Source of the DNA: SAR202 cluster bacterium
GTDB taxonomy: Bacteria; Chloroflexota; Dehalococcoidia; Lucifugimonadales; Lucifugimonadaceae
DNA: 64,000 bases
Direction: 5' to 3'
Assembly: GCA_009392285.1 (NCBI GenBank)
Contig: VFGU01000012.1
Coordinates: 164,045 to 228,044 of the forward strand
Shown: piece after piece, positions 1-64,000 of the stretch
How the letters are laid out: each line of letters opens with the position of its first letter
Numbering within the stretch: the first letter of the stretch is position 1
Notes under the pieces: model-generated
The model's database searches: none
Told to the model about the DNA's origin: nothing
What the model saw: only the letters and a program-made list of their open reading frames with translations
Made by a program: the position numbers and the translations under genes

Positions 1-1674
1 TAATTCAATAGCCTTTTGTTGCTCGATTTTTTTCCTCTTTAAGTGATGATTGTATAGTCTGTTTATACAATCATTTAGTTCAGTTATCAAATCTTTCTCA
101 TTAGAATTAGGCAAAGGATAAGATTTTAAGTCTAATATTATTTCATTTAATATGTCATCAACCTCCAATTCAACCTCGTCTTCTGATTTTAAAATATCAA
201 AAATTGCTCTCAATTTGGGGTCTTCAAAAAGTTCATTTGATTGTTGTTTAATATAATTTTTTAGGAGTTTATTTTGCAAAATCAAGGCAATGATATGCTT
301 CTCGATAGGGCTTTGGTTATTTTTCATACCATTTGTTGTTGGGTTAGGAGATAACTTATTATTTATAATTTTAGGGGTAGGAAGTTTTTCTCTTTCTATA
401 TTTAACTTGGTTGCTAGAAGGCTTAAAGTTTCATCTTGAGAATGGCTATCTGTATTTTGAAATACAAGTTTATATACTACATTTGCAGCCTCAGTTCTTT
501 GAGTTTCATTTGTTAGGTCAAATACTAGGTCTAAGTTATTTATTAAATGTTTATATAGAGACGTGGAATTTGATATCACGTCCTTCCATTCTGATGGATT
601 TTGCCTAATAAGGTCATCAGGATCCTTTCCAGAATCTATTGAAGCTATATAAATAGATTTGTGGATATTAGATAAATCATTATTAGAATTTATTAATTTT
701 ATTAGGTTATTAACCGAAGCCCTTCTTCCCGCAACGTCTGAATCTAGACAGAGAATTATTTTTTTAGCGTAATTATTAGCTTTTTTTAGTTGATCAAATG
801 TTATTGATGTTCCCATGCATGCCACAACATTATTAAATCCTTCTGAGTGGGCAGCAAAGACATCCATATATCCTTCTACAATTACGCACTCTTTGCTGTT
901 TGATATAGATTCTTTTGCAATATTCAATCCGAAAAGAAGTTCAGATTTATTAAAAAGTTCTGTCTGAGGAGTATTTATATATTTTGGGGTTTTATTATTA
1001 AGAGATCTTCCACCAAATCCTACAAGAGTGCCATCTTCATTTCTGATTTCAATTGTTAATCTATCTACAAAAAAATCATGCCAAGTATTATCTGCCCATT
1101 TCTGTACAAGTCCTGATTCAACTGCTGCATTGCTCTTTACCCCTACTTTTTTTAAATGATCAACTAAAGTAGACAATCCAGTTGGACTAAGTCCAAAATT
1201 AAATTCTTTAATTTGTTCTTGAGAGAAACCCCTATCCTTAAGATAATTAATTGCTGGCAATCCGTATCTGCTATTTAGAGAATTTTTGAAAAAATCTGCA
1301 GCTGATTCAAGAGCATGATTTAAGTCTTCTTTAATGCTACTGTTCTTTTTCGATTTATATTTATTTAATTTAACTCCTGCCAATTCTGCGCATACATTCA
1401 GTGCTTCCACAAAGTTAATATTTTCTATTTTCATAATAAATGAAAAAATATCTCCTCCAGAAGTTCCTGCACAAGAACCACAATAACATTTAAAAGTTTG
1501 ACTCTCTGGGTATACAACAAAAGAAGGAGTATTTTCGGAATAAAACGGACACAAACCCTTCATTAATCTTGAATTACCCTTTAAATCAACATATTTTGAG
1601 ACTACATCAGTAATATTTAGTTGAGATTTAATTAAATCAACAACATCATGTTGATTGTCATTTGATACGGTCAT
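1..1674 (-). CDS. dnaG: DNA primase DnaG, C-terminus cut by window start
   Basis: Missing from the ORF track because the frame stays open to position 1. Manual translation from ATG 1674-1672 gives MTVSNDNQHDVVDLIKSQLNITDVVSKYVDLKG..LCPFYSENTPSFVVYPESQTFKCYCGSCAG (CHC2 zinc finger). Further in it gives ..CVIVEGYMDVFAAH.. (TOPRIM). The last 20 codons at positions 60-1 have no stop. Confidence 0.9.
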   Translation of the reverse strand, partial: MTVSNDNQHDVVDLIKSQLNITDVVSKYVDLKGNSRLMKGLCPFYSENTPSFVVYPESQTFKCYCGSCAGTSGGDIFSFIMKIENINFVEALNVCAELAGVKLNKYKSKKNSSIKEDLNHALESAADFFKNSLNSRYGLPAINYLKDRGFSQEQIKEFNFGLSPTGLSTLVDHLKKVGVKSNAAVESGLVQKWADNTWHDFFVDRLTIEIRNEDGTLVGFGGRSLNNKTPKYINTPQTELFNKSELLFGLNIAKESISNSKECVIVEGYMDVFAAHSEGFNNVVACMGTSITFDQLKKANNYAKKIILCLDSDVAGRRASVNNLIKLINSNNDLSNIHKSIYIASIDSGKDPDDLIRQNPSEWKDVISNSTSLYKHLINNLDLVFDLTNETQRTEAANVVYKLVFQNTDSHSQDETLSLLATKLNIEREKLPTPKIINNKLSPNPTTNGMKNNQSPIEKHIIALILQNKLLKNYIKQQSNELFEDPKLRAIFDILKSEDEVELEVDDILNEIILDLKSYPLPNSNEKDLITELNDCINRLYNHHLKRKKIEQQKAIEL

Positions 1675-1696
1675 TGTTTAATCATATCAAATTGAA

Positions 1697-1723
1697 CAAG
1701 GCTAGGACAACCAGGCTCCCTTG
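1697..1723 (-). terminator. GC-rich imperfect hairpin between dgt and dnaG (possible attenuator or terminator)
   Basis: CAAGG (1697-1701) pairs with CCTTG (1719-1723), with inner GG/CC pairs around a 4-nt loop. The stretch is far more GC-rich than its surroundings. On the minus strand it is followed by TTCAATTT. The stem is imperfect and the U-tract weak. Confidence 0.3.
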
Positions 1724-1733
1724 GTGAAATAAT

Positions 1734-2816
1734 CTAGAGCCTTCCTTCAAACACGTCTGACGCTAATGATGGATCTAATGTTTCTGCAAACCTGAGTGCA
1801 AAATCATCTGTCATTCCTGTAATGTAATCAATTACAGATTTTTCTAAGTTACCATCAGAGACCTCTAATAAATAATCTGGGATCAATTCTGAATTATTCA
1901 TTAAGTAGTCGAACAAGATATCTATTATTCTCATGGAACTAATTGCAGCTGAAGAATTTGATACAGGTAAGTAGATATTCTCAAACATGTAATTTCTTAA
2001 TTCAGTAACTATATCAATTAGTTCTTTTGACATTCTTATCCAAGGGTCAGATTTGCCTTTACTTCCCATGCAATCAGATGAGTTATCAATTATATTTGTT
2101 ACAAGGGTATTCACTCTATCTGAGTGATTTTCTCCAATTACCTGAATAATATTATTTGGTAAATCTCTTATATCTAGTAAACCTGCCCTTGTAGCATCGT
2201 TTATATCACTAGTAACATATGCGATAAAATCAGATATCCTAACTATCTGGCCCTCCAAAGAAAGTCCCTCTATAAATTCTTTTGCAAAAAATTTTCCTTG
2301 GGGTTTTGAGTGCCTCTTTATTCCATCGATAACTTCATAATTTAGATTCAAACCTTTTCCGTTCTTTTCTAATTTTTCTATAATTCTTACACTTTGCCTG
2401 CTATGATGAAAACCATCTGAAGAAATCTTATTTAATGCAGTTTCTCCTACATGCCCAAATGGCGAATGCCCTAAATCATGACCCAAAGCAATAGCTTCAG
2501 TAAGATCTTCATTTAACCTCAAAGCCCTACTAATTGTCCTGCTTATTTGAGCTACCTCAATAGTGTGAGTAAGTCTAGTTACAAAGTGATCACCTAGGGG
2601 TGCTATAAATACCTGACTTTTATGTTTCAATCTTCTAAATGAATTAGTATGAATGATTCTGTCTTTATCAATTTGAAAGACATTTCTAATATCATTTTTT
2701 AGTTTTTCAGGTTTTATTCTCCCTTTTGTGTTTTTTGATGTTATTGCATGGGGTGATAGTAACGATTCTAATTCTTTTTGATGGTCTGATATTTTTTTTC
2801 TTGATTCTTTTTCCAA
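1734..2816 (-). CDS. dgt: dGTP triphosphohydrolase-like HD-domain protein
   Basis: HD motif HDLGHSPFGH and RLTHTIEVAQI. It lies directly upstream of dnaG, an adjacency I recall from Actinobacteria (from memory, unverified). Confidence 0.85.
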   Translation of the reverse strand: MEKESRKKISDHQKELESLLSPHAITSKNTKGRIKPEKLKNDIRNVFQIDKDRIIHTNSFRRLKHKSQVFIAPLGDHFVTRLTHTIEVAQISRTISRALRLNEDLTEAIALGHDLGHSPFGHVGETALNKISSDGFHHSRQSVRIIEKLEKNGKGLNLNYEVIDGIKRHSKPQGKFFAKEFIEGLSLEGQIVRISDFIAYVTSDINDATRAGLLDIRDLPNNIIQVIGENHSDRVNTLVTNIIDNSSDCMGSKGKSDPWIRMSKELIDIVTELRNYMFENIYLPVSNSSAAISSMRIIDILFDYLMNNSELIPDYLLEVSDGNLEKSVIDYITGMTDDFALRFAETLDPSLASDVFEGRL

Positions 2817-2824
2817 TTTTCCCT

Positions 2825-3424
2825 CTAATAAAATTCTATAAGCCCTACATCTAAATTAGCAACATAGTCCCTTCCATATGCAACTATTCCCAAGGTTCTG
2901 ATATCTGAACTTTTAAAGCCTTTAGGTTGATAAAAATTTGATCTTTTAAATGAGTCGAAAGGTAATTCTATTTCAGTCCATTTTTTAGGCGCATAAAATT
3001 CTAGTGAATAATATTGCCATGGAAGTACTGTGCGATTAGTTCTTATATGAATATTATAATTCTCATCATTCCCTCTTACCTTTATCTTAACCCCATTAAA
3101 AATTTTATCGGTATTAGATAGCTTGGTTAAATCTGCTCTAAATTGAATAAATCCTCCGTTATTTGCGGTACTTACATCTCCTGTCATACGATAAAATTTT
3201 GAACCACTTTCTGATCCTATTTCTAATTTTCCAGAAGAAATTCCACCCATTACTCTGTCGGTAAAGAATATCCATTCTTGGTTTTTTTCAGGAGTTAGAT
3301 TATCTATTATCATGGTTTCTGTTTTTAAACTATCTTCATTTAATCTTAAATAGGCAAAATACCCAACTGAAATTAATCCTATCAATATTGTCGAAATGAT
3401 TAAATATTTATATAAATTATTCAT
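2825..3424 (-). CDS. Membrane-anchored CIA30-domain protein
   Basis: N-terminal TM helix followed by W.FFTDRVMGGISSG, which is typical of the complex I intermediate-associated protein 30 fold. Confidence 0.6.
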   Translation of the reverse strand: MNNLYKYLIISTILIGLISVGYFAYLRLNEDSLKTETMIIDNLTPEKNQEWIFFTDRVMGGISSGKLEIGSESGSKFYRMTGDVSTANNGGFIQFRADLTKLSNTDKIFNGVKIKVRGNDENYNIHIRTNRTVLPWQYYSLEFYAPKKWTEIELPFDSFKRSNFYQPKGFKSSDIRTLGIVAYGRDYVANLDVGLIEFY

Positions 3425-3510
3425 ATTTCTATTCTCATAAGGCCCGCCTTATAAATATTAAGCCATGACCGAGTTGAATTGTTTGCAAAAATTATATTTT
3501 ATCAATATTT

Positions 3511-5322
3511 CTACTCAACAGTTACTGTTTTTGCCAGATTCCTTGGTCTGTCAGGATTAATCTTTAGCCTTAAAGATGAATAAAGAGATATTAGTTGAAG
3601 TTGAATAACGTATAATATTGGATCTATGAAAAAGTTGTGACTTTCTATTGTTAAGTAATTACTTAATAACTTGTTAGTATTATCATCATCTTTATCTATA
3701 AGTCCTATTACCTCTCCATTTCTTGCTTGTATCTCATTTATTGTACTTATCATCTTTGGGTAAGTTTCATCTGGAGGGCAAAGTACAATTGATGGCATGT
3801 TATCTCCAATTAAGGCATTAACTCCATGTTTCATTTCTCCTGCAGCGTAACCTTCGGAATGAATATAGCAAATTTCTTTCATCTTCAAGGCCCCTTCCAT
3901 AGCAATTGGATACATAATGCCTCTGCCCAGATACAATATATGCTCTTTTGATGAAAGTATTTTGGCTATTTCTTTAGTGTCTTTAGTATCGAGCAATAGT
4001 GACTCTATTTTCGAATCGAGCCCTAGAAGGTTATTTTCTAGATTTTTCTTATTTTCATTATCTCTAGAAAGATATACAGAAATTATATATAGAGTGAGCG
4101 CAGTCGCAGTAAAAGTTTTAGTTGAGGCTACAGCATACTCTGGCCCACAACCTATGTTCACATTAGTATCAGAAATTATTGATGCCTGCGATATATTTTT
4201 TTCTGTTACTGAAATGGTTTTTGCACCTTTAGATTTCGCATATTCTAAAGCTTTGATTGTCTCAGCAGTTTCTCCAGACTGAGTTACTCCAATTACCAAA
4301 TCATTACTGTCTATTATTCTTTTTGAATCTATAAATTCTGATGCATTAATTGTTTCGCTTTTTAAGGAAGAAATAGATTCGAAATAATATGATCCTAGCA
4401 AGCCAGCATTGAATGAGCTACCCATTCCTATTACAAGAACTCTTTGGATATTTTCAAATTTTATATTGGACTCATTTAATTTATTTATAATAAGGTCATT
4501 TTTATCATCAATTATCCTTTTTATAGATTTTTTCTGGTAGAAAATTTCTTCTTCCATTTTGTATTGATAGGTTTCATTATCCTCTAATATAGTATTAGTT
4601 TTTATATTCACAACTCTTTTGTTAGGTTCTTTATTCTCTCTAATAAAATTATTTTTATGCTTTGAAATTATTGCTATTTCGTTGTCTACTAGATACCTAT
4701 ATGAGTCACTGAATTTAGTTATTATTGTAGGGTCACTGCATATTATTTTTTCACCAGATTTATTTTCACTAATTACAAGTCCACCTGAATTCCCTTTTTT
4801 AATTAGAAAAATATCATTCGGGCTATCTTTGCTTATTCCAACAATTGAAGATGAGCCTGTTATAGAATCCATGGTCTTCTCTAATGCATCTTTTATTTCT
4901 GATTCTGCTAGGTTGAATTCTATTAAATTGGCTATAATTTCAGAATCCGTTTCAGAAGTAAAATTGTAACCACTTTTTATTAAGTTATTTTTAATTTCTT
5001 GATAGTTCTCAACTATTCCATTATGAACAATTAAAATCTTGCTGTTTGAACTTATTTGAGGGTGTGCATTTTTTTCATTAATCTTCCCATGCGTAGCCCA
5101 CCTAGTATGAGAGATGCCAGTAGTACCATCTATCTCGTTAAGAATTTCTTGCTTTATCCTATCTATCGTACCTGTAGTTTTCTTAATTAAGAATTTGTTT
5201 TCTTTACTGTCGTATATAGCTATGCCCGCACTATCATATCCTCTATATTCCAGAGATCTTGTTAGATCAATTAATATTTTTGAAGCATTTTCTTTTCCTA
5301 TATATCCAACTATTCCGCACAT
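3511..5322 (-). CDS. glmS: Glutamine--fructose-6-phosphate aminotransferase
   Basis: MCGIVGY Ntn-amidotransferase start, two SIS regions and a C-terminal AKTVTVE; 603 aa. Confidence 0.97.
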   Translation of the reverse strand: MCGIVGYIGKENASKILIDLTRSLEYRGYDSAGIAIYDSKENKFLIKKTTGTIDRIKQEILNEIDGTTGISHTRWATHGKINEKNAHPQISSNSKILIVHNGIVENYQEIKNNLIKSGYNFTSETDSEIIANLIEFNLAESEIKDALEKTMDSITGSSSIVGISKDSPNDIFLIKKGNSGGLVISENKSGEKIICSDPTIITKFSDSYRYLVDNEIAIISKHKNNFIRENKEPNKRVVNIKTNTILEDNETYQYKMEEEIFYQKKSIKRIIDDKNDLIINKLNESNIKFENIQRVLVIGMGSSFNAGLLGSYYFESISSLKSETINASEFIDSKRIIDSNDLVIGVTQSGETAETIKALEYAKSKGAKTISVTEKNISQASIISDTNVNIGCGPEYAVASTKTFTATALTLYIISVYLSRDNENKKNLENNLLGLDSKIESLLLDTKDTKEIAKILSSKEHILYLGRGIMYPIAMEGALKMKEICYIHSEGYAAGEMKHGVNALIGDNMPSIVLCPPDETYPKMISTINEIQARNGEVIGLIDKDDDNTNKLLSNYLTIESHNFFIDPILYVIQLQLISLYSSLRLKINPDRPRNLAKTVTVE

Positions 5323-5326
5323 ATTC

Positions 5327-6001
5327 CTAATTATCTTTAGTTAAAAGGTAATCTTTCTTAGAGTTGTTTTTATACACCCCTCTTTTTTCTAGAGGTAATA
5401 ATTCAGATATTCTTAACATCATTTCATCTGTTAAATCTTTAAAGAACCCTTTTTCCTTTATCAATTTTGATGTTTTATTTATCTTGAAAGGTTTACCTAT
5501 TGTAACAGTTATATTGCCGCTAGGGTTAAATACCCTAAACAAACCTTTCAGATGACTAGTTCCTACAATTCCTACAGGTAGAATCACAGGATCTAGGTTG
5601 TAAGCTAATTTTGCTGCTCCAGGTTTTCCATATAATAGTTCTCCATCGCTTCTTGTACCTTCAGGAAATATTGAAATGGATCCATTTTTTATACTTAAAG
5701 TTTCTTTCATTTTCTTGAACGAATTTATATCGGCAACTCCTCTTTTAATAGGAAATGCACCATACGCTCTTAGAAAAAAATTCATTAATGGATTTTTAAA
5801 TAACTCTATCTTTGCTGGAAATTTCAATCTTCTGTTTATTGATGCACCCAAAAGTCCTGCATCTATATTGGATTGGTGGTTAGATATTATAAGGAGATTT
5901 CCTCTTTTGGGAATAAGATTGCTGTTTATAACTCTATATTTAGTCCATATCTTTAGGTTTAATTTAAGAGTTATGCAAGATATATTATATAGAATGTTCA
6001 T
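5327..6001 (-). CDS. plsC: 1-acyl-sn-glycerol-3-phosphate acyltransferase
   Basis: NHQSNID (HX4D) and FPEGTRS motifs. Confidence 0.85.
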   Translation of the reverse strand: MNILYNISCITLKLNLKIWTKYRVINSNLIPKRGNLLIISNHQSNIDAGLLGASINRRLKFPAKIELFKNPLMNFFLRAYGAFPIKRGVADINSFKKMKETLSIKNGSISIFPEGTRSDGELLYGKPGAAKLAYNLDPVILPVGIVGTSHLKGLFRVFNPSGNITVTIGKPFKINKTSKLIKEKGFFKDLTDEMMLRISELLPLEKRGVYKNNSKKDYLLTKDN

Positions 6002-6635
6002 TATCTATTTCTTTGATAATTTTATTACTTACTTCTATGATATCTATACCTTCTGTGTCAATAATTACAGCATTTTCAGGAGTCTTCAAAGGAGCAACTT
6101 CTCTAGTAGAATCAATAACATCTCTATTTTTAATAGATTCAAGTATATCTGAATAGCTTTGATCTTCTCTTTCAGCAAACCTTCTTCTTGCCCTTTCCTC
6201 AATAGATGCGATTAAGAAGATTTTTAATTCTGCATTAGGTAAAACAACAGTTCCAATATCTCTGCCAACCACAACAAAATTTTTATCACTTACTATCGAT
6301 CTTTGGAGTGAAGTCATTTTGTCTCTCACCTCAGGAATTTTAGAAACTAAAGAAACGTTATTGTCTACTTCTTTAGATAAAATTTCATCTGTTATATCAA
6401 TTTTGTTTAAATAAACAGATTCCTTTTTTTCTTTATATGAATAATTAATTTTTGTTTTATCTAAATGCTTGATAATTTCTTTTTTTTCTAGACTTATTGA
6501 ATCTTTAATTAATTTTAAAGTAAATGCTCTGTATATTTTTCCGGTATCTAGAAAGTCAAAATTTAGCCTATTGGCAGTTAGGATTCCTACTGTAGTTTTA
6601 CCGGTACCTGCCGCACCATCGATTGTTATTATCAC
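5985..6635 (-). CDS. cmk: Cytidylate kinase
   Basis: GTG start and P-loop IDGAAGTGKTT. Overlaps the holB stop by 1 nt. Confidence 0.9.
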   Translation of the reverse strand: MIITIDGAAGTGKTTVGILTANRLNFDFLDTGKIYRAFTLKLIKDSISLEKKEIIKHLDKTKINYSYKEKKESVYLNKIDITDEILSKEVDNNVSLVSKIPEVRDKMTSLQRSIVSDKNFVVVGRDIGTVVLPNAELKIFLIASIEERARRRFAEREDQSYSDILESIKNRDVIDSTREVAPLKTPENAVIIDTEGIDIIEVSNKIIKEIDNEHSI

Positions 6636-7660
6636 TATACCTCCAAGTTGATTATGAAGTTATCAAAAACCAATGAAGGAATAGCATTAAATTTAAGATT
6701 ATTTTCTGCACTTAAGATGTTTTCAATATTTTTCTTAATTTTTAATTTATTCTTCTCTTTTATTAATTTTAGAATAGATATAGTTTCCAAGTTTTCATCA
6801 GCATCTTCAGCCCTCAGTATCTTTCTAAATAAATTTTTCCATATTCTTAATTCATTCAAGACTCTTTCTTTGTCTTTTCTATAAAGTAATGATAGTTCTT
6901 TTGAGTAATTCAATTTATCAGACATGGGTGAGTTAAAAATTTTTACTATTCTTCTGAGCACCTCTTGCCTCTCTTCAAAGAAAATTGGATCATTTAACAT
7001 ATCAGATGCCTCGCCTAAAGTTGGTGATCCAAATGACATTATTTCTGCAATATCTTTTTCTCTATCTGGATACTTTTCTAATAATATTTCTAAAATATTT
7101 TGGTTAGATATTTTATTTAATTTCCATATTTGGCACCTTGAAATAATTGTTTCAGTGAGATCTGAAAGATTTTCTATTAAAAATATTATTAGGAAATTGC
7201 TATCAATATCTTCTAATGTTTTAAGTAAACTTTCAGAAGATACTTTTGAAAGGTAGTTGGCCTGATTAATAACTACAACTTTATAATTACTCATAAAAGG
7301 CTTAAATCTAGATTTGCTAATAATGTTCTCAGATATTACACACTCTCTTATTTGTTGACCCTTAGTAGATTTGCAACTCACACATTTTGTATCTGAGCAC
7401 ATAGAAGATCTTTCTATAATTGTAAAATCTGGATGAGCAAGATTATTTATTTTATCGCATGATATACATTTACATATTTTATCTTTATCAGATGAATCGT
7501 CTTGGCAATTAATTAATTTAGAGAAATCTTTAGCAAGGGACATTTTGCCGAGCCCCTTTTCTCCATATAAAATTAGCGAATTAGGGACTTTCTTTTCATC
7601 GTAGATTTTATATAAATTCTGAGTTATTTCTTTCTGTCCTAGCGTTTCCCAGTAAAAGAT
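6635..7660 (-). CDS. holB: DNA polymerase III delta-prime subunit; N-terminus extended beyond the ORF-track ATG
   Basis: The frame upstream of ATG 7543 stays open to the TGA at 7678-7676. It encodes IIFYWETLGQKEITQNLYKIYDEKKVPNSLILYGEKGLGK, the clamp-loader opening plus Walker A. Downstream come C.C.SC....HPD and SRCQ. No ATG/GTG/TTG is in frame, so the start is probably ATC 7660 or ATA 7663. Confidence 0.8.
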   Translation of the reverse strand: MFYWETLGQKEITQNLYKIYDEKKVPNSLILYGEKGLGKMSLAKDFSKLINCQDDSSDKDKICKCISCDKINNLAHPDFTIIERSSMCSDTKCVSCKSTKGQQIRECVISENIISKSRFKPFMSNYKVVVINQANYLSKVSSESLLKTLEDIDSNFLIIFLIENLSDLTETIISRCQIWKLNKISNQNILEILLEKYPDREKDIAEIMSFGSPTLGEASDMLNDPIFFEERQEVLRRIVKIFNSPMSDKLNYSKELSLLYRKDKERVLNELRIWKNLFRKILRAEDADENLETISILKLIKEKNKLKIKKNIENILSAENNLKFNAIPSLVFDNFIINLEV

Positions 7661-8994
7661 TATTCCTCCCGGATTTCACTTGTAAGAAGAACATCGTCAT
7701 AAGTTTCGCGTCTTCTAATGATTTTTATTTTTCTTTCAGCAATTAGTAGTATTGCTGGCCGTAAACTTACATTATAATTGCTTGACATAGAACTGTTGTA
7801 TGCTCCAGAAACAGGTATGGCAATTAAATCTTTAGGTTCAGGGTTTGGAAGAAGCACATTTTCGACTAGTTTATCTCCAGTTTCACAATATTTTCCTGCA
7901 ATTGTTACTAATTTGTCATGATTAATTTTTGCTTTATTAACTGACATTGCAGTATAAGTAGAACCATATAAGGCTGGCCTAATATTATCAGCCATTCCTC
8001 CGTCTACACTTACATATGTTTTGAGGTCTGGTATATTTTTTATACCTCCAACTGTATATATTGCTATTCCTGACCTAGCAACAATTGCTCTTCCTGGTTC
8101 TATTACCAATTTAGGATAGTCTATCCCTAGGCTTGCAACATTATTTTTAACAGATTCACATATGGTCTCTGCATACTGATCTGCAGTTACAATTGGATCT
8201 TCCTGAGTATAAGCAACAGCAAAGCCACCTCCCACATTGAAGATTTCTAATTTTTTATTTTTTGGATAATTATTCTTTATAAATTCAAAAACGTAATCAA
8301 TTGCCTCAGAGTAAGGTTTTAATTCGAATATCGGGGAACCAAGATGGAAATGTATTCCTTTGAGATTTAAGTTATCTTTTGAGTTAGCCACATCCAATGC
8401 TTCTTTTGCAGCCCCAGTTTCTATTGAGAAGCCGAATTTGGTATCAAGTATTCCTGTTGAGGTCAATTCATGGGTGTGAGGGTCCACACTAGGCGACAGT
8501 CTAAGAGTTATATCTTGGAAAATGTTATTTTTTTTACAAATTGCATCTAATATGTCTAATTCATAAAAACTATCAATTGTAATGAGCCCTATATTATTGT
8601 TTACAGCTTTAGTTAATTCATGCTCACTTTTATTATTTCCATGAAAATTAACCTCTTTCATAGGAAATTCAGATCTAATTAAAACTTCTAATTCCCCCCC
8701 AGATACAACATCTATTCCCAAATTTTCTTCGTTTAATATTTTTACTAATTCAGGATTAGTAAAGGCTTTTGAAGAATAAGAGACATGAACATTGTCATAT
8801 CTAGACTTAAATCCATTCAAAAAAGATCTGGCACTGTCTCTAATTGTTTTTTCATCATAAATATAAAGGGGTGAGCCATATTCTGATACTAATTTAGATA
8901 GGTCAAATCCTCCTATTTCTAAATTACCCGCTTTATTTATTCCTGTTCCTGCAGGAAAGATATGTTTTAGTTTTTCTAGAGATTGTTCATTCAT
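7660..8994 (-). CDS. lysA: Diaminopimelate decarboxylase
   Basis: Fold-III PLP decarboxylase motifs YSSKAF, NVGGGFAV and EPGRAIVA; 444 aa. Confidence 0.92.
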   Translation of the reverse strand: MNEQSLEKLKHIFPAGTGINKAGNLEIGGFDLSKLVSEYGSPLYIYDEKTIRDSARSFLNGFKSRYDNVHVSYSSKAFTNPELVKILNEENLGIDVVSGGELEVLIRSEFPMKEVNFHGNNKSEHELTKAVNNNIGLITIDSFYELDILDAICKKNNIFQDITLRLSPSVDPHTHELTSTGILDTKFGFSIETGAAKEALDVANSKDNLNLKGIHFHLGSPIFELKPYSEAIDYVFEFIKNNYPKNKKLEIFNVGGGFAVAYTQEDPIVTADQYAETICESVKNNVASLGIDYPKLVIEPGRAIVARSGIAIYTVGGIKNIPDLKTYVSVDGGMADNIRPALYGSTYTAMSVNKAKINHDKLVTIAGKYCETGDKLVENVLLPNPEPKDLIAIPVSGAYNSSMSSNYNVSLRPAILLIAERKIKIIRRRETYDDVLLTSEIREE

Positions 8995-9641
8995 ATTTTT
9001 TTGATTATATCTAATTGTTTGGCTTTGATGTATTTCCTGAATTCATTTTCTAAATCTATATTTTTTTTAGCGGCTGTAGAAGTTAATTCAAATAAGATAT
9101 TAGTAATCTCTTCATTCGAAAAATTATCATATTTTTTTGTTTTATTTAGATCAATATTTACGTCTAGAGATTTTTTGTATAGCTCATAAGCAAATGATAG
9201 GGACGGGAGTGTGTTAGTTATATTTTTTATATAATGTTGATCGTTTTGACTTTCCGACTTTTTCATTTTGCCCCAGTTTTCTAAAACTTTTTCTGAATTG
9301 ATATCATTTTTTTTATCTTTAAAAACATGGGGGTGCCTTTTTATTAATTTGTCATTAATAGATTTTATTACATCAGATAGTTTGAATTCGCCCTTTTCTT
9401 CTCTGATTAAACTTTGTATTAGTATCTGAAAAAGTAAATCCCCTAGTTCATCTTTTAAACCTTCCCAATTATTATTATCTATGCATTCTAGGACTTCATA
9501 TGTTTCTTGTAGGATATATTGAGATAATGACTCCGAAGTTTGTTCTCGATCCCAAGGGCAGCCTTGATCAGACCTAAGTTTTTCTACAGTGTTTACTAGG
9601 TCAATAAAGTTTTTTTCAATTTGAATGTTTGTTGATTTCAT
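8991..9641 (-). CDS. mazG: MazG-family nucleoside triphosphate pyrophosphohydrolase
   Basis: GCPWDREQT and the EETYEVLE motif. Confidence 0.85.
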   Translation of the reverse strand: MKSTNIQIEKNFIDLVNTVEKLRSDQGCPWDREQTSESLSQYILQETYEVLECIDNNNWEGLKDELGDLLFQILIQSLIREEKGEFKLSDVIKSINDKLIKRHPHVFKDKKNDINSEKVLENWGKMKKSESQNDQHYIKNITNTLPSLSFAYELYKKSLDVNIDLNKTKKYDNFSNEEITNILFELTSTAAKKNIDLENEFRKYIKAKQLDIIKKI

Positions 9642-9644
9642 AAT

Positions 9645-10313
9645 TTGAGTTATTGTTATTTTATGAATTTACTTACGCCATTTAGGTTAACACTTACCAT
9701 AATAACTTCTCTTTTGTTTATTTTGATAATTATAAGTGGTTCTCTGAATTTTATAGTTAGATATGACTTTATTTACGATTACAATATTGCTACATATTCT
9801 ATTGATGAAAGAACCTCTTTGAATTTAGATAAAATTAAGGAAATTAACTTTAATATTAAGACTTATTTTTTTGATGAAAATGAATTATTGGATGTTGATA
9901 TTTATTCAGATAAGGAAATACTTCACATGAAAGATGTAAAGCATATAATGAATCTGATTTTCAATTTGGGTAAAATACTATCTATTGTTTTTTGTGTATT
10001 AATATTTTTATTGCATTCATATTTTGAAGTTCATCTAAATAAGGTAATTTTTTATTCAGTAATACTGTTCTCATCTATTCTAATATTATTGGGAGTTTCA
10101 TTTTTATTATTTTTTCAGGAGATATTTATTATTTTTCATAAAATAGCTTTTAATAATGATCTTTGGATTCTTAATCCCAATACGGATTATTTATTGATGA
10201 TGTTCCCAGAAGATTTTTTTAGAGATGTAGCAGTTTTGATATTATTATCTTCTTTTTTGCTAAACGTTATAGTTTATTTTTTATTTAGGAAACTCTCTTT
10301 TAGGTCAAAGTAA
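9645..10313 (+). CDS. Integral membrane protein, TIGR01906/DUF1461-like
   Basis: Four predicted TM helices, ..EILHMKDVKHIM.., and FHKIAFNNDLWILNPNTDYLLMMFPEDFF, which matches my recollection of the DUF1461 signature. ATG 9663 is a more likely start than TTG 9645. Confidence 0.45.
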   Translation: MSYCYFMNLLTPFRLTLTIITSLLFILIIISGSLNFIVRYDFIYDYNIATYSIDERTSLNLDKIKEINFNIKTYFFDENELLDVDIYSDKEILHMKDVKHIMNLIFNLGKILSIVFCVLIFLLHSYFEVHLNKVIFYSVILFSSILILLGVSFLLFFQEIFIIFHKIAFNNDLWILNPNTDYLLMMFPEDFFRDVAVLILLSSFLLNVIVYFLFRKLSFRSK

Positions 10314-11039
10314 TTCAGATATATCTGTTACCGTGTGGTCAGGATTAAATGCCAAATCATTATCTACACCTTTACGTTTATTTACATAAATAGCCTTGAA
10401 TCCAACTTTTTTTGCTCCAAATATATCTGTGAAAATATTATCTCCAATGTGAATTATATTTTCAGGATTTAAACTAAAGTCATTTAGAATTAATTTAAAA
10501 ATCTTGATTGAGGGCTTAGCAACCTTTATTTCGTTTGATAGATATATTTTATCAAATAGATTTTTTATGCCGATCATTTCAAGATATTTATAATATGTCT
10601 TTGGCGATGTTATGCCAGTGTTAGATGTAAGACATAACTTGTATTCTTTTGATAATAATTTTAATAGTTCTATTGATTTAGGGAACAATTGGGGGGGATA
10701 TTTCAGGAAACAATTGTCAAGAATATCCCCGATTTGATTTTTAATTAAATCATCTTGTTTTATATTGAGTAGTTCTAATAATTTCCCTATTCTATTATGA
10801 AAATCAATATCTTTTCCTCTGTTATGATCTTGTGTGCATTTCTCACTAAGTATATTTAAACTTTTTTTTATTTGGTCGTTAGATATTACATGGCCTTTAT
10901 TATTTAAATATAATGATAATTTTTTTACTCTTTGAACTGATCTTGAATTTATTTTTTTTCCTTGTGGCCTATCTGTTATCAATGTTTCCCATAGATCAAA
11001 GGAAATCAATTTAGTTTTCAATTCTATTATTTTTAGCAT
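10305..11039 (-). CDS. HAD-superfamily hydrolase (subfamily IA-like)
   Basis: Motif I variant FDLWETL, motif with SNTG, and C-terminal IGDNIFTDIFGAKKVG. Confidence 0.7.
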   Translation of the reverse strand: MLKIIELKTKLISFDLWETLITDRPQGKKINSRSVQRVKKLSLYLNNKGHVISNDQIKKSLNILSEKCTQDHNRGKDIDFHNRIGKLLELLNIKQDDLIKNQIGDILDNCFLKYPPQLFPKSIELLKLLSKEYKLCLTSNTGITSPKTYYKYLEMIGIKNLFDKIYLSNEIKVAKPSIKIFKLILNDFSLNPENIIHIGDNIFTDIFGAKKVGFKAIYVNKRKGVDNDLAFNPDHTVTDISELL

Positions 11040-11070
11040 TTCTTAAGACTCATGAATAAAATGAATAGTT

Positions 11071-12048
11071 ATGAGTAAAAGTATATATGTAATTACAGGT
11101 TCTTTGGGATTTGTTGGTTTCAATCTTTCTAAATTTATAATTGATAGTGGCCATAGTGCAATTGGCATAGATATTGATAATAATTCTGACCCATTGAATG
11201 GCTGGAGGCATAAAGAGTTGCAAGGAATTGGGGTTGAAACCCTTAAAGCAGACATTTCAGATAAGTATCAGATTGAATCTGTTGGTAATAAATTAAGTAA
11301 AATTGGGAATGTAAAAAGTATATTTCATTTGGCGGGCCTTGCTGGAGTTAGAAAATCCATTGATAATCCCGATCAATATTATAATGTAAATTTAAGAGGT
11401 ACTTTTAATGTGCTGCAACTGTTTGAATCAGTGGGTGCAGAATCTTTAGTATTTTCTTCAACTTCAAGTGTTTATGGGAATATTCATGCAGAACATTTCT
11501 CTAAAGAAACTGACTCCTTAGATACAATTTCTCCATATGCAAGTTCAAAATTAAGTGCAGAAAAACTATGCGAGTTATTTTCTAATTTATATAAATTAAA
11601 TATTTCTGTATTGAGGTATTTTACAGTATATGGAGCAGCGGGAAGACCTGATATGAGTATATTGAAATTCATTGATTTAATTTATAAAAATAAACCTATA
11701 ACAATATTTGGAGATGGAAATCAGGAAAGAGACTTCACTCATATTTCTGATATATGCAAAGGTACATATGACAGTTCAAAATTAAAAGGTTTTAATTTGA
11801 TAAATTTGGGGAGATCAAATCCAGAAAAATTAATTAATGCTGTAAGAGTAATTGAAGAAAAATTAGGCAAAAAAGCAAAAATCGTCTATAAGCCTCAGAA
11901 TGAAATCGATGTAAATAGAACATCGGCGGATATATCAAATTCCAAAAAATTGATTAATTGGGATCCTACAGAAAGTATTGAATCTGGGATTTCTAATACA
12001 GTTGATTGGTATAAAGAAAATAAAGAATCTTTAGAAAAATTAGGTTGA
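11071..12048 (+). CDS. NAD-dependent nucleotide-sugar epimerase/dehydratase
   Basis: Rossmann motif VITGSLGFVG and catalytic YASSK. Confidence 0.85.
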   Translation: MSKSIYVITGSLGFVGFNLSKFIIDSGHSAIGIDIDNNSDPLNGWRHKELQGIGVETLKADISDKYQIESVGNKLSKIGNVKSIFHLAGLAGVRKSIDNPDQYYNVNLRGTFNVLQLFESVGAESLVFSSTSSVYGNIHAEHFSKETDSLDTISPYASSKLSAEKLCELFSNLYKLNISVLRYFTVYGAAGRPDMSILKFIDLIYKNKPITIFGDGNQERDFTHISDICKGTYDSSKLKGFNLINLGRSNPEKLINAVRVIEEKLGKKAKIVYKPQNEIDVNRTSADISNSKKLINWDPTESIESGISNTVDWYKENKESLEKLG

Positions 12049-12055
12049 GGTTAAT

Positions 12056-13192
12056 ATTTATATTTCTAAGTTTCAGATAAATAATTTTCGAAATTTCAAT
12101 GACGTATCTTTAAATCTTGATAGAGGCTCAAATTATTTTATTGGTGAAAATGGCCAAGGAAAAAGTAATTTTCTTGAGGCTGTTTACGCCCTCTCTATAG
12201 GCAAATCCTATAGAACATCAAAAGGAATTAATTTAGTAAATCAAAATTCAGAATCTTTATCTTCATACATAAAAGGTATAGCTCACTATAACAATAGTGC
12301 TTTGGATCTTATGTTAAGTATTGAACTAGATTCAGATTCTAAAAGAGCATCTAAATCCTATTCTTTTAACAGTTCTAATGTAAGTTCTTTGGACTTTATT
12401 GGTAAATTAAATGTAGTTCTATTTGAGGCAAAGGATCTGGGTATCATAACAGGGAGTCCAATTTCTAGAAGGCGATTTTTAGATATTCATATATCTCAAC
12501 AGGATTTTTCTTACCTTAAAGCACTACAAAGATACAATAAAGTTTTACAAAGTAGGAACAAAGTTTTGAAAGATATAAAGATAGGAAGATCTTCAAAATT
12601 AGAATTAGAATTTTGGACAGAGAAAATAATTGAAGATGGATTAATTATAAGTAAACAGAGAAAACAAAAACTTAATGAAATCAAAAATGAGACATTAAAA
12701 ATTTTTCCTTTTTTTATATCGAATAATGAAAATTTAGATATTAATTTTGTCCCATCTTATGATGATTTAGATAATTTGAACAATGAGTCATTAAAGGCAA
12801 AATTTTTAGAGAATATAAAAAAAGAGATTTCTTTGGGATCAACATTATATGGGCCCCATAAAGATGATTTTGAAATTAATATCAATAATAACCCTTCTGC
12901 AGAATTTTCTTCGAGAGGCCAAATTCGTACAATCACTTTAGCTTTAAAATTAGGTGAAGCTAATGCTTTAAAAAATAATATTAACAGTTCTCCAATTATT
13001 GCTTTGGACGATATCCTTTCTGAACTTGATGAATCCCGAAGAGGCACAGTAATGGATTATGTATCTAGTTATGACCAAGTCCTTTTAACTGCCCCAGATG
13101 AAAAATTATTAGTAAGAAATTCAAAATCTATTGGTAAGATTTTTTATGTGAGTAATGGAGAAATAATTGACTCAAAATTTAGACAAAATTAA
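12056..13192 (+). CDS. recF: DNA replication and repair protein RecF; N-terminus extended beyond the ORF-track start
   Basis: The track starts at TTG 12302. The same frame is open from 12044 and encodes IYISKFQINNFRNFNDVSLNLDRGSNYFIGENGQGKSNFLEAVYALSIGKSYR (RecF Walker A). The C-terminal part has GPHKDDFEI, SRGQIRT and ALDDILSELD. The only plausible start is ATT 12056 or 12062. Confidence 0.85.
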   Translation: MYISKFQINNFRNFNDVSLNLDRGSNYFIGENGQGKSNFLEAVYALSIGKSYRTSKGINLVNQNSESLSSYIKGIAHYNNSALDLMLSIELDSDSKRASKSYSFNSSNVSSLDFIGKLNVVLFEAKDLGIITGSPISRRRFLDIHISQQDFSYLKALQRYNKVLQSRNKVLKDIKIGRSSKLELEFWTEKIIEDGLIISKQRKQKLNEIKNETLKIFPFFISNNENLDINFVPSYDDLDNLNNESLKAKFLENIKKEISLGSTLYGPHKDDFEININNNPSAEFSSRGQIRTITLALKLGEANALKNNINSSPIIALDDILSELDESRRGTVMDYVSSYDQVLLTAPDEKLLVRNSKSIGKIFYVSNGEIIDSKFRQN

Positions 13193-13952
13193 ATCTAATA
13201 TTATCAAATCTGCAGAGTTAATTTCTGAATCAAAAAAGATAGTTTTAATGACAGGGGCAGGAATTTCTGTAGATAGTGGCATACCCACTTTTCAAGGTAC
13301 TGAAGGATTATGGGCTAGGTTTGGCAAACCTAAAATGAATGCATTTTCTGAGTTTATTAAAGATGATGATTCTTGGTGGAATAGAGAAATTAATCATCAA
13401 AGATCTCCTTATGTTATGGAGTTGAGAAAGGCTATTGAAAAAGCAAAACCCAATGATGCACACTTTTCAATTTGTGATATTCAAAAATTAGGAAAAATAG
13501 ATCATGTAATTACTCAAAATATTGATGGGCTCCATATTGAATCTGGATGTAATAATGTTATTGAGATTCATGGCAATAGAAATTATTTAAGATGTGTTGG
13601 TTGTGAAAAAAGATATAAGTTTTTACCACCAATTATAAAAAAACCACCACCTTGTGATCATTGTGGAGGAATAATTAAATATGATTCTGTTATGTTCGGA
13701 GAACCTATTCCTGAATTAATATTAAGAGATTCTAAGAATGCAATTAAAGATTGTGATTTACTAATTGTTGTAGGAAGTTCTTCCACAGTTAGGCCTGCCG
13801 CTGGACTTTCTTGGATAGCAAAATCTGATGGAGCTAAACTGATCGAGATTAATATTAATGATACAAAATTATCTTCTGAGTGTGAGATAATTTTAAAGGG
13901 ATCTTCAACTGATATACTTCCAAGGTTATACGAAGAGATTGTTAATCTATGA
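13167..13952 (+). CDS. cobB: NAD-dependent protein deacylase (sirtuin)
   Basis: GAGISVDSGIPTFQG, QNIDGLH, EIHGN, and a Zn ribbon CVGC..CDHCGG. Confidence 0.88.
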   Translation: MTQNLDKIKSNIIKSAELISESKKIVLMTGAGISVDSGIPTFQGTEGLWARFGKPKMNAFSEFIKDDDSWWNREINHQRSPYVMELRKAIEKAKPNDAHFSICDIQKLGKIDHVITQNIDGLHIESGCNNVIEIHGNRNYLRCVGCEKRYKFLPPIIKKPPPCDHCGGIIKYDSVMFGEPIPELILRDSKNAIKDCDLLIVVGSSSTVRPAAGLSWIAKSDGAKLIEININDTKLSSECEIILKGSSTDILPRLYEEIVNL

Positions 13953-15162
13953 ATTCTTCGTGGAGTGATTGAGCTGCCGCTTCTAAGTCAGATTCTTTAA
14001 TTATGCATGTTATTCTAATTTCAGAGGTTGTGATCATCTCTATATTTATATTTTGGTTGGCTAAAACCTTAAACATTCTTGAAGCATATCCTGGTTGATT
14101 TTGAATTCCCGTTCCAACAATACTTACTTTACCTAGGCTACTTTGTGTTTGAATATTTTTTCTATCTGAAACTTTACTTTTTATCAGTTCATCTAGGCAA
14201 GGCTTAAGATCCTTATCATCGAGAGTAAAACTTAGATTTGTTGTCCCTTCTGAGCTAGCTGTCTGAACAATAACATCTACATTAATGCCCATTGCGCTTA
14301 GAGGCTCGAAGATAGAAGATGCTATTCCTGGCTTGTCTTTAACATTATTCAATGTCACTTTGCTAACACCTTTTGAAGTAGGTATTCCTGTAACTGCATT
14401 TCTTATTTCCATATTTTTTTCACCTTCTTTTTTTAAAATAGTTCCTTTAGTATTTTTTTCTGAATGCTGAATGGTCATAGTGACTTCATTTATGGCTGCT
14501 ATTTCTATTGACCTTGGATGCATTTTTGCTCCAAGAGAAGCCATCTCTAGCATCTCTTCATAAGATATATTTTCTATTAGTTTGCTATTTGGAACTATCC
14601 TGGGATCTGCAGAAAAAATTCCATCAACATCAGTATATATCTCACACCTTATAGCATTTAGTGCTGCTGCTAATGCAACTGCAGAAGTATCAGATCCTCC
14701 TCTACCCAATGTAGTTGTTTCTCCTGAGTCTGAAACTCCTTGAAATCCAGCTACAATAATAACATCTTTATTTTCGAATTGTTCAATAATTAACTTTGTA
14801 TTTACTGAGGATATTCTTGCTGATCCGTGTAGTGAATTAGTATTTATACCTGCTCTAGACCCACTAAAACTTACAGATTTTACACCTATTTTTCTTAAAG
14901 CTAAACTCATTAAGGATGCACTAACTATTTCTCCAGTAGATAACAATTGATCAAAATCTCGAAGATTTTCTAAATTGGACTGATCATCTAAAAATTCTGA
15001 GCCCAATTTTACTAAATTGTCGGTAGAATCTCCCATTGCAGATACCACTACAATTAATTTATAACTTTCAATCAAAGATGCTTTAATTTTCTTAGCAACG
15101 TTTAATATTTTTTCTTCATTAGATAGAGAAGTGCCGCCATATTTTTGAACAATTATTTTCAT
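13942..15162 (-). CDS. lysC: Aspartate kinase
   Basis: KYGGTSL start, GRGGSDTSA, and tandem C-terminal ACT regions. Confidence 0.93.
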   Translation of the reverse strand: MKIIVQKYGGTSLSNEEKILNVAKKIKASLIESYKLIVVVSAMGDSTDNLVKLGSEFLDDQSNLENLRDFDQLLSTGEIVSASLMSLALRKIGVKSVSFSGSRAGINTNSLHGSARISSVNTKLIIEQFENKDVIIVAGFQGVSDSGETTTLGRGGSDTSAVALAAALNAIRCEIYTDVDGIFSADPRIVPNSKLIENISYEEMLEMASLGAKMHPRSIEIAAINEVTMTIQHSEKNTKGTILKKEGEKNMEIRNAVTGIPTSKGVSKVTLNNVKDKPGIASSIFEPLSAMGINVDVIVQTASSEGTTNLSFTLDDKDLKPCLDELIKSKVSDRKNIQTQSSLGKVSIVGTGIQNQPGYASRMFKVLANQNINIEMITTSEIRITCIIKESDLEAAAQSLHEEFID

Positions 15163-15172
15163 TATTTTTATA

Positions 15173-16090
15173 CTATTTGGATAGAACTATTCCTTGATTT
15201 GAAGGTTTTGTAATGATGGTATTACCTTCTAAATTATGTTTCCTAGCAGCTTCTTTTATTTCATAATCTATTGTAAATTCATTTCCATTAGAAAAAATCA
15301 TTATAGATGGACCAGATCCAGAGACTATCGTGCCTAATGCACCTCCTTCCATAGCAGCATTCATTATAGATTTCATTTCTGGAAAACCTTCAAGCCTTAC
15401 ATCTTGATGTAATGAATCCTTAGTTGCTTGATTCAATAAAGCAAGGTCATTTCTGTGCAATGAATCAATCAGTAATGCTACTCGGCTAATATTATAAACT
15501 GCAGATAATCTAGATACAGATTTCGGTAACTTTTTTCTACTAGTATTTGTATTAGATATAAAATCTGGAGTAAAAACCATTATATTTAACTCTTTAGGAA
15601 TATCTATTTTTCTAACTATCCATTTATTATTTAAATCATCAAATACTGATATAGTTAACCCACCAAATAAGCATGGGGTTACATTATCAGGATGCCCTTC
15701 TATTTTTATTGCTTTTTCAGTCAGATCCTCCAATGAAAATTTATTCTCATTTAAGTAGTTGCCAATTAATAGCCCTGAGCATAGAGCGGCAGCACTACTA
15801 CCTAATCCGTTGGAATATGGGATTTGATTTTCACTGAAGATTTTTATTTTTGAAATATCAAATCCTGGGCATGCCTCAAGGATTCCAGTAATAATTAGAT
15901 TATCTTTAACTTTTATAGAATCATAAGCGTCTTTACTTGCACCCTTATTTTGAATTACTAAGTTATCACTGTTAAATGAAATCAATAATGAATTCCAAAC
16001 ATCTACTGCGAGACCTATACAGTCAAAACCAGAACCAACATTACCAGTTGTTGCAGGAACTTTGAGCGATATTTCTTTGTTATTTAACAT
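15173..16090 (-). CDS. thrB: Homoserine kinase
   Basis: GHMP kinase motifs NVGSGFDCIG and GLGSSAAA. Confidence 0.9.
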   Translation of the reverse strand: MLNNKEISLKVPATTGNVGSGFDCIGLAVDVWNSLLISFNSDNLVIQNKGASKDAYDSIKVKDNLIITGILEACPGFDISKIKIFSENQIPYSNGLGSSAAALCSGLLIGNYLNENKFSLEDLTEKAIKIEGHPDNVTPCLFGGLTISVFDDLNNKWIVRKIDIPKELNIMVFTPDFISNTNTSRKKLPKSVSRLSAVYNISRVALLIDSLHRNDLALLNQATKDSLHQDVRLEGFPEMKSIMNAAMEGGALGTIVSGSGPSIMIFSNGNEFTIDYEIKEAARKHNLEGNTIITKPSNQGIVLSK

Positions 16091-16101
16091 TGTATTGTGA
16101 T

Positions 16102-17028
16102 TTATTTGGAGCCTAAAAAAGTGTATGCTGACAGTGCAGCAATAGCACCTTGGCCTGCTGCTGTGACTGTTTGTTTTAGTGGTCCTGAAGCATTTGTTAG
16201 GTCACCTGCTGCGAAGATACCTTTTACGTTTGTCTCCATAAGTTTGTTTACCGCTACCTCATTTGTTTCGTTATCAATATCAAGACCTAATTGATTGGGA
16301 ATTTCTAGTCTTGGATCAGCTCCTATTTCTATAAATAATCCATCTGAGTATATATCTAAATCTTCGCCTTTCTTATTAACAACCACTCCCTCAACTCCAT
16401 TGTTTCCTTCCTTTATTTCTCTAACTTCTGATTCTAAATGTAATTCTAGATTTTTACATTTTTCTAGTTGCGTTAATAAAATTTTTTCTGGGCGAAATAG
16501 AGATGAGCCTCTATAAATTAAGTGCACATTAGATGCATATTTACTTAAAAGTATAGCCCCTTCCACTGCGGCATTTCCTCCTCCTACTACAATCGCAATT
16601 TTATCTTTGTAAAGCGGAGCATCGCATGTTGAGCAGTAAGAAACGCCTTTGCCTACCAATGACTCCTCATTAGATAAATTTAATTTTCTTCTTTCTCTAC
16701 CCACGCACAATATTACTGCTTTAGTTTCTATCTCAGCACTGTTAGTTTTTACTAAGAAACCTGTGCTAGTTTTAGAAATTTCCTCTAAATTTTCTTCAAA
16801 TAATTCAACGTCATAATTCATGACTTGGTTTTTCATATTCATCATTAGATCGAAGCCGTCTGCCTCTATTCCAGGGTAATTCTCAATCATCCCACCTATA
16901 GCGGTTTCTCCTCCAAATTCTGCTCCAGCTAGAACAGTTTGTACTTGGTATCTAGCCGAGTATAAGGCAGCAGAGTATCCCGCAGCTCCTTGCCCCGCAA
17001 TTAATAATTCAGTTTTCTTCTTGTCCAT
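16102..17028 (-). CDS. trxB: Thioredoxin-disulfide reductase
   Basis: GQGAAGYSAALY FAD motif, redox CSTC, and GGGNAAVEGA. ATG 17028 (MDKKK..) is preferred over the track's TTG 17052. Confidence 0.88.
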   Translation of the reverse strand: MDKKKTELLIAGQGAAGYSAALYSARYQVQTVLAGAEFGGETAIGGMIENYPGIEADGFDLMMNMKNQVMNYDVELFEENLEEISKTSTGFLVKTNSAEIETKAVILCVGRERRKLNLSNEESLVGKGVSYCSTCDAPLYKDKIAIVVGGGNAAVEGAILLSKYASNVHLIYRGSSLFRPEKILLTQLEKCKNLELHLESEVREIKEGNNGVEGVVVNKKGEDLDIYSDGLFIEIGADPRLEIPNQLGLDIDNETNEVAVNKLMETNVKGIFAAGDLTNASGPLKQTVTAAGQGAIAALSAYTFLGSK

Positions 17029-17122
17029 GGAAATTATTATATATAAAACCAATTTGTTTCATAGTTGTTTTTTGGATTATTCAGGGAGAATGTCATGATT
17101 TAAAAAAGGAAATTTATTAATT

Positions 17123-18298
17123 ATGAATAGTTTGAAAACAGATGTGATAGTCATAGGGTGTGGGCCAGGAGGCGCACAGACTGCAAGAAATTTATCTAGA
17201 AAAGGATTTTCTGTGGCATTGCTTGATTATAGGCTGAAGGTAGGAGATAAGTTATGCACAGGAATAGTTGGCACAGAGATGCTAAATCATTATCCAGAAG
17301 TTTCAAATTATGTTCTCAATAGATCTAGATCTGCAAATATTCATTGTGACAAAGATTATTTTTTAACAATTGAAAAAAATACAACTCAAGCTTTAATTAT
17401 TGATCGGGAGAAATTTATAAGGAATATTGCAATTGAGGCCGAAGATTCTGGAACTATACTGAGATTTCAACGATTGGTTAGTAATTTTGAGATATCTGAT
17501 GATGGTGTTGAAGTTTATGCAAAATATGATGGGGATATAGAGAAGTATAATGCCGATGTCTTGGTGATAGCATCAGGATATGGTTCAAAGTTAGCAAAAC
17601 GTGCTGGCTTTGGTTTAAGTGAGCATTATATATATGGATATCAGACTAAATTAAAGAATGTTGATGTTGATAAGGTAAATGTTTTTTCAGGAGACCCTCT
17701 TCCTAAAGGGCACTTTGGTTGGGTAGTTCCGACTTCTAAAAATAAAGGATATTGTGGAATATTAGGTAAAGAAAAATTGCAAAATAATGGCCTTGAATTT
17801 CTTTTAGATATGCAACAGAAATTTAATTTTGATATAGAAGGAAAAACAAAAGTTTGGGGCATACCTATAAGTCCAGTTGATAAAAAATCAAGAAATCGAT
17901 CATTATTAGTTGGTGATGTAGCAGGCCAAGTTAAACCCACAACAGGAGGAGGGATATATTTTGCTATGAGATCAGCAGATGTTGCAGCTGAGGTTATAAA
18001 TGATTCTTTATTAACTAGAGATTTTTCAGAAGAGCATTTTAATTCTTACTCCAAAAAATGGAATAATATATTTAAGAATGAATTGAGAATCGGATTTTTT
18101 GCTAGACAATTTTATGAAAGTCTAAATAGTGATGATATAAAGAATATTCTAAATCACATAGAAGAATCGGATCTTATCTCTAAAGATATCAATTTTGATT
18201 GGCATTCAAAAATTGTAATGATGGCATTTAAGACAAAAATTAAGTCTTATTTAAAAGGCAAAATGTTAAGTAAATTTAAAAGTTTAACTTTTAATTAA
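17123..18298 (+). CDS. FAD-dependent geranylgeranyl reductase family oxidoreductase
   Basis: DVIVIGCGPGGAQTA and VGDVAGQVKPTTGGGI. Confidence 0.8.
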   Translation: MNSLKTDVIVIGCGPGGAQTARNLSRKGFSVALLDYRLKVGDKLCTGIVGTEMLNHYPEVSNYVLNRSRSANIHCDKDYFLTIEKNTTQALIIDREKFIRNIAIEAEDSGTILRFQRLVSNFEISDDGVEVYAKYDGDIEKYNADVLVIASGYGSKLAKRAGFGLSEHYIYGYQTKLKNVDVDKVNVFSGDPLPKGHFGWVVPTSKNKGYCGILGKEKLQNNGLEFLLDMQQKFNFDIEGKTKVWGIPISPVDKKSRNRSLLVGDVAGQVKPTTGGGIYFAMRSADVAAEVINDSLLTRDFSEEHFNSYSKKWNNIFKNELRIGFFARQFYESLNSDDIKNILNHIEESDLISKDINFDWHSKIVMMAFKTKIKSYLKGKMLSKFKSLTFN

Positions 18299-20173
18299 AT
18301 TAATTATCTTTTGTGCAAGTTTACTTGATGATAGTCCGTGATAATCAATAACTTCTTCATTGGTGCCACTTTGTGGAATTTCATCTATCCCTATACTAGA
18401 TAGTTTTGTAGAGGAAATATCTAGGTTTTTAATTATATTAGCAATAAATTTTTCTCCAAAGCCCCCTTCTATATAATGATCATCAATTGTAATCACATGC
18501 CTGAAATCTTTTATTTGACCTTTTATCCAATTCAATGAAAATTTATTAAGCCAAGGAAAAGAAATTAATTTAGGATTTATATTATTTTCTACAAGAAGTT
18601 CTTTTGCTTTCCAAAGTTCTGCAAATATTAGAGGGCTATAGCAAAATATTGCTACTTCTTCTCCTTCAGAAATTACTGTACCCTCTCCCATTTTTATTAC
18701 ATTTTTATTTGGATATTTAAAAGGCAGATCAATAGGCAATGAGCACAATCTTATATATATATTATTGGTTGAATTTACAGCGTATTTTACTGCTAATGCT
18801 GTTTCTATTTCATTTAAAGGTTGTATCATTTCTAAATTAGGAATACCTGACATACTAGCTATATCTCTCACTGCTTGATGGGAGTGACCTGGTCCTCCCG
18901 GAAGTAAACCCGCTAGAGAACCTACATAAATTATTTTGGTTTTTTCTGTGGAATTATTATAGATCTGTTCATTTGGTCTACTAGTTAAAAAACTAGAAAA
19001 TGAATGAACAAATGGTATATAACCCTCTTTTGCAAACGATCCTGCCTGAGAAACCATGTCTTGTTCAGCAATTCCGCACTCAAAAAATCTATTTGGAAAT
19101 TTCTTTTCAAATTCAATTAATCCAGTGTCTAAAATTAAATCCCCATCTAATGCTATTATTCTTTCATTAGAAGATGCTTCATTAATGAGAGCTTTCGAGT
19201 AAGCATTAATAAGATTTTCGCTACCATTATTAACTTTCTTCTTATTTATAACTTCTTTATTTGAAAAATTAAAACTGTAATCTATGTTATTTGAATTGAT
19301 ATAATCATTTAATCTATCAACCAACTCTTTTATACCCTTGTTATAAGTTTCTTGATCTATTGATCCACTATGGAATTGATAAAATTCATCATCATTTAAC
19401 ATTGTTCCTTCCATAAATGAAACCCCACTTCCTTTCACAGTGTCTAAAATTATTACAGAGGGTTCATTTTCTTTAGAAATCCTATTAAATGCTTTTGAAA
19501 ATTCTTCAACATTATTACCGTCACAACGGACTGTATTAAGTCCAAATGATTTAAATTTACCTTCTAGATCTTTTAGGTCACTAGTGGTGCTAACTTTTCT
19601 GTCAGACTGAAATTTATTACTATCAACAAGGATTACTAATTCTTCCATTTTTTCTTGAACTAATCTGTTCATAGACTCCCATATTTGACCTTCTTGGAGT
19701 TCTCCATCGCCAGTCATAACGAAAACTTTACAATTTTTGTTTTTTAATCTGTTTGATTTTATTATTCCTTTTGCTTTAGAGATTCCCATTCCTAAAGATC
19801 CAGTGTTGGTAAAAATATTTGGAGTATTTATATCTGGATGACCAGGTAGGCCATCAATTTTTCTTAATTTATCAATTAATGAGAAGTTTAATTGCCCTAA
19901 AGATATCATTGCGCAATACATTGCTGGAGCGTCATGGCCTTTTGAAGAGAAGAAATATACATTTTCTTCCTTATTACTTATTTCTCCCATCACCCATGAC
20001 ATAACATCAATAGAACTAAACGAAGATCCAATATGACCTGACCCAGCATTACATATCATATAAAGTATATTTATTCTGCATAAATCAGAAAAAATTTTAT
20101 TTTTATGTAAAGGGTCTATTTCAATTGATAGCAAAGACTCAAAACTTTCTTTGTTTATATAAGATAGATTCAT
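18284..20173 (-). CDS. Fused (N+C section) transketolase-family TPP enzyme
   Basis: GHIGSSFS and GDGELQEGQIWES (PP domain), ECGIAEQDMVSQAGSFA (Pyr domain); 629 aa. It is the last gene of the neuB-led minus-strand string. Confidence 0.8.
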   Translation of the reverse strand: MNLSYINKESFESLLSIEIDPLHKNKIFSDLCRINILYMICNAGSGHIGSSFSSIDVMSWVMGEISNKEENVYFFSSKGHDAPAMYCAMISLGQLNFSLIDKLRKIDGLPGHPDINTPNIFTNTGSLGMGISKAKGIIKSNRLKNKNCKVFVMTGDGELQEGQIWESMNRLVQEKMEELVILVDSNKFQSDRKVSTTSDLKDLEGKFKSFGLNTVRCDGNNVEEFSKAFNRISKENEPSVIILDTVKGSGVSFMEGTMLNDDEFYQFHSGSIDQETYNKGIKELVDRLNDYINSNNIDYSFNFSNKEVINKKKVNNGSENLINAYSKALINEASSNERIIALDGDLILDTGLIEFEKKFPNRFFECGIAEQDMVSQAGSFAKEGYIPFVHSFSSFLTSRPNEQIYNNSTEKTKIIYVGSLAGLLPGGPGHSHQAVRDIASMSGIPNLEMIQPLNEIETALAVKYAVNSTNNIYIRLCSLPIDLPFKYPNKNVIKMGEGTVISEGEEVAIFCYSPLIFAELWKAKELLVENNINPKLISFPWLNKFSLNWIKGQIKDFRHVITIDDHYIEGGFGEKFIANIIKNLDISSTKLSSIGIDEIPQSGTNEEVIDYHGLSSSKLAQKIINLIKS

Positions 20174-20174
20174 A

Positions 20175-20933
20175 TTAATATGGCCTTTTATTTATTACAG
20201 GAAGTGTCGCTGTGCCGTTAGAGATTAGAATATTTGCTAATTCCCAATCTTCTTCAATATTTAAATCAAACCCTTCATCATTCATTGTAATAAAAGGGAT
20301 TACAGTATCTCCAGATATATTATTATATTTATTTACTGTTTCAGTGTATGCAATCTCTAAACTAGCATTTTGAACATATACCTCTGGCAGAGAGGGATAC
20401 TGCGAACTATGTAATGGCTGACCCAGAGGCCCTTTTTCTTCAAGGTTAACAAATGGAACCATATAATCATCTTCTATTTTCCACATTTTACATGGATGCT
20501 GAAGGCACTTTTCTACAGCTCTAAGAGAATCGCATTTTACAGAATTGAATAAATCAAAAGCCCTCAATATGGTTTCAGGTTTTCTGAATGGACTTGTTGG
20601 CCTCAAAATACTAAAGATTTTATAATCGGAACCATTATCTTTTAGATAATCTAAGGAATGTTTTACCCATTCTATATCTGGAGAGGTATCCTCTGCGTAT
20701 TCTTTAGGACGCATGAATGGAACATTAGCACCATAATATTCTGCTATCTCTTTTATATCTTCAGAGTCTGTAGAGACAATTATTTCATCAAATATATTAC
20801 TATTTGATGCAGATTGTATCGTATAAGCAATTAATGGGTGCTCTTTTAATTTATTTATATTTTTGTTTTTAACCCTTTTTGAGCCTGATCTTGCAGGTAT
20901 AAGTGCTATAGTTTTATTGCCCATATTTACCAA
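20175..20933 (-). CDS. neuA: Acylneuraminate (nonulosonate) cytidylyltransferase
   Basis: IALIPARSGSKRVKNKNI and LRPTSPFR. Confidence 0.88.
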   Translation of the reverse strand: MVNMGNKTIALIPARSGSKRVKNKNINKLKEHPLIAYTIQSASNSNIFDEIIVSTDSEDIKEIAEYYGANVPFMRPKEYAEDTSPDIEWVKHSLDYLKDNGSDYKIFSILRPTSPFRKPETILRAFDLFNSVKCDSLRAVEKCLQHPCKMWKIEDDYMVPFVNLEEKGPLGQPLHSSQYPSLPEVYVQNASLEIAYTETVNKYNNISGDTVIPFITMNDEGFDLNIEEDWELANILISNGTATLPVINKRPY

Positions 20934-21730
20934 GCTGTCCAGCCACCATCAATTATCATATTACTTCCAGTTATATATGATGATGCCGAACTAATTAGGA
21001 ATTGTATTGCCCCATTATATTCAGATTCATTTGCCATTCTTCCTAAAGGAACTTTTGAAGAGTAATTTTCTATAAATTCTTTATCTTGATTATCTAAAAC
21101 ACCTCCTAAAGTTAGAGTGTTTACTCTCACATTTTTATTGCCCCAATATGTGCTTAAGTACCTAGTCATATTAAGGATTCCAGATTTTGAAGCCGAATAA
21201 GATATAGGTTTGTTAAAGGTTTTTTCTCTATATTCATAAATTCTTTGGTCTGGAGAAATAATTCCATAATGAGATGAAATATTTATAATAGAACCAGAGT
21301 TATTTTTGGCCATCTCGGCACCAATTATCTGGCAACTAAGGAAGACACTTTTTAAGTTAGCCTCCATTATTTTATCCCAAGCCATCTCTGGATAATCTTC
21401 GAAAGGCCCATTTTGATCTTCTTCAGATCCTGGAGGTGAATCTAAGGCAGCATTATTAATTAAAGCATCAGGAACTCCAAGTTCATTAATCACTTGATTC
21501 AGTGACTCAGATATATCTTCCTTTTTTGTTAGATCAGTTTTAAAGAAAAAATAATTTTTATCTAGTAATTTATTAAGATTATCGGAGGGCGTATTTATAT
21601 CAAAATTGCAAATCACTGCACCATTATTTATAAGGTGATTTGTATAAATAGAGCCAAGTTTTCCGCTCCCACCTGTTAAAATAATGATCTTATCTTTTAT
21701 GTCAAAGATATTTTTTGATTTATTATTCAT
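20927..21730 (-). CDS. Short-chain dehydrogenase/reductase
   Basis: TGGSGKLGS Rossmann motif, NISS, and YSASK catalytic motif. Confidence 0.85.
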   Translation of the reverse strand: MNNKSKNIFDIKDKIIILTGGSGKLGSIYTNHLINNGAVICNFDINTPSDNLNKLLDKNYFFFKTDLTKKEDISESLNQVINELGVPDALINNAALDSPPGSEEDQNGPFEDYPEMAWDKIMEANLKSVFLSCQIIGAEMAKNNSGSIINISSHYGIISPDQRIYEYREKTFNKPISYSASKSGILNMTRYLSTYWGNKNVRVNTLTLGGVLDNQDKEFIENYSSKVPLGRMANESEYNGAIQFLISSASSYITGSNMIIDGGWTAW

Positions 21731-21740
21731 ATCTAGAAAG

Positions 21741-22262
21741 TCATTGATTTAATCTTTCGATTATATCGCAAACCTCTCTAACTGCACCATTCCCACCTTT
21801 GAGAACAGTTACATATTTAGCGAAATTAATTATTTCTGGGTGTGAATCCCTAACAACAATCGGTAGACCGCAAATCTTCAAGGCTCCAATATCATTTATA
21901 TCATTACCTACGAATGCTATATTTTTTAAATCAATTTTTTGATTTATAGAAATCTCTTTTAGTTTTTCTTCCTTGTGCGCTAAACCGTATTCACAATCTA
22001 TGTTTAATTTTTCTGCTCTTTTTTTTACACTTTCATTGGTTTCAGTGGAGAGTATTACCTTTTTTATTCCTAGGCTATCTAATTTACTTAACCCAAATCC
22101 ATCTAATTTGGATGATTTAACCATTTCTTCGCCTTTATCGTTTGAGTAGACGTAGTTATCTGTAAAAACCCCGTCAAAATCAAAGGCTACAAGTTTTATA
22201 TTTTTGAATAGATTTTTAGTTTTTTCTGGAATTTCATTTATGTGATCTAAATAATTTTCCAT
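21741..22262 (-). CDS. KdsC-type HAD phosphatase (ulosonate-phosphate phosphatase family)
   Basis: AFDFDGVFTDN motif I and VGNDINDIGAL motif; 173 aa, the KdsC / KDN-9-P phosphatase size class. Confidence 0.8.
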   Translation of the reverse strand: MENYLDHINEIPEKTKNLFKNIKLVAFDFDGVFTDNYVYSNDKGEEMVKSSKLDGFGLSKLDSLGIKKVILSTETNESVKKRAEKLNIDCEYGLAHKEEKLKEISINQKIDLKNIAFVGNDINDIGALKICGLPIVVRDSHPEIINFAKYVTVLKGGNGAVREVCDIIERLNQ

Positions 22263-22266
22263 TAGT

Positions 22267-23316
22267 TTATTCTATATCTTCAATCTGAAGAGTTTCATCC
22301 AGTTTGTAATCTTTCGTTAGTTTTTTACCTAGTACTTTTTCTAGCTCATTTGGTGAGATACCGTCTCCAGGAGACTTAAATGATAAATCATCTAAATTAA
22401 TAATAGAGCCTTTAGTTAAATCTTTTTTAGCAACTATTTTTTTGCCCATTTTAAATCTCGCAAGTTTTTCCTCTGATAACAATTTTTTTTCAGGATCACC
22501 TAATGAGAGCCTTACATTTTCTAATTCATCAATAAGTTCTTTTAATAGTTTAGGAGTTAACGAAAACTGATGGTCGGTTCCTTTTTGGGATCTATCTAGA
22601 GTAAAGTGTTTTTCTATAAACCTTGCACCTAACGCATAAGCTGCAACAGGTATTGAAATGCCTGAATCATGGCCTGAGTAACCTATTACAGTGCTAGGAA
22701 ATTCATCTCTATAGGTGCTGATTACATTAAGATTTATTGTTATTGGCTTTGCTGGATATATAGAAGTACATTGCATAATTACCACATTCGGGTTTATATC
22801 AATAACAAAATCAAAAGTTTTTTTAACTTCCCAAAAATCAGCAGCCCCAGTACTTATAATCATTGGTTTTTCAAATTTTGCTACCTTTTCTATTAACGGA
22901 AAAGTAGTTAGATCTCCAGATGCAATCTTGAAGCAATTAAGCCCCATTTCATTCAAGAAATCTGCACTTTTTAGATCAAATGGAGTTGCAAAGAATGTTA
23001 TTCCATTTTTTTCAGAGAATTTAAAGAGTTCTTCAAAATCATTATCACTTAACTCTAATTTGTCTCTATGCTCACCATATGTTGATGCAAAACTTTGAGG
23101 GCCAACATAAGATGAATTAAACATTTCTGAAGTAAATAATTCTTTATTATCCCTTTTTTGAAATTTTACCGCTGAAGCCCCACTTTCTTTTGCAGAAATT
23201 ATCATTTCTTTTGCATTATCTAAGTTGCCTTGATGATTATTGCCTATCTCTGCAATTACATAACATCTTGCTTCATCGTTAACCAATGTTTTATTAAAAA
23301 TGATTTCTCTAGCCAT
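22267..23316 (-). CDS. neuB: N-acylneuraminate/nonulosonate (-9-phosphate?) synthase with SAF domain
   Basis: IAEIGNNHQG, the NeuB TIM-barrel pattern, and a C-terminal SAF domain (KKIVAKKDLTKGSII). Confidence 0.9.
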   Translation of the reverse strand: MAREIIFNKTLVNDEARCYVIAEIGNNHQGNLDNAKEMIISAKESGASAVKFQKRDNKELFTSEMFNSSYVGPQSFASTYGEHRDKLELSDNDFEELFKFSEKNGITFFATPFDLKSADFLNEMGLNCFKIASGDLTTFPLIEKVAKFEKPMIISTGAADFWEVKKTFDFVIDINPNVVIMQCTSIYPAKPITINLNVISTYRDEFPSTVIGYSGHDSGISIPVAAYALGARFIEKHFTLDRSQKGTDHQFSLTPKLLKELIDELENVRLSLGDPEKKLLSEEKLARFKMGKKIVAKKDLTKGSIINLDDLSFKSPGDGISPNELEKVLGKKLTKDYKLDETLQIEDIE

Positions 23317-23366
23317 CTTCTCTACAATTTAATTAAAATACGATTTTACCTAATTAGATAGATATT

Positions 23367-24527
23367 TTGAAAATAGTTTACATTACAAACGCCAGATTAC
23401 CGACCGAAAAGGCTCATGGAGTCCAAATTTTGAAAATGATTAAAGCGTTTTCAGGTTTAGGAAACCAAACTGTATTGGTTCACCCAAAACGACATCAGAG
23501 AGAAATTTCCCATAAAACTGATGTATTTGATTTTTATCAAATGGAAAAGGTTTTTCAAGTTAAATCTTTAAAATTTATTGATCCTTATATTTTTCGCCCA
23601 TTTATGCCCAAATTTTTATATAGATTTTTCTCATTTATAATAGATTTTATCTGGGGCATTTTTTCGATTAATTATACTAAGAAATATAGCCCCGATTTCT
23701 TGATTTTTAGGGATAATACTCCATTTAGTTTATTTTTTTCATATTTTTCTGGAATTCCTAGTGTAATTGAGTTTCATGATATGCCCCCACTAATATCAAA
23801 AAGAATATTCAAATTTACTTTAAAACGAGCAAAAAAAATTAAGTGTTTTAGTGTTACAAAAAAATTATCTTTGGATTTAGAGAATTATTTTGGTCTTGAT
23901 GGAGGTTCAATTAAAGTTTTGCAGGATGCTGTAGACTTAGAAGATTATATAGGTAAACCTAAAATTAAGAGTTCTTCAGACATGCCAATTTTAACCTATT
24001 GCGGCTCTTTAAGTCATGAAAAAGGAGTAGATTTATTATTAGAAACTGCAACTAATTTAGAGGGTTTTCAAATAATAATAGTTGGAGGACTAGGCGCAGA
24101 GGTAAAAATTTATTCTGAAAAAGCCAAAAAAATGAATATTGATAATATTAGGTTTATTGGCCAAGTATTACCTTCAGAAGTCCCTAATTACCTCAATTCT
24201 TCAGATATTTTGTTATTACCTTCAAGTGCAAAATCAAAGAAATCTAGAGAATATACTTCTGCAATGAAACTTTTCGAATATCTGGCATCAGGGATCCCAA
24301 TTATTGCATCTAATATACCCTCAAATACTGAAATTTTAACTGGAGATAAAAATTGCATTTTATTTAATCCTGATGATTCGGACAGTCTAGTTCGAGAAAT
24401 AAAAAAACTTTGGCAAAATTATGACTTGAGAGAAAAGATATCTCATAATTCTATTGAATTATCTAAAGAGTTTACCTGGGAAAACAGATGTAAAGTAATA
24501 ATTGACGAGATAAAACAAATCAAATGA
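23367..24527 (+). CDS. Glycosyltransferase family 4 (GT-B)
   Basis: EKGVDLLLE and the EX7E-type region SAMKLFEYLASGIPIIAS. TTG start. Confidence 0.85.
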   Translation: MKIVYITNARLPTEKAHGVQILKMIKAFSGLGNQTVLVHPKRHQREISHKTDVFDFYQMEKVFQVKSLKFIDPYIFRPFMPKFLYRFFSFIIDFIWGIFSINYTKKYSPDFLIFRDNTPFSLFFSYFSGIPSVIEFHDMPPLISKRIFKFTLKRAKKIKCFSVTKKLSLDLENYFGLDGGSIKVLQDAVDLEDYIGKPKIKSSSDMPILTYCGSLSHEKGVDLLLETATNLEGFQIIIVGGLGAEVKIYSEKAKKMNIDNIRFIGQVLPSEVPNYLNSSDILLLPSSAKSKKSREYTSAMKLFEYLASGIPIIASNIPSNTEILTGDKNCILFNPDDSDSLVREIKKLWQNYDLREKISHNSIELSKEFTWENRCKVIIDEIKQIK

Positions 24528-25651
24528 ATTCATCTAATAAAAAACTTATAGCCATATTCGCACCTTTCCTAAATCCTGTAGGTGTAAAAAGAGCTACTTT
24601 TGGCCTTGCAAAAGAATTTTCTAAAAGTGGTTATGAGATAGATATGCTAAGCATACATAAAGAGTGGAATGATTTAGATTTATTAGAAAATATGAGATTA
24701 ATTAGGCTTTCCGACATTTTTAATAATTTTCCGACTACTGGTTATATTAAATTCAGATTAGTTTCTTTTCTTATCGCAGCCAGAACCATTTTTACTATTT
24801 CTAGTTATCTTAAGAAGAATAAACCAGGAATACTTTTTGTATCGATGATGCCAGTAGTCGCATGGCTTGGTTTGAAGATATCGGGGCAAAGATCATCTAC
24901 AAAGTTGGTAATTAGTGTCCAAGGTTTTCCAATAAATAATTTCTTTAGAAGATTTTTATGGAGAAGGGTTTTTCAGGATTCTCAAGATGTAATAGCTGAG
25001 TCAGAAAGTTTGAAAAGTAAATTAGAAAATATGACAGGGAATAGTAATCTAAATTATATTTACAATCCGCATTTTGAAAATCAGCATGATTTTGATGCAA
25101 ATTTTAATAATATAAATGAGGAAAATGATTTCATATTAGGCCTAGGACGACTTACTAAGCAAAAAAATTTTAAATTATTAATTCATGCATTTAGTAATTT
25201 GACTAATATCGATAATCTTGACTTATTAATTATTGGCGATGGAGAGGAAAAGGCTAATTTAGATAAGTTAATTGAAAAGTTAGATTTATCATCAAGGGTT
25301 AAATTGTTAGGTGAGATAAAAAATCCATTAGGATATATAAAGAAAGCACGAATATTGATTATTCCATCTTTGTGGGAAGGCCTTCCAAGAGTTGCTGTTG
25401 AGGCTCAAGCCCTCAGAACACCTATTATTTCTTCATGTCACGAAGGAGGGCTTGGTGAGATATTGATGAATGGTGATGCAGGCCAAATTACTGGAAAAAA
25501 TGATCCAATAGAAATGAAGAATGCTATTGAAAAATATATACAAGATGAGGATCTTGCTAAGAGTCATGCTGATTTTGCCTTTAAGAATTTGAATAGGTTT
25601 TCGCTTTCTTCTTCAGCAAAAAAATATCTAAATATTTTTTCGAGGTACTGA
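24524..25651 (+). CDS. Glycosyltransferase family 4 (GT-B)
   Basis: GRLTKQKNF and PSLWEGLPRVAVEAQALRTPIISS. Confidence 0.85.
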   Translation: MNSSNKKLIAIFAPFLNPVGVKRATFGLAKEFSKSGYEIDMLSIHKEWNDLDLLENMRLIRLSDIFNNFPTTGYIKFRLVSFLIAARTIFTISSYLKKNKPGILFVSMMPVVAWLGLKISGQRSSTKLVISVQGFPINNFFRRFLWRRVFQDSQDVIAESESLKSKLENMTGNSNLNYIYNPHFENQHDFDANFNNINEENDFILGLGRLTKQKNFKLLIHAFSNLTNIDNLDLLIIGDGEEKANLDKLIEKLDLSSRVKLLGEIKNPLGYIKKARILIIPSLWEGLPRVAVEAQALRTPIISSCHEGGLGEILMNGDAGQITGKNDPIEMKNAIEKYIQDEDLAKSHADFAFKNLNRFSLSSSAKKYLNIFSRY

Positions 25652-25652
25652 T

Positions 25653-26570
25653 ATGTACAAAGTTGATGATATTACAGTATTAATAGCAACAAAAGACAGG
25701 GTTGATGAAATTGAAAGAGCAATTCAAAGTTCGATAAACCAATCACTTAAAGTTAATATAGTGGTTCTCGATGATTCTTCTGAAATAAATATAAAAGAAA
25801 AACTTGAAGATAAATTTAAAGATAAGCCTATTAAATGGATGAGATCTAGTGCGCCATCTGGAGTAGCTGGGGCAAGAAATAAGCTTGTTGAAGGGTCTGA
25901 GGGGTCTATAATGGTTTTCTTAGATGATGACGCTTATTTTACTGATAAATATTCTCTAGAAAATATTATAAAAAAATTTTCCACTTCTGATGAAATTGCA
26001 GGAATGGCTTTCAAAATAATATTAAGACAAAATGATGATGGCCTTCAAATTCCTTTTAATAGGTTAAAAAGATTTTTAAATAAAAATATTCATAATGAAG
26101 AGTCTGATGTGTCTTATTATGTCGGCGCAGGGCATGTGTTATTAAGAGAAACTTTTGAAAAAGTTGGGGGCTATGACTCTGAACTTTTTTACGGACTTGA
26201 AGAACTGGATATTAGTTCCGAGATAATAAAAGAAGATAAAAAAATAATTTATTTTCCTCAAGTTCAAGTAATACACGAACCCAAGAAATCGGTTGTAGAT
26301 AAGAAGAATAAATTAAAGGATGAAGCTTATTACAGCATAAGAAATAGAATTTGGGTTTCTTATAAACATCTTCCAGCAATGTATCTAGTAGTACACCTAA
26401 CAGTATGGGGTTCATTTTATTTTTTGAAGTCATTGCTTAAATTCCAATTAGGGAAATTTTTTATCGCTACTTTTGAAGGTTTTAAAAAGTTGAATTCCAA
26501 AGATAGGAAGCCATTTAATTCTAGTGCCCTAAAGTATCTTAAGAGAAACAATGGGAGGCTTTGGTATTAA
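25653..26570 (+). CDS. Glycosyltransferase family 2 (GT-A)
   Basis: VLIATKDR, VVLDDSS and FLDDDAYF (DXD). Confidence 0.85.
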   Translation: MYKVDDITVLIATKDRVDEIERAIQSSINQSLKVNIVVLDDSSEINIKEKLEDKFKDKPIKWMRSSAPSGVAGARNKLVEGSEGSIMVFLDDDAYFTDKYSLENIIKKFSTSDEIAGMAFKIILRQNDDGLQIPFNRLKRFLNKNIHNEESDVSYYVGAGHVLLRETFEKVGGYDSELFYGLEELDISSEIIKEDKKIIYFPQVQVIHEPKKSVVDKKNKLKDEAYYSIRNRIWVSYKHLPAMYLVVHLTVWGSFYFLKSLLKFQLGKFFIATFEGFKKLNSKDRKPFNSSALKYLKRNNGRLWY

Positions 26571-27628
26571 ATATGGATGATTATTTAAAGGTTGGAATTT
26601 CAGTAATAATACCTACACGAAATGAAGAAGATTACATTGAAGAATGTATAAATTCTCTTTTAAATTGCCGGAGTATTCAGGCATCTAATTTTATTGTTGA
26701 TTTTATAATTGTAGATGGAATGAGCACAGATAAAACAGTAGATATTATTAAAGAAAAATTTGGTCATTTGAATTTAAAAATTTTAAATAACCCTAATCTT
26801 TATCAGTCATATGCCATGAATATTGGAATTGAAAATAGCAATAATATAAACGAAACTTCATTGATTATTAGAGCCGATGCTCATTCGAAATATCCTCAAG
26901 ATTATATTTTTCAATGTTGGCAAGCCTCCTTTAATACTTGGGGAGGGAATGCGGGATCTGTTCAAAAGGCAGTAGGAACTAATTTCTTTACAAGGATTGT
27001 TGCTGATGTAATGAATTCAGGGTATGCGATGGGGGGTGTTAGTTATAGAAATATAAAATATGATCCATTTAATCCAACAACTCAATATATTGATTCGGAT
27101 ACAGCATATCTTGGCAGCTGGAAAAGATCAGATTTAATTGAGTTAGGAGGTTTTAATGAAGAGTTTCAAATTAATGAAGATTATGAATTAAATATTAGAT
27201 TAAGGAATAATGGAAGGAAGGTAATTGTAGTTTCAGATTTAATTGTTGAATACTTTGTTAGAAGTTCTTTATTCGGTTTGATAAAACAATTTTTTAGATA
27301 TGGTTTATGGAAAACTAAGACATTGTCTTTACATCCTGACTCTTTAAAATTAAGACAGTTAGCTCCTGTTTCATTTGTATTATTTTTATTTGTATTAGGA
27401 ATTGGAAATTTAATTTTTGCGGGTGACTTATTATTATTTATTAATGCATCATCAATATTGATAGGGACTCTTTGGTTGATTATGATTTTATTAATTTGGA
27501 AAAATTCTTCAAATTTATTCAGCATCTTTTTGATTCCTTTTATTGTGCTATCAATGCATATTTCTTGGGGTCTAGGATTCTTGTATGGTCTTATAAGATG
27601 GGCTAGAGGAGGATGGAATAAATCTTGA
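26561..27628 (+). CDS. Glycosyltransferase family 2, ExoA-like, with C-terminal TM helices
   Basis: ISVIIPTRNEE, IIVDGMSTD, RADAHSKYPQDY, and about three C-terminal TM segments. Confidence 0.8.
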   Translation: MVLNMDDYLKVGISVIIPTRNEEDYIEECINSLLNCRSIQASNFIVDFIIVDGMSTDKTVDIIKEKFGHLNLKILNNPNLYQSYAMNIGIENSNNINETSLIIRADAHSKYPQDYIFQCWQASFNTWGGNAGSVQKAVGTNFFTRIVADVMNSGYAMGGVSYRNIKYDPFNPTTQYIDSDTAYLGSWKRSDLIELGGFNEEFQINEDYELNIRLRNNGRKVIVVSDLIVEYFVRSSLFGLIKQFFRYGLWKTKTLSLHPDSLKLRQLAPVSFVLFLFVLGIGNLIFAGDLLLFINASSILIGTLWLIMILLIWKNSSNLFSIFLIPFIVLSMHISWGLGFLYGLIRWARGGWNKS

Positions 27629-28239
27629 GATCTAGAACTTATAAATTAAAAAGACCACTTGATATATTAATGATAATAGGTGGATTACTGCTTCCTTTAT
27701 TATGGCCTCTGTGGTTAATAGTAATATTCATTATCCCCTTGTTAATTTGGATAGAAGATAGGGGCCCAATTTTTTATTCTCAAGATAGAATTGGTAAAAA
27801 TAAAAAAGTTTTTAAAGTTATTAAGTTTAGGACTATGATACCTGATGCAGAGAAGGTTTCTGGTGCAGTATGGTCCACAAAAGATGATCCTAGAATTACT
27901 AAAATTGGACATATTCTCAGAAGGACAGCACTAGATGAGATTCCTCAATTACTCAATATATTAAAAGGTGAGATGAGTTTTGTTGGGCCTAGAGCTGAAC
28001 GACCAGAACTTCATGAAAAGTTTGCAAAAGAGATTCCGGGTTTTGATAAAAGATTAGATGTTACTCCTGGGTTATCAGGATTAGCACAGATAAATGGCTC
28101 ATATGATTTAGACCCTAAGGATAAGTTAGTATTTGATATTGATTATTCACAAAAGATGAGTTTATTTTTTGATATAAAAATAATAATAATTTCTGTATTT
28201 AATAGTATTGCTGCTAAATGGGATCAGCCAGATAAATGA
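27625..28239 (+). CDS. Small (PglC-like) polyprenyl-phosphate phosphoglycosyl transferase
   Basis: Bacterial sugar transferase motifs RPLD, DEIPQLLNILKGEMSFVGPRAERPE; 204 aa with one N-terminal membrane segment. Confidence 0.88.
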   Translation: MRSRTYKLKRPLDILMIIGGLLLPLLWPLWLIVIFIIPLLIWIEDRGPIFYSQDRIGKNKKVFKVIKFRTMIPDAEKVSGAVWSTKDDPRITKIGHILRRTALDEIPQLLNILKGEMSFVGPRAERPELHEKFAKEIPGFDKRLDVTPGLSGLAQINGSYDLDPKDKLVFDIDYSQKMSLFFDIKIIIISVFNSIAAKWDQPDK

Positions 28240-28241
28240 TA

Positions 28242-31046
28242 TTATTCTGCCCTTACTTCTAATATCTTAACTTCAAAATAAATAGTTGCATTAGGGGGGA
28301 TTAAGTTTTTGACTCCTACAGATCCATATGCCATTTCAGGAGGTATAACTATCCTAGCTATACTACCTTCTCCTAGGCCTAAAATCCCACTTTCAAAACC
28401 TTCTACTGCTAGACCCATTCCAGCCTTAAAAGTTAAAGTATTTACATCTTCAAAATATGAACTATCGAATATGCATCCATTTGAAAGCCATCCGGTATAA
28501 TCAAGTTTTACAACATTTCCAGGTGATATTGTTAAGCTGCCTTTATTTAACTCTTGCTTAACGCCAACAATGACTCCATTATCTAGTTCATTATTGTATA
28601 AAACGTTACTATCTTCGAATTTAGGTTTATCGCTCGGATATTCTTCATTCCTACAAATGATGTCCCATTCAGGTACTATTTCCCCTTTTATTATTCCGAG
28701 ACTTTCATCCCAAAAATTTCTCCAGTTTGGTGGTATAACTTTTTTCCATGTTTGAATTAAAGGTTCTGCATTAATAGGATCATTCATTAGTAGGGCAATC
28801 CTTATTTTAAGCTCAAGAGTTTGGATTGAATTAGGGGATAATTCCTCTAATTTATTAAGAATATTTATAGCAACATCTAAATTATTGGCATCATATGCTG
28901 CTAAGCTAGTATAAACGCTTGCGGCTCCAAAATGAATGTTGAAATGATCAGGCTCAACTTCTATCCCTTTTCTGTATTCCTCAGAAACTAGCCCAACTAA
29001 AGAAGTATATGCTTCAGCAAATTTATCCGCTTCACTCGCCATCCCAAGCATTTTCTCCATATCCCTCCTTACTATGTACATAAGCTCTTGCCTTCCATAG
29101 TTAGATAACGGTTCAAATTTGTTTATATTTTCTTGAGCCTCAATCAATGAAGTTGGAGATCCAAGAGGAGGGGTGACCTTCGCAGCCTGAAATGGGATAG
29201 CAACATAAGACCTAATGACTAATATGGTTACTATGGGGATAATTATTGCTGCAACAATAACCATAGAGTCTTTTACAAATGCCTGTTCTTTGGTTTCTTT
29301 AGTTACATTAATTTCTAATTCATCCTTTTTACCAAAACCTTGCTCTGTTCTTGTCAGAAATGCAATTAATAGCATTATTTGTAGAAATATTGAAGATACT
29401 GCGAAATTAAACATTGAAAAAGTTACATAAGAAATAAAGAAGCACCCTAAAAGCATCCAAAAAATATTTTCTGAATCGCGCCTTAAGGCCCTTTTTGTGA
29501 TTAAGATTCCAATATAAATCCAGAATGATATAAGTGCTATAAAACCAATGATTCCTGAAGTTGCCATTATATGAAGAACTCTGTTGTGAGCCCTATCAAA
29601 ATGAGGTTTGTCATCTGCCATATTTTCATTATTTAAATTTATGTATTTATAATGAAGAACAGGAAAATTTTCAGGCCCAATACCAAATATTGGATTATCG
29701 ACAAACCCTTTCCATGCTGCACTCCAAGCAAAACCTCTTTCTCCAATATCAAATCCAGACCTGAATGGATAAGATATTCCTGATCCAAATAATGAAATAA
29801 ATTTCATGGTAGAAGTGCACTCTCGGAAGGAATCTCTTTCGGTCAGCCAAAAATAAGTTAATAATTGATCTGAACAAATCCTTGATTTCATTTCAGGTTC
29901 AGATATTTTTCCAGTCTTTACCATATGTTCTAGCAATTGCTCCATAGAAAGTCCTAACTTTCCAGATGATTTCTCTATTTCATTATATTCTTGAACAACT
30001 GAAAGTCCGGGGATTATAGAGGCTATTTCAGACCTTTCTTTATCAGCATTAAGCCCTTTCCAATTGGGACTTTCTTCAAAAACTTCTATAGGGAAATACT
30101 TAGAAAGAACCTCGATTCTTAAATCTTCTCTTTGAGATTCAATTGTGGTTGTTATGAAAAAGAAGGTCGGAATTAAAATGATTATCAGAGTTACCGGAGC
30201 CAATGTAAATTTTCTAATTTTTTTATAAACGATTGACAGCATAATAGATATTAATAGAATTGAAGCCGCTATACCGATTAATGATGCCCTAGATCCTGAA
30301 CTTAAAATCGTCCATATAGAAATAAGAGAAGCAATTCCAGCAATTACCACATAAGTTTTAGATGATTTTTTTAGAGAAGCATATGTATTAAAAATCGATA
30401 ATCGATAATTTATTTTGAATTCTCTATAAATTAAAGCTATTGAACTAAAAGTCACCATTGATAAATATGTTGCTAAATAGGATGGATTTCCAATTGTAGA
30501 CTCTACCCTTTCTCCTCCTGTATAAGATCCCTCAGGATTAACAACTAGAGGAAAGATGTCCAAGCCTCCTACTAAAGGTATTACTAAATCTAGAGACTCA
30601 AAAAAACCTAAAGTAGCAACGATTAAGCCGACAAAAGTATTTACCTTCCATAAATTTATCCAAGATAATTTAGTCTTTAGAACTGAAAAAGCTATCAATA
30701 TGAAAATGAGCCAATGAAAATATTCAACAACTCCTTCCATTCTCTCCCAATTACCCCAAAAACTATTTTGGGGGCTAGAACCAAATAATCCGGCTAATGC
30801 TTGCGATAGCACAAAGAGTGAAAAAAGTAATATTAGGGTACTTTTTTCAGGTAAATATTTATTGTTAACAGTTATAAGGATTAGCCATAAGCATGATATT
30901 GAATAAATTACCCCTCTAAACCATAACGACTTCCCCACTACAAAAGGGAAAACAGTTTCAGGAGAAACTACTAGAGGCAGGAATAGTATTAACGAGAGTC
31001 CTAAGAAGATTAATTTAGGAAAGTATGTATTTATAAATATTCTCAT
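28242..31046 (-). CDS. Wzy_C (O-antigen ligase / O-oligosaccharyltransferase family) polytopic membrane protein fused to a helical-repeat region and a C-terminal FKBP-type peptidyl-prolyl isomerase
   Basis: More than 10 TM helices, a large loop ending in HFDRAHNRVLHIMATSGIIG (Wzy_C signature), and a further TM near residue 600. A roughly 200-aa helical region follows. The FKBP domain reads GNVVKLDYTGWLSNGCIFDSSY..FKAGMGLAVEGFESGILGLGEGSIARIVIPPEMAYG..IPPNATIYFEVKILEV (about 28245-28575). Confidence 0.8.
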   Translation of the reverse strand: MRIFINTYFPKLIFLGLSLILFLPLVVSPETVFPFVVGKSLWFRGVIYSISCLWLILITVNNKYLPEKSTLILLFSLFVLSQALAGLFGSSPQNSFWGNWERMEGVVEYFHWLIFILIAFSVLKTKLSWINLWKVNTFVGLIVATLGFFESLDLVIPLVGGLDIFPLVVNPEGSYTGGERVESTIGNPSYLATYLSMVTFSSIALIYREFKINYRLSIFNTYASLKKSSKTYVVIAGIASLISIWTILSSGSRASLIGIAASILLISIMLSIVYKKIRKFTLAPVTLIIILIPTFFFITTTIESQREDLRIEVLSKYFPIEVFEESPNWKGLNADKERSEIASIIPGLSVVQEYNEIEKSSGKLGLSMEQLLEHMVKTGKISEPEMKSRICSDQLLTYFWLTERDSFRECTSTMKFISLFGSGISYPFRSGFDIGERGFAWSAAWKGFVDNPIFGIGPENFPVLHYKYINLNNENMADDKPHFDRAHNRVLHIMATSGIIGFIALISFWIYIGILITKRALRRDSENIFWMLLGCFFISYVTFSMFNFAVSSIFLQIMLLIAFLTRTEQGFGKKDELEINVTKETKEQAFVKDSMVIVAAIIIPIVTILVIRSYVAIPFQAAKVTPPLGSPTSLIEAQENINKFEPLSNYGRQELMYIVRRDMEKMLGMASEADKFAEAYTSLVGLVSEEYRKGIEVEPDHFNIHFGAASVYTSLAAYDANNLDVAINILNKLEELSPNSIQTLELKIRIALLMNDPINAEPLIQTWKKVIPPNWRNFWDESLGIIKGEIVPEWDIICRNEEYPSDKPKFEDSNVLYNNELDNGVIVGVKQELNKGSLTISPGNVVKLDYTGWLSNGCIFDSSYFEDVNTLTFKAGMGLAVEGFESGILGLGEGSIARIVIPPEMAYGSVGVKNLIPPNATIYFEVKILEVRAE

Positions 31047-31051
31047 TGATT

Positions 31052-31975
31052 TTAAGAGTCCTTTAGATGACTAATTGTTTTTTTGAGTCCTTCTTGTAGG
31101 CTAGTTTTAGGTTTCCAATTCGATATTCCTAAAGCTTTAGAATTATCTAATTCAATCCCAAATATATCCCCTTCCCTAGAATTACTCATAACTGGTTCAT
31201 CTTTGTAATCAACTATTTCTTTTAGGCTATTGAATATATCAATAGTTTTTGTTTTTTGCCCAGAGCATAGATTATAAGTTCCAGTTATATTCCCTTCTGT
31301 AATTTTTTCAATGAAATCCACAACATCATCAATGTATATATAATCTCTGTATTCATTTCCTGTGCCAAAGATAGTCACTGGTTCATTTTCTAGCATTTTT
31401 TTTCCAAATATTGATACTACCCCTGCTTCTCCGTAAGGATTTTGGCCAGGACCAAATACATTACTTGGCCTTATTACAGTAGAAGGCAGATTAAATTTGT
31501 CTGAATAATAGGTTAAATATTTTTCAAAACTAGATTTTGACATACCGTAGGGACTTTGAGGGTCAACCGTGTCATCTTCATTGAATTTTCTACCAACTTT
31601 CTCTCCATATATTGCTCCACCGGTTGAAAAGAATACAAATTGAGTTAATTTTAGCTCCAAGGCAGATTTTAATATATTTAAGGAGCCTCCAACGTTCACA
31701 TCATTGTCTAGAACTGGGTCTTTAGAAGATATAGCCACACTTGCCTGTGCTGCAAGATGAATAATTTTGTCAGGCTTGATTTCTTGAAAATAATCTTTAA
31801 TTTTGTCCGACCTAATATCTATTTTTTTGTACTTAATATCTAAATTTGTTTTAGGTTCTTCTATATCTAGTACATATATTTCATTATTTTTGTGTCCAGA
31901 TAACTTAGATGTTAAAGCAGATCCAATAAAGCCAGATCCACCTGTAATTAGTATTTTATTTCTTATATTTGTCAC
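31052..31975 (-). CDS. NAD-dependent nucleotide-sugar epimerase (GalE-like)
   Basis: GTG start, ITGGSGFIGS, and YGMSK. Confidence 0.85.
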   Translation of the reverse strand: MTNIRNKILITGGSGFIGSALTSKLSGHKNNEIYVLDIEEPKTNLDIKYKKIDIRSDKIKDYFQEIKPDKIIHLAAQASVAISSKDPVLDNDVNVGGSLNILKSALELKLTQFVFFSTGGAIYGEKVGRKFNEDDTVDPQSPYGMSKSSFEKYLTYYSDKFNLPSTVIRPSNVFGPGQNPYGEAGVVSIFGKKMLENEPVTIFGTGNEYRDYIYIDDVVDFIEKITEGNITGTYNLCSGQKTKTIDIFNSLKEIVDYKDEPVMSNSREGDIFGIELDNSKALGISNWKPKTSLQEGLKKTISHLKDS

Positions 31976-31993
31976 TTTTTCGATTTTCTTGTC

Positions 31994-32041
31994 TATTGAT
32001 GCATATTGATGGTTAATATGAAAATGATTTAAAGTATCAAT
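31994..32041. promoter_or_regulatory. Candidate operator upstream of argJ: TATTGATG x2 direct plus one inverted copy
   Basis: TATTGATG occurs at 31994-32001 and 32004-32011, a 10-bp register. The inverted copy TATCAATA is at 32034-32041. The first repeat junction reads TGCATATTGATG, loosely like an ARG box. Confidence 0.3.
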
Positions 32042-32069
32042 AAATTAAAGAATAAACTAACTATACTAA

Positions 32070-33269
32070 ATGACAAATTTCAAGCAAATAAAAAATGGAA
32101 CAATATCAACTCCTAAAGGCTTTAGTGCTGACGGGATTTTTTGTGGTCTAAAACCAGCCGGAGAAGGAAAATTGGATTTGGGCATTATATTGTCTGATGA
32201 TGATTGTAATTGGGCTGCAACTTATACCAAGAATAATATTAAGAGTGCATCTATTGATTATTGCAAAGAAATTAAAGGAAGAATTAAAGGGATTATTGTA
32301 AATAGTGGTTCTGCAAATTGTTGTGTTGGTGATCAGGGATTGGCTGATGCAAGAAAGATAGCTTTGTTAGCTAAGGAAAAATATCAATCAAAAGCACCTT
32401 TTTTAGTTTCTAGTACCGGTGTTATAGGGGTTGAGATTCCAGTTGGATTAATTGAAAAAGAGATTAATAATTTTGAACCTTCTGAGGTTGGAGGTGAGAA
32501 ATTTTCAAGAGCGATTATAACGACCGATTCAAAAACAAAAAATATTTGTGTTGAAGTAAAAACTTCTAAAGGTAAATTTAAAGTCGGTGGAGTTGCTAAG
32601 GGGAGCGGAATGATTCACCCAAGAATGGGAACAATGCTAGGTTATATTACTACGGATGCTTCGGTAGACTCTAAAATATTAACTGACACTTTAAGGGAAT
32701 CAGTTGATGTTTCATTCAATCAGATAGATATAGATGGAGATACAAGTACGAATGACACTGTTGTTATTATGGCTAATGGAATGTCAGGTCAAGAGATTAA
32801 TAATGAATCAGATAAACAAATATTTTCTGAAGCAATAGAATATGTATCAAAATTTTTAGCGAAATTAATTGCTGAAGATGGAGAAGGTATATCACATTTG
32901 ATTACATCAGAAGTAGTTGGAGCAACAAATGATGAAGATGCTTTGAAGATATCCAATGCTGTAGTTTCTTCGTCATTAGTGAAAACTGCTGTATTTGGAA
33001 AAGATCCTAATTGGGGAAGGATAATGATGGCAATTGGTAATGCAGATGCAGAAATGAATAGGGACAAGATAAAGATCTATATAAATGGAATACAAATTTC
33101 TGAAGAAGGAAAGTCAGTTTCATTTCATTATCAATCTGTATTATCAGCATTAAACAACTTTAATGTGGATATAAAAATTGATTTAGGCTTGGGCAAAGGA
33201 AGAGGAATGGCATGGGGTTCTGATCTAACGGAAGAATATGTAATTTTTAATTCTGCATACACTACTTAA
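32070..33269 (+). CDS. argJ: Bifunctional ornithine acetyltransferase / N-acetylglutamate synthase
   Basis: GMIHPRMGTMLGYITTDA autoprocessing region; 399 aa. Confidence 0.93.
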   Translation: MTNFKQIKNGTISTPKGFSADGIFCGLKPAGEGKLDLGIILSDDDCNWAATYTKNNIKSASIDYCKEIKGRIKGIIVNSGSANCCVGDQGLADARKIALLAKEKYQSKAPFLVSSTGVIGVEIPVGLIEKEINNFEPSEVGGEKFSRAIITTDSKTKNICVEVKTSKGKFKVGGVAKGSGMIHPRMGTMLGYITTDASVDSKILTDTLRESVDVSFNQIDIDGDTSTNDTVVIMANGMSGQEINNESDKQIFSEAIEYVSKFLAKLIAEDGEGISHLITSEVVGATNDEDALKISNAVVSSSLVKTAVFGKDPNWGRIMMAIGNADAEMNRDKIKIYINGIQISEEGKSVSFHYQSVLSALNNFNVDIKIDLGLGKGRGMAWGSDLTEEYVIFNSAYTT

Positions 33270-33281
33270 TTTAGTCAGAAA

Positions 33282-34079
33282 TTGGGATCTATGAGCAAAA
33301 TTAATGTTATAAAAATAGGTGGAAGCACTATAGAAGAGTGGGGCAAGTCTTTAGGTCAGATTAAAAGCATCGTTAATCTTGGTGACCCCGTATTATTGGT
33401 GCATGGCGGTGGAAAAACTGTGAGTGAGTGGAGTTCTAAATTAGGAATAAGGCCAGAATTTGTTAAGGGATTAAGAAAAACGGACCCCCAAACATTAGAA
33501 GTAGCATGTGCAATACTGTCAGGTTTAGTAAATTCTAAATTAGTAGTTAAATTAGAAAATATTGGCGTCAAATCTATTGGATTGTCTGGAGTTTCAGGCA
33601 AGTTGTTGGTTTCTAAGCCAAAAAGTAAAGATCTAGGGCTTGTCGGAGATATAAAAAAAATAAATCATCATATCTTAGACAGTTTATTCAAAGATAATTT
33701 CGTTCCTGTTATTTCACCATTGGGATATAACGACGATAGTAATAATGTTGATTCTGACGGAATATTGAATATAAATGCTGATTCAGTTGCTTCTAAAATT
33801 GCCATTGAAACTAAAGCAGAAAAACTAATATATCAAACCGATGTTGATGGAGTAATTGATCAAAATGGAAGGGTAATACCAAGAATGACCCTTAGACAAT
33901 CTAAGGAATTATTAAATTCAGGTATAATAACCGGAGGAATGATACCTAAATTGCAGTCGTGCATTGATGCTCTTGATGGTGGTGTTGACCATGGGCATAT
34001 AATAAATGCAAATGATGATTCGCTTATAAGTTTATTTGAAGGCAAAAAGATAGGCACTCATATAATTAGAGAAAGTTAA
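33282..34079 (+). CDS. argB: Acetylglutamate kinase
   Basis: IKIGGS and LLVHGGG. ATG 33291 is a likely true start. Confidence 0.9.
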   Translation: MGSMSKINVIKIGGSTIEEWGKSLGQIKSIVNLGDPVLLVHGGGKTVSEWSSKLGIRPEFVKGLRKTDPQTLEVACAILSGLVNSKLVVKLENIGVKSIGLSGVSGKLLVSKPKSKDLGLVGDIKKINHHILDSLFKDNFVPVISPLGYNDDSNNVDSDGILNINADSVASKIAIETKAEKLIYQTDVDGVIDQNGRVIPRMTLRQSKELLNSGIITGGMIPKLQSCIDALDGGVDHGHIINANDDSLISLFEGKKIGTHIIRES

Positions 34080-34087
34080 GGAAAATA

Positions 34088-35281
34088 ATGACAACAACAG
34101 ATTGGAAAAAACTAGAATCTACTTACTATATGCAAGTTGTTAACAGGTTGCCGCTTGTGCTTGTAAAAGGTAAAGGCACTATTGTATGGGATGAAGAAGG
34201 AAAAAAATATCTGGATTTTACGTCTGGTTGGGCAGTCGTAAATCTGGGCCATTCCCATCCAGCTGTTTCCAATGCTATTAAGTACCAAGTTGATAATATC
34301 ATGCAAATGACAAACCTTTATTACACTATCCCTCAACTTAAGTTAGCAAAATTACTTATTGATAATTCTTGTTTTGATAGGGTTTTCTTTTCGAATAGTG
34401 GGGCTGAAGCGAATGAAGGGGCGTCTAAATTAGCAAGAAAATGGGGTAAGGAAAAACTTGACGGAGCATATGAAATAATTACTATGGAAAATTCCTTTCA
34501 TGGCAGAACATTAGCTATGATGGCTGCTACTGGACAAAAAGAATATCAGGAAAAATGGCAACCATTGCCAGACGGTTTTGTAAATGTAGAATATAACAAT
34601 TTTGAAGCCTTGAAGAAGGCAACTAAGAAGAATACTTGTGCAGTTTTGCTAGAAGTTGTTCAAGGAGAAGGTGGAGTTAATGTGCCCGATCATAGTTATT
34701 TAATTGATGTTCAAGAATGGTGCCATCAAAATAATATTTTATTTATGGTAGATGAGGTACAAACAGGAATGGGAAGGCTCGGAACTTTGTTTGGTTATCA
34801 GAAATTTGGATTAGATCCTGATGTAATGGTTTTAGGAAAGGCTCTAGGTGCTGGAACTCCTCTAGGTGCTTTTTTATGCAAGGAAAGATTTTCTGTATTA
34901 GAGCCCGGAGACCATGGAAGTACATTTGGAGGTAATGCATTAACTACTGCTGCAGGATGGGCTGCACTCAAATATATTATTGATACAGATATTCCTTCTG
35001 AATGTTCAGATGCTGGAAAATATCTTAAATCAATGCTAGATGGATTGGCATCTAGGCATAGTAATGTAGTTGATATAAGAGGTTACGGATTATTAATCGG
35101 TCTAGAAATATCAAAAAATAAAGCACCTGAAGTAATGAATTTGTGCTTAGAAAAAGGACTTTTAATTAATGCTGTTAGGCCTAATACATTAAGATTATTC
35201 CCACCTTTGAATGTAACTGAAGGTGATATAAATAAAGCTGTAGCAATACTCGAAGAAGTTTTTGTTGAATTAAAGATATAA
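34088..35281 (+). CDS. argD: Acetylornithine aminotransferase
   Basis: Class III PLP aminotransferase motifs GHSHPAV, DEVQTGMGRLG and VLGKALG. Confidence 0.9.
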   Translation: MTTTDWKKLESTYYMQVVNRLPLVLVKGKGTIVWDEEGKKYLDFTSGWAVVNLGHSHPAVSNAIKYQVDNIMQMTNLYYTIPQLKLAKLLIDNSCFDRVFFSNSGAEANEGASKLARKWGKEKLDGAYEIITMENSFHGRTLAMMAATGQKEYQEKWQPLPDGFVNVEYNNFEALKKATKKNTCAVLLEVVQGEGGVNVPDHSYLIDVQEWCHQNNILFMVDEVQTGMGRLGTLFGYQKFGLDPDVMVLGKALGAGTPLGAFLCKERFSVLEPGDHGSTFGGNALTTAAGWAALKYIIDTDIPSECSDAGKYLKSMLDGLASRHSNVVDIRGYGLLIGLEISKNKAPEVMNLCLEKGLLINAVRPNTLRLFPPLNVTEGDINKAVAILEEVFVELKI

Positions 35282-35293
35282 GGGGTTATAGGG

Positions 35294-36508
35294 ATGAAAA
35301 AAGATATAGCTATTCTTGCATTCAGTGGAGGACTTGACTCTACTATATCTGTAGATTGGATAAAAAAAAATTATGGGTATGAAGTTGTAACTTTAACTGT
35401 TGATCTAGGAGGTGGTCAGTTTTCTGCGGATCTAGAAAAAAGAGCAAAAAAGGCCGGTGCATCTGATTGCCTTATTTGGGATGTTAAAGAAGAATTTGCG
35501 AAAGATTTCATACTTCCAAGTTTATTAGCAGGCGCTATTTATGAGAATGAATATCTTTTGGCTACTTCAATTGGTAGACCCCTAATGGCAAAAAAACTTG
35601 TAGAAGCTGCAATAGAATATGATGCTAAAGCAGTAGCTCATGGTTGTACCGGAAAAGGGAATGATCAGGTTAGATTTGATACAGCTATTAAAACTCTTTC
35701 TTCGGATTCTCCATTAGAAATAATAGCTCCAGCAAGAGAGGCTTCTCTGACAAGAGATGAAGAAAAAGAATATGCAAAAAAACTTGATATTAAATTGCCA
35801 GGGGTAGGTGAGAGAGTATATTCAATTGATAGAAATTTGTGGGGATTGGCAATTGAAGGTGAAGATTTAGAGGATCCTTGGATCGAGCCCCCCGAAGATG
35901 CATATATGATAACTTCTTCCCTAGAAGATGCTCCTAAAAAACCAAAATATATAGAAATTTCATTCAACAAAGGTACTCCCGTTAAATTGAATGGTAAAAA
36001 ATTAGGTTTAGTGAATCTAATCGAAGAGCTTAATGATATAGCTGGATTGTGTGGGGTAGGTAGGACAATCCATGTAGAAAATAGGTTGGTAGGAATCAAA
36101 TCTAGAGAAACATATGAAGCACCAGCAGCAACCGTACTATATAAATCTTTACAGTCGTTAGAAAAATTAAATTTAAGTAGAGACCAACAAAGGATGAAAA
36201 GTATGATTTCTACTACATACTCAGACTTAGTTTACGATGGAAGATGGTATTCTGGGCTAAGAGAAAATTTAGATGCTTATTGCAAGAGTTCTGCTAGATA
36301 TTTAACTGGGGATGTACGCATAAAACTTTTCAAATCAAATTGTGAAGTGGTAGGTGTAAGATCTCCTTACTCTCTTTATTCTTTTGATCTTGCTACCTAT
36401 TCCTCAGAAGATAAGTTTGATCATAATTCAGCAGTTGGTTTTATAGATATTTATAGTTTGCCATCCAGGATACAGAGAAAACAACAAATTCATGATGAAA
36501 TGGGATAG
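35294..36508 (+). CDS. argG: Argininosuccinate synthase
   Basis: AFSGGLDST and HGCTGKGNDQVRF. Confidence 0.95.
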   Translation: MKKDIAILAFSGGLDSTISVDWIKKNYGYEVVTLTVDLGGGQFSADLEKRAKKAGASDCLIWDVKEEFAKDFILPSLLAGAIYENEYLLATSIGRPLMAKKLVEAAIEYDAKAVAHGCTGKGNDQVRFDTAIKTLSSDSPLEIIAPAREASLTRDEEKEYAKKLDIKLPGVGERVYSIDRNLWGLAIEGEDLEDPWIEPPEDAYMITSSLEDAPKKPKYIEISFNKGTPVKLNGKKLGLVNLIEELNDIAGLCGVGRTIHVENRLVGIKSRETYEAPAATVLYKSLQSLEKLNLSRDQQRMKSMISTTYSDLVYDGRWYSGLRENLDAYCKSSARYLTGDVRIKLFKSNCEVVGVRSPYSLYSFDLATYSSEDKFDHNSAVGFIDIYSLPSRIQRKQQIHDEMG

Positions 36509-36510
36509 AT

Positions 36511-37860
36511 ATGGATAACAATACAGATAAAGTATTTTCAAAAAATCTTTTTTCAAATTTTTCATCATCAATTTCATTCGATAAGAGAATCTATAAGGAA
36601 GATATAGAATTATCTATTGCCTATAGTAAAGTTTTGGAAAAAATAGATATTTTTACATCTGAAGAACAGAAAAAAATAGAAGAAGGCTTGGCTCTAATAA
36701 ATAAAGAAATAGAGGCAGGAAAATTTAAATGGAGAGATGACTTAGAAGATATTCATATGAATATTGAGAGCAGGTTGCATGATTTAGTGGGTGATATTGC
36801 TGGAAAAATTCATACTGGGAAGTCAAGAAATGATCAGGTTGCCACTTCATTAAGAATGTACCTAAAAACGAGAATAGATAATATTCAGGATTTAATTAGA
36901 AATTTAGAAATAGAAGTTGTAAATAAGGCTGATATAAATTTTGGTATTATTATGCCTTCTTATACCCATTTGCAAAAAGCTCAACCAATACTACTTTCTC
37001 ATCATTTAATGGCTTATTTTGAGATGCTAGAGAGAGATATATCAAGATTTTCAGAATGCAAGAATAGAATGGATGAACTTATACTAGGAAGTGGGGCAGT
37101 AGCAGGGTCATTTTATGATATAGATAGGGATTTTCTAGCAAAGGAATTGGGCTTTTCTAGAATAAATAAGAATAGTATAGATGGGGTTAGCGATAGAGAC
37201 TTTATTCTAGATTTAGCCAACTGCATTACCACATCAATGATGCATTTAACTAGACTTTCTGAAGAATTAATTTTGTGGTCATCGGAGGAATTCAATTTTA
37301 TAAATTTGCCCGATAATGTTGTTACAACTTCTAGCATGATGCCTCAAAAAAGAAATCCAGATTACCCTGAATTAATAAGAGGTAAGTTTGGAAGAACATT
37401 AGGAAATTCAGTTTCAATAATTACAATGCTAAAAGCTTTGCCATTATCCTATAACAGAGATATGCAGGAAGATAAGGAACCTATATTTGATTCTATAGAC
37501 ACATATATTTCTTCGATTGAAGTTATGATTGAAATAATAAAAGGTTCTAATTTTAATCATAAGGTTATAACAGATTCTGCATCAGGAAATATATTGGCTA
37601 CGGATCTAGCAGATATATTAACCATGAAGGGCGTTCCTTTTAGAGAATCGCATATATCAATAAGTAAGTTGACAAATGAGTTGCATAAAGAAGGAAAATC
37701 AATATCTGATTTATCAAAATCTGAATTGAGCAAGGCTCTTGGAGAAGAAGTAGATATAGATAATAATAAAAGCATCAATTCTAGAAATATTGTGGCTGGG
37801 ACTTCAGAAGAAAGAGTTAAAGAAGAAATTAAAAGCGCCAAAAAAATCTTAAATATTTAA
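36511..37860 (+). CDS. argH: Argininosuccinate lyase
   Basis: TGKSRNDQV and SSMMPQKRNPD. Confidence 0.93.
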   Translation: MDNNTDKVFSKNLFSNFSSSISFDKRIYKEDIELSIAYSKVLEKIDIFTSEEQKKIEEGLALINKEIEAGKFKWRDDLEDIHMNIESRLHDLVGDIAGKIHTGKSRNDQVATSLRMYLKTRIDNIQDLIRNLEIEVVNKADINFGIIMPSYTHLQKAQPILLSHHLMAYFEMLERDISRFSECKNRMDELILGSGAVAGSFYDIDRDFLAKELGFSRINKNSIDGVSDRDFILDLANCITTSMMHLTRLSEELILWSSEEFNFINLPDNVVTTSSMMPQKRNPDYPELIRGKFGRTLGNSVSIITMLKALPLSYNRDMQEDKEPIFDSIDTYISSIEVMIEIIKGSNFNHKVITDSASGNILATDLADILTMKGVPFRESHISISKLTNELHKEGKSISDLSKSELSKALGEEVDIDNNKSINSRNIVAGTSEERVKEEIKSAKKILNI

Positions 37861-38546
37861 TGAGTAGTATATCTTCCGATCTAAAAATTTCAGCTTCAAT
37901 TTTAGCCGCAGATTTTAGGAATCTAGAAGACCATATTCATGAAGCAGAAATTTTTGGGTGTGACGAATTCCATTTTGATGTAATGGATGGGAATTTTGTA
38001 CCAGAAATTTCAATGGGACCAATAGTATTAAAGTCATTAAAAAATTTAATTAATCTGCCTTTGGAGATTCATCTTATGGTTGATGAACCCATCAATCATA
38101 TCGATAGTTTTGTAGACATAGGGGTAGATATAATTACTTTTCATATTGAAGCATGTAAAGATCCTTATGAATTGATTAATAAGATAAAGTCAAAGGGAAT
38201 AAAAGTAGGTATTGCAAAGAATCCCGGGACTCCTATAGATAGAATTCAAGATTTTATGCAAGAGGTTGATAGAGTATTAATAATGTGTGTAGAGCCAGGA
38301 TTTTCAGGGCAAAAATTTAATGAAAAAGTGGTAGAGTCTATAATAGAATTAGATAGTCTATTATTGAGTAAGAATATAAGAGATTTAGTGGACATTGCTG
38401 TAGATGGAGGAATAAATTCCTCATCGATAAAAAAATGTAAAGAGGCTGGAGCACAAATTTTTGTATCTGGGTCTTCTATTTTTTGGGAAGGTGATGTCAG
38501 ATCTAATATAATGTCATTAAAGAATTCTTTGCGAGACGAATCATGA
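37860..38546 (+). CDS. rpe: Ribulose-phosphate 3-epimerase
   Basis: SILAADF and HFDVMDGNFVP. Confidence 0.92.
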   Translation: MSSISSDLKISASILAADFRNLEDHIHEAEIFGCDEFHFDVMDGNFVPEISMGPIVLKSLKNLINLPLEIHLMVDEPINHIDSFVDIGVDIITFHIEACKDPYELINKIKSKGIKVGIAKNPGTPIDRIQDFMQEVDRVLIMCVEPGFSGQKFNEKVVESIIELDSLLLSKNIRDLVDIAVDGGINSSSIKKCKEAGAQIFVSGSSIFWEGDVRSNIMSLKNSLRDES

Positions 38547-40126
38547 CAGAAAATACTGTTGTTAAAAGAGGACTAGATGCTGAAGATTATATTCAGTTAA
38601 TCAAGGTTTTTACTCTATCCTTGGAAGAGCATAGAGAAGTTATGAATTCTCTTAATGTATTTCCAGTTCCAGATGCAGATACTGGAACAAATATGTATAT
38701 CTCTGTAAAAGGAATTGTGGATAATCTTGATAAGGCTGACCCTTATCAAGATTTGAATCTTCTATCCAAAGATGTAGCAGATTTTGCATTACTTTCTGCG
38801 CAAGGAAATAGCGGGCTTCTAATTGCTCAACTTTTCAGAGGAATTCATAAAGGTGTTTCCAGTTCTAATATACTAGGCTTATCTGAATTGGCAGGATCAT
38901 TGCAGCAAAGTTATGAATACGCATTTAACTCCATTCATGAACCTCAAGAGGGAACCATGATAACTGTAATGAGAGAGTGCGCAAAAATAGCAAGCAAGTA
39001 TTCTAATACTAATAGTACTAATTTTAAAAAAGTTTTAGAAGCAATTAGTAGTAGAGCAAAGACTGCTGTTGAAGAAACAAAGAGTCAGATGGATCTTCTT
39101 AGGCAGGCTGATGTAATCGATTCTGGCGCTTACGGATTTTCAGTAATGTTAGAGGCTGCATATAATTGTGTTGAATCTGATGAAAATGGGAATGTTAATT
39201 TAAGAGTGGATGGCACAAATTCATTTATTCCTGAGATCCCAAATTATTATTCTCCTAAAGAAGATTTCTTTCAATCATCATCTCATGATGAGGACTGGGG
39301 ATACTGTGTAGTTTTTGCTATTACTGGCGAAGACTTAGATGTTGAGAAAATAAAAGATAATTTATCTGATAAAGGAAGGTCTTTGGTTGTAACAGGTAGC
39401 GAAAAAGTATGTAAGATTCATATTCACTCCGAAGATCCAGATGAGGTAATTAATTTTTCTAAGAATTTTGGAAATATTTCAAATGAGAATATTACAAATA
39501 TGGATGAACAATATAAAGAGATGAAAGAAAATATTTCGAGTCAGGTTTCTTCTGAAATTTCTTTAATTGTTTCTGCTGAAGGAGAAGGGATAATCAGTTT
39601 CTTGGAAGATAATACTTTCGGTTCTATAAAAGTTTTATCAAATTCTGATTTAGATAACATATCTAATGAGGATTTTGGTTCTATTATTGATGATTTATCT
39701 TCTGAGGAAATTATATGTATTCCAAACTCTGAAAGTAGTTTTGAAAAATTTAAAAACTTTTCTGAATCTGTAGAAAAAATAAACCTTGTGAATAGTTTCA
39801 ATGATGCCCAATTAATTTCTGCCATATTTTCCTTTAGCCCTGAACAAGATTTGGATAATAATTTGAGTATTATTAGATCATCTGTTGATGACTGCAAGAG
39901 TATTGAGGTTACAAAAGGTGATTTTGATGATAAAGAATCTTTTGTGAAACGACTAAAAGATGACAATTTGGCTGGGGATTTTGTTTCTATTATTTATCAT
40001 GAATCTAGCCCTCAAGAACATATAGAATTTATTCAAGGAATTCTTTCAGAAGAATTTGGTGTTAATGATACTGAATTAATTAGTCATTCATCTAAATTGT
40101 ATTATTTTACATTATTGGTAGAGTAG
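38543..40126 (+). CDS. DAK2/DhaL-domain protein, fatty-acid kinase FakA-like (YloV family)
   Basis: DhaL motif PVPDADTGTNM and SAQGNSG; 527 aa. Sits directly upstream of a DegV gene and recG, as in Gram-positive genomes. Confidence 0.8.
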   Translation: MTENTVVKRGLDAEDYIQLIKVFTLSLEEHREVMNSLNVFPVPDADTGTNMYISVKGIVDNLDKADPYQDLNLLSKDVADFALLSAQGNSGLLIAQLFRGIHKGVSSSNILGLSELAGSLQQSYEYAFNSIHEPQEGTMITVMRECAKIASKYSNTNSTNFKKVLEAISSRAKTAVEETKSQMDLLRQADVIDSGAYGFSVMLEAAYNCVESDENGNVNLRVDGTNSFIPEIPNYYSPKEDFFQSSSHDEDWGYCVVFAITGEDLDVEKIKDNLSDKGRSLVVTGSEKVCKIHIHSEDPDEVINFSKNFGNISNENITNMDEQYKEMKENISSQVSSEISLIVSAEGEGIISFLEDNTFGSIKVLSNSDLDNISNEDFGSIIDDLSSEEIICIPNSESSFEKFKNFSESVEKINLVNSFNDAQLISAIFSFSPEQDLDNNLSIIRSSVDDCKSIEVTKGDFDDKESFVKRLKDDNLAGDFVSIIYHESSPQEHIEFIQGILSEEFGVNDTELISHSSKLYYFTLLVE

Positions 40127-40194
40127 TACTTCCTATTTACAGTTAGGTTTGTATCTTGTAAATTGTATCTATACTAAATGCTGAGGAGATAATA

Positions 40195-41097
40195 ATGTCT
40201 ATAGGAATAATATGTGATAGCGCTAGTGATATACCTCAAGCTTATACTAAAAAGCTTGGCCTAGTTGAAGTACCCATAAATATCAATTTTGGAGATAAAG
40301 TTTTTAAAGAAAATGTAGATATAAGTGGAGATGAATACTACAAAAAGTTAGTATCTTCTGATGTTTTTCCTACTACATCCCAACCATCTCCTGGAGATTT
40401 TGAAAAAATATACTCCGCTCAATTAAAAAAACACTCAGAGTTACTTTCTATACATATATCTAGCAAAGTAAGCGGAACATATAGTTCGGCTATTCAAGCT
40501 GCTGAGAAGGTTGGAAAGGGCAAAATAACTGTAGTTGATAGTAAAAGTGTGAGTATGGGTGCTGGATTAGTAATAATCTCAGTAGCAAATTACTTACAAG
40601 CTAATAAATCTGCAAAAATGGCTGATTTAGTTAAATTAACTAATGACCTTAGTAAAAAATCTAGAATCTTGGTTGCATGTGAAACAGTAGAATATATGAA
40701 AAGGGGCGGAAGGATAAGCGCGGGAGCTGCATTTTTTGGCGGATTGCTAAATGTGAAGCCAGTCATTGGAAATAATGATGAAGGCGAAGTGGTGTCAGTC
40801 TCTAGGCCAAGATCAATGGTTAAAGCACTTTCATTCTTAAGAATGGAAGCTGAAAGGCATACAAATCATCAAGGCATGGCTGTAATACAAACTACGGAAT
40901 CATTTGACTCAAGAGCACTATTTAATTCATTATCTGGAAATGCATCTATTAAGCCAGATAAAAAGAGTAAATCTGCTTCTACAGAAAATATGTATGTAGG
41001 AGAAGTTATAAAAGCACAATTTGGACCAGCTGTTGGAACTCATGCTGGACCAGGGGCAGTTGGTATAGCTTTTATTGGCGAGGCTCCCAAAAAATAA
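40195..41097 (+). CDS. DegV-family fatty-acid-binding protein (FakB-like)
   Basis: IICDSASDIP, TSQPSPGDF and HISSKVSGTY. Confidence 0.88.
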   Translation: MSIGIICDSASDIPQAYTKKLGLVEVPININFGDKVFKENVDISGDEYYKKLVSSDVFPTTSQPSPGDFEKIYSAQLKKHSELLSIHISSKVSGTYSSAIQAAEKVGKGKITVVDSKSVSMGAGLVIISVANYLQANKSAKMADLVKLTNDLSKKSRILVACETVEYMKRGGRISAGAAFFGGLLNVKPVIGNNDEGEVVSVSRPRSMVKALSFLRMEAERHTNHQGMAVIQTTESFDSRALFNSLSGNASIKPDKKSKSASTENMYVGEVIKAQFGPAVGTHAGPGAVGIAFIGEAPKK

Positions 41098-41123
41098 ACC
41101 TTTAATTAAGATAATTCAATAAT

Positions 41124-43235
41124 TTGCAAAAAAGTTTAGCAAAAGAGTTAAACATAAGGCCATCAACTGAATCTAAGTTAAATGAACTTGGTATAAAAAC
41201 TCCATTAAATTTATTAAATTATTTTCCAATTAGACACATTGATTACTCTGAAGTCAAAAAGATATTTCAGTGTAGTAAATCTGAAAATGTAACTATTATT
41301 GGCCAAGTAATTAAATCAGTAAAAAGAAAAATTGGTCCCAAAATGAGTTCTTGTGTAGCGACCCTCACAGATGATACTGGCTTTATAGATATAATTTGGC
41401 ATGGCCAGCCTTATTTGACCTCGAAATATTCTAAAGGCACTTGGATATCTGTTAGTGGCAAGATTTCAGAATATGGGAATAAATTACAAATATCTAGCCC
41501 TGAAACAGAAATTATTGACCCTACATCATCTTCTTCTTCAAATGGGATGATAATGCCTATTTATTCACTTAAAGATAAAATCCCTCAAGCAACATTTAGA
41601 TCAATAATAAAAAAATGTCTTGAGAAATATCTTGGCAATATTCCTGAGTATATCCCTTCAGAGATCCTGGATGATTTAGATATGTTTGAAATAAATCGTG
41701 CTACAAAAAACTTTCATTTTCCTACCAATATAGAATCTTTAGACATCTCTAGAAAAAGATTCTTGTTTGAGAAAATGTTATTTAATCAAATTTTTATGCT
41801 AATGAGAAAATATGAAAGAGAAAAAGATTATGATCTTGAAAAAATTATTATAGAAGATTTACTTATTAATGATCTAAAAAACTATTTTAACTTTCCGCTC
41901 ACCGAAGATCAGATTAATTCAATCGATGAAATTATCGATGATTTATCTAAAAATATTCCTATGAGAAGAATATTACAGGGGGAGGTTGGAAGTGGAAAAA
42001 CATTGGTGGCTTTAGTGAGTTTATTTTCAATAGTAAGGTCCGGATATCAAGGAGCCTTTATGGCTCCCACTGAAATATTAGCCGAGCAACACTTTATTAA
42101 TATAAAAGAACAATTTGAAGGTGAGAATTATTTAGATTTTAGCAATAAAGTAATTTCAATAAAAATGCCAGGAATAATGAATAGGGGCATGGTTGTTGCA
42201 TTACTGACTGGCAATCAAGCCTCGTCTGAGAAAAAACTTATTCATAAACTGGTAAGTAATAGAGAAATAGATTTAGTTGTTGGAACCCATACTTTGTTTC
42301 AAGAGGATTTCAATCCCATTAAACTAGGTTTAGTAGTAGTGGATGAACAGCATAGGTTTGGAGTATCTCAGAGGGATGCTTTGGTAGAAAAATCTAAAGT
42401 TCCACATTTGTTGTCAATGTCAGCCACTCCAATACCAAGGAGTTTAGCTTTAACCTTATATGGCGACTTAGAGGTTAGTACCTTACGTAGTTGCCCTGAA
42501 GGTAGAAAAGAAATTGATACATTTTGGTGCAGAGAAGATGAAGATAAGAAAGCAGCCTACTTAAAAATTTATAATGAAATTAAATCTGGAAGACAGGCCT
42601 TTATTGTTTGCCCATTAATCCATAGGTCAGAAAAAATAGACTCTATGTCAGTCGAAGAAATGCTTTCAGGTTTGAATGATTCCATACTTAAAGAAGTAAA
42701 AACGGATGTGCTTCATGGAGAAATGAATATGGAAGAAAAGAGCAGGATAATGAACCGATTTAAAAATAATGACTTTAGTTTATTAGTTGCCACCCCTGTA
42801 ATTGAAGTAGGCGTTGATATTCCCAATGCTACTTGCGTCATAATTGAGTCAGCAGATAGATTTGGATTAGCTCAACTACATCAGATAAGAGGAAGAGTCG
42901 GCAGAGGTTCTGAAAAAAGTTATTGTTATTTATTTACTAGAAATATTTCTGAAAATGCTGACCAAAGACTCAATTCTTTTGAAAAAACTAAAAATGGATT
43001 CGATTTAGCAGAAGCGGATCTAAAAATCAGAGGACCTGGGGATTATATTGGTAGCAAACAAAGCGGTATGAGTGATATTTCTTATGAGATGATTAATGAT
43101 AATAAGACCTTAATGAATTCAAGGAAGTGGGCAACCAAAATTGTTAGTAGTAAAAAGAAATTAGGCCCAGAGTATGAAAATCTTAGAGAAGAATTCAAGA
43201 AAAGATTTGATTTTATTAATACAGGAATATCCTAA
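41124..43235 (+). CDS. recG: ATP-dependent DNA helicase RecG
   Basis: TTG start, wedge/OB region, GEVGSGKT, VVDEQHRFG and QLHQIRGRVGRG. Confidence 0.93.
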   Translation: MQKSLAKELNIRPSTESKLNELGIKTPLNLLNYFPIRHIDYSEVKKIFQCSKSENVTIIGQVIKSVKRKIGPKMSSCVATLTDDTGFIDIIWHGQPYLTSKYSKGTWISVSGKISEYGNKLQISSPETEIIDPTSSSSSNGMIMPIYSLKDKIPQATFRSIIKKCLEKYLGNIPEYIPSEILDDLDMFEINRATKNFHFPTNIESLDISRKRFLFEKMLFNQIFMLMRKYEREKDYDLEKIIIEDLLINDLKNYFNFPLTEDQINSIDEIIDDLSKNIPMRRILQGEVGSGKTLVALVSLFSIVRSGYQGAFMAPTEILAEQHFINIKEQFEGENYLDFSNKVISIKMPGIMNRGMVVALLTGNQASSEKKLIHKLVSNREIDLVVGTHTLFQEDFNPIKLGLVVVDEQHRFGVSQRDALVEKSKVPHLLSMSATPIPRSLALTLYGDLEVSTLRSCPEGRKEIDTFWCREDEDKKAAYLKIYNEIKSGRQAFIVCPLIHRSEKIDSMSVEEMLSGLNDSILKEVKTDVLHGEMNMEEKSRIMNRFKNNDFSLLVATPVIEVGVDIPNATCVIIESADRFGLAQLHQIRGRVGRGSEKSYCYLFTRNISENADQRLNSFEKTKNGFDLAEADLKIRGPGDYIGSKQSGMSDISYEMINDNKTLMNSRKWATKIVSSKKKLGPEYENLREEFKKRFDFINTGIS

Positions 43236-44125
43236 ATAATAATATCTAGAATAGATATAGCATCTCTATTTATAATTCCTTCGATAGCTTCTTCTGGGAT
43301 TAAAGGTAGGTTATATTTTTTTGAATAACTTAGTAACCCCATTAATTTCTCTTTTGTTTCATCTGGTGTTGTGATAGGCCAATCTGAGCCAAACAATATC
43401 TTATCAATTACGCCCCATTCATTAAACAAGTTTAATCCATTCCAAAATGACCAAGGCCTATAAAATTGAGCAGAAACATCTGCAAATACATTCTTGTGTT
43501 TTCTTACTACTGACATGCAATCAGGTTGCCATGGATGGGCAAGGTGAGCCAAGATAATCTTCAAATTTGGAAATACCATTGCAATTTTATCTATATGCTT
43601 AGGGTGAGCATAGTCTAAGGGTGCATTGGTAACAGGGGAAGTTCCTTGGTGAAAAATTATTGGTATATTATCTCTCTCTAGTTTTGAATAAAGTTTCATA
43701 GCTTCTATGCTCAATGGATGAAAATCTTGATAATTTGGGCCAAGTTTTATCCCCTTTAATTTTAATCCATTTACACATCGATAATATTCATTCTCAATAT
43801 CTGGATCCATAGGATGAAGAGACATGAATGGTATTATTTTTTCAGGCGCATAAGATGCAACTTTAGATGCTATATCATTTTGATTCAAATCTTTGCCCCA
43901 TCCTGGAGATGAAAGTATTTCTTCGTTTTTATTCCAAGGTTTAGGGGCTATTCCAAAAATAAAAGTTTTATCTACATTTTTAAAGGCCTCTAAGTATTCT
44001 TCTACAGAGTTTGTTAACTTCGTGGGTTGCCCAGAACCTGATTTCATGGCGTTTTCATACCTAATTTCAGACTCAGGAACTTTGAATTCATGGCTTGGTA
44101 AATGTGTATGTACGTCAACTATCAT
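43232..44125 (-). CDS. Metal-dependent amidohydrolase (amidohydrolase_2 TIM-barrel family)
   Basis: MIVDVHTHL start, internal His residues and GSDWP near the C-terminus. Confidence 0.7.
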   Translation of the reverse strand: MIVDVHTHLPSHEFKVPESEIRYENAMKSGSGQPTKLTNSVEEYLEAFKNVDKTFIFGIAPKPWNKNEEILSSPGWGKDLNQNDIASKVASYAPEKIIPFMSLHPMDPDIENEYYRCVNGLKLKGIKLGPNYQDFHPLSIEAMKLYSKLERDNIPIIFHQGTSPVTNAPLDYAHPKHIDKIAMVFPNLKIILAHLAHPWQPDCMSVVRKHKNVFADVSAQFYRPWSFWNGLNLFNEWGVIDKILFGSDWPITTPDETKEKLMGLLSYSKKYNLPLIPEEAIEGIINRDAISILDIII

Positions 44126-44128
44126 ATT

Positions 44129-44205
44129 TGGTACCCCGTACGAGATTCGAACTCGTGATCTCCACCTTGAAAGGGTGGCGTGTTGGGCCGCTACACTAAC
44201 GGGGC
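44129..44205 (-). tRNA. tRNA-Glu (UUC), CCA encoded
   Basis: Reverse complement: GCCCCGT-TA-GTGT-AGCGGCCCA-ACAC-G-CCACC-CTTTCAA-GGTGG-AGATC-ACGAG-TTCGAAT-CTCGT-ACGGGGT-A-CCA. The cloverleaf folds by hand (G1:U72 wobble), the anticodon loop is CT-TTC-AA, and the T-loop is TTCGAAT. Confidence 0.9.
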
Positions 44206-44218
44206 CTTCCTCAAGACT

Positions 44219-45196
44219 CTAAGGATACAATGCCATATTGTTTAATCCAAGTGTTTCTTCAAAATTAAACATAATATTCATATTTTGTACTGCTTGCCCT
44301 GCAGCGCCTTTAACTAGATTATCAATTACAGAAATTATCCTATAGTTATTTATTGAGGATTTTTTTGGTAATTTTTGTATAAAGATGTTGCAGTTATTTG
44401 TCCCTCTTACCTCTTTTACTTTTGGTGGATCTGAGCAAACATTTACAAAAGGCGTGTCATTAAAATAATTTTTATACTTTTCTAAATCTATTTCGTCTTG
44501 AGATTGGAAATATATTGAAGAAAATATTCCTCTAGTTATTGAACTTAATTGAGTAGTAAGATAAACATTATTATTAATATTGTTTTCAATTTCAGGCTCA
44601 TGTCTGTGACCCTCAATAGAATACGCGGAAATATTATCTGATATTTCAGAAAAGGAATGGTTTATATTTTGGGATCTACCTGCGCCAGAAATACCTGTTT
44701 TAGCATCGATAATTATATTTGTAATATTATTTAAAGGTAGCAGCGGTATGGTTGCGCACGTAGGAAAGCATCCAGGATTAGCAACAAATTTTGATATTTT
44801 TATTTTCTCTTTATTTTTTTCAGGCAGTCCATATATGAATTTATCTATTAAAGATGGATATGGATGCTTAACATCGTATATTTTTTCATATATATCAAGT
44901 GGCAATCTGAAATCTGCACTGAAATCAATGACGGGAATATCATTATTTACATATTGTCCGATTATTTCTGCGCTTGCTTTATGAGGTAGGGCAGAGAAAA
45001 TGAGATCTGTATCTTCTTTTAAATTTTCATTTATTTTTAATTTACCATTATAAAAAGGAAATACATCATCAAGCATTTTTCCAGCTTGACTTCTTCCTGT
45101 AACTTGGGTTACTTCAACTTCAGGATGGCTATCTAATATTCTTATTAGTTCCATTCCTGAATAGCTAGTTATATTTAGAATTCCAACTTTTAGCAT
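44219..45196 (-). CDS. argC: N-acetyl-gamma-glutamyl-phosphate reductase
   Basis: VANPGCFPT active-site Cys motif; AAGGAG Shine-Dalgarno 5 nt before the ATG. Confidence 0.9.
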   Translation of the reverse strand: MLKVGILNITSYSGMELIRILDSHPEVEVTQVTGRSQAGKMLDDVFPFYNGKLKINENLKEDTDLIFSALPHKASAEIIGQYVNNDIPVIDFSADFRLPLDIYEKIYDVKHPYPSLIDKFIYGLPEKNKEKIKISKFVANPGCFPTCATIPLLPLNNITNIIIDAKTGISGAGRSQNINHSFSEISDNISAYSIEGHRHEPEIENNINNNVYLTTQLSSITRGIFSSIYFQSQDEIDLEKYKNYFNDTPFVNVCSDPPKVKEVRGTNNCNIFIQKLPKKSSINNYRIISVIDNLVKGAAGQAVQNMNIMFNFEETLGLNNMALYP

Positions 45197-45303
45197 TTTG
45201 GCTCCTTTTAAGCATCACAGACTAACATTTTTTAATTAATTTGTCTTTGAAATTCATCAAATTTTTTAATTGATCTATTTTGAATTTTAGTTTATTACAT
45301 GTA

Positions 45304-45975
45304 CTAAGGTTTATTCGCTATAAAAGGTTTCATTCTATTAGGAAAACAGATTTTACAGATTTCACATATAGTCCCATCACACCCTCTGGCAGTACAGTGC
45401 GATCTTCCATAATAAATAAATTGTAAGTGCAATTTGTTCCAACTTTCTTTAGGGAAAAGTTTTTTTAGATCATTTTCAGTTTCTTTTACGTTTTTTCCTT
45501 TGGTTAATCCCCATCTTTGAGAAAGGCGATGTATATGTGTATCTACCGGGAATGCTGGGTGCCCAAATCCTTGAGACATTACCACGCTAGCTGTTTTATG
45601 GCCCACTCCTGGCAAACTTTCAAGGGATTCAAAACTTTCAGGAACCTCAGAATTGAATTTCTTCACGATTATTTTGGATAAATTTGAAATATTAGAAGAT
45701 TTTTGAGGAGCTAAACCGCAAGGTTTAATAATGTTTTCAATTTTTGAAGTAGGGATTTTCATCATTTTGATGGCAGTATTTCCTACCTCAAATAATTTTG
45801 GAGTAACTTGATTTACTCTTTCGTCTGTACATTGGGCACTTAGCAAAACTGCTATTAATAATTCAAATATATTATTGTGTTGTAAAGGCACAGGTGTTTC
45901 CGGGTAAATCTCATTAAGTCTATTAAAAATATAATCTGCTCTTTCTTTCTTTAACAATTTATTACCTATTGGCAA
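45304..45975 (-). CDS. nth: Endonuclease III
   Basis: HhH motif LPGVGHKTA, catalytic VDTH, and a C-terminal Cys cluster C..C..C..C. Confidence 0.9.
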   Translation of the reverse strand: MPIGNKLLKKERADYIFNRLNEIYPETPVPLQHNNIFELLIAVLLSAQCTDERVNQVTPKLFEVGNTAIKMMKIPTSKIENIIKPCGLAPQKSSNISNLSKIIVKKFNSEVPESFESLESLPGVGHKTASVVMSQGFGHPAFPVDTHIHRLSQRWGLTKGKNVKETENDLKKLFPKESWNKLHLQFIYYGRSHCTARGCDGTICEICKICFPNRMKPFIANKP

Positions 45976-45983
45976 ATTTCATT

Positions 45984-46949
45984 TCAAATTCTATTTCTAG
46001 AAATTTCAATTATTGATTCTAATGCTTTTCTATATTCACTTTGAGGAATATTTGATAATGAGTTAAATGCTTTATCATAATGAGAGTTAACAGTTTCTTT
46101 TGATTTTTCTATTGCATTAGAATTAATTATTTCTTTTAATAGACCTTCTTTTTCTTTTTTTGAAAATTTCTTTATTGCATCATCACTATATTTTTTAGAT
46201 TCTAAATATAAAATTATAGGTAAAGTTATTACTCCTTCCGATAAATCATTAAACACTGGCTTGCCTTCTTTATTTTTTGAAGAAGTAATGTCTAAAATAT
46301 CATCTTGTATTTGATATGCCATTCCGAAATGAAATCCAAATTTCGAAATATTATTAATGTTTTCATCAGCTCCTCCACCAATTATGCACCCACTGAAGGA
46401 TGATGTTTTAAAAAGCGAAGCAGTTTTTAAATATGTTTTTTCAAAATATTTTTCTTTGGTTAAGTTAAAATTATTTGACTCAATATTTTCAAATAATTCA
46501 CCTTTGGATAATTCTACAATCGTTTCAGCAAATCTTTTTACAAGCGTTATGTTTCCAGTATCACATACAAATATTGCTGATGTAGCAAAGACATAATCTC
46601 CTAGTAGAACAGCTATATTGTTTCCCCACAAATTACTCGCAGTTGCTTTTCCTCTTCTTACATCAGCCTTGTCTACCGTATCATCGTGAATTAGTGTTGC
46701 TATATGTAAAAGTTCAACAGCAGTTGCCATTCTTAACGAGTTTTCTTTATCAAATTTTCCAAATAGTTTAGAGCAAATAAGAGTAATCACTGGTCTAAGT
46801 TGCTTGCCAGGTGATGATAGAACATATGATAATCTTTTTGATATTTCTTCAGAATATTCTGATTCTTTTTTTGATAATTCCTCAATATTATTTTTTACAA
46901 CAATTAAATCATTTCTCACAAATTCAGCTATTTCATAAAAAGATGACAT
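45984..46949 (-). CDS. Long-chain polyprenyl diphosphate synthase
   Basis: LIHDDTVD and QIQDDILD aspartate-rich motifs. Confidence 0.88.
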   Translation of the reverse strand: MSSFYEIAEFVRNDLIVVKNNIEELSKKESEYSEEISKRLSYVLSSPGKQLRPVITLICSKLFGKFDKENSLRMATAVELLHIATLIHDDTVDKADVRRGKATASNLWGNNIAVLLGDYVFATSAIFVCDTGNITLVKRFAETIVELSKGELFENIESNNFNLTKEKYFEKTYLKTASLFKTSSFSGCIIGGGADENINNISKFGFHFGMAYQIQDDILDITSSKNKEGKPVFNDLSEGVITLPIILYLESKKYSDDAIKKFSKKEKEGLLKEIINSNAIEKSKETVNSHYDKAFNSLSNIPQSEYRKALESIIEISRNRI

Positions 46950-46951
46950 TA

Positions 46952-48598
46952 TTATTTTTCTTTCTCAATTTTTTTAAATAATGGTTGTATATTTTCAATC
47001 TTAATTCCTGGTTTAATTTCTCTATATTTCCAATCAGGAATATTATCTTTGAAATTAAACATGTTTGAAATTTTCAATGAAGTTTTTGGTAGATATGGCG
47101 CAAATAACACACCCAAATTTGAAATTATATTTGCACCAACCCATAAAGTATTTGATGTAATTTGTTTATTAGTTTTAATAGTAGCCCAGGGCTCTTTTTG
47201 ATCAATATACCTATTCCCAAGTTTAGCGAGATTCATAATTTCTTTTAAGCCATTTCTAAATTGTCGATTTTCTATAAAACTACTTGTAGATTCAAAAGAA
47301 TTTTTTATATCTGAAATCATCTTATTATCAATATCATCGAGATTTTCAATTTCAGGGACAATGTTATTAAAATTATTTTTTATAAGAGATTGTATTCTGT
47401 TCACTAGATTTCCAAATGTTGCAACTAATTCATTATTATTCGAGTCAAAAAATGATTCCCATGTAAAATCTGAATCCGAACTTTCAGGCATAATTGAACT
47501 TAGATAATATCTTAATGCTTCTGAGTCATATTCTTTTAAGAAGTCAGATACCCACACAGCCCAATTTTTTGATTTGGAGAATTGTTTGCCTGAAAAATTT
47601 AAATACTCATTAGCTACTACATCATAAGGTAAATTATAATTTCCAGAACCCATCAATATGGCAGGGAGTATTATTGTGTGAAATGGAATATTATCTTTAC
47701 CTTGAAAATAGAAGTGCTTTGAATCAGGATTGAGCCACCATTCTTTCCATATATCTTTTTTTTGAGACGTATTTGCTTTGCTTTGAGACCACTCAATTGA
47801 TGCTGATAAATATCCAATTACTGCTTCAAACCATACATAAATTCTCTTATCTTCATAACCTTCAATTGGGACTTTTACTCCCCAATTTATATCACGTGTT
47901 ATTGCCCTATCAATTAAACCATTTGATAAAAAGCCTAAACTTTGATTCTTAACCGCTGGCCTCCAATATGTTTTAGATTTTATCCATTTATCAAGTTCTT
48001 CTTGGAATCTTGGAAGTTTTAGATATATGTGCTTTGTGCTTTTGAATGTAACTTCGCTATTATCAATTGTTGATATCAAATTTTTTAAGTCAATTGGCTC
48101 AAAATCTTTTCCACAACCATCGCATTGATCTCCTTTGGTTCTTGAGTCGCAATGTGGGCAATCTCCTTCTATATACCTATCTGATAAAAACATTTTAGAT
48201 TTTTCTGAATAAGGTTGTTCAGAATATTTTTCCTCAAGAAACCCATTTTCATTTAAAGAATTAAACAAATTTTGAACAATTTCTTTATGATTATCAGTCC
48301 CAGTTTTTGTATAAAGATCAAAAGAGAAATCTAATTCTTTAAAAGTTTCACTCCAAATTTTATGGTATTTTTCTGAGATTTTTTGGGGTGTAGTATTTTC
48401 TTCTTTTGCCCTTAATGTTACTGGAGTTCCATGCTGATCACTTCCAGAAACCATCAATACATTATTTCCAACCATTCTATGAAATCTTGCAAATATATCA
48501 GCTGGCAAGTTGTTGCCGGCAATGTGTCCTAAATGAGGTTCGCCATTTACATAAGGCCATGCAACACATACGAGAATATTTTCCTCCCCATTTTTCAA
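46952..48598 (-). CDS. metG: Methionine--tRNA ligase (short form, no C-terminal tRNA-binding domain)
   Basis: PHLGHIAG (HIGH), Zn knuckle CPHC..CDGC, and FSKSKN (KMSKS). Confidence 0.93.
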   Translation of the reverse strand: MKNGEENILVCVAWPYVNGEPHLGHIAGNNLPADIFARFHRMVGNNVLMVSGSDQHGTPVTLRAKEENTTPQKISEKYHKIWSETFKELDFSFDLYTKTGTDNHKEIVQNLFNSLNENGFLEEKYSEQPYSEKSKMFLSDRYIEGDCPHCDSRTKGDQCDGCGKDFEPIDLKNLISTIDNSEVTFKSTKHIYLKLPRFQEELDKWIKSKTYWRPAVKNQSLGFLSNGLIDRAITRDINWGVKVPIEGYEDKRIYVWFEAVIGYLSASIEWSQSKANTSQKKDIWKEWWLNPDSKHFYFQGKDNIPFHTIILPAILMGSGNYNLPYDVVANEYLNFSGKQFSKSKNWAVWVSDFLKEYDSEALRYYLSSIMPESSDSDFTWESFFDSNNNELVATFGNLVNRIQSLIKNNFNNIVPEIENLDDIDNKMISDIKNSFESTSSFIENRQFRNGLKEIMNLAKLGNRYIDQKEPWATIKTNKQITSNTLWVGANIISNLGVLFAPYLPKTSLKISNMFNFKDNIPDWKYREIKPGIKIENIQPLFKKIEKEK

Positions 48599-48607
48599 AA
48601 TAATTTC

Positions 48608-49441
48608 CTAACCTTTTTTTGCAAATCTTTTTATGTAGATATTGTATATTTTTTTTTGATTTAAACCTAAATAATTTGATACTTCCTTAACTGAATCTCT
48701 TCCGCTTAACCCCAAATCTGTGAACTCTTTTAGTTTCAATATAATTTCATCTTCAGAAGTTGAAATATTATTAATAGCATTAACGTTTCTTTCAACAATT
48801 ATTACAAACTCGCCTCTAACCTCTTTATTTAATGGCAATTCATTGTTTGGTTCCCATAAAATTATCTCTTCATGTAATTTTGAGATTTCTCTGCAGATTA
48901 TAATGTTTGAATCTTTAAATTCAGATCTTAAAAGGTTTAAGAATTTTATTACTCTTAGGGGAGATTCGTAGAAAATAATATCTTTTTTCATATTCTTAAG
49001 TTCATTAAGTAATAATTTTATTTCTTGATTTTTTCTTGGAGGAAAACCATTAAATATGAAATCATTTTTTCTCAATCCTGATGCAGAATATGCTGCAATT
49101 AGGGATGATGCTCCTGGTAAAGGAATTACTTTCTTTTTATTTTTTAATAAAGACCTAATTAATTTAGATCCAGGATCCGATATGGTAGGAGTTCCTGCGT
49201 CTGAAACAAGAGCAAAAGATTTATTATCAATTTCAGTGATAATGCTATCAATTTTTTTTTCTTCATTGTGCTCATTAAGACTAATAAGCTTATTTTTTAT
49301 ATCTAAATGGTTTAGCAGTTGAAGAGTTCTTCTTGTATCTTCACATAAAATTATATCCACTTTTGAAAGAATATTTTTAGCTCTTATTGTGATATCTTCT
49401 AAGTTACCAATGGGGGTTGGCACTATATATAATTCTCCCAT
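48608..49441 (-). CDS. rsmI: 16S rRNA (cytidine1402-2'-O)-methyltransferase
   Basis: LYIVPTPIGNLEDIT and SDAGTPTISDPG. Confidence 0.9.
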   Translation of the reverse strand: MGELYIVPTPIGNLEDITIRAKNILSKVDIILCEDTRRTLQLLNHLDIKNKLISLNEHNEEKKIDSIITEIDNKSFALVSDAGTPTISDPGSKLIRSLLKNKKKVIPLPGASSLIAAYSASGLRKNDFIFNGFPPRKNQEIKLLLNELKNMKKDIIFYESPLRVIKFLNLLRSEFKDSNIIICREISKLHEEIILWEPNNELPLNKEVRGEFVIIVERNVNAINNISTSEDEIILKLKEFTDLGLSGRDSVKEVSNYLGLNQKKIYNIYIKRFAKKG

Positions 49442-50310
49442 TATCCTTTGGCTGCTTTATGTTGTTGGTCAGCATGATATGAACTCCTAACCAATGGACC
49501 TGCTGCAACATGCTTAAAACCTAATTCAAGACCTATATTTTCGAATTTCGTGAATTCTTTTGGATGATAAAATTTATCAACTTTATGATGCTTCTTAGTT
49601 GGTCTTAAATACTGACCAATAGTTAATAGGTCACAATTGACCGACCTAAGATCTTTCATGGTTTCTATAATTTCGCCTTCAGTTTCCCCTAAACCAACCA
49701 TCATTCCTGATTTAGTTGGTATATTAGGGTTTATTTTTTTTACTCTATCAATAAGTTCAAGTGATTGGTCGTAATCTCCTTTTGGTCTAACAATCCGAAA
49801 CATCCTTCTACATGTTTCTATATTGTGATTTAGGACATCTGGTTTAGCATGAAGAACAGTTGTTAGTGAACTGAGATTTCCATTAAAATCTGGTATTAGC
49901 ACCTCGACTTTGCAATCAGGATTAAATTTTTTTATCTGATTTATAGTCATTGCAAATGCCCCTGCTCCTCCGTCTACAAGATCATCTCTATCTACCGAGG
50001 TCACAACCGAATAGGAAAGACTCATTTGTCTTACAGTATTCGCAACTCTAGTTGGTTCAAAAAGATCTAATTGAGTGGGTCTTCCTGACTTAACGTTGCA
50101 ATACCTGCAAGCCCTAGTGCATACATCTCCTAAGATCATGAAAGTAGCCGTTCCTCTATCCCAGCACTCTCCTATATTTGGACAAGCCGCCTCTTCACAG
50201 ACCGTGTTTAATTTTGCGCCTTTAATTTTATCTTTCAAGGAATTGAAATTATTGCTAGTAGGCGCTTGAACCTTAAACCAATCGGGTAACTTTCTTTTTG
50301 TTTGAACCAT
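49441..50310 (-). CDS. lipA: Lipoyl synthase
   Basis: CEEAACPNIGEC auxiliary cluster and radical-SAM CTRACRYC. Confidence 0.95.
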   Translation of the reverse strand: MVQTKRKLPDWFKVQAPTSNNFNSLKDKIKGAKLNTVCEEAACPNIGECWDRGTATFMILGDVCTRACRYCNVKSGRPTQLDLFEPTRVANTVRQMSLSYSVVTSVDRDDLVDGGAGAFAMTINQIKKFNPDCKVEVLIPDFNGNLSSLTTVLHAKPDVLNHNIETCRRMFRIVRPKGDYDQSLELIDRVKKINPNIPTKSGMMVGLGETEGEIIETMKDLRSVNCDLLTIGQYLRPTKKHHKVDKFYHPKEFTKFENIGLELGFKHVAAGPLVRSSYHADQQHKAAKG

Positions 50311-50333
50311 AAATTATCTTCTTATTTATATTA

Positions 50334-50357
50334 AATGATATTTTATCATTAATCATT
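50334..50357. promoter_or_regulatory. Palindrome AATGATA-TTT-TATCATT plus an extra ATCATT half-site in the lipA / methyltransferase divergent region
   Basis: 7-bp perfect inverted arms at 50334-50340 and 50344-50350. AATCATT repeats at 50351-50357. The hexamers resemble Fur-box units, but the spacing is not canonical. Confidence 0.3.
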
Positions 50358-50370
50358 GTAATATTTTAAT

Positions 50371-51576
50371 ATGCTGTCGATTGAAGAAAATTTAATAATA
50401 AAAAACATTTTATTGGATGATTATGAAGATGACGGATCTTGTAAAGCTACCTTTCTAGGAGAAAATTTAAAAGTTTTTGGAGGTATCCCTAAGGAAATTG
50501 TAGATATTAAGGTAATGAGTAGATTTGATGATAATTTAATATGTACTGTTGAAAATGTTTTGAAACCAAGTATTGATAGAGTTTTGCCAAAATGCCAATA
50601 TTATTTAAGTTGCACTGGTTGTCAATTTCAACACATTGATTATAAAAAACAACTTTTAATCAAGAGAAAATTTGTCATTGAAAAGTTATCCGATATTAAA
50701 GGTTTTTCAGAAGATAAATTAGATTTTACTGTTCCGAGTAAAAATAAATATGAATATAGGAATCATGCTAGATTTTCGGTTTCTAAGACTAATAAATTCA
50801 AAGGTAATATTGGATTTGTTAATAGATGGTCCAGAAAATTGGTTAATATTTCTAAATGTGAAATTATGAATTCAAAAATTAATTCAATATTACCTAAATT
50901 AGAAGGCAAATTATCCGGTTATTCTCAATTTTCAGTACGAGTTGGAATAAATACCGATAGTTATCTTATTCAGCCAAAGATTGATGAAGCAAATGGTATT
51001 GATACAGGTCAGCAATATTATAAAGAAGAAGTCAATGGTTTCAGCCACAAAATTTCATCCCCTTCTTTTTTTCAGGTGAACACACCTCAAGCTGAAAATT
51101 TAGCAAGAATTGTAAAAAATTTATTAGATTTACAAGGTAATGAGGTTGCTATAGATGCTTTTTCTGGAGTTGGAACTTTCGCAGTACTTTTATCAAAATA
51201 TGTAAAAAAAATATACGGAATTGAGTCATCTCAATCATCAATAAATGATGCAATTTATAATTCAAAATCAATTGAAAACATAGAATTTATTCATTCAGAA
51301 GTAGAAAATATATCACCTGATTTTTTTAAGGAAAATATTGATTTTGTTATTTTAGATCCTTCAAGAAAAGGAGTTCATAAGGTAGCATTGGATTGGATTG
51401 AAAAATTATTACCAGATCGTATAGTATATGTTTCTTGTGAACTCAAAACTTTGAAAAGGGATCTAGATAGATTGACTAATAATTATTCCATTCGTAAAGT
51501 CATTCCTGTAGATATGTTTCCTCATACAAAGCATGTTGAGTGTATAGTATCTCTATATAGGACAAATAAATTATGA
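50371..51576 (+). CDS. RumA/RlmD-type RNA (uracil-5-)-methyltransferase with TRAM domain and Fe-S cysteines
   Basis: Cys cluster C..YYLSCTGCQFQH, SAM motif DAFSGVGTF, and ILDPSRKG. Confidence 0.85.
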   Translation: MLSIEENLIIKNILLDDYEDDGSCKATFLGENLKVFGGIPKEIVDIKVMSRFDDNLICTVENVLKPSIDRVLPKCQYYLSCTGCQFQHIDYKKQLLIKRKFVIEKLSDIKGFSEDKLDFTVPSKNKYEYRNHARFSVSKTNKFKGNIGFVNRWSRKLVNISKCEIMNSKINSILPKLEGKLSGYSQFSVRVGINTDSYLIQPKIDEANGIDTGQQYYKEEVNGFSHKISSPSFFQVNTPQAENLARIVKNLLDLQGNEVAIDAFSGVGTFAVLLSKYVKKIYGIESSQSSINDAIYNSKSIENIEFIHSEVENISPDFFKENIDFVILDPSRKGVHKVALDWIEKLLPDRIVYVSCELKTLKRDLDRLTNNYSIRKVIPVDMFPHTKHVECIVSLYRTNKL

Positions 51577-51773
51577 ACATTTTAGGAATAGGTCCATTTG
51601 AATTATTAATAATTTTTCTTGTTGCTTTTTTGTTTCTAGGTCCTGATAAATTATCAAAATTCTCTAAAGATTTTGCCAAATATGTAAGAGGCTTTAATAA
51701 ACAGAAAGATGAATTGAATGATTTAATTAATTCAGAAATAGATATAAATGATAAAAAAGATATCAAAAAATAA
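51573..51773 (+). CDS. TatA/TatB-family twin-arginine translocase subunit (LGP motif, TatB-like)
   Basis: MNILGIGPFELLIIFLVAFLFLGPDKL. ATGA overlap with the upstream gene. Confidence 0.8.
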   Translation: MNILGIGPFELLIIFLVAFLFLGPDKLSKFSKDFAKYVRGFNKQKDELNDLINSEIDINDKKDIKK

Positions 51774-52497
51774 GGCTACTTCTAAAGATCCTAATTCTTT
51801 CACGGGGCACTTTTCTGAATTAAGAAAAAGAATAATTTTTATTCTAATAATTTATTTGATTTCAACGATTATAGGATTTGCATTACATAGAGAAATACTG
51901 CAAGTAATTGTTAAGCCAGTTGAGCAGATTAATGAATTAACCCAAGGTTTACCAATATTTACTAATATAACTGAATTTTGGGGAGTAGTGATGAAAGTTT
52001 CGCTACTCTCAGGTTTGTTAATCTCATTTCCATTTATTAGTTTTCAAGTACTTGCTTTCGTTATTCCAGGACTTAGATCAAAGGAAAAAAAATTTGCATT
52101 AATTGTTCTCCCTGGCTCAATAATTTCATTCTATTTAGGCTCAGCATTTGGTTTTTTTGTACTTGTACCCCCCGCAATAAAATTTCTTGTATTTTTTGGT
52201 GGAGATATCTCAACGCCCCTTATTAGGATAGGTTCTTTGGTGCAGTTGACTACGAATTTAATGATATGGATGGGTATTTCATTTCAATTGCCTATTATTA
52301 TGTATTTGTTAACTGTTCTGCGAGTTATCGATCATAATAGATTTAAGGTATTTAGAAAGTGGTTTATTGTTATCGCTTTTATATTGGGCGCAATAATTAC
52401 TCCTACTTTTGATCCTGTTAACCAACTTATAGTAGCAATACCCATAATCGTTCTTTATGAGGTAGGATTCTTATTATCTTGGATTTCTAAAAAGTAG
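51748..52497 (+). CDS. tatC: Twin-arginine translocase subunit TatC
   Basis: HFSELRKR opening and six TM helices; 249 aa. Confidence 0.9.
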   Translation: MIKKISKNKATSKDPNSFTGHFSELRKRIIFILIIYLISTIIGFALHREILQVIVKPVEQINELTQGLPIFTNITEFWGVVMKVSLLSGLLISFPFISFQVLAFVIPGLRSKEKKFALIVLPGSIISFYLGSAFGFFVLVPPAIKFLVFFGGDISTPLIRIGSLVQLTTNLMIWMGISFQLPIIMYLLTVLRVIDHNRFKVFRKWFIVIAFILGAIITPTFDPVNQLIVAIPIIVLYEVGFLLSWISKK

Positions 52498-52698
52498 TTA
52501 TTTTTTACTTTTGGTAGTTTTTGAGGTCAAATCCTTGTCTATTTTTTCTTCTTTGCCCGCAAGAGAATCCTTAAATAACCTTATTCCTCTTCCTAATCCT
52601 TGCCCTACTTCAGGTAGTTTACCTACACCAAACACAACCATTATTATTACAAATATTAAAAATATCTCTAATGGACCTATTCCTCTTAAAAAATTCAT
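52498..52698 (-). CDS. tatA: Twin-arginine translocase subunit TatA
   Basis: GPLEIFLIFVIIMVVFGVGKLPEVGQGLGRGIRLFK. Its stop abuts the tatC stop with 0 nt between them. Confidence 0.85.
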   Translation of the reverse strand: MNFLRGIGPLEIFLIFVIIMVVFGVGKLPEVGQGLGRGIRLFKDSLAGKEEKIDKDLTSKTTKSKK

Positions 52699-52707
52699 AT
52701 TAATATC

Positions 52708-53367
52708 CTAATTTAGATAATTTCTTATTAATCCTACGACTTTTCCTTCAATAATAACATTATTATTCTTTGTAATTATTGAAGAATATTTTTTATTTGA
52801 AGGTCTGAGTTCAACTTTATTGCCATTTTTATATATTCTTTTTAATGTGGCCGTGTCTTCTTCCACTCTTGCTACCACTATATCTCCTTGTCTGGGTCTA
52901 TAAGAATTATTATTGGAGCAATCTATAATAATTATATCTCCGTCTTCTATGGAATCTTCGATCATTGAGTCTCCCATTATTCTTAATGCTACTAATTTAT
53001 TATTGTTATCAAACATAGATTTAGACAAACTAACCCTATCTTCCCCAAAGGAAGAGTTGTAGGCAATTTCTTCAGTATTGAGAAGATCGAGAGGTATTCC
53101 CGCAGATATTGTACTAACTATCGGAACCGAAAAAGATTCGGATTCCTCATTAGATCTTATTATGCTCCTAGCAATCCCTTTTTTTCTGTCTAGCAATCCC
53201 TTTTTTTCTAAAATATCTAGATTATAAGAAACAACTGACTTGGAACTTATGTTGCAACCAATTTTTACATCCTCAATAGTTGGAGATATTCCATTTTCAT
53301 CAAGGTATTCACATATAAATTCATATATGAGAATTTGCTTATGAGATAATTCCGAGTACTTTTCCAT
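52708..53367 (-). CDS. lexA: LexA repressor
   Basis: Winged-helix N-terminus, an Ala-Gly site in STISAGIP, and the S24 dyad GDSM and TLKR. Confidence 0.88.
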   Translation of the reverse strand: MEKYSELSHKQILIYEFICEYLDENGISPTIEDVKIGCNISSKSVVSYNLDILEKKGLLDRKKGIARSIIRSNEESESFSVPIVSTISAGIPLDLLNTEEIAYNSSFGEDRVSLSKSMFDNNNKLVALRIMGDSMIEDSIEDGDIIIIDCSNNNSYRPRQGDIVVARVEEDTATLKRIYKNGNKVELRPSNKKYSSIITKNNNVIIEGKVVGLIRNYLN

Positions 53368-53375
53368 GTTTGAAA

Positions 53376-53404
53376 AGAGTAAACAACCTGAACTTTAGTG
53401 TCAA
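53376..53404 (-). promoter_or_regulatory. Candidate lexA promoter (TTGACA-N17-TACTCT) with a degenerate GAAC-N4-GTGT box in the spacer
   Basis: Minus strand reads TTGACA (53404-53399), a 17-nt spacer, TACTCT (53381-53376), then 8 nt to the ATG. GAACTTTAGTGT is at 53390-53401 on the plus strand. Confidence 0.35.
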
Positions 53405-53428
53405 CCATATTTTGACGTTTTCAATAGA

Positions 53429-53689
53429 TTATCTTTTAGTGCCTGAGGATAATTTTTTTATCAACCTAGATTTTCTTCTAGCAGCATTATTTTTATGCAA
53501 TACACCTTTTTGTGAAGCTTTATCAAGTGAAGAAATTGCCTCTTTTATTTTATTTTTTGTAGATTCACTATTTGGATCTTCTTCTATTGATTCTTTAGCA
53601 GATCTAACAAGAGTTTTGGCAGCAGAGGCTATAGGTCTATTATAAGCCGCATTTTTTTTAGATGTTCTTAAACTTTTTTTACTAGGCAT
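53429..53689 (-). CDS. rpsT: 30S ribosomal protein S20
   Basis: MPSKKSLRTSKKNAAYN...; basic, 86 aa. Confidence 0.92.
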   Translation of the reverse strand: MPSKKSLRTSKKNAAYNRPIASAAKTLVRSAKESIEEDPNSESTKNKIKEAISSLDKASQKGVLHKNNAARRKSRLIKKLSSGTKR

Positions 53690-55616
53690 TGTTTCTATTT
53701 ATTGTTTCTATATTATCTACACCATCTATTGTTTCTATGATGGAGTAAATTTTATTCTGTTGTTCCAAACCGTTAGAGTCTACTGTAATTATAATACTTT
53801 TTCCAGTATCTATTTCATTTGTAGATATTCCAGTTATGTTTAAACCTTCATTAGAAATTATGTTTGTTACATCTCTAATTAAACCAACTCTATCCGCAAC
53901 ATCTATCTTGATTGTAATATTTTCAATTTGTTGATTTAAAAAGCCAGATAACTTTTTTACAAGAGTAGGAGTATTGATAACACCTGACCCAACTAGCAAG
54001 GCCAGTTCATCTAATGATTCATAAGATAATTCATTAGATAATTCTTCTAATGGAGTATTTATCTTCAATCTATTCACTAGTCTACTTATTACATCTATCC
54101 CTCTTTCAATGTTCAAAGTTTTTTCTTCTTTTCTGAACCATTGCCTAATCTTGAATCTAGATTTATTTGTACTTACATAGCCTAAGTCAGGATTTAGCCA
54201 GTCAAGTTTTGGTCCTTGGTTTTTAGATTTAATTATTTCGATCGTATCTCCATTTGATATAACCGAATTTAGAGGCATATTCTGTCCATTTATTAAAGCA
54301 GAAGAAGCATTATTTCCTAGTTCTGTATGGACTTCATATGCAAAATCTATAGGAGTAGATCCTTCTGGAATTGATTTTATATCTCCTGCTGGAGTATAGC
54401 AGTATATTCTCTCCTTAAGTATATCTGTCTTGATTGAATCAATATAGTTTTCATCTTCGGGTAACTCAATTTGCCAGTCGATTAAATTCCTAAACCAATT
54501 CAATTTATTCATATATGCTCCATCTAAATTTTCTGGGATGTCTTTATATTGCCAGTGAGCTGCGATTCCTCTTTCTGCAATTTCATGCATTTCTTTAGTT
54601 CTGATTTGTATTTCCACAGGGTAACTATCAAGGCACATCACAGTTGAATGTATAGATTGGTACATGCTTTCTTTAGGGTTTGCTATGTAATCATCAAATT
54701 CACCAGGAATAGGTCTCCATAATTCATGCAAAACTCCTAAAGATGCATAACAATCTTGGACAGAATTAACTATTATTCTAACTGCAATAAGATCATGTAT
54801 TTCGTCAAATTTTTTACCTAAGATAGAATATTTCTCTATTTTTTTATATATGCTATATAAGTGTTTTGCTCTTCCCTCTACTAGACAATTAATGGATGAT
54901 TTCGCTAGCGCTTCTTCTAAAAGTTTAGTTGCCCTTTTTGCATAATTTTCCCGTTCTTTTCTTTTTCCAGAGATCAGGTTTGCTACTTTTTTATAAGAAT
55001 TGGGGAGTAGGTACTTAAAGGCTTCATCTTCTAATTTCCACTTAAATTCCCATATTCCGAGTCTATGAGCCAAAGGGGCAAAAATTTCCATTGTTTCTAG
55101 GGCTATTCTGGACTGCGATTTTTCATCCAATGCAAATAGAGTTTGCATATTATGCAATCTATCAGCTAATTTTATTAATATTACCCTTGCATCTTCAGTA
55201 GTGGAAAGCAGAAGTTTCCTGATAGTAGCTGCCCTCGAAATATCTGAAGTAGAATCTGGTATAAGATTTTCTTGGGTTGAGGAAGTTATTTTGATAGTTG
55301 GAAGTTTAGTAACTCCATCAACCAAAGCAGCAACCTCTTTTCCAAATTTATCCTCTAGTTCTTCATACTCTACTTGGCAGTCTTCTATAACATCATGCAA
55401 TAGAGCTGCTGAAATTGTAGGCCAATCCATTTTCATTTCCGCAAGATATATAGCTGTGTTAATTGGATGAATTATATATGGTTCGCCCGTTTTCCTTTTC
55501 TGATCTTTATGGCTTTCGATTGCAAATTCAAGAGATTGGCGAATTTTTTCAAGATCTTCGCTAGATAGATATTTTTCAACTTTACTTATTAAATTCGTTT
55601 TATCAGTTGTAACCAT
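53682..55616 (-). CDS. rel: Bifunctional (p)ppGpp synthetase/hydrolase Rel
   Basis: HD hydrolase motif LLHDVIEDC, a synthetase region, TGS (YCYTPAGDIKSIPEGSTPIDFAY) and a C-terminal ACT-like domain. Confidence 0.92.
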   Translation of the reverse strand: MVTTDKTNLISKVEKYLSSEDLEKIRQSLEFAIESHKDQKRKTGEPYIIHPINTAIYLAEMKMDWPTISAALLHDVIEDCQVEYEELEDKFGKEVAALVDGVTKLPTIKITSSTQENLIPDSTSDISRAATIRKLLLSTTEDARVILIKLADRLHNMQTLFALDEKSQSRIALETMEIFAPLAHRLGIWEFKWKLEDEAFKYLLPNSYKKVANLISGKRKERENYAKRATKLLEEALAKSSINCLVEGRAKHLYSIYKKIEKYSILGKKFDEIHDLIAVRIIVNSVQDCYASLGVLHELWRPIPGEFDDYIANPKESMYQSIHSTVMCLDSYPVEIQIRTKEMHEIAERGIAAHWQYKDIPENLDGAYMNKLNWFRNLIDWQIELPEDENYIDSIKTDILKERIYCYTPAGDIKSIPEGSTPIDFAYEVHTELGNNASSALINGQNMPLNSVISNGDTIEIIKSKNQGPKLDWLNPDLGYVSTNKSRFKIRQWFRKEEKTLNIERGIDVISRLVNRLKINTPLEELSNELSYESLDELALLVGSGVINTPTLVKKLSGFLNQQIENITIKIDVADRVGLIRDVTNIISNEGLNITGISTNEIDTGKSIIITVDSNGLEQQNKIYSIIETIDGVDNIETINRNNA

Positions 55617-55656
55617 AATTAGATTTTCAACTACTTTTTCAAGTATTACAAGATTA

Positions 55657-56499
55657 TTAATCTAATGATGGTTTTCCTGGAAATAACAATCCTGATGAGA
55701 ACTTACCTATTATGTCTAAAAATTGTTTTGGAAATATATAAGTCTTCCCAGTTTTATCTTCTATTATTCCTTTAGGTGACCCATCACTACATATTGCGTA
55801 AAGCCCAATATTCTCATTTTCTAATTCAAATTTTATTTGATATAAGAATGTACATTTTTCTTCATAATTTTGACTTAAAGGAATATTAATAGTTTCAATT
55901 AGATCATCTTTTTCATCTTCATTTAATATTTTTAATTCTTCATAAATTCCATCTGCAAGCCTATTAATTATGATTTTTTTTGAGTTATCTAAATTTAAAG
56001 ATTCAACCAAATTTTCTGTATTATCCCAACTTATAGTTGAGCAGTTTACATAATACGATCCATCTAAATTAGAATGAATTTCATAATTTTTATTATCAGC
56101 ATTAAATATAATTATCCATCCTGGTGTTAAAACTTGAGCGTATAATTCTCCTGGCTTCGGGCACTCTAAACTTGCATTGTTGAAAATATATTCTTTATAA
56201 GATTCTACTTGAATATCTGATGGAGGAATATTTAATTCAGTAGATAGTTCTGCAATAAATAAACCCCCGAAACTTGGAATCTGAGGTGTAGGAGTCGGAA
56301 TTGGAGTCGGAATTGGAGTCGGAGTTTTTATTATTTTAACTTCAGGAATTGGAGTCGGAGTCGCAAACATTGGGTTCATTGCACCTGTACCTTCTTTTTC
56401 ATTATCTACAAGTGTTTGAAAAAGAACCAAAGACACAATTGCAACAGAAGACAATACTACAATTACTGTTCCAATAATTTTAAATAGGGTTTTATCCAT
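55657..56499 (-). CDS. Hypothetical membrane-anchored extracytoplasmic protein with a Pro/Thr-rich linker
   Basis: N-terminal TM helix, then TPTPIPEVKIIKTPTPIPTPIPTPTPQIP, then a roughly 200-aa domain with four Cys. I recognise no family. Confidence 0.6.
   Translation of the reverse strand: MDKTLFKIIGTVIVVLSSVAIVSLVLFQTLVDNEKEGTGAMNPMFATPTPIPEVKIIKTPTPIPTPIPTPTPQIPSFGGLFIAELSTELNIPPSDIQVESYKEYIFNNASLECPKPGELYAQVLTPGWIIIFNADNKNYEIHSNLDGSYYVNCSTISWDNTENLVESLNLDNSKKIIINRLADGIYEELKILNEDEKDDLIETINIPLSQNYEEKCTFLYQIKFELENENIGLYAICSDGSPKGIIEDKTGKTYIFPKQFLDIIGKFSSGLLFPGKPSLD
56291..56362 (-). repeat. 12-bp tandem repeat (GGAGTCGGAATT x3, plus one more copy 24 bp away) encoding the (TPIP/TPTP) linker
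   Basis: Units at 56291-56302, 56303-56314 and 56315-56326 (one mismatch), with a related unit at 56351-56362. Confidence 0.85.
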
Positions 56500-56567
56500 A
56501 TTTTAATTATAATTCAAAATTGAAATCAGTTCTTTGAAAAATTCTTCAGATTAATAATTATTTTTCG

Positions 56568-57014
56568 TTAATCTTTTTTTGTAGGGACTCTAAAACTAAC
56601 ATAATAAAATCCAATCATTCCTACTGCTAATACAATTATTCTCATCGTATTATTAGGTATAGCGATTGGTGAAAAAGGCAGCACAGCTAGTAATACAAAA
56701 ATTGTCATCATGGAAAGAGCAGTGATTTTTGCTCTTTGAGGCATTCCTTTTCCTTCTCTAAAATCTTTTATATATTTTCCGAAAGTTTTATTTTTTATTA
56801 GCCAGTTGTATAACCTTTCTGATGACCTGATATAACAAGCAGAGGCTAAAATCAAGAAAACAGTTGTTGGTAGTCCAGGCACAAAAATACCAATTGTTCC
56901 TATTCCTACAAAAATACTGCCAAGAGATATCCAAAATAGCCTAATGAGAAGAAATCTACTTTTCTTCATTTCATGAGGCGAATTATTTTCTGGCATATTC
57001 TTCTTCTTTTTCAC
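56568..57014 (-). CDS. DUF454 (YbaN-like) inner-membrane protein
   Basis: GIFVPGLPTTVFLILASACY and KGMP; small, 3-4 TM helices. Confidence 0.7.
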   Translation of the reverse strand: MKKKKNMPENNSPHEMKKSRFLLIRLFWISLGSIFVGIGTIGIFVPGLPTTVFLILASACYIRSSERLYNWLIKNKTFGKYIKDFREGKGMPQRAKITALSMMTIFVLLAVLPFSPIAIPNNTMRIIVLAVGMIGFYYVSFRVPTKKD

Positions 57015-58080
57015 TTAAATATTCTGCAAAACTTCTTACCCAGTCTTCATTATCATTTAGGCTTGGTATAAGTTTTACATATTCTCCACCATTTTTTTCA
57101 AAATCTTCATGATTTTCGACTGCAATTTCTTCAAGAGTTTCTAAACAATCTGCAGTGAATGAAGGGCAGGCAACTGACACCTTTTTAATGCCTTGTTTAG
57201 CTAAATCCTCTAATACATCAATGATATTGGGCTGAATCCATTGTTCAGGACCAAAAGTGCTTTGATAGCAAATTTTAAATGGTTTATCAGGATCAAGTGA
57301 TTCTGAAAGTTTCATTACTGTTTTAACGCAATGAGATTTATAGCAAAATTCATTATTCTCACTATCTTTTTCACAGCAATTATCTACCTTTTGGCAATGT
57401 GATTCTGAAATATCTGCTTTTTTTAATTGTCTTACTGGAAGGCCATGAAAACTGAAGAGCAAATATTCACTATTTTTATACTCCTCTGATTCAATAATAC
57501 TTTTCTTGAGTGATTTTAAGTAAAATTCTTCATTATAATAATGGTTAATTTTTATTAAGTTAGGGCTATAACCTTCCTTTTTTAATACCCTTTCAACTTC
57601 TGTAAAAGTTGACCCCGAAGTCGCTTCGGCATATTGAGGGAACATAGATACAAGAAAAAGTTTATCTATCTCGTTTTCTTTAAATTTTTTTATTGCTTTT
57701 TCTATAGAAGGGTTTCCATATCTCATGCCTATTTCAACGTTTTCATTCGTATATTTCTTTAATTTTTCTGCAAATTTAATTGTGTTGACAAGTAAGGGAG
57801 AACCTTCTTTTGTCCAAATGCCTTGGTACTTAGCTTGTATTCTAGCTGGCCTAAAGGGCAGAACGATAAGATTAACTATGATCCATCTTAAAACAGATGC
57901 TAGACCATTTCTCAATACATCAATTCCTTTAGAATATTCCTTTAGTCTCTGTGAAGGATAATCAAGCATGTCTGGGTCAGATAAAAACTGCTTTAAGTAT
58001 CTTCTTAGTGCCGGGATACTAGTTTCATCTGGTGTCCCAGTATTCATAATTAGATAGCCAACTTTACTTTTTTCTTTCAT
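56983..58080 (-). CDS. hemH: Ferrochelatase with an internal Cys-rich insertion
   Basis: LIMNTGTP, MRYGNPSI, FSFHGLP and CLETLEEI. Insert residues about 211-245 read SHCQKVDNCCEKDSENNEFCYKSHC. Confidence 0.88.
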   Translation of the reverse strand: MKEKSKVGYLIMNTGTPDETSIPALRRYLKQFLSDPDMLDYPSQRLKEYSKGIDVLRNGLASVLRWIIVNLIVLPFRPARIQAKYQGIWTKEGSPLLVNTIKFAEKLKKYTNENVEIGMRYGNPSIEKAIKKFKENEIDKLFLVSMFPQYAEATSGSTFTEVERVLKKEGYSPNLIKINHYYNEEFYLKSLKKSIIESEEYKNSEYLLFSFHGLPVRQLKKADISESHCQKVDNCCEKDSENNEFCYKSHCVKTVMKLSESLDPDKPFKICYQSTFGPEQWIQPNIIDVLEDLAKQGIKKVSVACPSFTADCLETLEEIAVENHEDFEKNGGEYVKLIPSLNDNEDWVRSFAEYLSEKEEEYARK

Positions 58081-58199
58081 TGAAGATGCAATTAGATATT
58101 TAGATAGTTGTTAAAAAATAGGCTGTGAAATATATAACATCTTTTATATTTTTTTGCCAAATAAATTCTTTTGAAAAATAATATTTAACAAAAATTTAA

Positions 58200-58218
58200 A
58201 ATAATGTTGATCATTTTA
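58200..58218. promoter_or_regulatory. Fur-box-like sequence in the hemH / iron-transporter divergent region
   Basis: AATAATGTTGATCATTTTA matches the 19-bp consensus GATAATGATAATCATTATC at 14 of 19 positions by hand alignment. AT-rich background makes chance matches likely. Confidence 0.3.
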
Positions 58219-58228
58219 GTAAAAATTT

Positions 58229-58249
58229 ACTTGACTTAGTTAGTCAAGT
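58229..58249. promoter_or_regulatory. Perfect 8-bp inverted repeat ACTTGACT-N5-AGTCAAGT upstream of the iron-binding-protein gene
   Basis: Arms at 58229-58236 and 58242-58249. A third TTAGTCAA half-site lies about 58270-58277. The left arm contains a -35-like TTGACT. Confidence 0.4.
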
Positions 58250-58299
58250 TTAATAAAAAGTATATCGAATTAGTCAACAATAACAGAAAGGTTTAGGCT

Positions 58300-59445
58300 A
58301 TGAAGAATTTATTTATAAGTATTGTTATTTCTTCTTTGGCTCTTTTTGCTTTAGCTTGCGGATCTACTGAGGCGGAAGTTCAAGTAGTGAAAGAAGTCCA
58401 AGAAGTTGAAGTTGTTAAAGAGGTGCCTGTAGAGGTTGTTAGAGAAGTTGCAGTTGTAGAAGAAAGGGTAAAAGAAGTTGAAGTTATTAAAGAAGTTGAA
58501 GTTGAAAAAACTCCAAAACCTTTAGTAATTTACTCTGGAAGGAGTGAGTCTTTAGTCGGTCCAATTATTGCTCAATTCTCAGAGGCAACTGGAACTCCAG
58601 TTGAAGTAAAATACGGAAAAACAGCTGCTATGGCTGCTACATTATTAGAAGAGGGGGATAAGACTCCAGCTGATGTTTTCTTTGCGCAAGATCCAGGTGG
58701 ATTGGGTGCTGTTGAATCAATGTTAGCAACTCTTCCAGCAAATATTACAGAGTTAGTACCTGACTGGGCAGATTCTCCTGATCGTAAGTGGACAGGTATC
58801 TCTGGAAGAGCAAGGGTGGTAGTGTACAACACGGATGCAATTAGTGACCCTGCCACTCAGCTCCCTGATAACATTTATGATTTTATTGATCCTAAATGGA
58901 AGGGAAAGATTGGATGGCCTCCGACCAATAGTTCTTTTCATGCTATGGTTACTGGAATGAGGCAAACTTGGGGTGAAGAAAAGACAAGGACTTGGCTTGA
59001 AGGAATAGTAGCTAATGGAGCCAATGTTTATGCTAAAAACACTCCGACAGTTGAAGCAGCAGGAGCAGGCGAAATTGAAGTAGGATTTGTTAATCACTAC
59101 TATTTGCACAGATTCATAGCTGCTAATACAGAAAGCTTCAAAGCAAGAAACTACTTCCTTCCTGGAGGTGGTCCTGGTTCGGTTGTTTTGGTTGCAGGTG
59201 CAGGAGTATTAGAAGCATCTGATAACCCAGATGGAGCAGAGGCATTCATCAGATTTATGCTTTCTGCGCCAGCTCAGGCATACTTTGCTAACCAGACTTA
59301 TGAGTATCCTCTTGTTGAAGGTGTTAAGAAAAATCACCTTCTTCCAGATCTTGATACATTGAATCTTCCAGATATTGATATATCTGATTTAGGAGATATA
59401 GAGGCAACTCAAAAATTACTGCAAGAAACAGGAGCGCTTCCTTAA
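58300..59445 (+). CDS. ABC transporter substrate-binding lipoprotein, Fe(III)-type (FbpA/AfuA-like)
   Basis: Lipobox ALFALAC, an acidic EV-repeat linker, then VIYSGRSESLVGPII..ADVFFAQDPGGLG. Followed by a two-domain permease and an ATPase. Confidence 0.8.
   Translation: MKNLFISIVISSLALFALACGSTEAEVQVVKEVQEVEVVKEVPVEVVREVAVVEERVKEVEVIKEVEVEKTPKPLVIYSGRSESLVGPIIAQFSEATGTPVEVKYGKTAAMAATLLEEGDKTPADVFFAQDPGGLGAVESMLATLPANITELVPDWADSPDRKWTGISGRARVVVYNTDAISDPATQLPDNIYDFIDPKWKGKIGWPPTNSSFHAMVTGMRQTWGEEKTRTWLEGIVANGANVYAKNTPTVEAAGAGEIEVGFVNHYYLHRFIAANTESFKARNYFLPGGGPGSVVLVAGAGVLEASDNPDGAEAFIRFMLSAPAQAYFANQTYEYPLVEGVKKNHLLPDLDTLNLPDIDISDLGDIEATQKLLQETGALP
58372..58512 (+). repeat. Low-complexity (E-V-x-V-V/I-K-E-V)n coding repeat forming the lipoprotein tether
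   Basis: Encodes EAEVQVVKEVQEVEVVKEVPVEVVREVAVVEERVKEVEVIKEVEVEK. A roughly 20-bp unit, GAAGTTGAAGTTGTTAAAGA at 58402-58421, recurs with one mismatch at 58474-58493. Confidence 0.7.
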
Positions 59446-59480
59446 TTAATATTTAGAACATTTCGTTTCTTCATTTTAAA

Positions 59481-59511
59481 AGAGAGAGAATTAACGTTCT
59501 CTCTCTTTTTT
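59481..59511 (+). terminator. Rho-independent terminator/attenuator between the binding-protein and permease genes
   Basis: AGAGAGAGAA (59481-59490), loop TTAACG, TTCTCTCTCT (59497-59506), then TTTTT. Confidence 0.8.
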
Positions 59512-59519
59512 ATATATAC

Positions 59520-61124
59520 TTGACCAACATGATTAAGTTTAGAAATATTAATATAAATTATTATTGGCTTTCAGCGCTTTCAACTATTGTAGCTACTGCA
59601 GTATCTATCCCTATCATATATTTGATTTTTAGAGCTATTAATGCTGAGAATTTTGTTGAACTTTTATTTAGAGAAAGAGTTTTCTGGATTATTATTAGAT
59701 CAATTATTTTAATCTTATTCGTAACCTCTTTTTCAATAGTAATATCATATTTATTATGTCATTTTTTAATAAAAACTAATGTGCCATTTAAAAAATTTTT
59801 AACAGTGTTTTGTTGTCTTCCTATCGTCATTCCTAGTTATGTATATGGGATGGTTTTTGTAGATTTATTGGGTCCTAAAGGTAAACTTAATAAGATTTTG
59901 AGTAACCTTAATATTACAGATTATTTTCCAGATTTATATGGATTTTGGGGTGCTGCTATTGTATTAACTTTTTTATCTTATCCATATGTTTTTTTGCCTT
60001 TGAGGGCTGCTATGCTCAGACTTGATAGTTCTTTTGAGGATGCCTCAAGGAGTTTAGGAAGAGGAAGATTTAAGACTTTTTTTTATATTTCCCTCCCACT
60101 TTTATTCCCCGCCATAAGATCAGGAGGCATTCTAGTTGCTTTGTATACTCTAAGTGATTTTGGGGCAGTTGCATTATTGAGATACGAAACATTTACTTGG
60201 GCAATCATGACCCAATATGAAACAGGATTTAATCGAATTGCTGCTGCAATCCTTTCATTAGTATTAGTAATTATTGCGATTTCATTATTAGGGTTGGATA
60301 GTTTATTTAGTGGTCCTAAAAATTATCATTCTTCATCTTCATCCCTTAAGTCTCCGAGTGTAGAGATATTAAGTTCTAAAAGATGGTTAATATTTATTGG
60401 TATATGCATAGTGCCGTTTATAGGAGTTGTGATTCCTTTCATAGGGCTACTTTATTGGTTATTAAGAGGAATATTTATAGGTCAGGTTTTTTCTTTTAAT
60501 TTGAGTTTTAGCACTATATTTAATTCACTATATGTTTCTGCGTTAGCTTCAATTTTTACTTTAATAATTGCAATTCCTATTGCTTTTTTTGCAGTAAAAC
60601 ATAAAGGAAAATTTAGTCTTATTTTAGAAAAAATTTCTTATATAGGTTTTGGGTTGCCAGCTATAGTAGTAGCGCTTTCTCTTGTATACTTCTCAATTAA
60701 TTTTGCTTTCCCTATTTATCAGACCATCTTTGTTTTGACTTTTGGATATGGAGTATTGTTTTTGCCAGTAGCAGTAAGTGCGCTAAAAACAACTTTAATG
60801 CAAGTTAATCAAAACCTTGAAGACGCATCACGAGGCCTTGGAATAGGATATTGGGTTACCATGTGGAGAATAACAATACCATTAATAATGCCAAGTGTTT
60901 TAGCCGGAGGATTATTAGTTTTTCTGCTCACATTAAAAGAATTGCCATTAACTATGATTCTTTCGCCACTTAATTTTGATAGTTTGGCATTAAAAGTTTG
61001 GGGATACGCTTCTGAAGCATTTTTTGCAGAAGCAGCACTTCCAGCATTGATTTTGATATTATTATCAGGTCCTGCATCTGCATATTTAGTTTTAAAGAGA
61101 AATGATATTGAAATGAGCACTTAA
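59520..61124 (+). CDS. Iron(III)-type ABC transporter permease (duplicated domain, FbpB-like)
   Basis: About 12 TM helices and two EAA-type loops, EDASRSLGRGRFKTFFYISLPLL and EDASRGLGIGYWVTMWRITIPLI. Alternative ATG start at 59529. Confidence 0.85.
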   Translation: MTNMIKFRNININYYWLSALSTIVATAVSIPIIYLIFRAINAENFVELLFRERVFWIIIRSIILILFVTSFSIVISYLLCHFLIKTNVPFKKFLTVFCCLPIVIPSYVYGMVFVDLLGPKGKLNKILSNLNITDYFPDLYGFWGAAIVLTFLSYPYVFLPLRAAMLRLDSSFEDASRSLGRGRFKTFFYISLPLLFPAIRSGGILVALYTLSDFGAVALLRYETFTWAIMTQYETGFNRIAAAILSLVLVIIAISLLGLDSLFSGPKNYHSSSSSLKSPSVEILSSKRWLIFIGICIVPFIGVVIPFIGLLYWLLRGIFIGQVFSFNLSFSTIFNSLYVSALASIFTLIIAIPIAFFAVKHKGKFSLILEKISYIGFGLPAIVVALSLVYFSINFAFPIYQTIFVLTFGYGVLFLPVAVSALKTTLMQVNQNLEDASRGLGIGYWVTMWRITIPLIMPSVLAGGLLVFLLTLKELPLTMILSPLNFDSLALKVWGYASEAFFAEAALPALILILLSGPASAYLVLKRNDIEMST

Positions 61125-61808
61125 ATGTATTCTAAGATAAAAGAAAAAACTACAAATTATGGTAGGATTCAATTAGAAGAGGTAAGCACCTCATTTAATG
61201 ATACTAAAATACTTGATGAATTCTCTCTAATTGTTGATCCTAGTCAATTTGTTTCTATATTAGGTACTAGTGGAATAGGAAAAACAACCCTATTAAGAGT
61301 TATATCTGGGTTTAAAAGAATTTCAGGTGGTTATTTAAGAATTAATGGGCAATTAGCATCTTCAAATTTTTTACATGTAACCCCTGAAAGAAGGAATTTA
61401 GGTTTTGTATTTCAAGATTATGCCCTTTTTCCTCACTTAAATGTTTTTGAGAACATTGGATACGGAATCAGTAAGAAGGATCCCAATAGACAAATTAAGA
61501 TAAAAGAAATGTTAAACATTCTAGATCTTTTAAATCACCAAAAAAAGATTCCTAGCCAATTATCTGGTGGTCAGCAACAAAGAGTTGCTATTGGCAGGGC
61601 TATGGCTATTAATCCTTCTGCCATTCTAATGGATGAGCCATTCTCAAACTTGGATTTTAGCCTAAAGAAAACTTTATCTTCTGAAATCAAAAAAATAATA
61701 AACAGGTCAGGAACATCTACGATAATGGTTACGCATGATGAGGGTGAAGCAGAAAGATTGTCTGATAAATGCTACTTAATGGAGAATGGGAAATTAAGAG
61801 ATATTTAG
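61125..61808 (+). CDS. ABC transporter ATP-binding protein (short, no C-terminal regulatory domain)
   Basis: GTSGIGKTT, LSGGQQQRV and ILMDEPFS. Confidence 0.9.
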   Translation: MYSKIKEKTTNYGRIQLEEVSTSFNDTKILDEFSLIVDPSQFVSILGTSGIGKTTLLRVISGFKRISGGYLRINGQLASSNFLHVTPERRNLGFVFQDYALFPHLNVFENIGYGISKKDPNRQIKIKEMLNILDLLNHQKKIPSQLSGGQQQRVAIGRAMAINPSAILMDEPFSNLDFSLKKTLSSEIKKIINRSGTSTIMVTHDEGEAERLSDKCYLMENGKLRDI

Positions 61809-61809
61809 A

Positions 61810-63072
61810 TCATTCATTTTTTAATGACAATATTAATGGGATAGCTAGAAAAACCAACAAAGAACCTACAGCGAAGGATACCCGATAAGTTTCAAATAGA
61901 TCATAAATTAGTCCACCTAATATAGGAGCAATTGCTGAAAAAATTCCGCCAATAGTACTCATCATTCCAACAGCAGTACCATAATTTTTTCTACCAAAAA
62001 AGTCTGCTATCATAGAAAGTCTCAATGGAATTGATGCTCCAAAACCTCCTCCCCAACAAAGTCCAAAAATCACAATTAAAACATTAGTGTTTATTGTTAT
62101 TCCAAAAATTTCTTTATCTATCATGCTTAATGAAAGTGATCCTATGCCTAGAAATAGAACAGCAATTGACATTAGATATTTTGGATTAATTTTGTTACTA
62201 GAAAATCCAACCATTAGTCTGCTTGATACATCAGCAAAAGCAATAATAGCTATAGAAAATCCAGCCAAAGAAAGAGATACATTAAAACTAGTTAATGCAG
62301 GGATGTGTAGCAAATTTAAGGCAAATAATCCTTGAGTTAAGCTGGTAGCTATTGCAAATTTCCAAAAAGTGGCTGATTTGAATATTTCTTTAACTGATTT
62401 GTCATTATTTTTTTTAATGTTATTCCTTGATCGATCATCATCTTCGTTTTCAATTTCTCCGTCTGGCAATAACCCATAATCTTCGGGAGTTGATCTCATA
62501 ATTAGAGTAGCTGGAAAACCAATAACCCAAAAACCAACCCCAGCAAAAATGATCACTGGTCTCCATCCATAATTACTTATAAGAATTACTAATAATGGGA
62601 CTAATAATCCTCCTATACCTGAAGCAGACATCATTAATGAAAGAGCTAGTTTTCTTTTTTTAACAAACCAATTTCCAACAGTTGCTACTAGAACAATAAA
62701 AGTGCCAAATGACATCCCAACTGTTAATAATGTTATACAAAGATAAAAGTGCCATATCTTCGTAATAAATCCCATTAAAATAAAACTTAGTCCAGTGGTA
62801 AAAATACCAAATGCCATAACTTTTTTTATTCCGAATTTATTTAGAATAATTCCAACAAAAGGAGATATCATTCCTCCTTCTGATCTTTGTATCGACATTC
62901 CTGCGGCAGTTAAAGCCCTGCTCCATCCCATAGATTCAACAATAGGATCAAAGAAAGCAGTGAATCCTCTCCAGAAAACCGTAGAGGCATATCCCTGAAC
63001 CATAGCTCCTGCACCTACTATTTTCCATCCATAAAAAAATTTATTTTTTTTACTAGACGTAATTCCTCCTAT
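61810..63072 (-). CDS. MFS transporter; N-terminus extended beyond the ORF-track ATG
   Basis: About 12 TM helices. Upstream of ATG 63003 the frame is open to 63093 and encodes ..IGGITSSKKNKFFYGWKIVGAGA, a basic N-terminus plus the first half of TM1. No ATG/GTG/TTG is in frame. ATA 63072 overlaps the fabI stop. Confidence 0.75.
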   Translation of the reverse strand: MGGITSSKKNKFFYGWKIVGAGAMVQGYASTVFWRGFTAFFDPIVESMGWSRALTAAGMSIQRSEGGMISPFVGIILNKFGIKKVMAFGIFTTGLSFILMGFITKIWHFYLCITLLTVGMSFGTFIVLVATVGNWFVKKRKLALSLMMSASGIGGLLVPLLVILISNYGWRPVIIFAGVGFWVIGFPATLIMRSTPEDYGLLPDGEIENEDDDRSRNNIKKNNDKSVKEIFKSATFWKFAIATSLTQGLFALNLLHIPALTSFNVSLSLAGFSIAIIAFADVSSRLMVGFSSNKINPKYLMSIAVLFLGIGSLSLSMIDKEIFGITINTNVLIVIFGLCWGGGFGASIPLRLSMIADFFGRKNYGTAVGMMSTIGGIFSAIAPILGGLIYDLFETYRVSFAVGSLLVFLAIPLILSLKNE

Positions 63073-63836
63073 AGGCCCATAATTCCATATCCACTATCTA
63101 CTGGTATTATTGCTCCCGTGATTCCAGAAGATAGATCACTTAATAGAAAACTTGATGTATTTGCTACTTCTTCGTGAGTTACATTTCTTTTAAGAGGAGA
63201 TCTATCTGAATGAACTTTTTGCATTTCCTTAAATCCAGCAATACTTCTTGCAGCAAGGGTTGGTAAAGGGCCTGCGGAAACAGCATTAACTCTAATATTA
63301 TTTTTGCCATATTCAGATGCTAATTGTTTTACGCAATTTTCTAATGCTGCTTTTGCGGTGCCCATAATGTTATAGCCAGGATAAACTTTTTGAGATGCCT
63401 CAAATGAAAGGGTGATAATTGACCCTCCTTCTGGATTCATGATTTCCGAACCCAATTTTGTTATTGGAATTAAACTATAAGCACTAGTTTCAAGAGCAGT
63501 AGAAAATCCATCTTTAGTTACATTAGAAAAATTGCCACCTAAATCTTCCCTTTCCGCAAACGCAATGCTGTGAACTATAAAATCTATTTGATTCAATTTT
63601 ACTTTTGCTACTTTAAAAAAATTATCAAGACTATTTTGATTTAATACATCGCACTCTTCTATGAAAGATGGATTAAGATCGTTTAAGGATTTTTCTACAC
63701 TACCCAATATTCTTTCATTTTGATATGAATAGCCAATTTCAGCCCCTAAACTCGACAGTTCTTTTGCTATATAGTAGGCAATGCTACGATGATTTGCTAC
63801 TCCAAAAATTAATCCTTTTTTCTCTTTAAAATCCAT
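63069..63836 (-). CDS. fabI: Enoyl-[acyl-carrier-protein] reductase (NADH)
   Basis: GVANHRSIAYYIA and YNIMGTAKAALE. Confidence 0.92.
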   Translation of the reverse strand: MDFKEKKGLIFGVANHRSIAYYIAKELSSLGAEIGYSYQNERILGSVEKSLNDLNPSFIEECDVLNQNSLDNFFKVAKVKLNQIDFIVHSIAFAEREDLGGNFSNVTKDGFSTALETSAYSLIPITKLGSEIMNPEGGSIITLSFEASQKVYPGYNIMGTAKAALENCVKQLASEYGKNNIRVNAVSAGPLPTLAARSIAGFKEMQKVHSDRSPLKRNVTHEEVANTSSFLLSDLSSGITGAIIPVDSGYGIMGL

Positions 63837-63846
63837 TTTTATCTCC

Positions 63847-64000
63847 TTACCAATTTGTTACCGATCCATCGGTTCTTTTTAATTGAGGAGGATCCCATTT
63901 CTTGAATTTACTTTCTTTGAGTATTTCCTCATTTACAGATATTCCTAACCCTGGCGTATCTGCTACTTTAAACATTGCATTTTCCATCTTATGATCTATT
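63847..64000 (-). CDS. C-terminal fragment of an enolase-superfamily (mandelate racemase/muconate lactonizing, sugar-acid dehydratase-like) enzyme; N-terminus beyond window end
   Basis: Manual translation: ..IDHKMENAMFKVADTPGLGISVNEEILKESKFKKWDPPQLKRTDGSVTNW*. PGLGI..NEE is the usual MR/MLE C-terminal pattern. Confidence 0.6.
   Translation of the reverse strand, partial: IDHKMENAMFKVADTPGLGISVNEEILKESKFKKWDPPQLKRTDGSVTNW

Follow-up and report, generated by a model that had tools for sequence, protein, structure and literature searches.

Five close-packed genes on the minus strand of a SAR202 cluster bacterium, at positions 18284-23316 of the window (the whole stretch of 64,000 nt that was analyzed), are a shortened form, lacking aldehyde dehydrogenase (ALDH), of a widespread gene cassette. 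Together they may constitute a single route to a CMP-activated 3-deoxy-2-ulosonic acid, itself undescribed, that serves the adjoining glycan-assembly genes, an explanation that we favor tentatively and that, with all of its parts taken jointly, falls somewhat short of probable. The string itself, proposed in an earlier note on this DNA, is real: open reading frames are present for all five genes, successive genes are spaced by 4, 10, -7 and 1 nt (the negative value being an overlap) in an operon-like manner, and each protein matches its Pfam models above the gathering scores (Table 1). None of the phosphatase, synthase, cytidylyltransferase and transketolase-like protein reaches the curated cut-off of any named NCBIfam equivalog.

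Table 1. Features of the operon and its surroundings in the window (SDR, short-chain dehydrogenase)
Feature	Position	Strand	Size or basis
NeuB-family ulosonate synthase, cassette clade	22267..23316	-	349 aa; PF03102 + SAF
KdsC/YrbI-type (C0) HAD phosphatase	21741..22262	-	173 aa; Hydrolase_3
Classical SDR, predicted to be NAD-preferring	20927..21730	-	267 aa; adh_short_C2
CMP-ulosonate cytidylyltransferase (NeuA/PseF type)	20175..20933	-	252 aa; CTP_transf_3
Transketolase-like ThDP enzyme, full-length, human-type, predicted to lack the sugar-phosphate site	18284..20173	-	629 aa
Intergenic region separating the divergent synthase and glycosyltransferase operons	23317..23366	.	50 bp; coordinates
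Divergent operon: GT4, GT4, GT2, GT2, phosphoglycosyl transferase (Bac_transf)	23367..28239	+	Pfam
Membrane protein (C-terminal FKBP domain) and NAD-dependent epimerase/dehydratase-family protein	28242..31975	-	934 aa and 307 aa

Relatives of the cassette are spread over at least 593 species genomes from more than 12 phyla, usually on one strand in the order NeuB-(phosphatase)-SDR-ALDH-cytidylyltransferase (CT)-transketolase-like enzyme (TK), and we found no paper describing this six-gene arrangement in the literature searched. Among the best 80 of these genomes, TK is present in 80 loci, CT in 68, SDR in 60, ALDH in 57 and NeuB in 55; the apparently missing NeuB genes of Moorena and Geminicoccus sit 18-27 kb away. 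The five proteins of the window are orthologous to those of the six-gene cassette in other phyla, with 44-70% identity and the same gene order, and the NeuB and TK trees both group the window's clade with the cassette proteins, so that NeuB, SDR, CT and TK are cassette members. The earlier note had treated the operon as a single odd case, which it is not; its question of whether the SDR and transketolase travel with this NeuB clade is answered by their accompanying it across phyla. The marine Dehalococcoidia clade to which the window belongs lacks a 573-aa protein of unknown family that follows TK in 31 loci, and it uses its own lineage-specific glycosyltransferases. The glycosyltransferase arrangement beside the operon is syntenic in loci L006/L007, L012, L013 and L015, and no orthologues of these transferases were found beside the cassettes of other phyla. 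Promoter-like matches in the divergent intergenic region do not exceed chance (27 found versus 30.6 expected).

Beyond the glycosyltransferases, the 934-aa membrane protein has FKBP-type matches at residues 817-933, and a syntenic homologue of it contains Wzy_C. The adjoining 307-aa protein scores 170.5 bits for Epimerase and 145 bits, below the cut-off, for a dTDP-glucose 4,6-dehydratase model. The claim that precursor enzymes are absent nearby holds in part: the operon's glycosylation island contains no aminotransferase or N-acetyltransferase, and no NeuC-type 2-epimerase was detected in the window's genome, which is 55.6% complete, but two NAD-dependent epimerase/dehydratase-family genes lie near the operon (11071-12048 and 31052-31975), the second of them at the end of that island.

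The synthase belongs to the NeuB family (PF03102, 261.6 bits; SAF, 30.6 bits), yet it falls below the cut-offs of both TIGR03569 for NeuB/NnaB (322.7 versus 399.65) and TIGR03586 for PseI (235 versus 340.25), and it stands at much the same distance from PseI (8h2c, 160 bits), Neisseria NeuB (158 bits) and SpsE (153 bits). In the NeuB tree, a 99* branch separates 52 of 54 cassette NeuBs, the window synthase among them, from Neisseria meningitidis NeuB and PseI (PDB 8h2c). With its sub-cut-off scores, this separate clade places the synthase outside ordinary NeuB and PseI, in agreement with the earlier note's expectation that it would not cluster within ordinary NeuB. It shares with N. meningitidis NeuB and Campylobacter PseI, which act in non-phosphorylated routes, the fold and the PEP and metal residues (E25, K53, Q55, K129, S132, S213, H215, H236 and D247 are intact), and it differs in the sugar pocket, where cassette NeuBs have E134 replaced by Asp and F288 by an invariant Lys. 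The position of Arg314, which we take to be the ManNAc-contacting residue of NeuB, is Ser or Ile in all 54 cassette NeuBs and Ser in the window. The window synthase is unaccompanied by precursor genes of the NeuC, Pse or Leg kind. Cassette NeuBs also carry a basic KMGK motif and a QKRDN...TYGEHR loop, which presumably resemble those of human NANS and serve as a lead only. Since the basic pocket residues are invariant in cassettes both with and without ALDH, a phosphorylated acceptor is suggested, and the synthase's probable substrates are PEP and a hexose 6-phosphate.

The phosphatase points the same way. It matches Hydrolase_3 (36.1 bits) and carries the DxDG motif as FDFDGV, with scores below the cut-offs for KdsC (NF007019, 113.7 versus 208 bits), Kdn-9-P phosphatase (NF058599, 98.8 versus 180 bits) and TIGR01670 (103.6 versus 106.95 bits). 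Its best structural matches are 3mmz (93.5 bits), KdsC structures (77-88 bits) and BT1713 (3e81, 64 bits). These similarities place it in the wider YrbI-type fold family, and it is probably a ulosonate-phosphate phosphatase. Only 41 of the best 80 loci show a phosphatase of either of two unrelated types, 24 with a KdsC-type and 17 with a HAD_2-type enzyme and none with both. This mutual exclusion makes a phosphorylated intermediate likely, and the altered sugar pocket and separate clade of NeuB agree; the phosphorylated substrate put forward in the earlier note thus gains support.

Lacking a NeuC-type epimerase, the set of NeuB-family synthase, C0-type HAD phosphatase and CMP-transferase recalls the Kdn-9-phosphate route of Bacteroides thetaiotaomicron, Prymnesium parvum and, as NANS/NANP/CMAS, vertebrates, with which it shares the logic of starting from a phosphorylated aldose and removing the phosphate afterwards (PMC6200933). 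In B. thetaiotaomicron and P. parvum, a complete Kdn-type route needs no more than NeuB, a KdsC-type phosphatase and a cytidylyltransferase (PMC6200933), and the operon could in principle encode an ordinary Kdn or sialic acid pathway with the SDR and transketolase as unrelated passengers. We regard this as very improbable: the SDR and TK are kept with the NeuB clade, with gene order unchanged, across more than 12 phyla, the genome has a separate housekeeping transketolase, and four genomes of the clade yielded no mannose-6-phosphate isomerase of any of three kinds. The operon differs from the Kdn-9-phosphate route in these two extra enzymes and in a phosphatase that does not reach the Kdn-9-P phosphatase cut-off. 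Given the tailoring enzymes conserved with the synthase and the lack of this isomerase, Kdn as the end product, which had been suggested previously, is unlikely.

The transketolase-like enzyme is a full-length three-domain protein (Transketolase_N, 74.9 bits; Transket_pyr, 88.6 bits; Transketolase_C, 47.7 bits) that aligns over its whole length with human TKT (4kxu, 207 bits), and it scores below the cut-off of every NCBIfam transketolase equivalog (358.8 versus 488 for NF004559). Like canonical human-type transketolase (PDB 4kxu/3mos), it retains the ThDP and metal ligands, catalytic histidines and activating glutamate (H37, K75, H77, H110, D155, N185, K244, H258 and E366). Unlike canonical transketolases of human or split type, it has lost the phosphate-binding residues (human numbering): R318 is replaced by Ile, S345 by Asp, H416 by Leu and R474 by Ser, and D424 is Pro. 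The replacements extend to all 17 family members examined (R318 to I/L/V/M, S345 to D, H416 to L, R474 to S/P, D424 to P/T), and the family has invariant residues of its own, including D81, K133, K135, D349, H430 and R436. A canonical housekeeping tkt lies on another contig (G000:C13:7552-9546; 415 bits on PF00456) and retains R, H, D and R at the phosphate and D424 positions; the transketolase in the sugar-nucleotide operon is thus not the housekeeping enzyme, a question that the earlier note had raised. As judged from these residues, the operon enzyme has lost the sugar-phosphate site and is predicted to be unable to bind sugar phosphates canonically.

With all phosphate-binding residues lost, the transketolase-like step points to a place after dephosphorylation. 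This runs against the earlier proposal that the SDR and transketolase act ahead of the synthase, building an unusual aldose acceptor that NeuB would join to PEP. The failure to find NeuC, NanE or mannose-6-phosphate isomerase does make room for such a source of the acceptor, and a phosphate-independent transketolase might in principle be supplied with a ketose freed by the phosphatase. However, the phosphatase falls in the KdsC/Kdn-9-P phosphatase family, whose substrates are ulosonate phosphates, the basic NeuB pocket suggests that the acceptor itself is phosphorylated, and TK has its tightest linkage with the cytidylyltransferase gene, its commonest neighbor (68 of the best 80 loci), so that we consider the proposal rather improbable.

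The SDR (adh_short_C2, 124.2 bits) contains TGGSGKLG, NNAA and YSASK motifs, and its top NCBIfam models, all scoring below their cut-offs, are PRK09186 (170.9 bits), GolD/DthD, gluconate 5-dehydrogenase, D-mannonate oxidoreductase, PtmA (126 bits) and KduD. Strand beta2 terminates in Asp or Glu in 60 of 61 cassette SDRs, which are predicted to prefer NAD, and S153, Y178 and K182 are invariant. Two of the nearest models, gluconate 5-dehydrogenase and KduD, oxidize the hydroxyl adjoining a terminal CH2OH, and this resemblance, with the NAD preference, suggests oxidation at the corresponding place, which we infer to be the C8 hydroxyl of the ulosonate. An SDR of the PRK09186/PtmA kind also adjoins the CMP-NulO synthetase in the nonulosonic acid locus for Campylobacter flagellin modification (PtmA/PtmB), but the window SDR is far below the PtmA cut-off of 350 bits. 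That locus encodes amino-sugar enzymes and is not known to include a transketolase. The cytidylyltransferase belongs with the CMP-nonulosonate cytidylyltransferases (PF02348, 82.8 bits) and carries a PARSGSKRVKNKN motif (P-loop-like PARxGSK type); it scores below the PseF cut-off (TIGR03584, 145.4 versus 205.7), and the closest solved structures are CMP-Neu5Ac synthetases (9ftb, 6ifd and 1eyr, 75-82 bits).

In the pathway that we favor, the synthase would join PEP and a hexose 6-phosphate into a nonulosonate 9-phosphate, from which the KdsC-type phosphatase would strip the phosphate. The NAD-dependent SDR would then oxidize C8, giving a HOCH2-CO-CHOH- tail whose 3S,4R geometry is that of a transketolase donor, and the transketolase-like enzyme would cut C7-C8, a direction that we infer, with C8-C9 leaving as a glycolaldehyde unit and a ulosonic acid of seven carbons, C7 being an aldehyde, as the product. 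The cytidylyltransferase would form the CMP-sugar, possibly before the SDR and transketolase-like steps. Several points count against this pathway: a donor-cleaving transketolase needs an acceptor aldehyde or another release route for the C2 unit, and none was identified; the searches of the clade yielded no source of mannose 6-phosphate; about half of the best 80 loci show no cassette phosphatase; and the phosphatase, synthase, cytidylyltransferase and transketolase-like protein all fall short of the named equivalogs.

The ThDP enzyme might instead run in the opposite sense, taking a C2 unit from hydroxypyruvate or another non-phosphorylated donor, adding it to a keto group or aldehyde that the SDR makes on the dephosphorylated ulosonic acid, and so yielding an acid sugar that is longer or branched. 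C2 branching of keto-sugars by ThDP enzymes has precedents (for example, YerE in yersiniose synthesis), the lost phosphate site is equally consistent with a non-phosphorylated donor and acceptor, and the ALDH-less form would then need no fate for an aldehyde, whereas the favored explanation leaves a reactive aldehyde over where ALDH is missing, a point against it. Nevertheless, chain extension or branching appears unlikely, as the ALDH in 57 of the best 80 loci implies that an aldehyde is the product rather than the substrate, such SDRs oxidize secondary alcohols, ketones being poor transketolase acceptors, and no donor-supplying gene is conserved among these loci.

Under C7-C8 cleavage, the dedicated ALDH of most cassettes elsewhere would convert the aldehyde into a second carboxylate. 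The models closest to this ALDH, both matched below their cut-offs, are GucD (412 bits) and 2,5-dioxovalerate dehydrogenase (400 bits), and its kinship with 2-keto-3-deoxy acid semialdehyde dehydrogenases fits an aldehyde that is part of the sugar. The cassette ALDH of Polaromonas is followed by an enolase-superfamily gene, which would fit a new sugar carboxylate.

The window's operon contains no cassette-type ALDH. Cassette ALDHs are mutually 44-100% identical (median 58%), and the best ALDH elsewhere in the window's genome, at 55.6% completeness, is 36% identical to them; five further ALDH-less genomes (1.2-6.1 Mb) likewise have no orthologue, their best matches being 32-38% identical. From these comparisons, we read the enzyme as truly absent from the window's clade, from the cassette and the rest of the genome alike. 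An unlinked general ALDH could still oxidize the C7 aldehyde to the same di-acid as in the six-gene cassette, and the incompletely sampled genome does encode others, such as G000:C12:49072-50472 (536 bits on PF00171). Considering that this protein is the one at 36% identity and that the five other genomes lack an orthologue too, we think such a substitution improbable. ALDH-less cassettes are, moreover, scattered over at least five places in the TK tree, which suggests that an alternative end product is tolerated; in the window's clade, the missing ALDH implies that this product would be the aldehyde or its hydrate or, once reduced, a 3-deoxy-heptulosonic acid.

Nonulosonic acids play a major part in defining microbial surfaces, and to our knowledge none of the known routes to them (Neu, Leg, Pse and Kdn) employs ThDP chemistry. 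In full-text literature searches, no paper was found on an ulosonic acid cassette that contains a transketolase; among described systems, the Kdn-9-phosphate route comes closest (PMC6200933 and references therein). The five minus-strand open reading frames claimed by the earlier note were all found at exactly the positions it gave, with gaps of 4, 10 and 1 nt and one 7-nt overlap between neighbors. All five proteins fall below the curated cut-off of every named equivalog in NCBIfam: the synthase scores 322.7 against the NeuB_NnaB model (cut-off 399.65), the HAD phosphatase 113.7 against KdsC (208) and 98.8 against the Kdn-9-P phosphatase (180), the cytidylyltransferase (CT) 145.4 against PseF (205.7), and the transketolase-like protein (TK) 358.8 against transketolase NF004559 (488). 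Judged by these profiles, the five genes are true members of their superfamilies, and none can be recognised as the orthologue of an enzyme that has been characterised. Promoter and terminator scans gave matches no better than chance.

Genes of the five-gene operon in the window
Feature	Position	Strand	Assignment
NeuB-like synthase	22267-23316	-	Pfam above gathering score
HAD phosphatase	21741-22262	-	Pfam above gathering score
Short-chain dehydrogenase (SDR)	20927-21730	-	Pfam above gathering score
Cytidylyltransferase	20175-20933	-	Pfam above gathering score
629-aa transketolase-like protein	18284-20173	-	Pfam above gathering score

The window (G000:C12:164045-228044, genome and contig) belongs to a 751 kb genome that is 55.6% complete, and its nearest relatives are marine Dehalococcoidia/Dehalococcoidales MAGs. 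Divergent from the synthase operon is a GT4-GT4-GT2-GT2-phosphoglycosyltransferase operon, followed by a Wzy_C-type protein whose C-terminal part is an FKBP domain, and by a gene of the epimerase/dehydratase family. Genes of the latter family lie at 11071-12048 and 31052-31975, so the earlier note is slightly off in placing no dehydratase nearby. Synteny of the entire island is kept in relatives whose TK-like proteins are down to 57% identical. At its 3' end the TK-like gene runs into a convergent geranylgeranyl-reductase-family gene (17123-18298), with a 15-nt overlap at 18284-18298, where no terminator-like site was found; the syntenic relatives share this arrangement.

A homology search returned thousands of relatives at about 50% identity. 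The gene order NeuB-HAD-SDR-ALDH-(extras)-CT-TK, including an aldehyde dehydrogenase (ALDH), was found in a gammaproteobacterium, a Thiohalomonadaceae MAG and Polaromonas, and at least 593 matching stretches came out of a scan with one genome per species. The 80 best of them belong to Pseudomonadota, Acidobacteriota, Gemmatimonadota, Chloroflexota, Actinomycetota, Planctomycetota, Bacteroidota, Cyanobacteriota/Melainabacteria, Verrucomicrobiota, Spirochaetota, Nitrospirota, Myxococcota, Thermodesulfobacteriota and Patescibacteria. Among these 80 loci, the TK strand also carries a CT in 68, an SDR in 60, an ALDH in 57, a NeuB in 55 and a KdsC-type HAD in 23-24, many of the shortfalls being contig ends. 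The co-occurrence of SDR and TK with this NeuB clade, which the earlier note had suggested checking across genomes, is thus observed, and conservation of the cassette excludes the view that the SDR and TK are passenger genes. Even in the seemingly NeuB-less Moorena bouillonii and Geminicoccus, a NeuB of the cassette type (66% and 61% identical) was located at a distance of 18-27 kb. Among 151 sampled Dehalococcoidia genomes, the orthologue is restricted to the window's own genus, with none in three other genera of its family, which marks the cassette as an accessory unit that has spread horizontally.

Several loci depart from the common layout. In Moorena bouillonii PNG (L027, 8769-13132) and in locus L073, CT-TK-HAD_2 stands apart as a unit of three genes. 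In 31 of the 80 loci (e.g. L089, 12717-14438), the TK is followed by a protein of about 573 aa without a Pfam match; it may be a dedicated transferase for the sugar, and has no homologue in the window's genome. The cassette ALDH of a Coxiellaceae MAG (L037, 7689-9226) is broken into two ORFs, 264 and 266 aa long, by a frameshift or sequencing error. In the cyanobacterium Gomphosphaeria aponina (L009, 10001-13750), a TK-like gene adjoins isiA-like PSII antenna genes and a flavodoxin and is followed by an acyltransferase_3 and a HAD_2 phosphatase; no NeuB was found across the examined 18.6 kb of its contig (10 kb before the TK-like gene and ~6.7 kb after). The cultured Streptomyces sp. NBC_01237 carries NeuB-SDR-TK without CT, HAD or ALDH on a linear plasmid (L102, NZ_CP108509.1, 10105-13950), amid an HmaS-like glyoxalase-fold protein, an FMN-dependent dehydrogenase, two aminotransferases, an AMP-binding enzyme, RmlD and a LuxR regulator, a setting that from its gene content looks like a natural-product cluster.

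The possibility that the cluster TK is the genome's only housekeeping transketolase was removed by a canonical tkt at C13:7552-9546 (a second contig of the same genome), which scores 415 bits on PF00456. Alignment of the cluster protein with human transketolase (4kxu, 207 bits) spans its full length. In an alignment of the cluster protein, human TKT, the own-genome Tkt and 16 family members, the TK-like family retains H37, K75, H77, H110, D155, N185, K244, H258, E366, F389 and F392 (human numbering), while the phosphate-binding residues are all replaced (R318 by I/L/V/M, S345 by D, H416 by L and R474 by S/P), as is D424 (by P). The housekeeping Tkt of the same genome keeps R, H, D and R at the phosphate-site and D424 positions. 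New polar residues beside the catalytic positions (D81, K133, K135, H430 and R436) are invariant across the family. The cluster TK is not the housekeeping enzyme and, on these residues, is predicted not to be a sugar-phosphate transketolase.

A phosphorylated intermediate is likely, judging by the phosphatases and by the sugar pocket of the synthase. Directly downstream of the TK, 17 of the 80 loci carry a HAD_2-type phosphatase unrelated to the KdsC type; the KdsC type accompanies the cassette in 24 loci, and none has both. This non-orthologous replacement argues that the phosphatase step is part of the cassette pathway. In the NeuB tree, 52 of 54 cassette NeuBs, the window's included, are separated from Neisseria NeuB and Campylobacter PseI by a branch with support of 99, so that the placement against ordinary NeuB proposed in the earlier note sets the cassette clade apart; second NeuB paralogues from cassette loci fall on the Neisseria NeuB/PseI side. 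All 54 cassette NeuBs retain the PEP and metal residues of Neisseria NeuB. In their sugar pocket E134 is replaced by D and F288 by an invariant Lys, part of a KMGK motif; none of them has Arg314, the position being S or I. The loop after beta2 has a shared QKRDN...TYGEHR motif. Both motifs presumably resemble human NANS, which we treat as a lead only. The preference of the human enzyme for ManNAc-6-P has been ascribed to a loop in the same region of the fold as the one after beta2 (PMC8208679).

As to substrate supply, no type I or type II mannose-6-phosphate isomerase, PGI/PMI or NanE was found in four clade genomes (incomplete MAGs), and no NeuC-type epimerase in the window's own genome (one genome searched, 55.6% complete). 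Because these isomerases were not found, Man-6-P, and hence true Kdn, is not obviously available, a statement limited by MAG incompleteness and non-orthologous isomerases. Glc-6-P or a GlcN-derived 6-phosphate is equally possible as the substrate. GlmS is present in all four clade genomes; in the window, glmS lies at 3514-5319 on the minus strand (587 bits, above cut-off).

The window's SDR has the classical TGxxxGxG, NNAA, S and YxxxK motifs, and beta2 ends in Asp or Glu in 60 of 61 cassette SDRs, which indicates an NAD-preferring enzyme with a probable oxidative role. The models closest to the window's SDR describe dehydrogenases of polyols and sugar acids (GolD/DthD, gluconate 5-dehydrogenase, mannonate oxidoreductase, KduD and PtmA); gluconate 5-dehydrogenase and KduD oxidise a secondary hydroxyl adjoining a terminal CH2OH. 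As to the CT, it belongs to the NeuA/PseF type, not KdsB. Substrates, regiochemistry and direction of the following steps are inferred from sequence and context. The SDR would oxidise C8 of the dephosphorylated nonulosonate, giving an HOCH2-CO-CHOH- tail. Viewed from that end, C7 and C6 of a skeleton of the Kdn or Neu type would be D-threo (3S,4R), as in transketolase donors. The remainder of the TK substrate would be a carboxylated pyranose rather than a phosphate ester, which would explain the remodelled phosphate pocket, and cleavage would take off C8-C9 to leave a C7 aldehyde. An aldehyde on the sugar itself fits the kinship of the cassette ALDH, closest to the 2-keto-3-deoxy acid semialdehyde dehydrogenases GucD and 2,5-dioxovalerate dehydrogenase (400-412 bits, below cut-off), the enolase-superfamily gene and ApbA-type reductase directly after the ALDH in Polaromonas, and the class-III aminotransferase near the NeuB-SDR-TK trio of a Streptomyces natural-product-like cluster. 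The SDR and TK might instead carry out a C2 addition, as extension or branch, which is consistent with the lost phosphate site but at odds with the usual presence of an ALDH. The earlier proposal that the two enzymes build the precursor conflicts with the KdsC-type phosphatase, the lost phosphate site and the tight CT-TK linkage. We tentatively suggest, as a possibility on the doubtful side, that the TK is the first ThDP tailoring enzyme of a sialic-type sugar, clipping C8-C9 off an 8-keto-nonulosonate, and that the product of the ALDH-less clade is a C7 ulosonic acid with an aldehyde or alcohol where cassettes elsewhere would make a second carboxylate. Dha (3-deoxy-D-lyxo-heptulosaric acid) was rejected as the product by stereochemical reasoning, since the trimmed Kdn-type skeleton would be L-arabino at C4-C6, not D-lyxo.

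In the TK tree, the window and loci L012, L013, L014 and L015 form one long-stemmed clade (support 100), all without an ALDH, and the NeuB tree places the clade likewise; ALDH-less cassettes occur at no fewer than five places in the TK tree. Neither the window's genome nor five other ALDH-less genomes (1.2-6.1 Mb) yielded an orthologue of the cassette ALDH; their closest candidates are 32-38% identical, compared with 44-100% among cassette ALDHs. If C8-C9 removal holds, the window clade would make a C7 aldehyde/hydrate (206 Da) or the reduced alcohol (208 Da), not the di-acid (222 Da), which an unlinked ALDH could restore. TK positions 451/565 switch together (E/N in 65 rows of the family alignment, Q/D in 14, E/D in 2). 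The Q/D state is found in 10 of 14 ALDH-less rows, the window clade included, and a single origin is rejected (AU p = 0.0006). Its link to ALDH loss is not significant, with agreement in just 3-4 of 6 independent pairs, and an ALDH-less Streptomyces copy reads E/H; we record the switch as a bare observation. No CT or SDR columns tracked ALDH loss.

The cassette's presence in hundreds of species and more than 12 phyla, with a TK rebuilt without its phosphate site, implies an entire class of acidic surface sugars, which routine surveys by DMB or mass spectrometry would overlook or assign wrongly. If the proposed route is true, one cassette with and without a single gene would yield a natural pair of new bacterial surface sugars. 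The five-gene form is a natural "minus ALDH" experiment, and its product set against that of the six-gene form would directly reveal the output of the TK step. The finding bears on the surface coat of abundant, streamlined marine Dehalococcoidia.

Follow-up and report, generated by a model that had tools for sequence, protein, structure and literature searches.

Gene content of the locus

The window analyzed here, a 64-kb stretch of DNA, comes from a genome-streamlined marine SAR202 bacterium (gsSAR202). Within it, 12 closely packed genes occupy positions 18284-31975 (13.7 kb; ORF coordinates) and separate a GGR-family gene from argJ. The features of this block and its borders are as follows.

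17123-18298, plus strand: GGR-family FAD reductase, left border gene (TIGR02032, 187 bits against a cut-off of 159)
18284-20173, minus strand: fused transketolase-like ThDP enzyme, last gene of the cassette (Transketolase_N, Transket_pyr, Transketolase_C)
20175-20933, minus strand: CMP-ulosonic-acid synthetase-like cytidylyltransferase (CTP_transf_3, 82.8 bits)
20927-21730, minus strand: short-chain dehydrogenase/reductase (SDR) of the cassette (adh_short_C2, 124 bits)
21741-22262, minus strand: KdsC/Kdn-9-P-phosphatase-like HAD phosphatase (TIGR01670, 103.6 bits, cut-off 106.95)
22267-23316, minus strand: NeuB-family ulosonic-acid synthase with SAF domain (NeuB, 261.6 bits)
23317-23366, unstranded: 50-bp intergenic region from which the cassette and GT operons diverge (ORF coordinates)
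23367-24527, plus strand: GT4a, glycosyltransferase of GT-B fold (Glycos_transf_1, 92.5 bits)
24524-25651, plus strand: GT4b, glycosyltransferase (Glycos_transf_1, 120 bits)
25653-26570, plus strand: GT2a, soluble glycosyltransferase (Glycos_transf_2, 70 bits)
26561-27628, plus strand: GT2b, glycosyltransferase with about four C-terminal TM helices (Glycos_transf_2, Glyco_tranf_2_3, Glyco_trans_2_3; TM count)
27625-28239, plus strand: small PglC-like monotopic phosphoglycosyl transferase (PGT) (Bac_transf, 195.6 bits, 204 aa)
28242-31046, minus strand: WaaL/PglL-family ligase of 934 aa with 13 TM helices, a TPR-like repeat and FKBP (Wzy_C 50.4 bits, FKBP_C 71.7 bits)
31052-31975, minus strand: GalE-like extended SDR, an NDP-sugar epimerase or dehydratase (Epimerase, 170.5 bits)
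31976-32069, unstranded: 94-bp spacer separating argJ from the divergently oriented epimerase-ligase pair and marking the right end of the insertion (ORF coordinates)

The Pfam assignments agree with the gene list in a preliminary description of this DNA and, together with TIGR02032, with its placing of the block between a GGR-family gene and argJ. The GGR gene occupies the same position in loci L081-L085, and in the outgroup genome L031 a 38% identical GGR gene adjoins trxB. As it sits within the segment that parts trxB from argJ relative to outgroups, the gene may have been co-inserted with the block; any tie to the glycan pathway is putative. We infer a shared promoter region in the 50 bp between the two divergent operons.

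Among the window's 58 non-overlapping ORFs of 90 aa or more, a Pfam scan detected no Wzx/Polysacc_synt, MurJ, ABC-2/Wzm-Wzt, PglK-like ABC exporter, Wzz, Wza or LCP (0/58), in keeping with the earlier report that Wzx, Wzz, Wza and ABC exporters are missing from the window. The only ABC system encoded there is a binding-protein-dependent importer (58300-61808), and the loci of syntenic relatives likewise hold no Wzx, Wzz/PCP, Wza or LCP.

A ulosonic-acid cassette and a set of glycosyltransferases

The cassette (18284-23316) resembles known nonulosonic acid pathways at the level of enzyme family. The NeuB-type synthase has PseI and NeuB/SiaC as PDB relatives (~1e-45) and scores 322.7 bits against TIGR03569 (cut-off 399.65), while the nearest NCBIfam model of the cytidylyltransferase is PseF (145 bits, cut-off 206). 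The HAD phosphatase reaches 98.8 bits against the KDN-9-P phosphatase model (cut-off 180), and the presence of a KdsC-like phosphatase implies a phosphorylated ulosonate intermediate. The SDR is PRK09186- and PtmA-like below threshold, and the transketolase-like enzyme (358.8) falls below its NCBIfam equivalog cut-off of 488. The cassette contains no Pse, Leg or NeuC steps, and no NulO transferase is recognizable in the block.

The Kdn and Neu5Ac-9-phosphate pathways, such as that for Kdn in Bacteroides thetaiotaomicron, combine a synthase, a HAD phosphatase and a CMP synthetase. As in the cassette, the genes for a NeuB-family synthase, a KdsC-family phosphatase and a CTP_transf_3 cytidylyltransferase lie together; however, in the SAR202 cassette these three enzymes score below NCBIfam equivalog cut-offs, and an SDR and a transketolase-like enzyme are added. 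The gene order with SDR and transketolase recurs in unrelated phyla: in two unrelated genomes, transketolase homologs of about 50% identity end the same cassette, NeuB-HAD-SDR-(Aldedh)-CTP_transf_3-TK. No description of this cassette was found in the literature searched.

Among the remaining genes, the PglC-like PGT, which would initiate a lipid-linked glycan, is the best conserved of the block (77-99% identity), and GT4a is among the fastest evolving (80% and 53% identity where argJ has 92% and 73%). Among named proteins, GT4b comes closest to PglJ and PglH, with scores well under threshold, and the C-terminal tail of GT2b gave no GtrA or other match at E<=1. The GalE-like SDR, sub-threshold against both GalE and RmlB models, is encoded 5 bp upstream of the ligase gene on the same strand.

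The Wzy_C-FKBP ligase and its possible acceptor

The ligase carries, behind its TM core, a TPR-like helical repeat (~aa 634-797; a weak, sub-threshold match by sequence, TPR_11, E=0.0014) and an FKBP domain (~aa 817-932). Across 40 homologs the motif R253/R437/H487-N488-x9-G498-x2-G501 is unchanged, with R253, R437, D484, H487-N488 and G498 invariant. The AF2 model is confident (pLDDT 84-88), and WaaL 7TPG is the sole PDB structure that it matches significantly (E=4.5e-5, prob 1.0, TMt 0.57). The topology is predicted to be N-in/C-out, with a K+R density of 0.27 in inside loops versus 0.03 in outside loops; therefore, the catalytic loop, the TPR-like repeat and the FKBP domain are predicted to be extracytoplasmic. 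The TPR-like and FKBP regions are conserved to the same level as the TM core and are thus under selection, and the FKBP pocket (Y26/F36/D37/Y82/I91/F99) is invariant in 23 fusion homologs. The FKBP fusion is unusual, the module being found in this family alone among 1.84e9 representatives. The nearest relative without FKBP adjoins pglF/E/D/C-like bacillosamine genes. The protein is a candidate O-oligosaccharyltransferase with a predicted protein acceptor, in a family whose sequence and fold are common to O-oligosaccharyltransferases, lipid ligases and some Wzy polymerases and cannot tell them apart.

Two other functions were weighed. (i) The WaaL-fold enzyme might ligate the oligosaccharide to a non-protein acceptor in the envelope of the monoderm host, for example a glycolipid of the membrane or a lipoglycan anchor, giving a lipo-oligosaccharide-like surface coat, with the FKBP/TPR part as a moonlighting envelope chaperone or docking module. 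This would suit the one solved structural relative, which is a lipid-acceptor ligase, and the lack of Pfam matches in the ligase to PglL_A and Wzy_C_2, accessory domains characteristic of PglL- and PglS-class enzymes. A GGR-family gene and a polyprenyl synthase also lie in the neighborhood, and the sister subclade at 54% ArgJ identity encodes an 835-aa Wzy_C protein without FKBP, so that the FKBP domain is not essential and the core pathway works without it. However, SAR202 bacteria as a group are described as monoderms with an S-layer and without peptidoglycan and LPS genes (PMC10444878, PMC11994032), including those for lipid A (PMC11994032), and the block contains no lipid-anchor biosynthesis genes. 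Protein-binding modules outside the cell that match the catalytic core in conservation also speak against a lipid acceptor, as does the Wzy_C architecture with C-terminal TPR of the S-layer O-oligosaccharyltransferase WsfB, which is shared by PglL (PMC2943079). We consider a lipid acceptor unlikely.

(ii) The Wzy_C protein could instead be a Wzy-type polymerase serving an exopolysaccharide or capsule built of repeat units, in which case Wzx and a chain-length regulator would be encoded at other sites of the genome. Some polymerases do have Wzy_C domains, a PGT with four GTs is what repeat-unit synthesis typically uses, and a flippase must be encoded elsewhere under any scenario; the outgroup L031 also has a Wzz/BY-kinase-like gene at its trxB-argJ junction. 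Nevertheless, the absence of Wzx, Wzz/PCP, Wza and LCP from the window and the syntenic loci, together with the invariance of the ligase-type motif H-N-x9-G-x2-G, makes this quite improbable, and we know of no polymerase that carries TPR or FKBP domains.

Conservation and origin of the block

The block is found with identical gene order in each of the 26 related loci that extend into the region (ArgJ identity 54-97%), and its proteins are conserved to the same degree as the flanks. In contrast, it is present in none of 103 outgroup Dehalococcoidia loci, in 49 of which trxB abuts argJ. Therefore, the block is an old clade-specific insertion that has since become core and not a variable island, and only comparison with more distant Dehalococcoidia shows it as an insertion. 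Capsule and O-antigen loci usually vary from strain to strain, but this block is fixed across a deep clade; being conserved like its housekeeping flanks, it suits a general glycosylation system more than a capsule that varies among strains.

The preliminary description had suggested that the block might be a flexible island, and the synteny comparison that it proposed gave the outcome it had named as contrary. That suggestion drew on hand-counted GC contents, from a few 60-nt lines, of about 22-33% in the GT block against about 42-45% in lysC, trxB and argD. The whole block has a GC content of 0.3116 (31.2%) and the rest of the window 0.3141 (31.4%), with gene means of 0.330 for lysC, 0.369 for trxB and 0.355 for argD; the apparent contrast arose because individual 60-nt lines within flank genes reach 0.45-0.53. 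GC3 (0.212 versus 0.207, p=0.86), codon-usage distance (p=0.25) and tetranucleotide distance (rank 42 among 51 windows) revealed no anomaly either, and no tRNA, integrase or border repeats were found for the block.

Some observations would suit a horizontally exchanged, hypervariable island that differs among strains: the insertion itself, the other glycan genes that occupy the trxB-argJ junction in a few lineages (L014, L031), the frequent assembly breaks within the block or at its edge, and GT2b, which alone among the block genes occurs as a divergent allele with sharp boundaries, swapped between two sister MAGs (L002 and L003). Against the uniform gene order, flank-like conservation and unremarkable composition, we regard such an island as extremely improbable, and in terms of gene content it was rejected (26/26 in-clade loci collinear). 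A 73-kb metagenome contig with a 100% identical ArgJ (L086) begins 150 bp upstream of argJ.

Relation to known glycosylation systems

The slg loci of Paenibacillus alvei (WsfP, GTs, WsfB) and Geobacillus stearothermophilus (WsaP, GTs, WsaB) belong to monoderms with an S-layer, as does the SAR202 block, and, again like it, combine an initiating PGT and several GTs with a single Wzy_C-family transferase and a galE-type gene close by; WsfB, like the SAR202 ligase, has a C-terminal TPR after Wzy_C (PMC2943079). However, slg loci encode their own export (Wzm/Wzt in Geobacillus) and make long polymeric glycans, whereas the SAR202 block has no exporter, adds a ulosonic-acid cassette and an FKBP domain on the transferase, and resides in hosts reported to lack peptidoglycan.

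The Neisseria pgl/PglL system, a general one that glycosylates many proteins, shares the small PGT, a short fixed lipid-linked oligosaccharide, en bloc transfer and the Wzy_C/WaaL-family His/Arg motif (PMC12645811). In contrast, it has the flippase PglF, its PglL contains PglL_A and Wzy_C_2, it operates in a diderm with a periplasm, and it has neither FKBP nor NulO. The general O-glycosylation cluster of Tannerella forsythia makes a protein-linked oligosaccharide with a CMP-activated nonulosonic acid cap that decorates S-layer proteins, and its NulO transferase is GT-B/TagB-like, the fold class of GT4a and GT4b (PMC5420450, PMC6120980). It uses canonical Pse/Leg nucleotide-sugar pathways and Wzx, where the SAR202 block has NeuB, a KdsC-like phosphatase, an SDR and a transketolase and no Wzx. 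WaaL of Cupriavidus metallidurans (7TPG) has the Wzy_C domain and Arg/Arg/His signature of the SAR202 ligase, but it has 12 TM helices, lacks C-terminal domains and uses lipid A-core as acceptor, whereas a 13th TM helix takes the TPR-like and FKBP domains of the SAR202 ligase outside.

A possible route of surface protein glycosylation in SAR202

One fixed GT set, a single WaaL/PglL-family enzyme, extracytoplasmic protein-binding domains on that enzyme and the lack of polymer-export and chain-length genes point to protein O-glycosylation over a capsule or O-antigen; this part of the preliminary description stands, whereas the flexible island does not. [quoted passage not shown] Chain growth by the two GT4 and two GT2 enzymes would then yield a short, fixed oligosaccharide, which we infer to comprise roughly five sugars and to bear a CMP-activated cap. 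The five-gene cassette would provide a CMP-activated ulosonic acid via sugar-phosphate intermediates, and one of the GTs of the block would be its putative transferase. The lipid-linked glycan would then be flipped by a protein encoded outside the locus or by a non-canonical flippase. Finally, the 13-TM enzyme, given its modeled WaaL fold, catalytic motif and predicted topology, would move the glycan to Ser/Thr of exported proteins, while its TPR-like and FKBP domains may bind or isomerize the unfolded, proline-containing acceptor.

Sialic-acid genes of SAR202 have previously been tied to S-layer glycoproteins (PMC5395668), and Chloroflexota archaellin bears probable O-glycans whose machinery is unknown (PMC12488501). 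The S-layer protein is a putative acceptor, possibly alongside archaellin or other exported proteins. On balance, we lean toward the block being clade-conserved machinery by which genome-streamlined marine SAR202 would O-glycosylate their surface proteins en bloc.

Gene content and organization of the block

The block between the GGR-family gene and argJ (18284-31975) comprises twelve closely packed genes in three transcription units, assigned by Pfam and NCBIfam profile matches:

23316 to 18284, minus strand: unit 1, NeuB with a SAF domain, a KdsC-like HAD phosphatase, an SDR, a CTP_transf_3 cytidylyltransferase and a 629-aa fused transketolase-like enzyme (TK)
23367 to 28239, plus strand: unit 2, the glycosyltransferases GT4a, GT4b, GT2a and GT2b (the last with ~4 C-terminal TM helices) and a 204-aa Bac_transf phosphoglycosyl transferase (PGT)
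31975 to 28242, minus strand: unit 3, a GalE-like epimerase, then the 934-aa Wzy_C+FKBP_C protein (the ligase)

These assignments agree with the gene list of the preliminary description, and the borders were confirmed too, the left one being a true GGR-family gene (TIGR02032, above cut-off) and the right one argJ. Neighboring genes of unit 2 overlap by 4-10 nt, except for GT4b and GT2a, which are separated by a 1-nt gap. The PGT matches Bac_transf with 195.6 bits over aa 9-193 of 204, as expected of the small monotopic PglC-like enzymes (~200 aa, one N-terminal membrane-associated helix), and contains LDEIPQ with the Asp-Glu dyad of PglC-like phosphoglycosyl transferases. The GGR gene (17123-18298, plus strand) and the TK gene (18284-20173, minus strand) are convergent with a 15-nt overlap, and the former is part of the insertion that separates trxB from argJ. 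Enzymes of the GGR family are known for saturating polyprenyl chains and, in archaea, also dolichol carriers; a role in lipid-carrier tailoring is conceivable here.

The ulosonic acid cassette

All five proteins of unit 1 score under the NCBIfam equivalog cut-offs. The NeuB-family synthase and CMP-nonulosonic acid (NulO) synthetase of canonical NulO pathways are both present by Pfam (NeuB, 261.6 bits; CTP_transf_3, 82.8 bits), with 322.7 against a cut-off of 399.65 for the NeuB_NnaB model and 145 against 206 for the PseF model. The HAD phosphatase beside the synthase reaches 103.6 bits against a cut-off of 106.95 for the KdsC subfamily (TIGR01670) and 98.8 against 180 for the KDN-9-P phosphatase model. 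The block encodes none of the UDP/GDP-GlcNAc-modifying steps (NeuC, PseB/C/H/G, and LegB/C/H/G) and no aminotransferase, N-acetyltransferase, 2-epimerase, or 4,6-dehydratase set. The phosphatase and TK suggest a cassette running through sugar-phosphate intermediates, as in a Kdn-like route, where a sugar-6-P is joined with PEP before a 9-phosphatase acts.

In two unrelated genomes, one of them a gammaproteobacterial MAG (L170, 2411-9962; L171, 3396-9953), a TK homolog with ~50% identity is the last gene of this cassette, whose order there is NeuB-HAD-SDR-Aldedh-(hyp)-CTP_transf_3-TK, and the shared order rules out TK as a stray housekeeping gene. The gammaproteobacterial cassette adjoins a PglK/MsbA-like ABC exporter and KpsC/S-like genes, and the second lies near a small PGT; a cyanobacterial TK homolog stands alone. 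We found no description of a transketolase-dependent ulosonic acid pathway or cassette in the literature, and the gene set may encode an undescribed sugar. As for its transfer, none of the four glycosyltransferases is a recognizable sialyltransferase. Since the NulO transferases of Tannerella are GT-B/TagB-like (PMC5420450), GT4a and GT4b are, by analogy, the candidates for adding the ulosonic acid.

The Wzy_C-FKBP ligase

The Wzy_C domain (PF04932, O-antigen-ligase domain) of the 934-aa protein scores 50.4 bits against a gathering cut-off of 31.7, and Wzy_C is likewise assigned on all ~75 full-length homologs. The ~70 full-length relatives of 915-946 aa (at least 46% identity) all combine Wzy_C with FKBP_C. 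WaaL/PglL-type ligases carry the signature H-[NSQ]-x9-G-x2-G together with conserved Arg/Arg/His. The ligase has H-N-x9-G-x2-G, and R253, R437, D484, H487, N488, and G498 are invariant, with G501 nearly so, in a 40-sequence alignment. The AlphaFold model of the full-length protein reached a pLDDT of 84.4 and a pTM of 0.76, and that of aa 1-630 reached 87.6 and 0.88. With aa 1-630 modeled alone, the sole significant match of the membrane domain in the PDB (Foldseek) was an O-antigen ligase, WaaL (7TPG; E=4.5e-5, probability 1.0, TMt 0.57); the fold search with the full-length model returned FKBP structures only, as did a PDB sequence search with the fusion. There are thirteen TM helices with a strong positive-inside bias (K+R density of 0.27 in short inside loops vs 0.03 in outside loops), and the 185-aa catalytic loop (aa 304-488), a helical repeat (aa 634-797), and the FKBP domain (aa 817-932) are predicted to be extracellular.

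The C-terminal domains are conserved to the same degree as the TM core. The repeat forms ~9 stacked helices in the AF2 model and has a weak sequence match to TPR_11 (E=0.0014; 18.7 bits vs a cut-off of 26.8). In the FKBP domain, the pocket residues Y26, F36, D37, Y82, I91, and F99 (FKBP12 numbering) are invariant in 23/23 fusion homologs, and the W59 position is occupied by F, I, or M. When aa 611-934 were searched against 1.84 billion representative proteins, the whole module was confined to the Wzy_C-FKBP family; the other long FKBP proteins among the best matches examined were not Wzy_C proteins. The next relatives of the fusion are ~730-aa Wzy_C+TPR proteins, some annotated as Patescibacteria, and the closest non-FKBP relative adjoins pglF/E/D/C-like genes.

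By domain, fold, and motif, the ligase belongs to the Wzy_C/WaaL superfamily (PglL, PilO/TfpO, PglS, and WsaB/WsfB), within which WsfB, of Gram-positive S-layer O-glycosylation, and PglL combine Wzy_C with a C-terminal TPR (PMC2943079). It is not assignable to the PglL or PglS class because it has no Pfam match to PglL_A or Wzy_C_2 (E<=0.001; loop, E<=1), domains that TfpO/TfpM likewise lack (PMC12645811). We found no description in the literature of a Wzy_C-FKBP fusion or of SAR202 glycosylation loci with these features.

Several further observations concern the distribution of these proteins. In a sister subclade with an ArgJ identity of 54%, the position of the ligase is taken by an 835-aa Wzy_C protein in which Pfam matches neither FKBP nor TPR (L107, 6346-8853, minus strand; also L011, L012, and L108) and which is only ~23% identical to the window ligase over the N-terminal third; the FKBP fusion was gained, or lost, within the clade. 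Two ligase homologs of 934-936 aa (P0021 and P0046) are publicly annotated merely as "FKBP-type peptidyl-prolyl cis-trans isomerase", and such name-based annotation would overlook the ligase. A 52%-identical copy of the fusion is assigned to Flavobacteriales and a partial one to Rickettsiales, in both cases probably on a contig binned wrongly. A Patescibacteria-like contig (L168, 10001-14393; also L169) carries two tandem ~730-aa Wzy_C proteins beside a 447-aa PGT, several PMT_2 (GT-C) genes, a GT2, and methyltransferases, with no Wzx within 10 kb; Wzy_C loci that lack a flippase may be common where the envelope is monoderm or the cell wall reduced.

Proposed acceptor and mechanism

The closest relatives of ArgJ and other window proteins are found among marine MAGs and SAGs of Chloroflexota, Dehalococcoidia, and SAR202. 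SAR202 have been reported as monoderm, without peptidoglycan and LPS biosynthesis genes and with an S-layer-like wall (PMC10444878, PMC11994032), to which their sialic acid genes were earlier tied (PMC5395668, for a presumed S-layer). Genome-streamlined members have genomes of 1.1-2 Mb overall and a GC content of 29-33% in subgroups Ib, Ic, and VI (PMC11994032), a range into which the 31% of the window fits. Because a WaaL-fold ligase is encoded here in a host whose group is reported to lack lipid A and peptidoglycan, protein is its most plausible acceptor. In addition, an archaellin of a Chloroflexota member has probable O-glycans, with machinery unknown (PMC12488501).

We propose, with moderate confidence in the reading as a whole, en bloc protein O-glycosylation. 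The PGT would start a polyprenyl-PP-linked glycan, which the four glycosyltransferases and the CMP-ulosonate would complete to a short oligosaccharide. A flippase that is encoded elsewhere, or is non-canonical, would carry the glycan across the membrane, and the ligase would then transfer the glycan en bloc to surface proteins exported from the cell, at Ser/Thr, while the TPR and FKBP domains handle the unfolded acceptor. In function, the block would resemble the slg and pgl protein O-glycosylation loci. Ligation of the glycan to a membrane lipid or lipoglycan anchor instead seems to us rather unlikely; WaaL of LPS biosynthesis acts on lipid A-core, and SAR202 are reported to be without LPS biosynthesis genes (PMC11994032).

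Absence of export genes from the window

The preliminary description stated that the window lacks a flippase or exporter, and this was borne out at Pfam sensitivity: none of the 58 non-overlapping ORFs of at least 90 aa matched Wzx, MurJ, Wzm/Wzt, a PglK-like exporter, Wzz, Wza, or LCP, leaving the 64 kb free of polymer-export genes. The sole ABC genes of the window form an importer (SBP + BPD_transp_1 + ABC_tran, 58300-61808), and the multi-TM proteins outside the block are its BPD_transp_1 permease, an MFS transporter, TatC, DUF454, and Lit. The TM tail of GT2b contains no GtrA-like or other flippase domain in a permissive Pfam scan (E<=1), and no lpx or kds genes were found in the window by Pfam. 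The block is thus neither a Wzx/Wzy- nor an ABC-dependent polysaccharide locus. The Wzy_C protein could in principle act as a polymerase of the Wzy type whose partners are encoded outside the window; however, Wzx, Wzz/PCP, and Wza are absent from the window and also from the syntenic loci of relatives, and we consider this explanation distinctly improbable.

The Lit homolog (lipoprotein intramolecular transacylase, PF07314; 9645-10313, plus strand) has ~5 TM helices and the lowest gene GC of the window (0.227). The enzyme is known mainly from Firmicutes; finding it in a wall-less lineage of Chloroflexota is a hint of lyso-form lipoproteins there.

Conservation, composition, and origin of the block

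We used tblastn to place the window proteins on argJ-anchored loci (80 from genomes and 80 from metagenomes) and on five GGR-anchored loci. In 26/26 in-clade loci (ArgJ identity 54-97%, at least 1.5 kb upstream of argJ), the gene order of the block matches that of the window up to the end of each contig, and 12 of these loci reach NeuB. The left half (GGR-TK-CMP-SDR-HAD-NeuB-GT4a...) is collinear, within contig limits, in 5/5 GGR-anchored loci; these are close relatives, and the synteny of the left half thus rests on fewer genomes than that of the right half. The mean protein identities of island and flanks in five relatives were 85.8/86.8, 83.8/86.6, 94.8/91.4, 64.5/63.9, and 58.9/50.5. Within the block, the ligase, epimerase, and GT4a/b evolve fastest and the PGT and NeuB slowest.

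The block was present in 0/103 outgroup loci (ArgJ <53%). Of these loci, 49 have trxB no more than 700 bp from argJ, and many of them share the right flank of the window (argJ-argB-argD-argG-argH-rpe-...); relative to this conserved backbone the block is an insertion. Its absence from outgroups with trxB beside argJ and its collinearity within the clade therefore place the insertion at the trxB|argJ junction in the clade ancestor; the inserted segment probably includes the GGR gene (17123-31975), and the block has been inherited vertically since. One exception to the fixed content was seen. Between two sister MAGs whose DNA is 93.5-94.5% identical over 21 kb, GT2b (orthologs of window 26561-27628) is a sharply bounded divergent allele (L002, 4513-5462; L003, 4424-5463), with 68% protein identity, mostly unalignable DNA, and no close counterpart in any other sampled lineage. 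Here, one glycosyltransferase gene was exchanged while the rest of the block stayed fixed.

A block conserved and collinear throughout its relatives is the outcome that the preliminary description had itself named as refuting its flexible, low-GC island, and the GC contrast did not prove real either. The block has a bulk GC of 0.3116 and the remainder of the window one of 0.3141, and lysC (0.330), trxB (0.369), and argD (0.355) do not reproduce the earlier values of 0.42-0.45; the hand counts of a few lines were high because single 60-nt lines in flank genes reach 0.45-0.53 GC. GC3 (0.212 in the block vs 0.207 elsewhere; Mann-Whitney p=0.86) and codon-usage distance (p=0.25) did not set the block apart, and its tetranucleotide distance from the window average ranked 42 of 51 equal-sized windows. 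No tRNA adjoins the block (the only one in the window is at 44129-44205), border repeats were limited to short AT-rich chance repeats, and integrases or transposases had no Pfam matches. Promoter and terminator scans, at or under shuffle expectation, were uninformative in this AT-rich DNA. With 26/26 collinear in-clade loci, island identity equal to that of the flanks, and no compositional anomaly, a strain-variable island is hardly credible.

Other features of the region were also noted. Many MAG and metagenome contigs terminate within the block or at its border:

L086 starts 150 bp upstream of argJ (a 73-kb contig, ArgJ 100% identical to that of the window)
L081 ends in NeuB
L084 ends in TK
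L001 and L009 start in GT4a
L004 starts at the PGT
L005, L006, and L010 start at the epimerase

These breaks could stem from microdiversity among strains, affecting the genes for the ligase, the epimerase, or the GT4 enzymes, or from a coverage effect; as no alternative cassette occurs in the 26 loci, we did not take them as evidence of population-level hypervariability. The trxB|argJ junction is a recurrent site of glycan genes across Dehalococcoidia (L014, 4421-9327; L031, 6676-9383; L018, L019, and L020), holding a GT1-like gene, a GT2 with TM helices, a 305-aa PGT, and a GT4 in L014, and a GGR homolog with a 511-aa Wzz/ParA-type (BY-kinase-like) protein in L031. The junction PGTs of these outgroup lineages are 57-60% identical to that of the window, above the 48% of ArgJ, so the junction may already have carried a small glycan cluster in an ancestor. 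The most divergent gene of the region, beyond any island gene, is a DAK2/FakA-like gene (38543-40126, plus strand), with 64% identity to its ortholog in the closest MAG (SP248, L001) where most flank genes exceed 90%.

Significance for SAR202 surface biology

The notion that SAR202 make sialic acid-like sugars for S-layer glycoproteins is not new (PMC5395668, PMC11994032). New are the joining of ligase, TPR-like, and FKBP parts in one protein, the cassette of the transketolase type, the consistent lack of an exporter in the locus, and the host, an abundant, largely uncultured ocean lineage without a cell wall. Three leads follow: (i) a ligase-chaperone fusion unique to this family in a search of 1.84 billion representative proteins, (ii) a transketolase-containing ulosonic acid cassette recurring across phyla, and (iii) a clean system for asking what flips a lipid-linked glycan without Wzx, MurJ, or ABC exporters at hand.

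Beyond en bloc protein O-glycosylation as such, a more speculative extension, which we regard as doubtful, is a self-contained "glycosylate-while-folding" WaaL-fold O-oligosaccharyltransferase. Here, the TPR-like and FKBP domains would capture Sec-exported, unfolded S-layer protein or archaellin at proline-containing sites and present it to the catalytic loop; the glycan cap would be an uncharacterized ulosonic acid made by a transketolase-dependent sugar-phosphate route; and flipping would be performed by a non-canonical component, e.g., the TM domain of GT2b, since hosts reportedly without peptidoglycan and LPS would presumably also lack the usual lipid-flipping housekeeping proteins. If true, this machine would be a bacterial counterpart of eukaryotic OST-translocon coupling.

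Most SAR202 of the sunlit ocean are genome-streamlined, and since these bacteria are reported to have neither peptidoglycan nor LPS, it is on S-layer glycoproteins that their surface chemistry rests (PMC11994032). The retention of the whole block across a deep clade with genomes of 1.1-2 Mb argues that it is essential rather than decorative. The block also provides the first concrete candidate machinery for making SAR202 S-layer glycoproteins.

Follow-up and report, generated by a model that had tools for sequence, protein, structure and literature searches.

SAR202 bacteria are abundant in the ocean, and the locus described here raises the question of why one of them should have a polytopic glycan ligase and a prolyl isomerase joined in one protein, and what such a protein would modify. 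The envelope of these bacteria is unusual: SAR202 genomes have no genes for lipopolysaccharide or peptidoglycan and indicate S-layer-type walls rich in glycoproteins (PMC11994032), cultured SAR202 is monoderm, has an S-layer-like coat and lacks a peptidoglycan pathway (PMC10444878), and sialic-acid genes have been proposed to decorate S-layers (PMC5395668). A Chloroflexota archaellin probably carries O-glycans on Thr (PMC12488501). An enzyme that glycosylates the SAR202 coat is not named in any of the SAR202 envelope papers cited here.

The protein is encoded by a single open reading frame of the window (the whole 64-kb stretch of DNA that was analysed), which begins with ATG and runs through 934 aa without a break. 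Its parts are the following:

28242..31046, minus strand: whole open reading frame (stop codon included), with Wzy_C ligase core, 13th transmembrane (TM) helix, TPR-like domain and FKBP domain
30153..31046, minus strand: TM helices 1-9 of the WaaL-fold core (aa 1-298), with invariant R180 and R253 (SGSR motif)
29556..30152, minus strand: large extracytoplasmic loop (aa 299-497)
29544..29603, minus strand: ligase motif HFDRAHNRVLHIMATSGIIG (aa 482-501), H487-N488-x9-G498-x2-G501
29340..29555, minus strand: TM helices 10-12 (aa 498-569)
29175..29291, minus strand: 13th TM helix (aa 586-624, hydrophobic core 593-611), predicted to take the C-terminal half to the outside
28677..29174, minus strand: helical TPR-like domain (aa 625-790), whose homologue in relatives without FKBP is a TPR domain
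28530..28676, minus strand: conserved linker (aa 791-839), IPEWExxC798xNxxYPxDKPxF, which arrived with the FKBP module
28245..28529, minus strand: FKBP_C domain (aa 840-934)

Pfam places Wzy_C at aa 428-506 (50.4 bits against a cut-off of 31.7, E 2.6e-13) and FKBP_C at aa 840-928 (71.7 bits against 21.1, E 6.3e-20, profile positions 5-93 of 94). Of the three domains expected by the initial annotation, only TPR fell below threshold (TPR_11, 13.6 bits against 26.8); aa 625-790 are nonetheless homologous to the TPR domain of relatives of about 730 aa. In the AlphaFold model (pLDDT 86.3, pTM 0.81), 12 TM helices are followed by a long 13th helix (aa 586-624), a group of eight helices (aa 634-787) and the beta-sheet of the FKBP domain (aa 817-932). 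The three-part architecture proposed initially (Wzy_C core, TM helix plus helical region, FKBP_C) is confirmed. Of the two motif strings quoted at that time, HFDRAHNRVLHIMATSGIIG occupies aa 482-501 and VKLDYTGWLSNGCIFDSS occupies aa 846-863 in the FKBP domain.

In AlphaFold models the 12-TM core, with its large outer loop before TM10, has the fold of the O-antigen ligase WaaL. Foldseek searches with the full-length model were swamped by FKBP matches, and a separate TM-only model was therefore made; its only significant fold match was WaaL of Cupriavidus metallidurans (7tpg; E 5.8e-5, TM-score 0.59 on the target). Profile searches against PDB sequences matched WaaL 7tpg (1.7e-16) and a 610-aa 'Oligosaccharyltransferase' (9rmk, 3e-10). 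A profile was required, as the TM domain searched as a single sequence had no match among PDB sequences. With a profile from the 75-sequence alignment, the matches were dominated by generic TPR proteins. The motif H-N-x9-G-x2-G is common to the 934-aa protein, 7tpg and 9rmk; R180, R253, D484 and H487 are invariant across the 75 sequences, and H487 and R253 align with counterparts in both structures. The catalytic His and two Arg are H338, R288 and R215 in E. coli WaaL and H349, R298 and R224 in PglL (PMC3643930), and the invariant R180 is probably the equivalent of R215. The outer loop combines a clade-specific variable insert (aa 299-430, with invariant C391 and C410) and a conserved catalytic part (aa 431-497). 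By Pfam score, fold and catalytic His/Arg residues, the protein is a member of the Wzy_C/WaaL-PglL ligase superfamily (PF04932).

Membership of this superfamily leaves the acceptor to be identified by other means, for no sequence feature tells enzymes with protein acceptors from those with lipid acceptors (PMC3643930). The Pfam domains by which PglL and PglS are recognised, PglL_A (PF15864) and Wzy_C_2 (PF11846), gave no match at E<=1. Their absence does not exclude protein O-oligosaccharyltransferase (O-OTase) activity, since TfpO and TfpM likewise lack both (PMC12645811).

Among 30 family members, Lys and Arg are concentrated in all even-numbered loops, whereas the odd-numbered loops are acidic, as is the C-terminal part. 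Together with homology to WaaL, this charge bias predicts a topology of 13 TM helices with the N-terminus inside and the C-terminus outside. Two invariant cysteine pairs, C391/C410 in the outer loop and C798/C858 in the FKBP module, also indicate that the C-terminal half lies outside the cell, and the nearest relatives of the FKBP domain are exported lipoproteins. The external location first suggested for the FKBP domain is therefore upheld.

The FKBP domain superposes on Mip/FKBP12-type domains with an rmsd of 1.7-2.0 A. When the FKBP12 pocket residues Y26, F36, D37, F46, V55, I56, W59, Y82 and F99 were compared, the counterparts of five, Y850, F860, D861, Y907 and F924 (FKBP12 Y26, F36, D37, Y82 and F99), were invariant, as was C858; pocket positions L871, A880 and V/I881 are conservative replacements, and W59 is replaced by F, I or M. 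With a complete domain, the fold and the pocket, it belongs to the FKBP-type peptidyl-prolyl isomerase family (PF00254) and may be active as a prolyl isomerase. It and the catalytic loop are the two most conserved regions of the protein (60% and 65% mean pairwise identity, respectively). Its best NCBIfam similarities are to FkpA and BamJ, and it is 40-48% identical to Chloroflexota FKBPs, of which the two inspected are stand-alone tandem-FKBP lipoproteins of two to three domains. The Mip-like fold is shared with such exported foldases, including FkpA and Mip, but these chaperones stand alone, either soluble or anchored by a lipid, and often have a dimerisation helix or tandem domains, whereas the fusion has a single domain on a polytopic ligase, with the clade-specific Cys798/Cys858 pair.

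Both domains occur together in about 70 protein clusters (915-946 aa, 46-97% identity) from independent ENA, JGI, NCBI, Tara and Logan assemblies, and the full-length gene is present in 10 GTDB species representatives, including one recorded as a SAR202 cluster isolate (AG-893-A15); all carriers are low-GC marine Chloroflexota/SAR202. That an assembly error, a frameshift or faulty gene calling joined two genes, as the initial annotation allowed, has a negligible chance of being true: the same protein recurs throughout these clusters and 10 species genomes, its linker is conserved and its reading frame is continuous. A literature search agrees with the initial impression that no Wzy_C-FKBP fusion has been characterised.

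Newly found here is a sister lineage with an identical locus, in which the orthologue (P0123, 829 aa) ends exactly where the FKBP module starts, before the linker of aa 791-839. FKBP is thus an accessory C-terminal gain of this clade only; it is accessory to the transfer chemistry and dispensable for ligation, and it might be functionally independent of the ligase. The original argument that an attached prolyl isomerase makes sense only with a polypeptide acceptor was overstated, given this FKBP-less sister lineage and the stand-alone lipoproteins that are its closest FKBP relatives elsewhere; the latter mean that the fusion could be a mere membrane anchor for a general foldase. Other relatives have TPR only, or instead a ConA-like lectin domain, which would be no less apt for an enzyme directed at glycans. 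Distant Wzy_C-TPR relatives are located in glycan clusters adjoining MurB and SecA (P0076, P0089 and P0100) or alone among housekeeping genes (P0124 and P0125), contexts that are uninformative on the acceptor.

The fusion gene is always found in the same glycan locus, consisting of the following in the window:

31052..31975, minus strand: NAD-dependent sugar epimerase/dehydratase, immediately upstream of the ligase gene on the same strand
27625..28239, plus strand: PglC-like polyprenyl-phosphate glycosyl-1-phosphate transferase of small size (204 aa), its gene convergent with that of the ligase
23367..27628, plus strand: four glycosyltransferases (GT4, GT4, GT2, and GT2 with about four C-terminal TM helices)
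18284..23316, minus strand: nonulosonic-acid sub-cluster

The nonulosonic-acid sub-cluster encodes a NeuB-like synthase, a KdsC/KDN-9-P-phosphatase-like HAD protein, a PtmA-like SDR, a PseF-like cytidylyltransferase and a transketolase-like enzyme, and the initiating transferase matches PglC over its full length. Synteny is identical in 10 species, and the locus is conserved core genome, not a variable serotype island. These comparisons establish the architecture, the fold, the topology (by charge bias and homology), the conservation, the synteny and the accessory gain of FKBP. All larger open reading frames of the 64-kb window were without a flippase, Wzz, an S-layer gene or a second prolyl isomerase, and the window has no lpx or outer-membrane genes; no S-layer gene, transporter/ABC exporter or other acceptor adjoins the locus.

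An acceptor may nonetheless be encoded elsewhere in the window:

55657..56499, minus strand: candidate acceptor, a 280-aa membrane-anchored protein whose Thr/Pro repeat is invariant in position

Only the clade that has the fusion encodes this protein with its TPTPxPTPxPTPTP repeat, and homologues of 34-88% identity keep the T and P positions unchanged, in keeping with the earlier proposal that its Pro/Thr linker is a plausible acceptor. The tether of the substrate-binding protein at 58300-59445, proposed at the same time as a segment of the O-glycosylated type, was rejected: it is E/V/K-rich and has almost no Ser or Thr.

In architecture, the fusion is closer to protein O-OTases than to WaaL. 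It shares with WaaL the 12-TM fold, the catalytic His and Arg and the outer-loop H-N-x9-G-x2-G motif, but WaaL is a protein of about 400 aa with a cytoplasmic C-terminus and without TM13, TPR or FKBP, whereas the fusion has 934 aa, TM13 and a 310-aa domain predicted to lie outside; furthermore, the acceptor of WaaL, lipid A-core, is reported absent from SAR202 (PMC11994032). The fusion is therefore not a WaaL O-antigen ligase sensu stricto. O-OTases of the PglL/PglS class (9rmk, 610 aa), which are general enzymes not linked to their targets, likewise have a Wzy_C core with an additional C-terminal extracytoplasmic helical/TPR region, but they are from diderm Proteobacteria and are recognised by the two domains not detected in the fusion. 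TPR motifs are found at the C-terminus of PglL and of WsfB and in a partner of WsaB (PMC2943079), and the C-terminal domain of PglL is predicted to face the periplasm (PMC12645811). The S-layer O-OTases WsfB of Paenibacillus alvei and WsaB of Geobacillus stearothermophilus, compared by description only, are from monoderm hosts, as the fusion reportedly is; WsfB combines Wzy_C with C-terminal TPR, WsaA/WsaB uses a TPR partner, and the glycan-assembly cluster includes an initiating transferase (PMC2943079). They lack FKBP, and the fusion locus lacks their adjoining S-layer gene and ABC exporter. According to the literature search, no O-OTase of any kind has been described with FKBP.

A protein O-oligosaccharyltransferase with an accessory foldase is favoured, with moderate confidence, because SAR202 bacteria are reported to have no lipopolysaccharide or peptidoglycan genes and to have an S-layer-like coat. 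These reports, with the sialic-acid genes, strengthened the initial annotation's O-OTase reading, although the absence of PglL_A and Wzy_C_2 counts against it. The main rival, considered rather unlikely, is that the enzyme is a glycolipid ligase, making a lipoteichoic acid as TacL does or a lipoglycan as in wall-less cells, while FKBP is a general extracytoplasmic foldase that gained a membrane anchor, in a streamlined genome, when it was fused to an abundant envelope enzyme with which it has no substrate in common. Streptococcus pneumoniae TacL offers a precedent, being a Wzy_C-family lipoteichoic-acid ligase of a monoderm that acts on a glycolipid and not on lipid A-core; set beside the fusion by description only, it has neither TPR nor FKBP. 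The same rival would account for the FKBP-less orthologue in the same locus, for the stand-alone tandem lipoproteins (candidate general foldases) nearest to its FKBP domain, for the synthase-like or lipid-glycosyltransferase-like C-terminal membrane domain of the second GT2, and for WaaL being the best match in both sequence and fold. However, the ligase core has been extended by two protein-binding modules, the TPR-like domain and FKBP; the conservation of FKBP equals that of the catalytic loop, and a conserved Cys-containing linker has co-evolved with it; fusion partners are usually linked in function; and the literature expects glycoproteins rather than lipoglycans on SAR202 (PMC11994032).

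A Wzy-type polymerase of capsule or exopolysaccharide repeat units, to which FKBP would be unrelated, is improbable. PF04932 includes polymerases, and the ligase gene evolves faster than its locus neighbours, as Wzy genes often do, but the H-N-x9-G-x2-G motif and the Arg/His triad are those of WaaL and an oligosaccharyltransferase, and the NCBIfam polymerase, TuaE and exosortase-ligase models have no match at E<=1. The 64 kb contain no second Wzy_C gene or polymerase and no Wzx, Wzz, tyrosine kinase or LCP partner, and the locus belongs to the invariant core genome, unlike a variable serotype island. With the polymerase models unmatched and the ligase motif present, this role was rejected.

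If the fusion is a protein O-oligosaccharyltransferase, this 13-TM en-bloc ligase of the WaaL/PglL superfamily would be the transfer enzyme of its locus in genome-streamlined marine Chloroflexota of the SAR202 type. At the inner face of the membrane, the PglC-like transferase would place the first sugar of an oligosaccharide on polyprenyl phosphate, the four glycosyltransferases and the CMP-nonulosonic-acid pathway would lengthen it, and a flipping enzyme not found in the 64-kb window would turn the lipid-linked glycan outward as the presumed donor. Through its invariant His487/Arg253/Arg180 outer-loop site, the ligase would transfer the glycan to Ser/Thr (or Tyr) residues in proteins exported to the surface, the presumed acceptors, for example S-layer proteins, archaellins or Thr/Pro-rich tethers. 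The outward-facing TPR-like domain may bind the acceptor polypeptide, and FKBP may have an accessory role as prolyl isomerase or holdase, either by keeping Pro-rich stretches of the acceptor accessible or by folding the client after transfer, in which case ligase and FKBP activities would be functionally coupled.

More tentatively, the single polypeptide may be a self-contained surface-glycoprotein factory in a wall-less, LPS-less, S-layer-coated cell. Its TPR-like domain would catch Thr/Pro-rich segments of proteins emerging from the translocon, and FKBP would hold the prolyl bonds of these segments, or isomerise them, for loading of a sialic-acid-like glycan; the clade-specific gain of FKBP would then have tuned how fully the glycosylation sites are occupied in the only wall material that the cell has. 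The functional analogy would be to the eukaryotic oligosaccharyltransferase with Ost3p/Ost6p (TUSC3/MagT1), a physically attached, folding-modulating module whose action on the acceptor polypeptide increases site occupancy. Ost3p and Ost6p are thioredoxin-fold oxidoreductases, separate subunits of the N-linking STT3 enzyme, and are unrelated to the FKBP fusion in sequence and fold.

According to published genomes and one cultured isolate, the SAR202 envelope is a membrane with a glycoprotein coat, and the fusion gene is a concrete candidate for the enzyme that glycosylates this coat. Because the lineage reportedly has neither lipopolysaccharide nor peptidoglycan, the fusion is the best current candidate for placing sialic-acid-like glycans on surface proteins. 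The same locus with and without the FKBP module provides a natural control. If the two activities are uncoupled, the protein would exemplify how streamlined genomes economise, with a general foldase welded onto an envelope enzyme. If they are coupled, it would be the first case of a folding catalyst built into a bacterial oligosaccharyltransferase and a convergent counterpart of the oxidoreductases associated with the eukaryotic enzyme, and it might serve in the glyco-engineering of Pro-rich or slow-folding acceptors.

The 934-aa ligase is best read, with reasonable probability, as a protein O-oligosaccharyltransferase that acts on surface glycoproteins and carries an accessory FKBP foldase facing outward. 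The initial annotation had described a three-part ORF: Pfam bears out Wzy_C (aa 428-506, 50.4 bits) and a complete FKBP_C domain (aa 840-928, 71.7 bits), and the TPR region matches only below threshold. A search of 5.8 billion proteins found both domains together in about 70 clusters (915-946 aa, 46-97% identity), always from marine metagenomes or MAGs; those with names are Dehalococcoidia or Chloroflexota, and their annotation reads simply 'FKBP-type peptidyl-prolyl cis-trans isomerase'. When one genome was scanned for each GTDB species, ten species had the gene at full length, all of them low-GC (29-34%) marine Chloroflexota, one listed as SAR202 cluster isolate AG-893-A15. The single ORF is real, and the artefactual fusion that the initial annotation had considered is extremely unlikely. 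An HMM search run exhaustively over 1.84 billion representatives has only three full-length proteins with both domains among its best 150 matches; fusions that arose independently and have a very distant Wzy_C part may exist at lower scores. The features of the window discussed here are:

28242..31046, minus strand: Wzy_C-FKBP ORF, 934 aa
26561-27628, plus strand: GT2 glycosyltransferase with about four C-terminal TM helices, synthase-like or lipid-GT-like
18284-20173, minus strand: full-length transketolase-like ThDP enzyme of the nonulosonic-acid sub-cluster
55657-56499, minus strand: 280-aa membrane-anchored Thr/Pro-repeat protein, no Pfam match
58300-59445, plus strand: solute-binding lipoprotein (SBP), lipobox LFALAC followed by GS

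The ligase gene is the last of an epimerase-ligase pair, convergent with an operon encoding GT4, GT4, GT2, GT2 (with C-terminal TM helices) and a 204-aa phosphoglycosyl transferase whose best full-length PDB match is PglC. Upstream lies a nonulosonic-acid set comprising a NeuB-like synthase, a KdsC/KDN-9-P-phosphatase-like HAD, a PtmA-like SDR, a PseF-like cytidylyltransferase and the transketolase-like enzyme, which is kept in this sub-cluster of every lineage, the FKBP-less one included, and hints at an unusual modified sugar. All ten species share the whole gene order unchanged, argJBD flanks included, and the locus therefore belongs to the core genome rather than to a variable island. Within it the ligase evolves fastest (51% identity versus 53-93% for the other genes, in the related locus L004). 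No flippase, chain-length regulator, second Wzy_C gene or S-layer gene was found in the 64-kb window.

The profile of the TM part matches the O-antigen ligase WaaL of Cupriavidus metallidurans (7tpg, E 1.7e-16) and a 610-aa 'Oligosaccharyltransferase' (9rmk, E 3e-10), and alignments place H-N-x9-G-x2-G in all three (H487..G501 in the ligase). A TM-only model (pLDDT 86, pTM 0.87) has WaaL as its sole significant fold match. R180, R253, D484 and H487 are invariant even in 20%-identical relatives, matching the Arg/Arg/His set of WaaL and PglL, which simple sequence analysis cannot tell apart (PMC3643930). Pfam found no PglL-specific domains in the ligase, and TfpO and TfpM likewise lack them. By mean pairwise identity the catalytic loop (65%) and FKBP (60%) are the best conserved regions, and loop insert 299-430 the least (31%). 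A polymerase role of the Wzy_C core is unlikely; the NCBIfam models that match (FkpA-, BamJ- and Mip-like) all cover the FKBP part, and none is a polymerase or ligase equivalog for the 934-aa protein.

The full-length AlphaFold2 model, built from a 75-sequence alignment, is confident (pLDDT 86.3, pTM 0.81) and shows twelve TM helices with a large loop at aa 299-497; beyond them lie a 13th, long helix (586-624), eight more helices (634-787) and the FKBP beta-sheet (817-932). Hydropathy likewise gives 13 TM segments. Averaged over 30 family members, K+R cluster in every even-numbered loop (3.8 in the 8-residue loop 8-9; 3.5 in loop 10-11), and few K/R or a net acidic charge mark the odd-numbered loops and the C-terminal 310 residues, so the predicted orientation is N-in, C-out. 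WaaL fits this orientation: its His-bearing loop lies in the periplasm, with three TM helices after it, to which the ligase adds a fourth. Four cysteines in the predicted outside parts are invariant, two (C391/C410) in the loop and two (C798/C858) in the FKBP module, and the nearest FKBP relatives inspected are tandem-FKBP lipoproteins of Anaerolineae:

L013 9614-10717 and L070 9815-11116 (loci of relatives): Anaerolineae lipoproteins with two or three tandem FKBP domains

Charge bias, agreement with WaaL, cysteines and lipoprotein relatives thus predict an outside FKBP domain, as the initial annotation had proposed. These lipoproteins, among the closest relatives of the fused FKBP, carry Thr/Pro/Glu-rich linkers ahead of their FKBPs, and L070 also has a 2696-aa protein with long PTPTNTPT linkers. 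The fused domain superposes on those of Mip, FKBP12 and FKBP51 (1.7-2.0 A, 30-37% identity). Y26, F36, D37, Y82 and F99 of human FKBP12 align with invariant Y850, F860, D861, Y907 and F924; F46, V55 and I56 are conservatively replaced, and W59 is F, I or M. The linker residue Cys798 and Cys858, which lies two positions ahead of F860/D861, are found only where the FKBP module is present; together they may make a disulfide or a redox switch close to the active site.

Streamlined SAR202 (29-33% GC, 1.1-2 Mb genomes) are without LPS and peptidoglycan genes, and glycoprotein-rich S-layer walls are described for them (PMC11994032); cultured SAR202 are monoderm, with an S-layer-like coat and no genes for peptidoglycan synthesis (PMC10444878). 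On these reports lipid A-core and murein would be out as acceptors, which leaves proteins or membrane glycolipids. The main rival, a ligase with a glycolipid acceptor, fused to an independently acting FKBP foldase that is thereby anchored, is possible and somewhat doubtful. S-layer decoration is a proposed role of sialic-acid genes (PMC5395668), probable O-glycans occur on Thr of a Chloroflexota archaellin (PMC12488501), and PglL and the S-layer O-oligosaccharyltransferase WsfB have C-terminal TPR motifs (PMC2943079); none of these five papers names the transferase. Of two acceptors suggested initially, 55657-56499 is indeed the sole exported window protein with a Pro/Thr-rich segment. Its homologues (29 clusters) are confined to the same clade, its globular part has four invariant cysteines, and in its TPTPxPTPxPTPTP repeat (ATPTP...TPTPIPTPIPTPTP) every T and P position is invariant down to 34% overall identity, which is unusual for a mere spacer and would fit a modification site. 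The other, 58300-59445, is a monoderm-style tethered SBP and a poor acceptor, as its E/V/K-rich repeat tether (about 50 aa, VKEVxVEV...) has almost no Ser/Thr.

The main new result is that an FKBP-less orthologue occupies the same locus, so that linker and FKBP are an added module. P0123 (829 aa), the closest FKBP-less relative among the best 150 matches (389 bits, profile positions 8-792 aligned), stops directly after the last helix of the TPR-like domain, and tblastn found no FKBP remnant. In this sister marine lineage (27-29% GC, Tara) the locus is the same gene for gene. Relatives further away carry either TPR alone or a ConA-like Laminin_G_3 domain at the C-terminus:

L085 10001-12490, also L086 and L087: FKBP-less 829-aa orthologue
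P0139, P0159, P0165, P0189 (representatives search): 916-973 aa, C-terminal Laminin_G_3/ConA-like lectin instead of FKBP

The L085 orthologue is only about 24% identical to the window ligase (aa 401-790), with neighbouring genes at 43-78%. Elsewhere in the family, L083 8001-12393 (MAG GCA_027624915.1) has two tandem paralogous Wzy_C genes (736 and 730 aa) adjoining three PMT_2 (GT-C) genes, a CotH kinase-like gene, MurB and SecA. By parsimony, the 144-residue linker and FKBP joined an existing Wzy_C-TM13-TPR enzyme in the clade ancestor, and FKBP is therefore accessory to ligation. The original proposal of an O-oligosaccharyltransferase with a built-in foldase is thus partly supported: its architecture and the predicted outside FKBP stand, with FKBP reduced to an accessory. 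In this ligase family the outside C-terminus appears to serve as a site where binding or processing modules can be exchanged.
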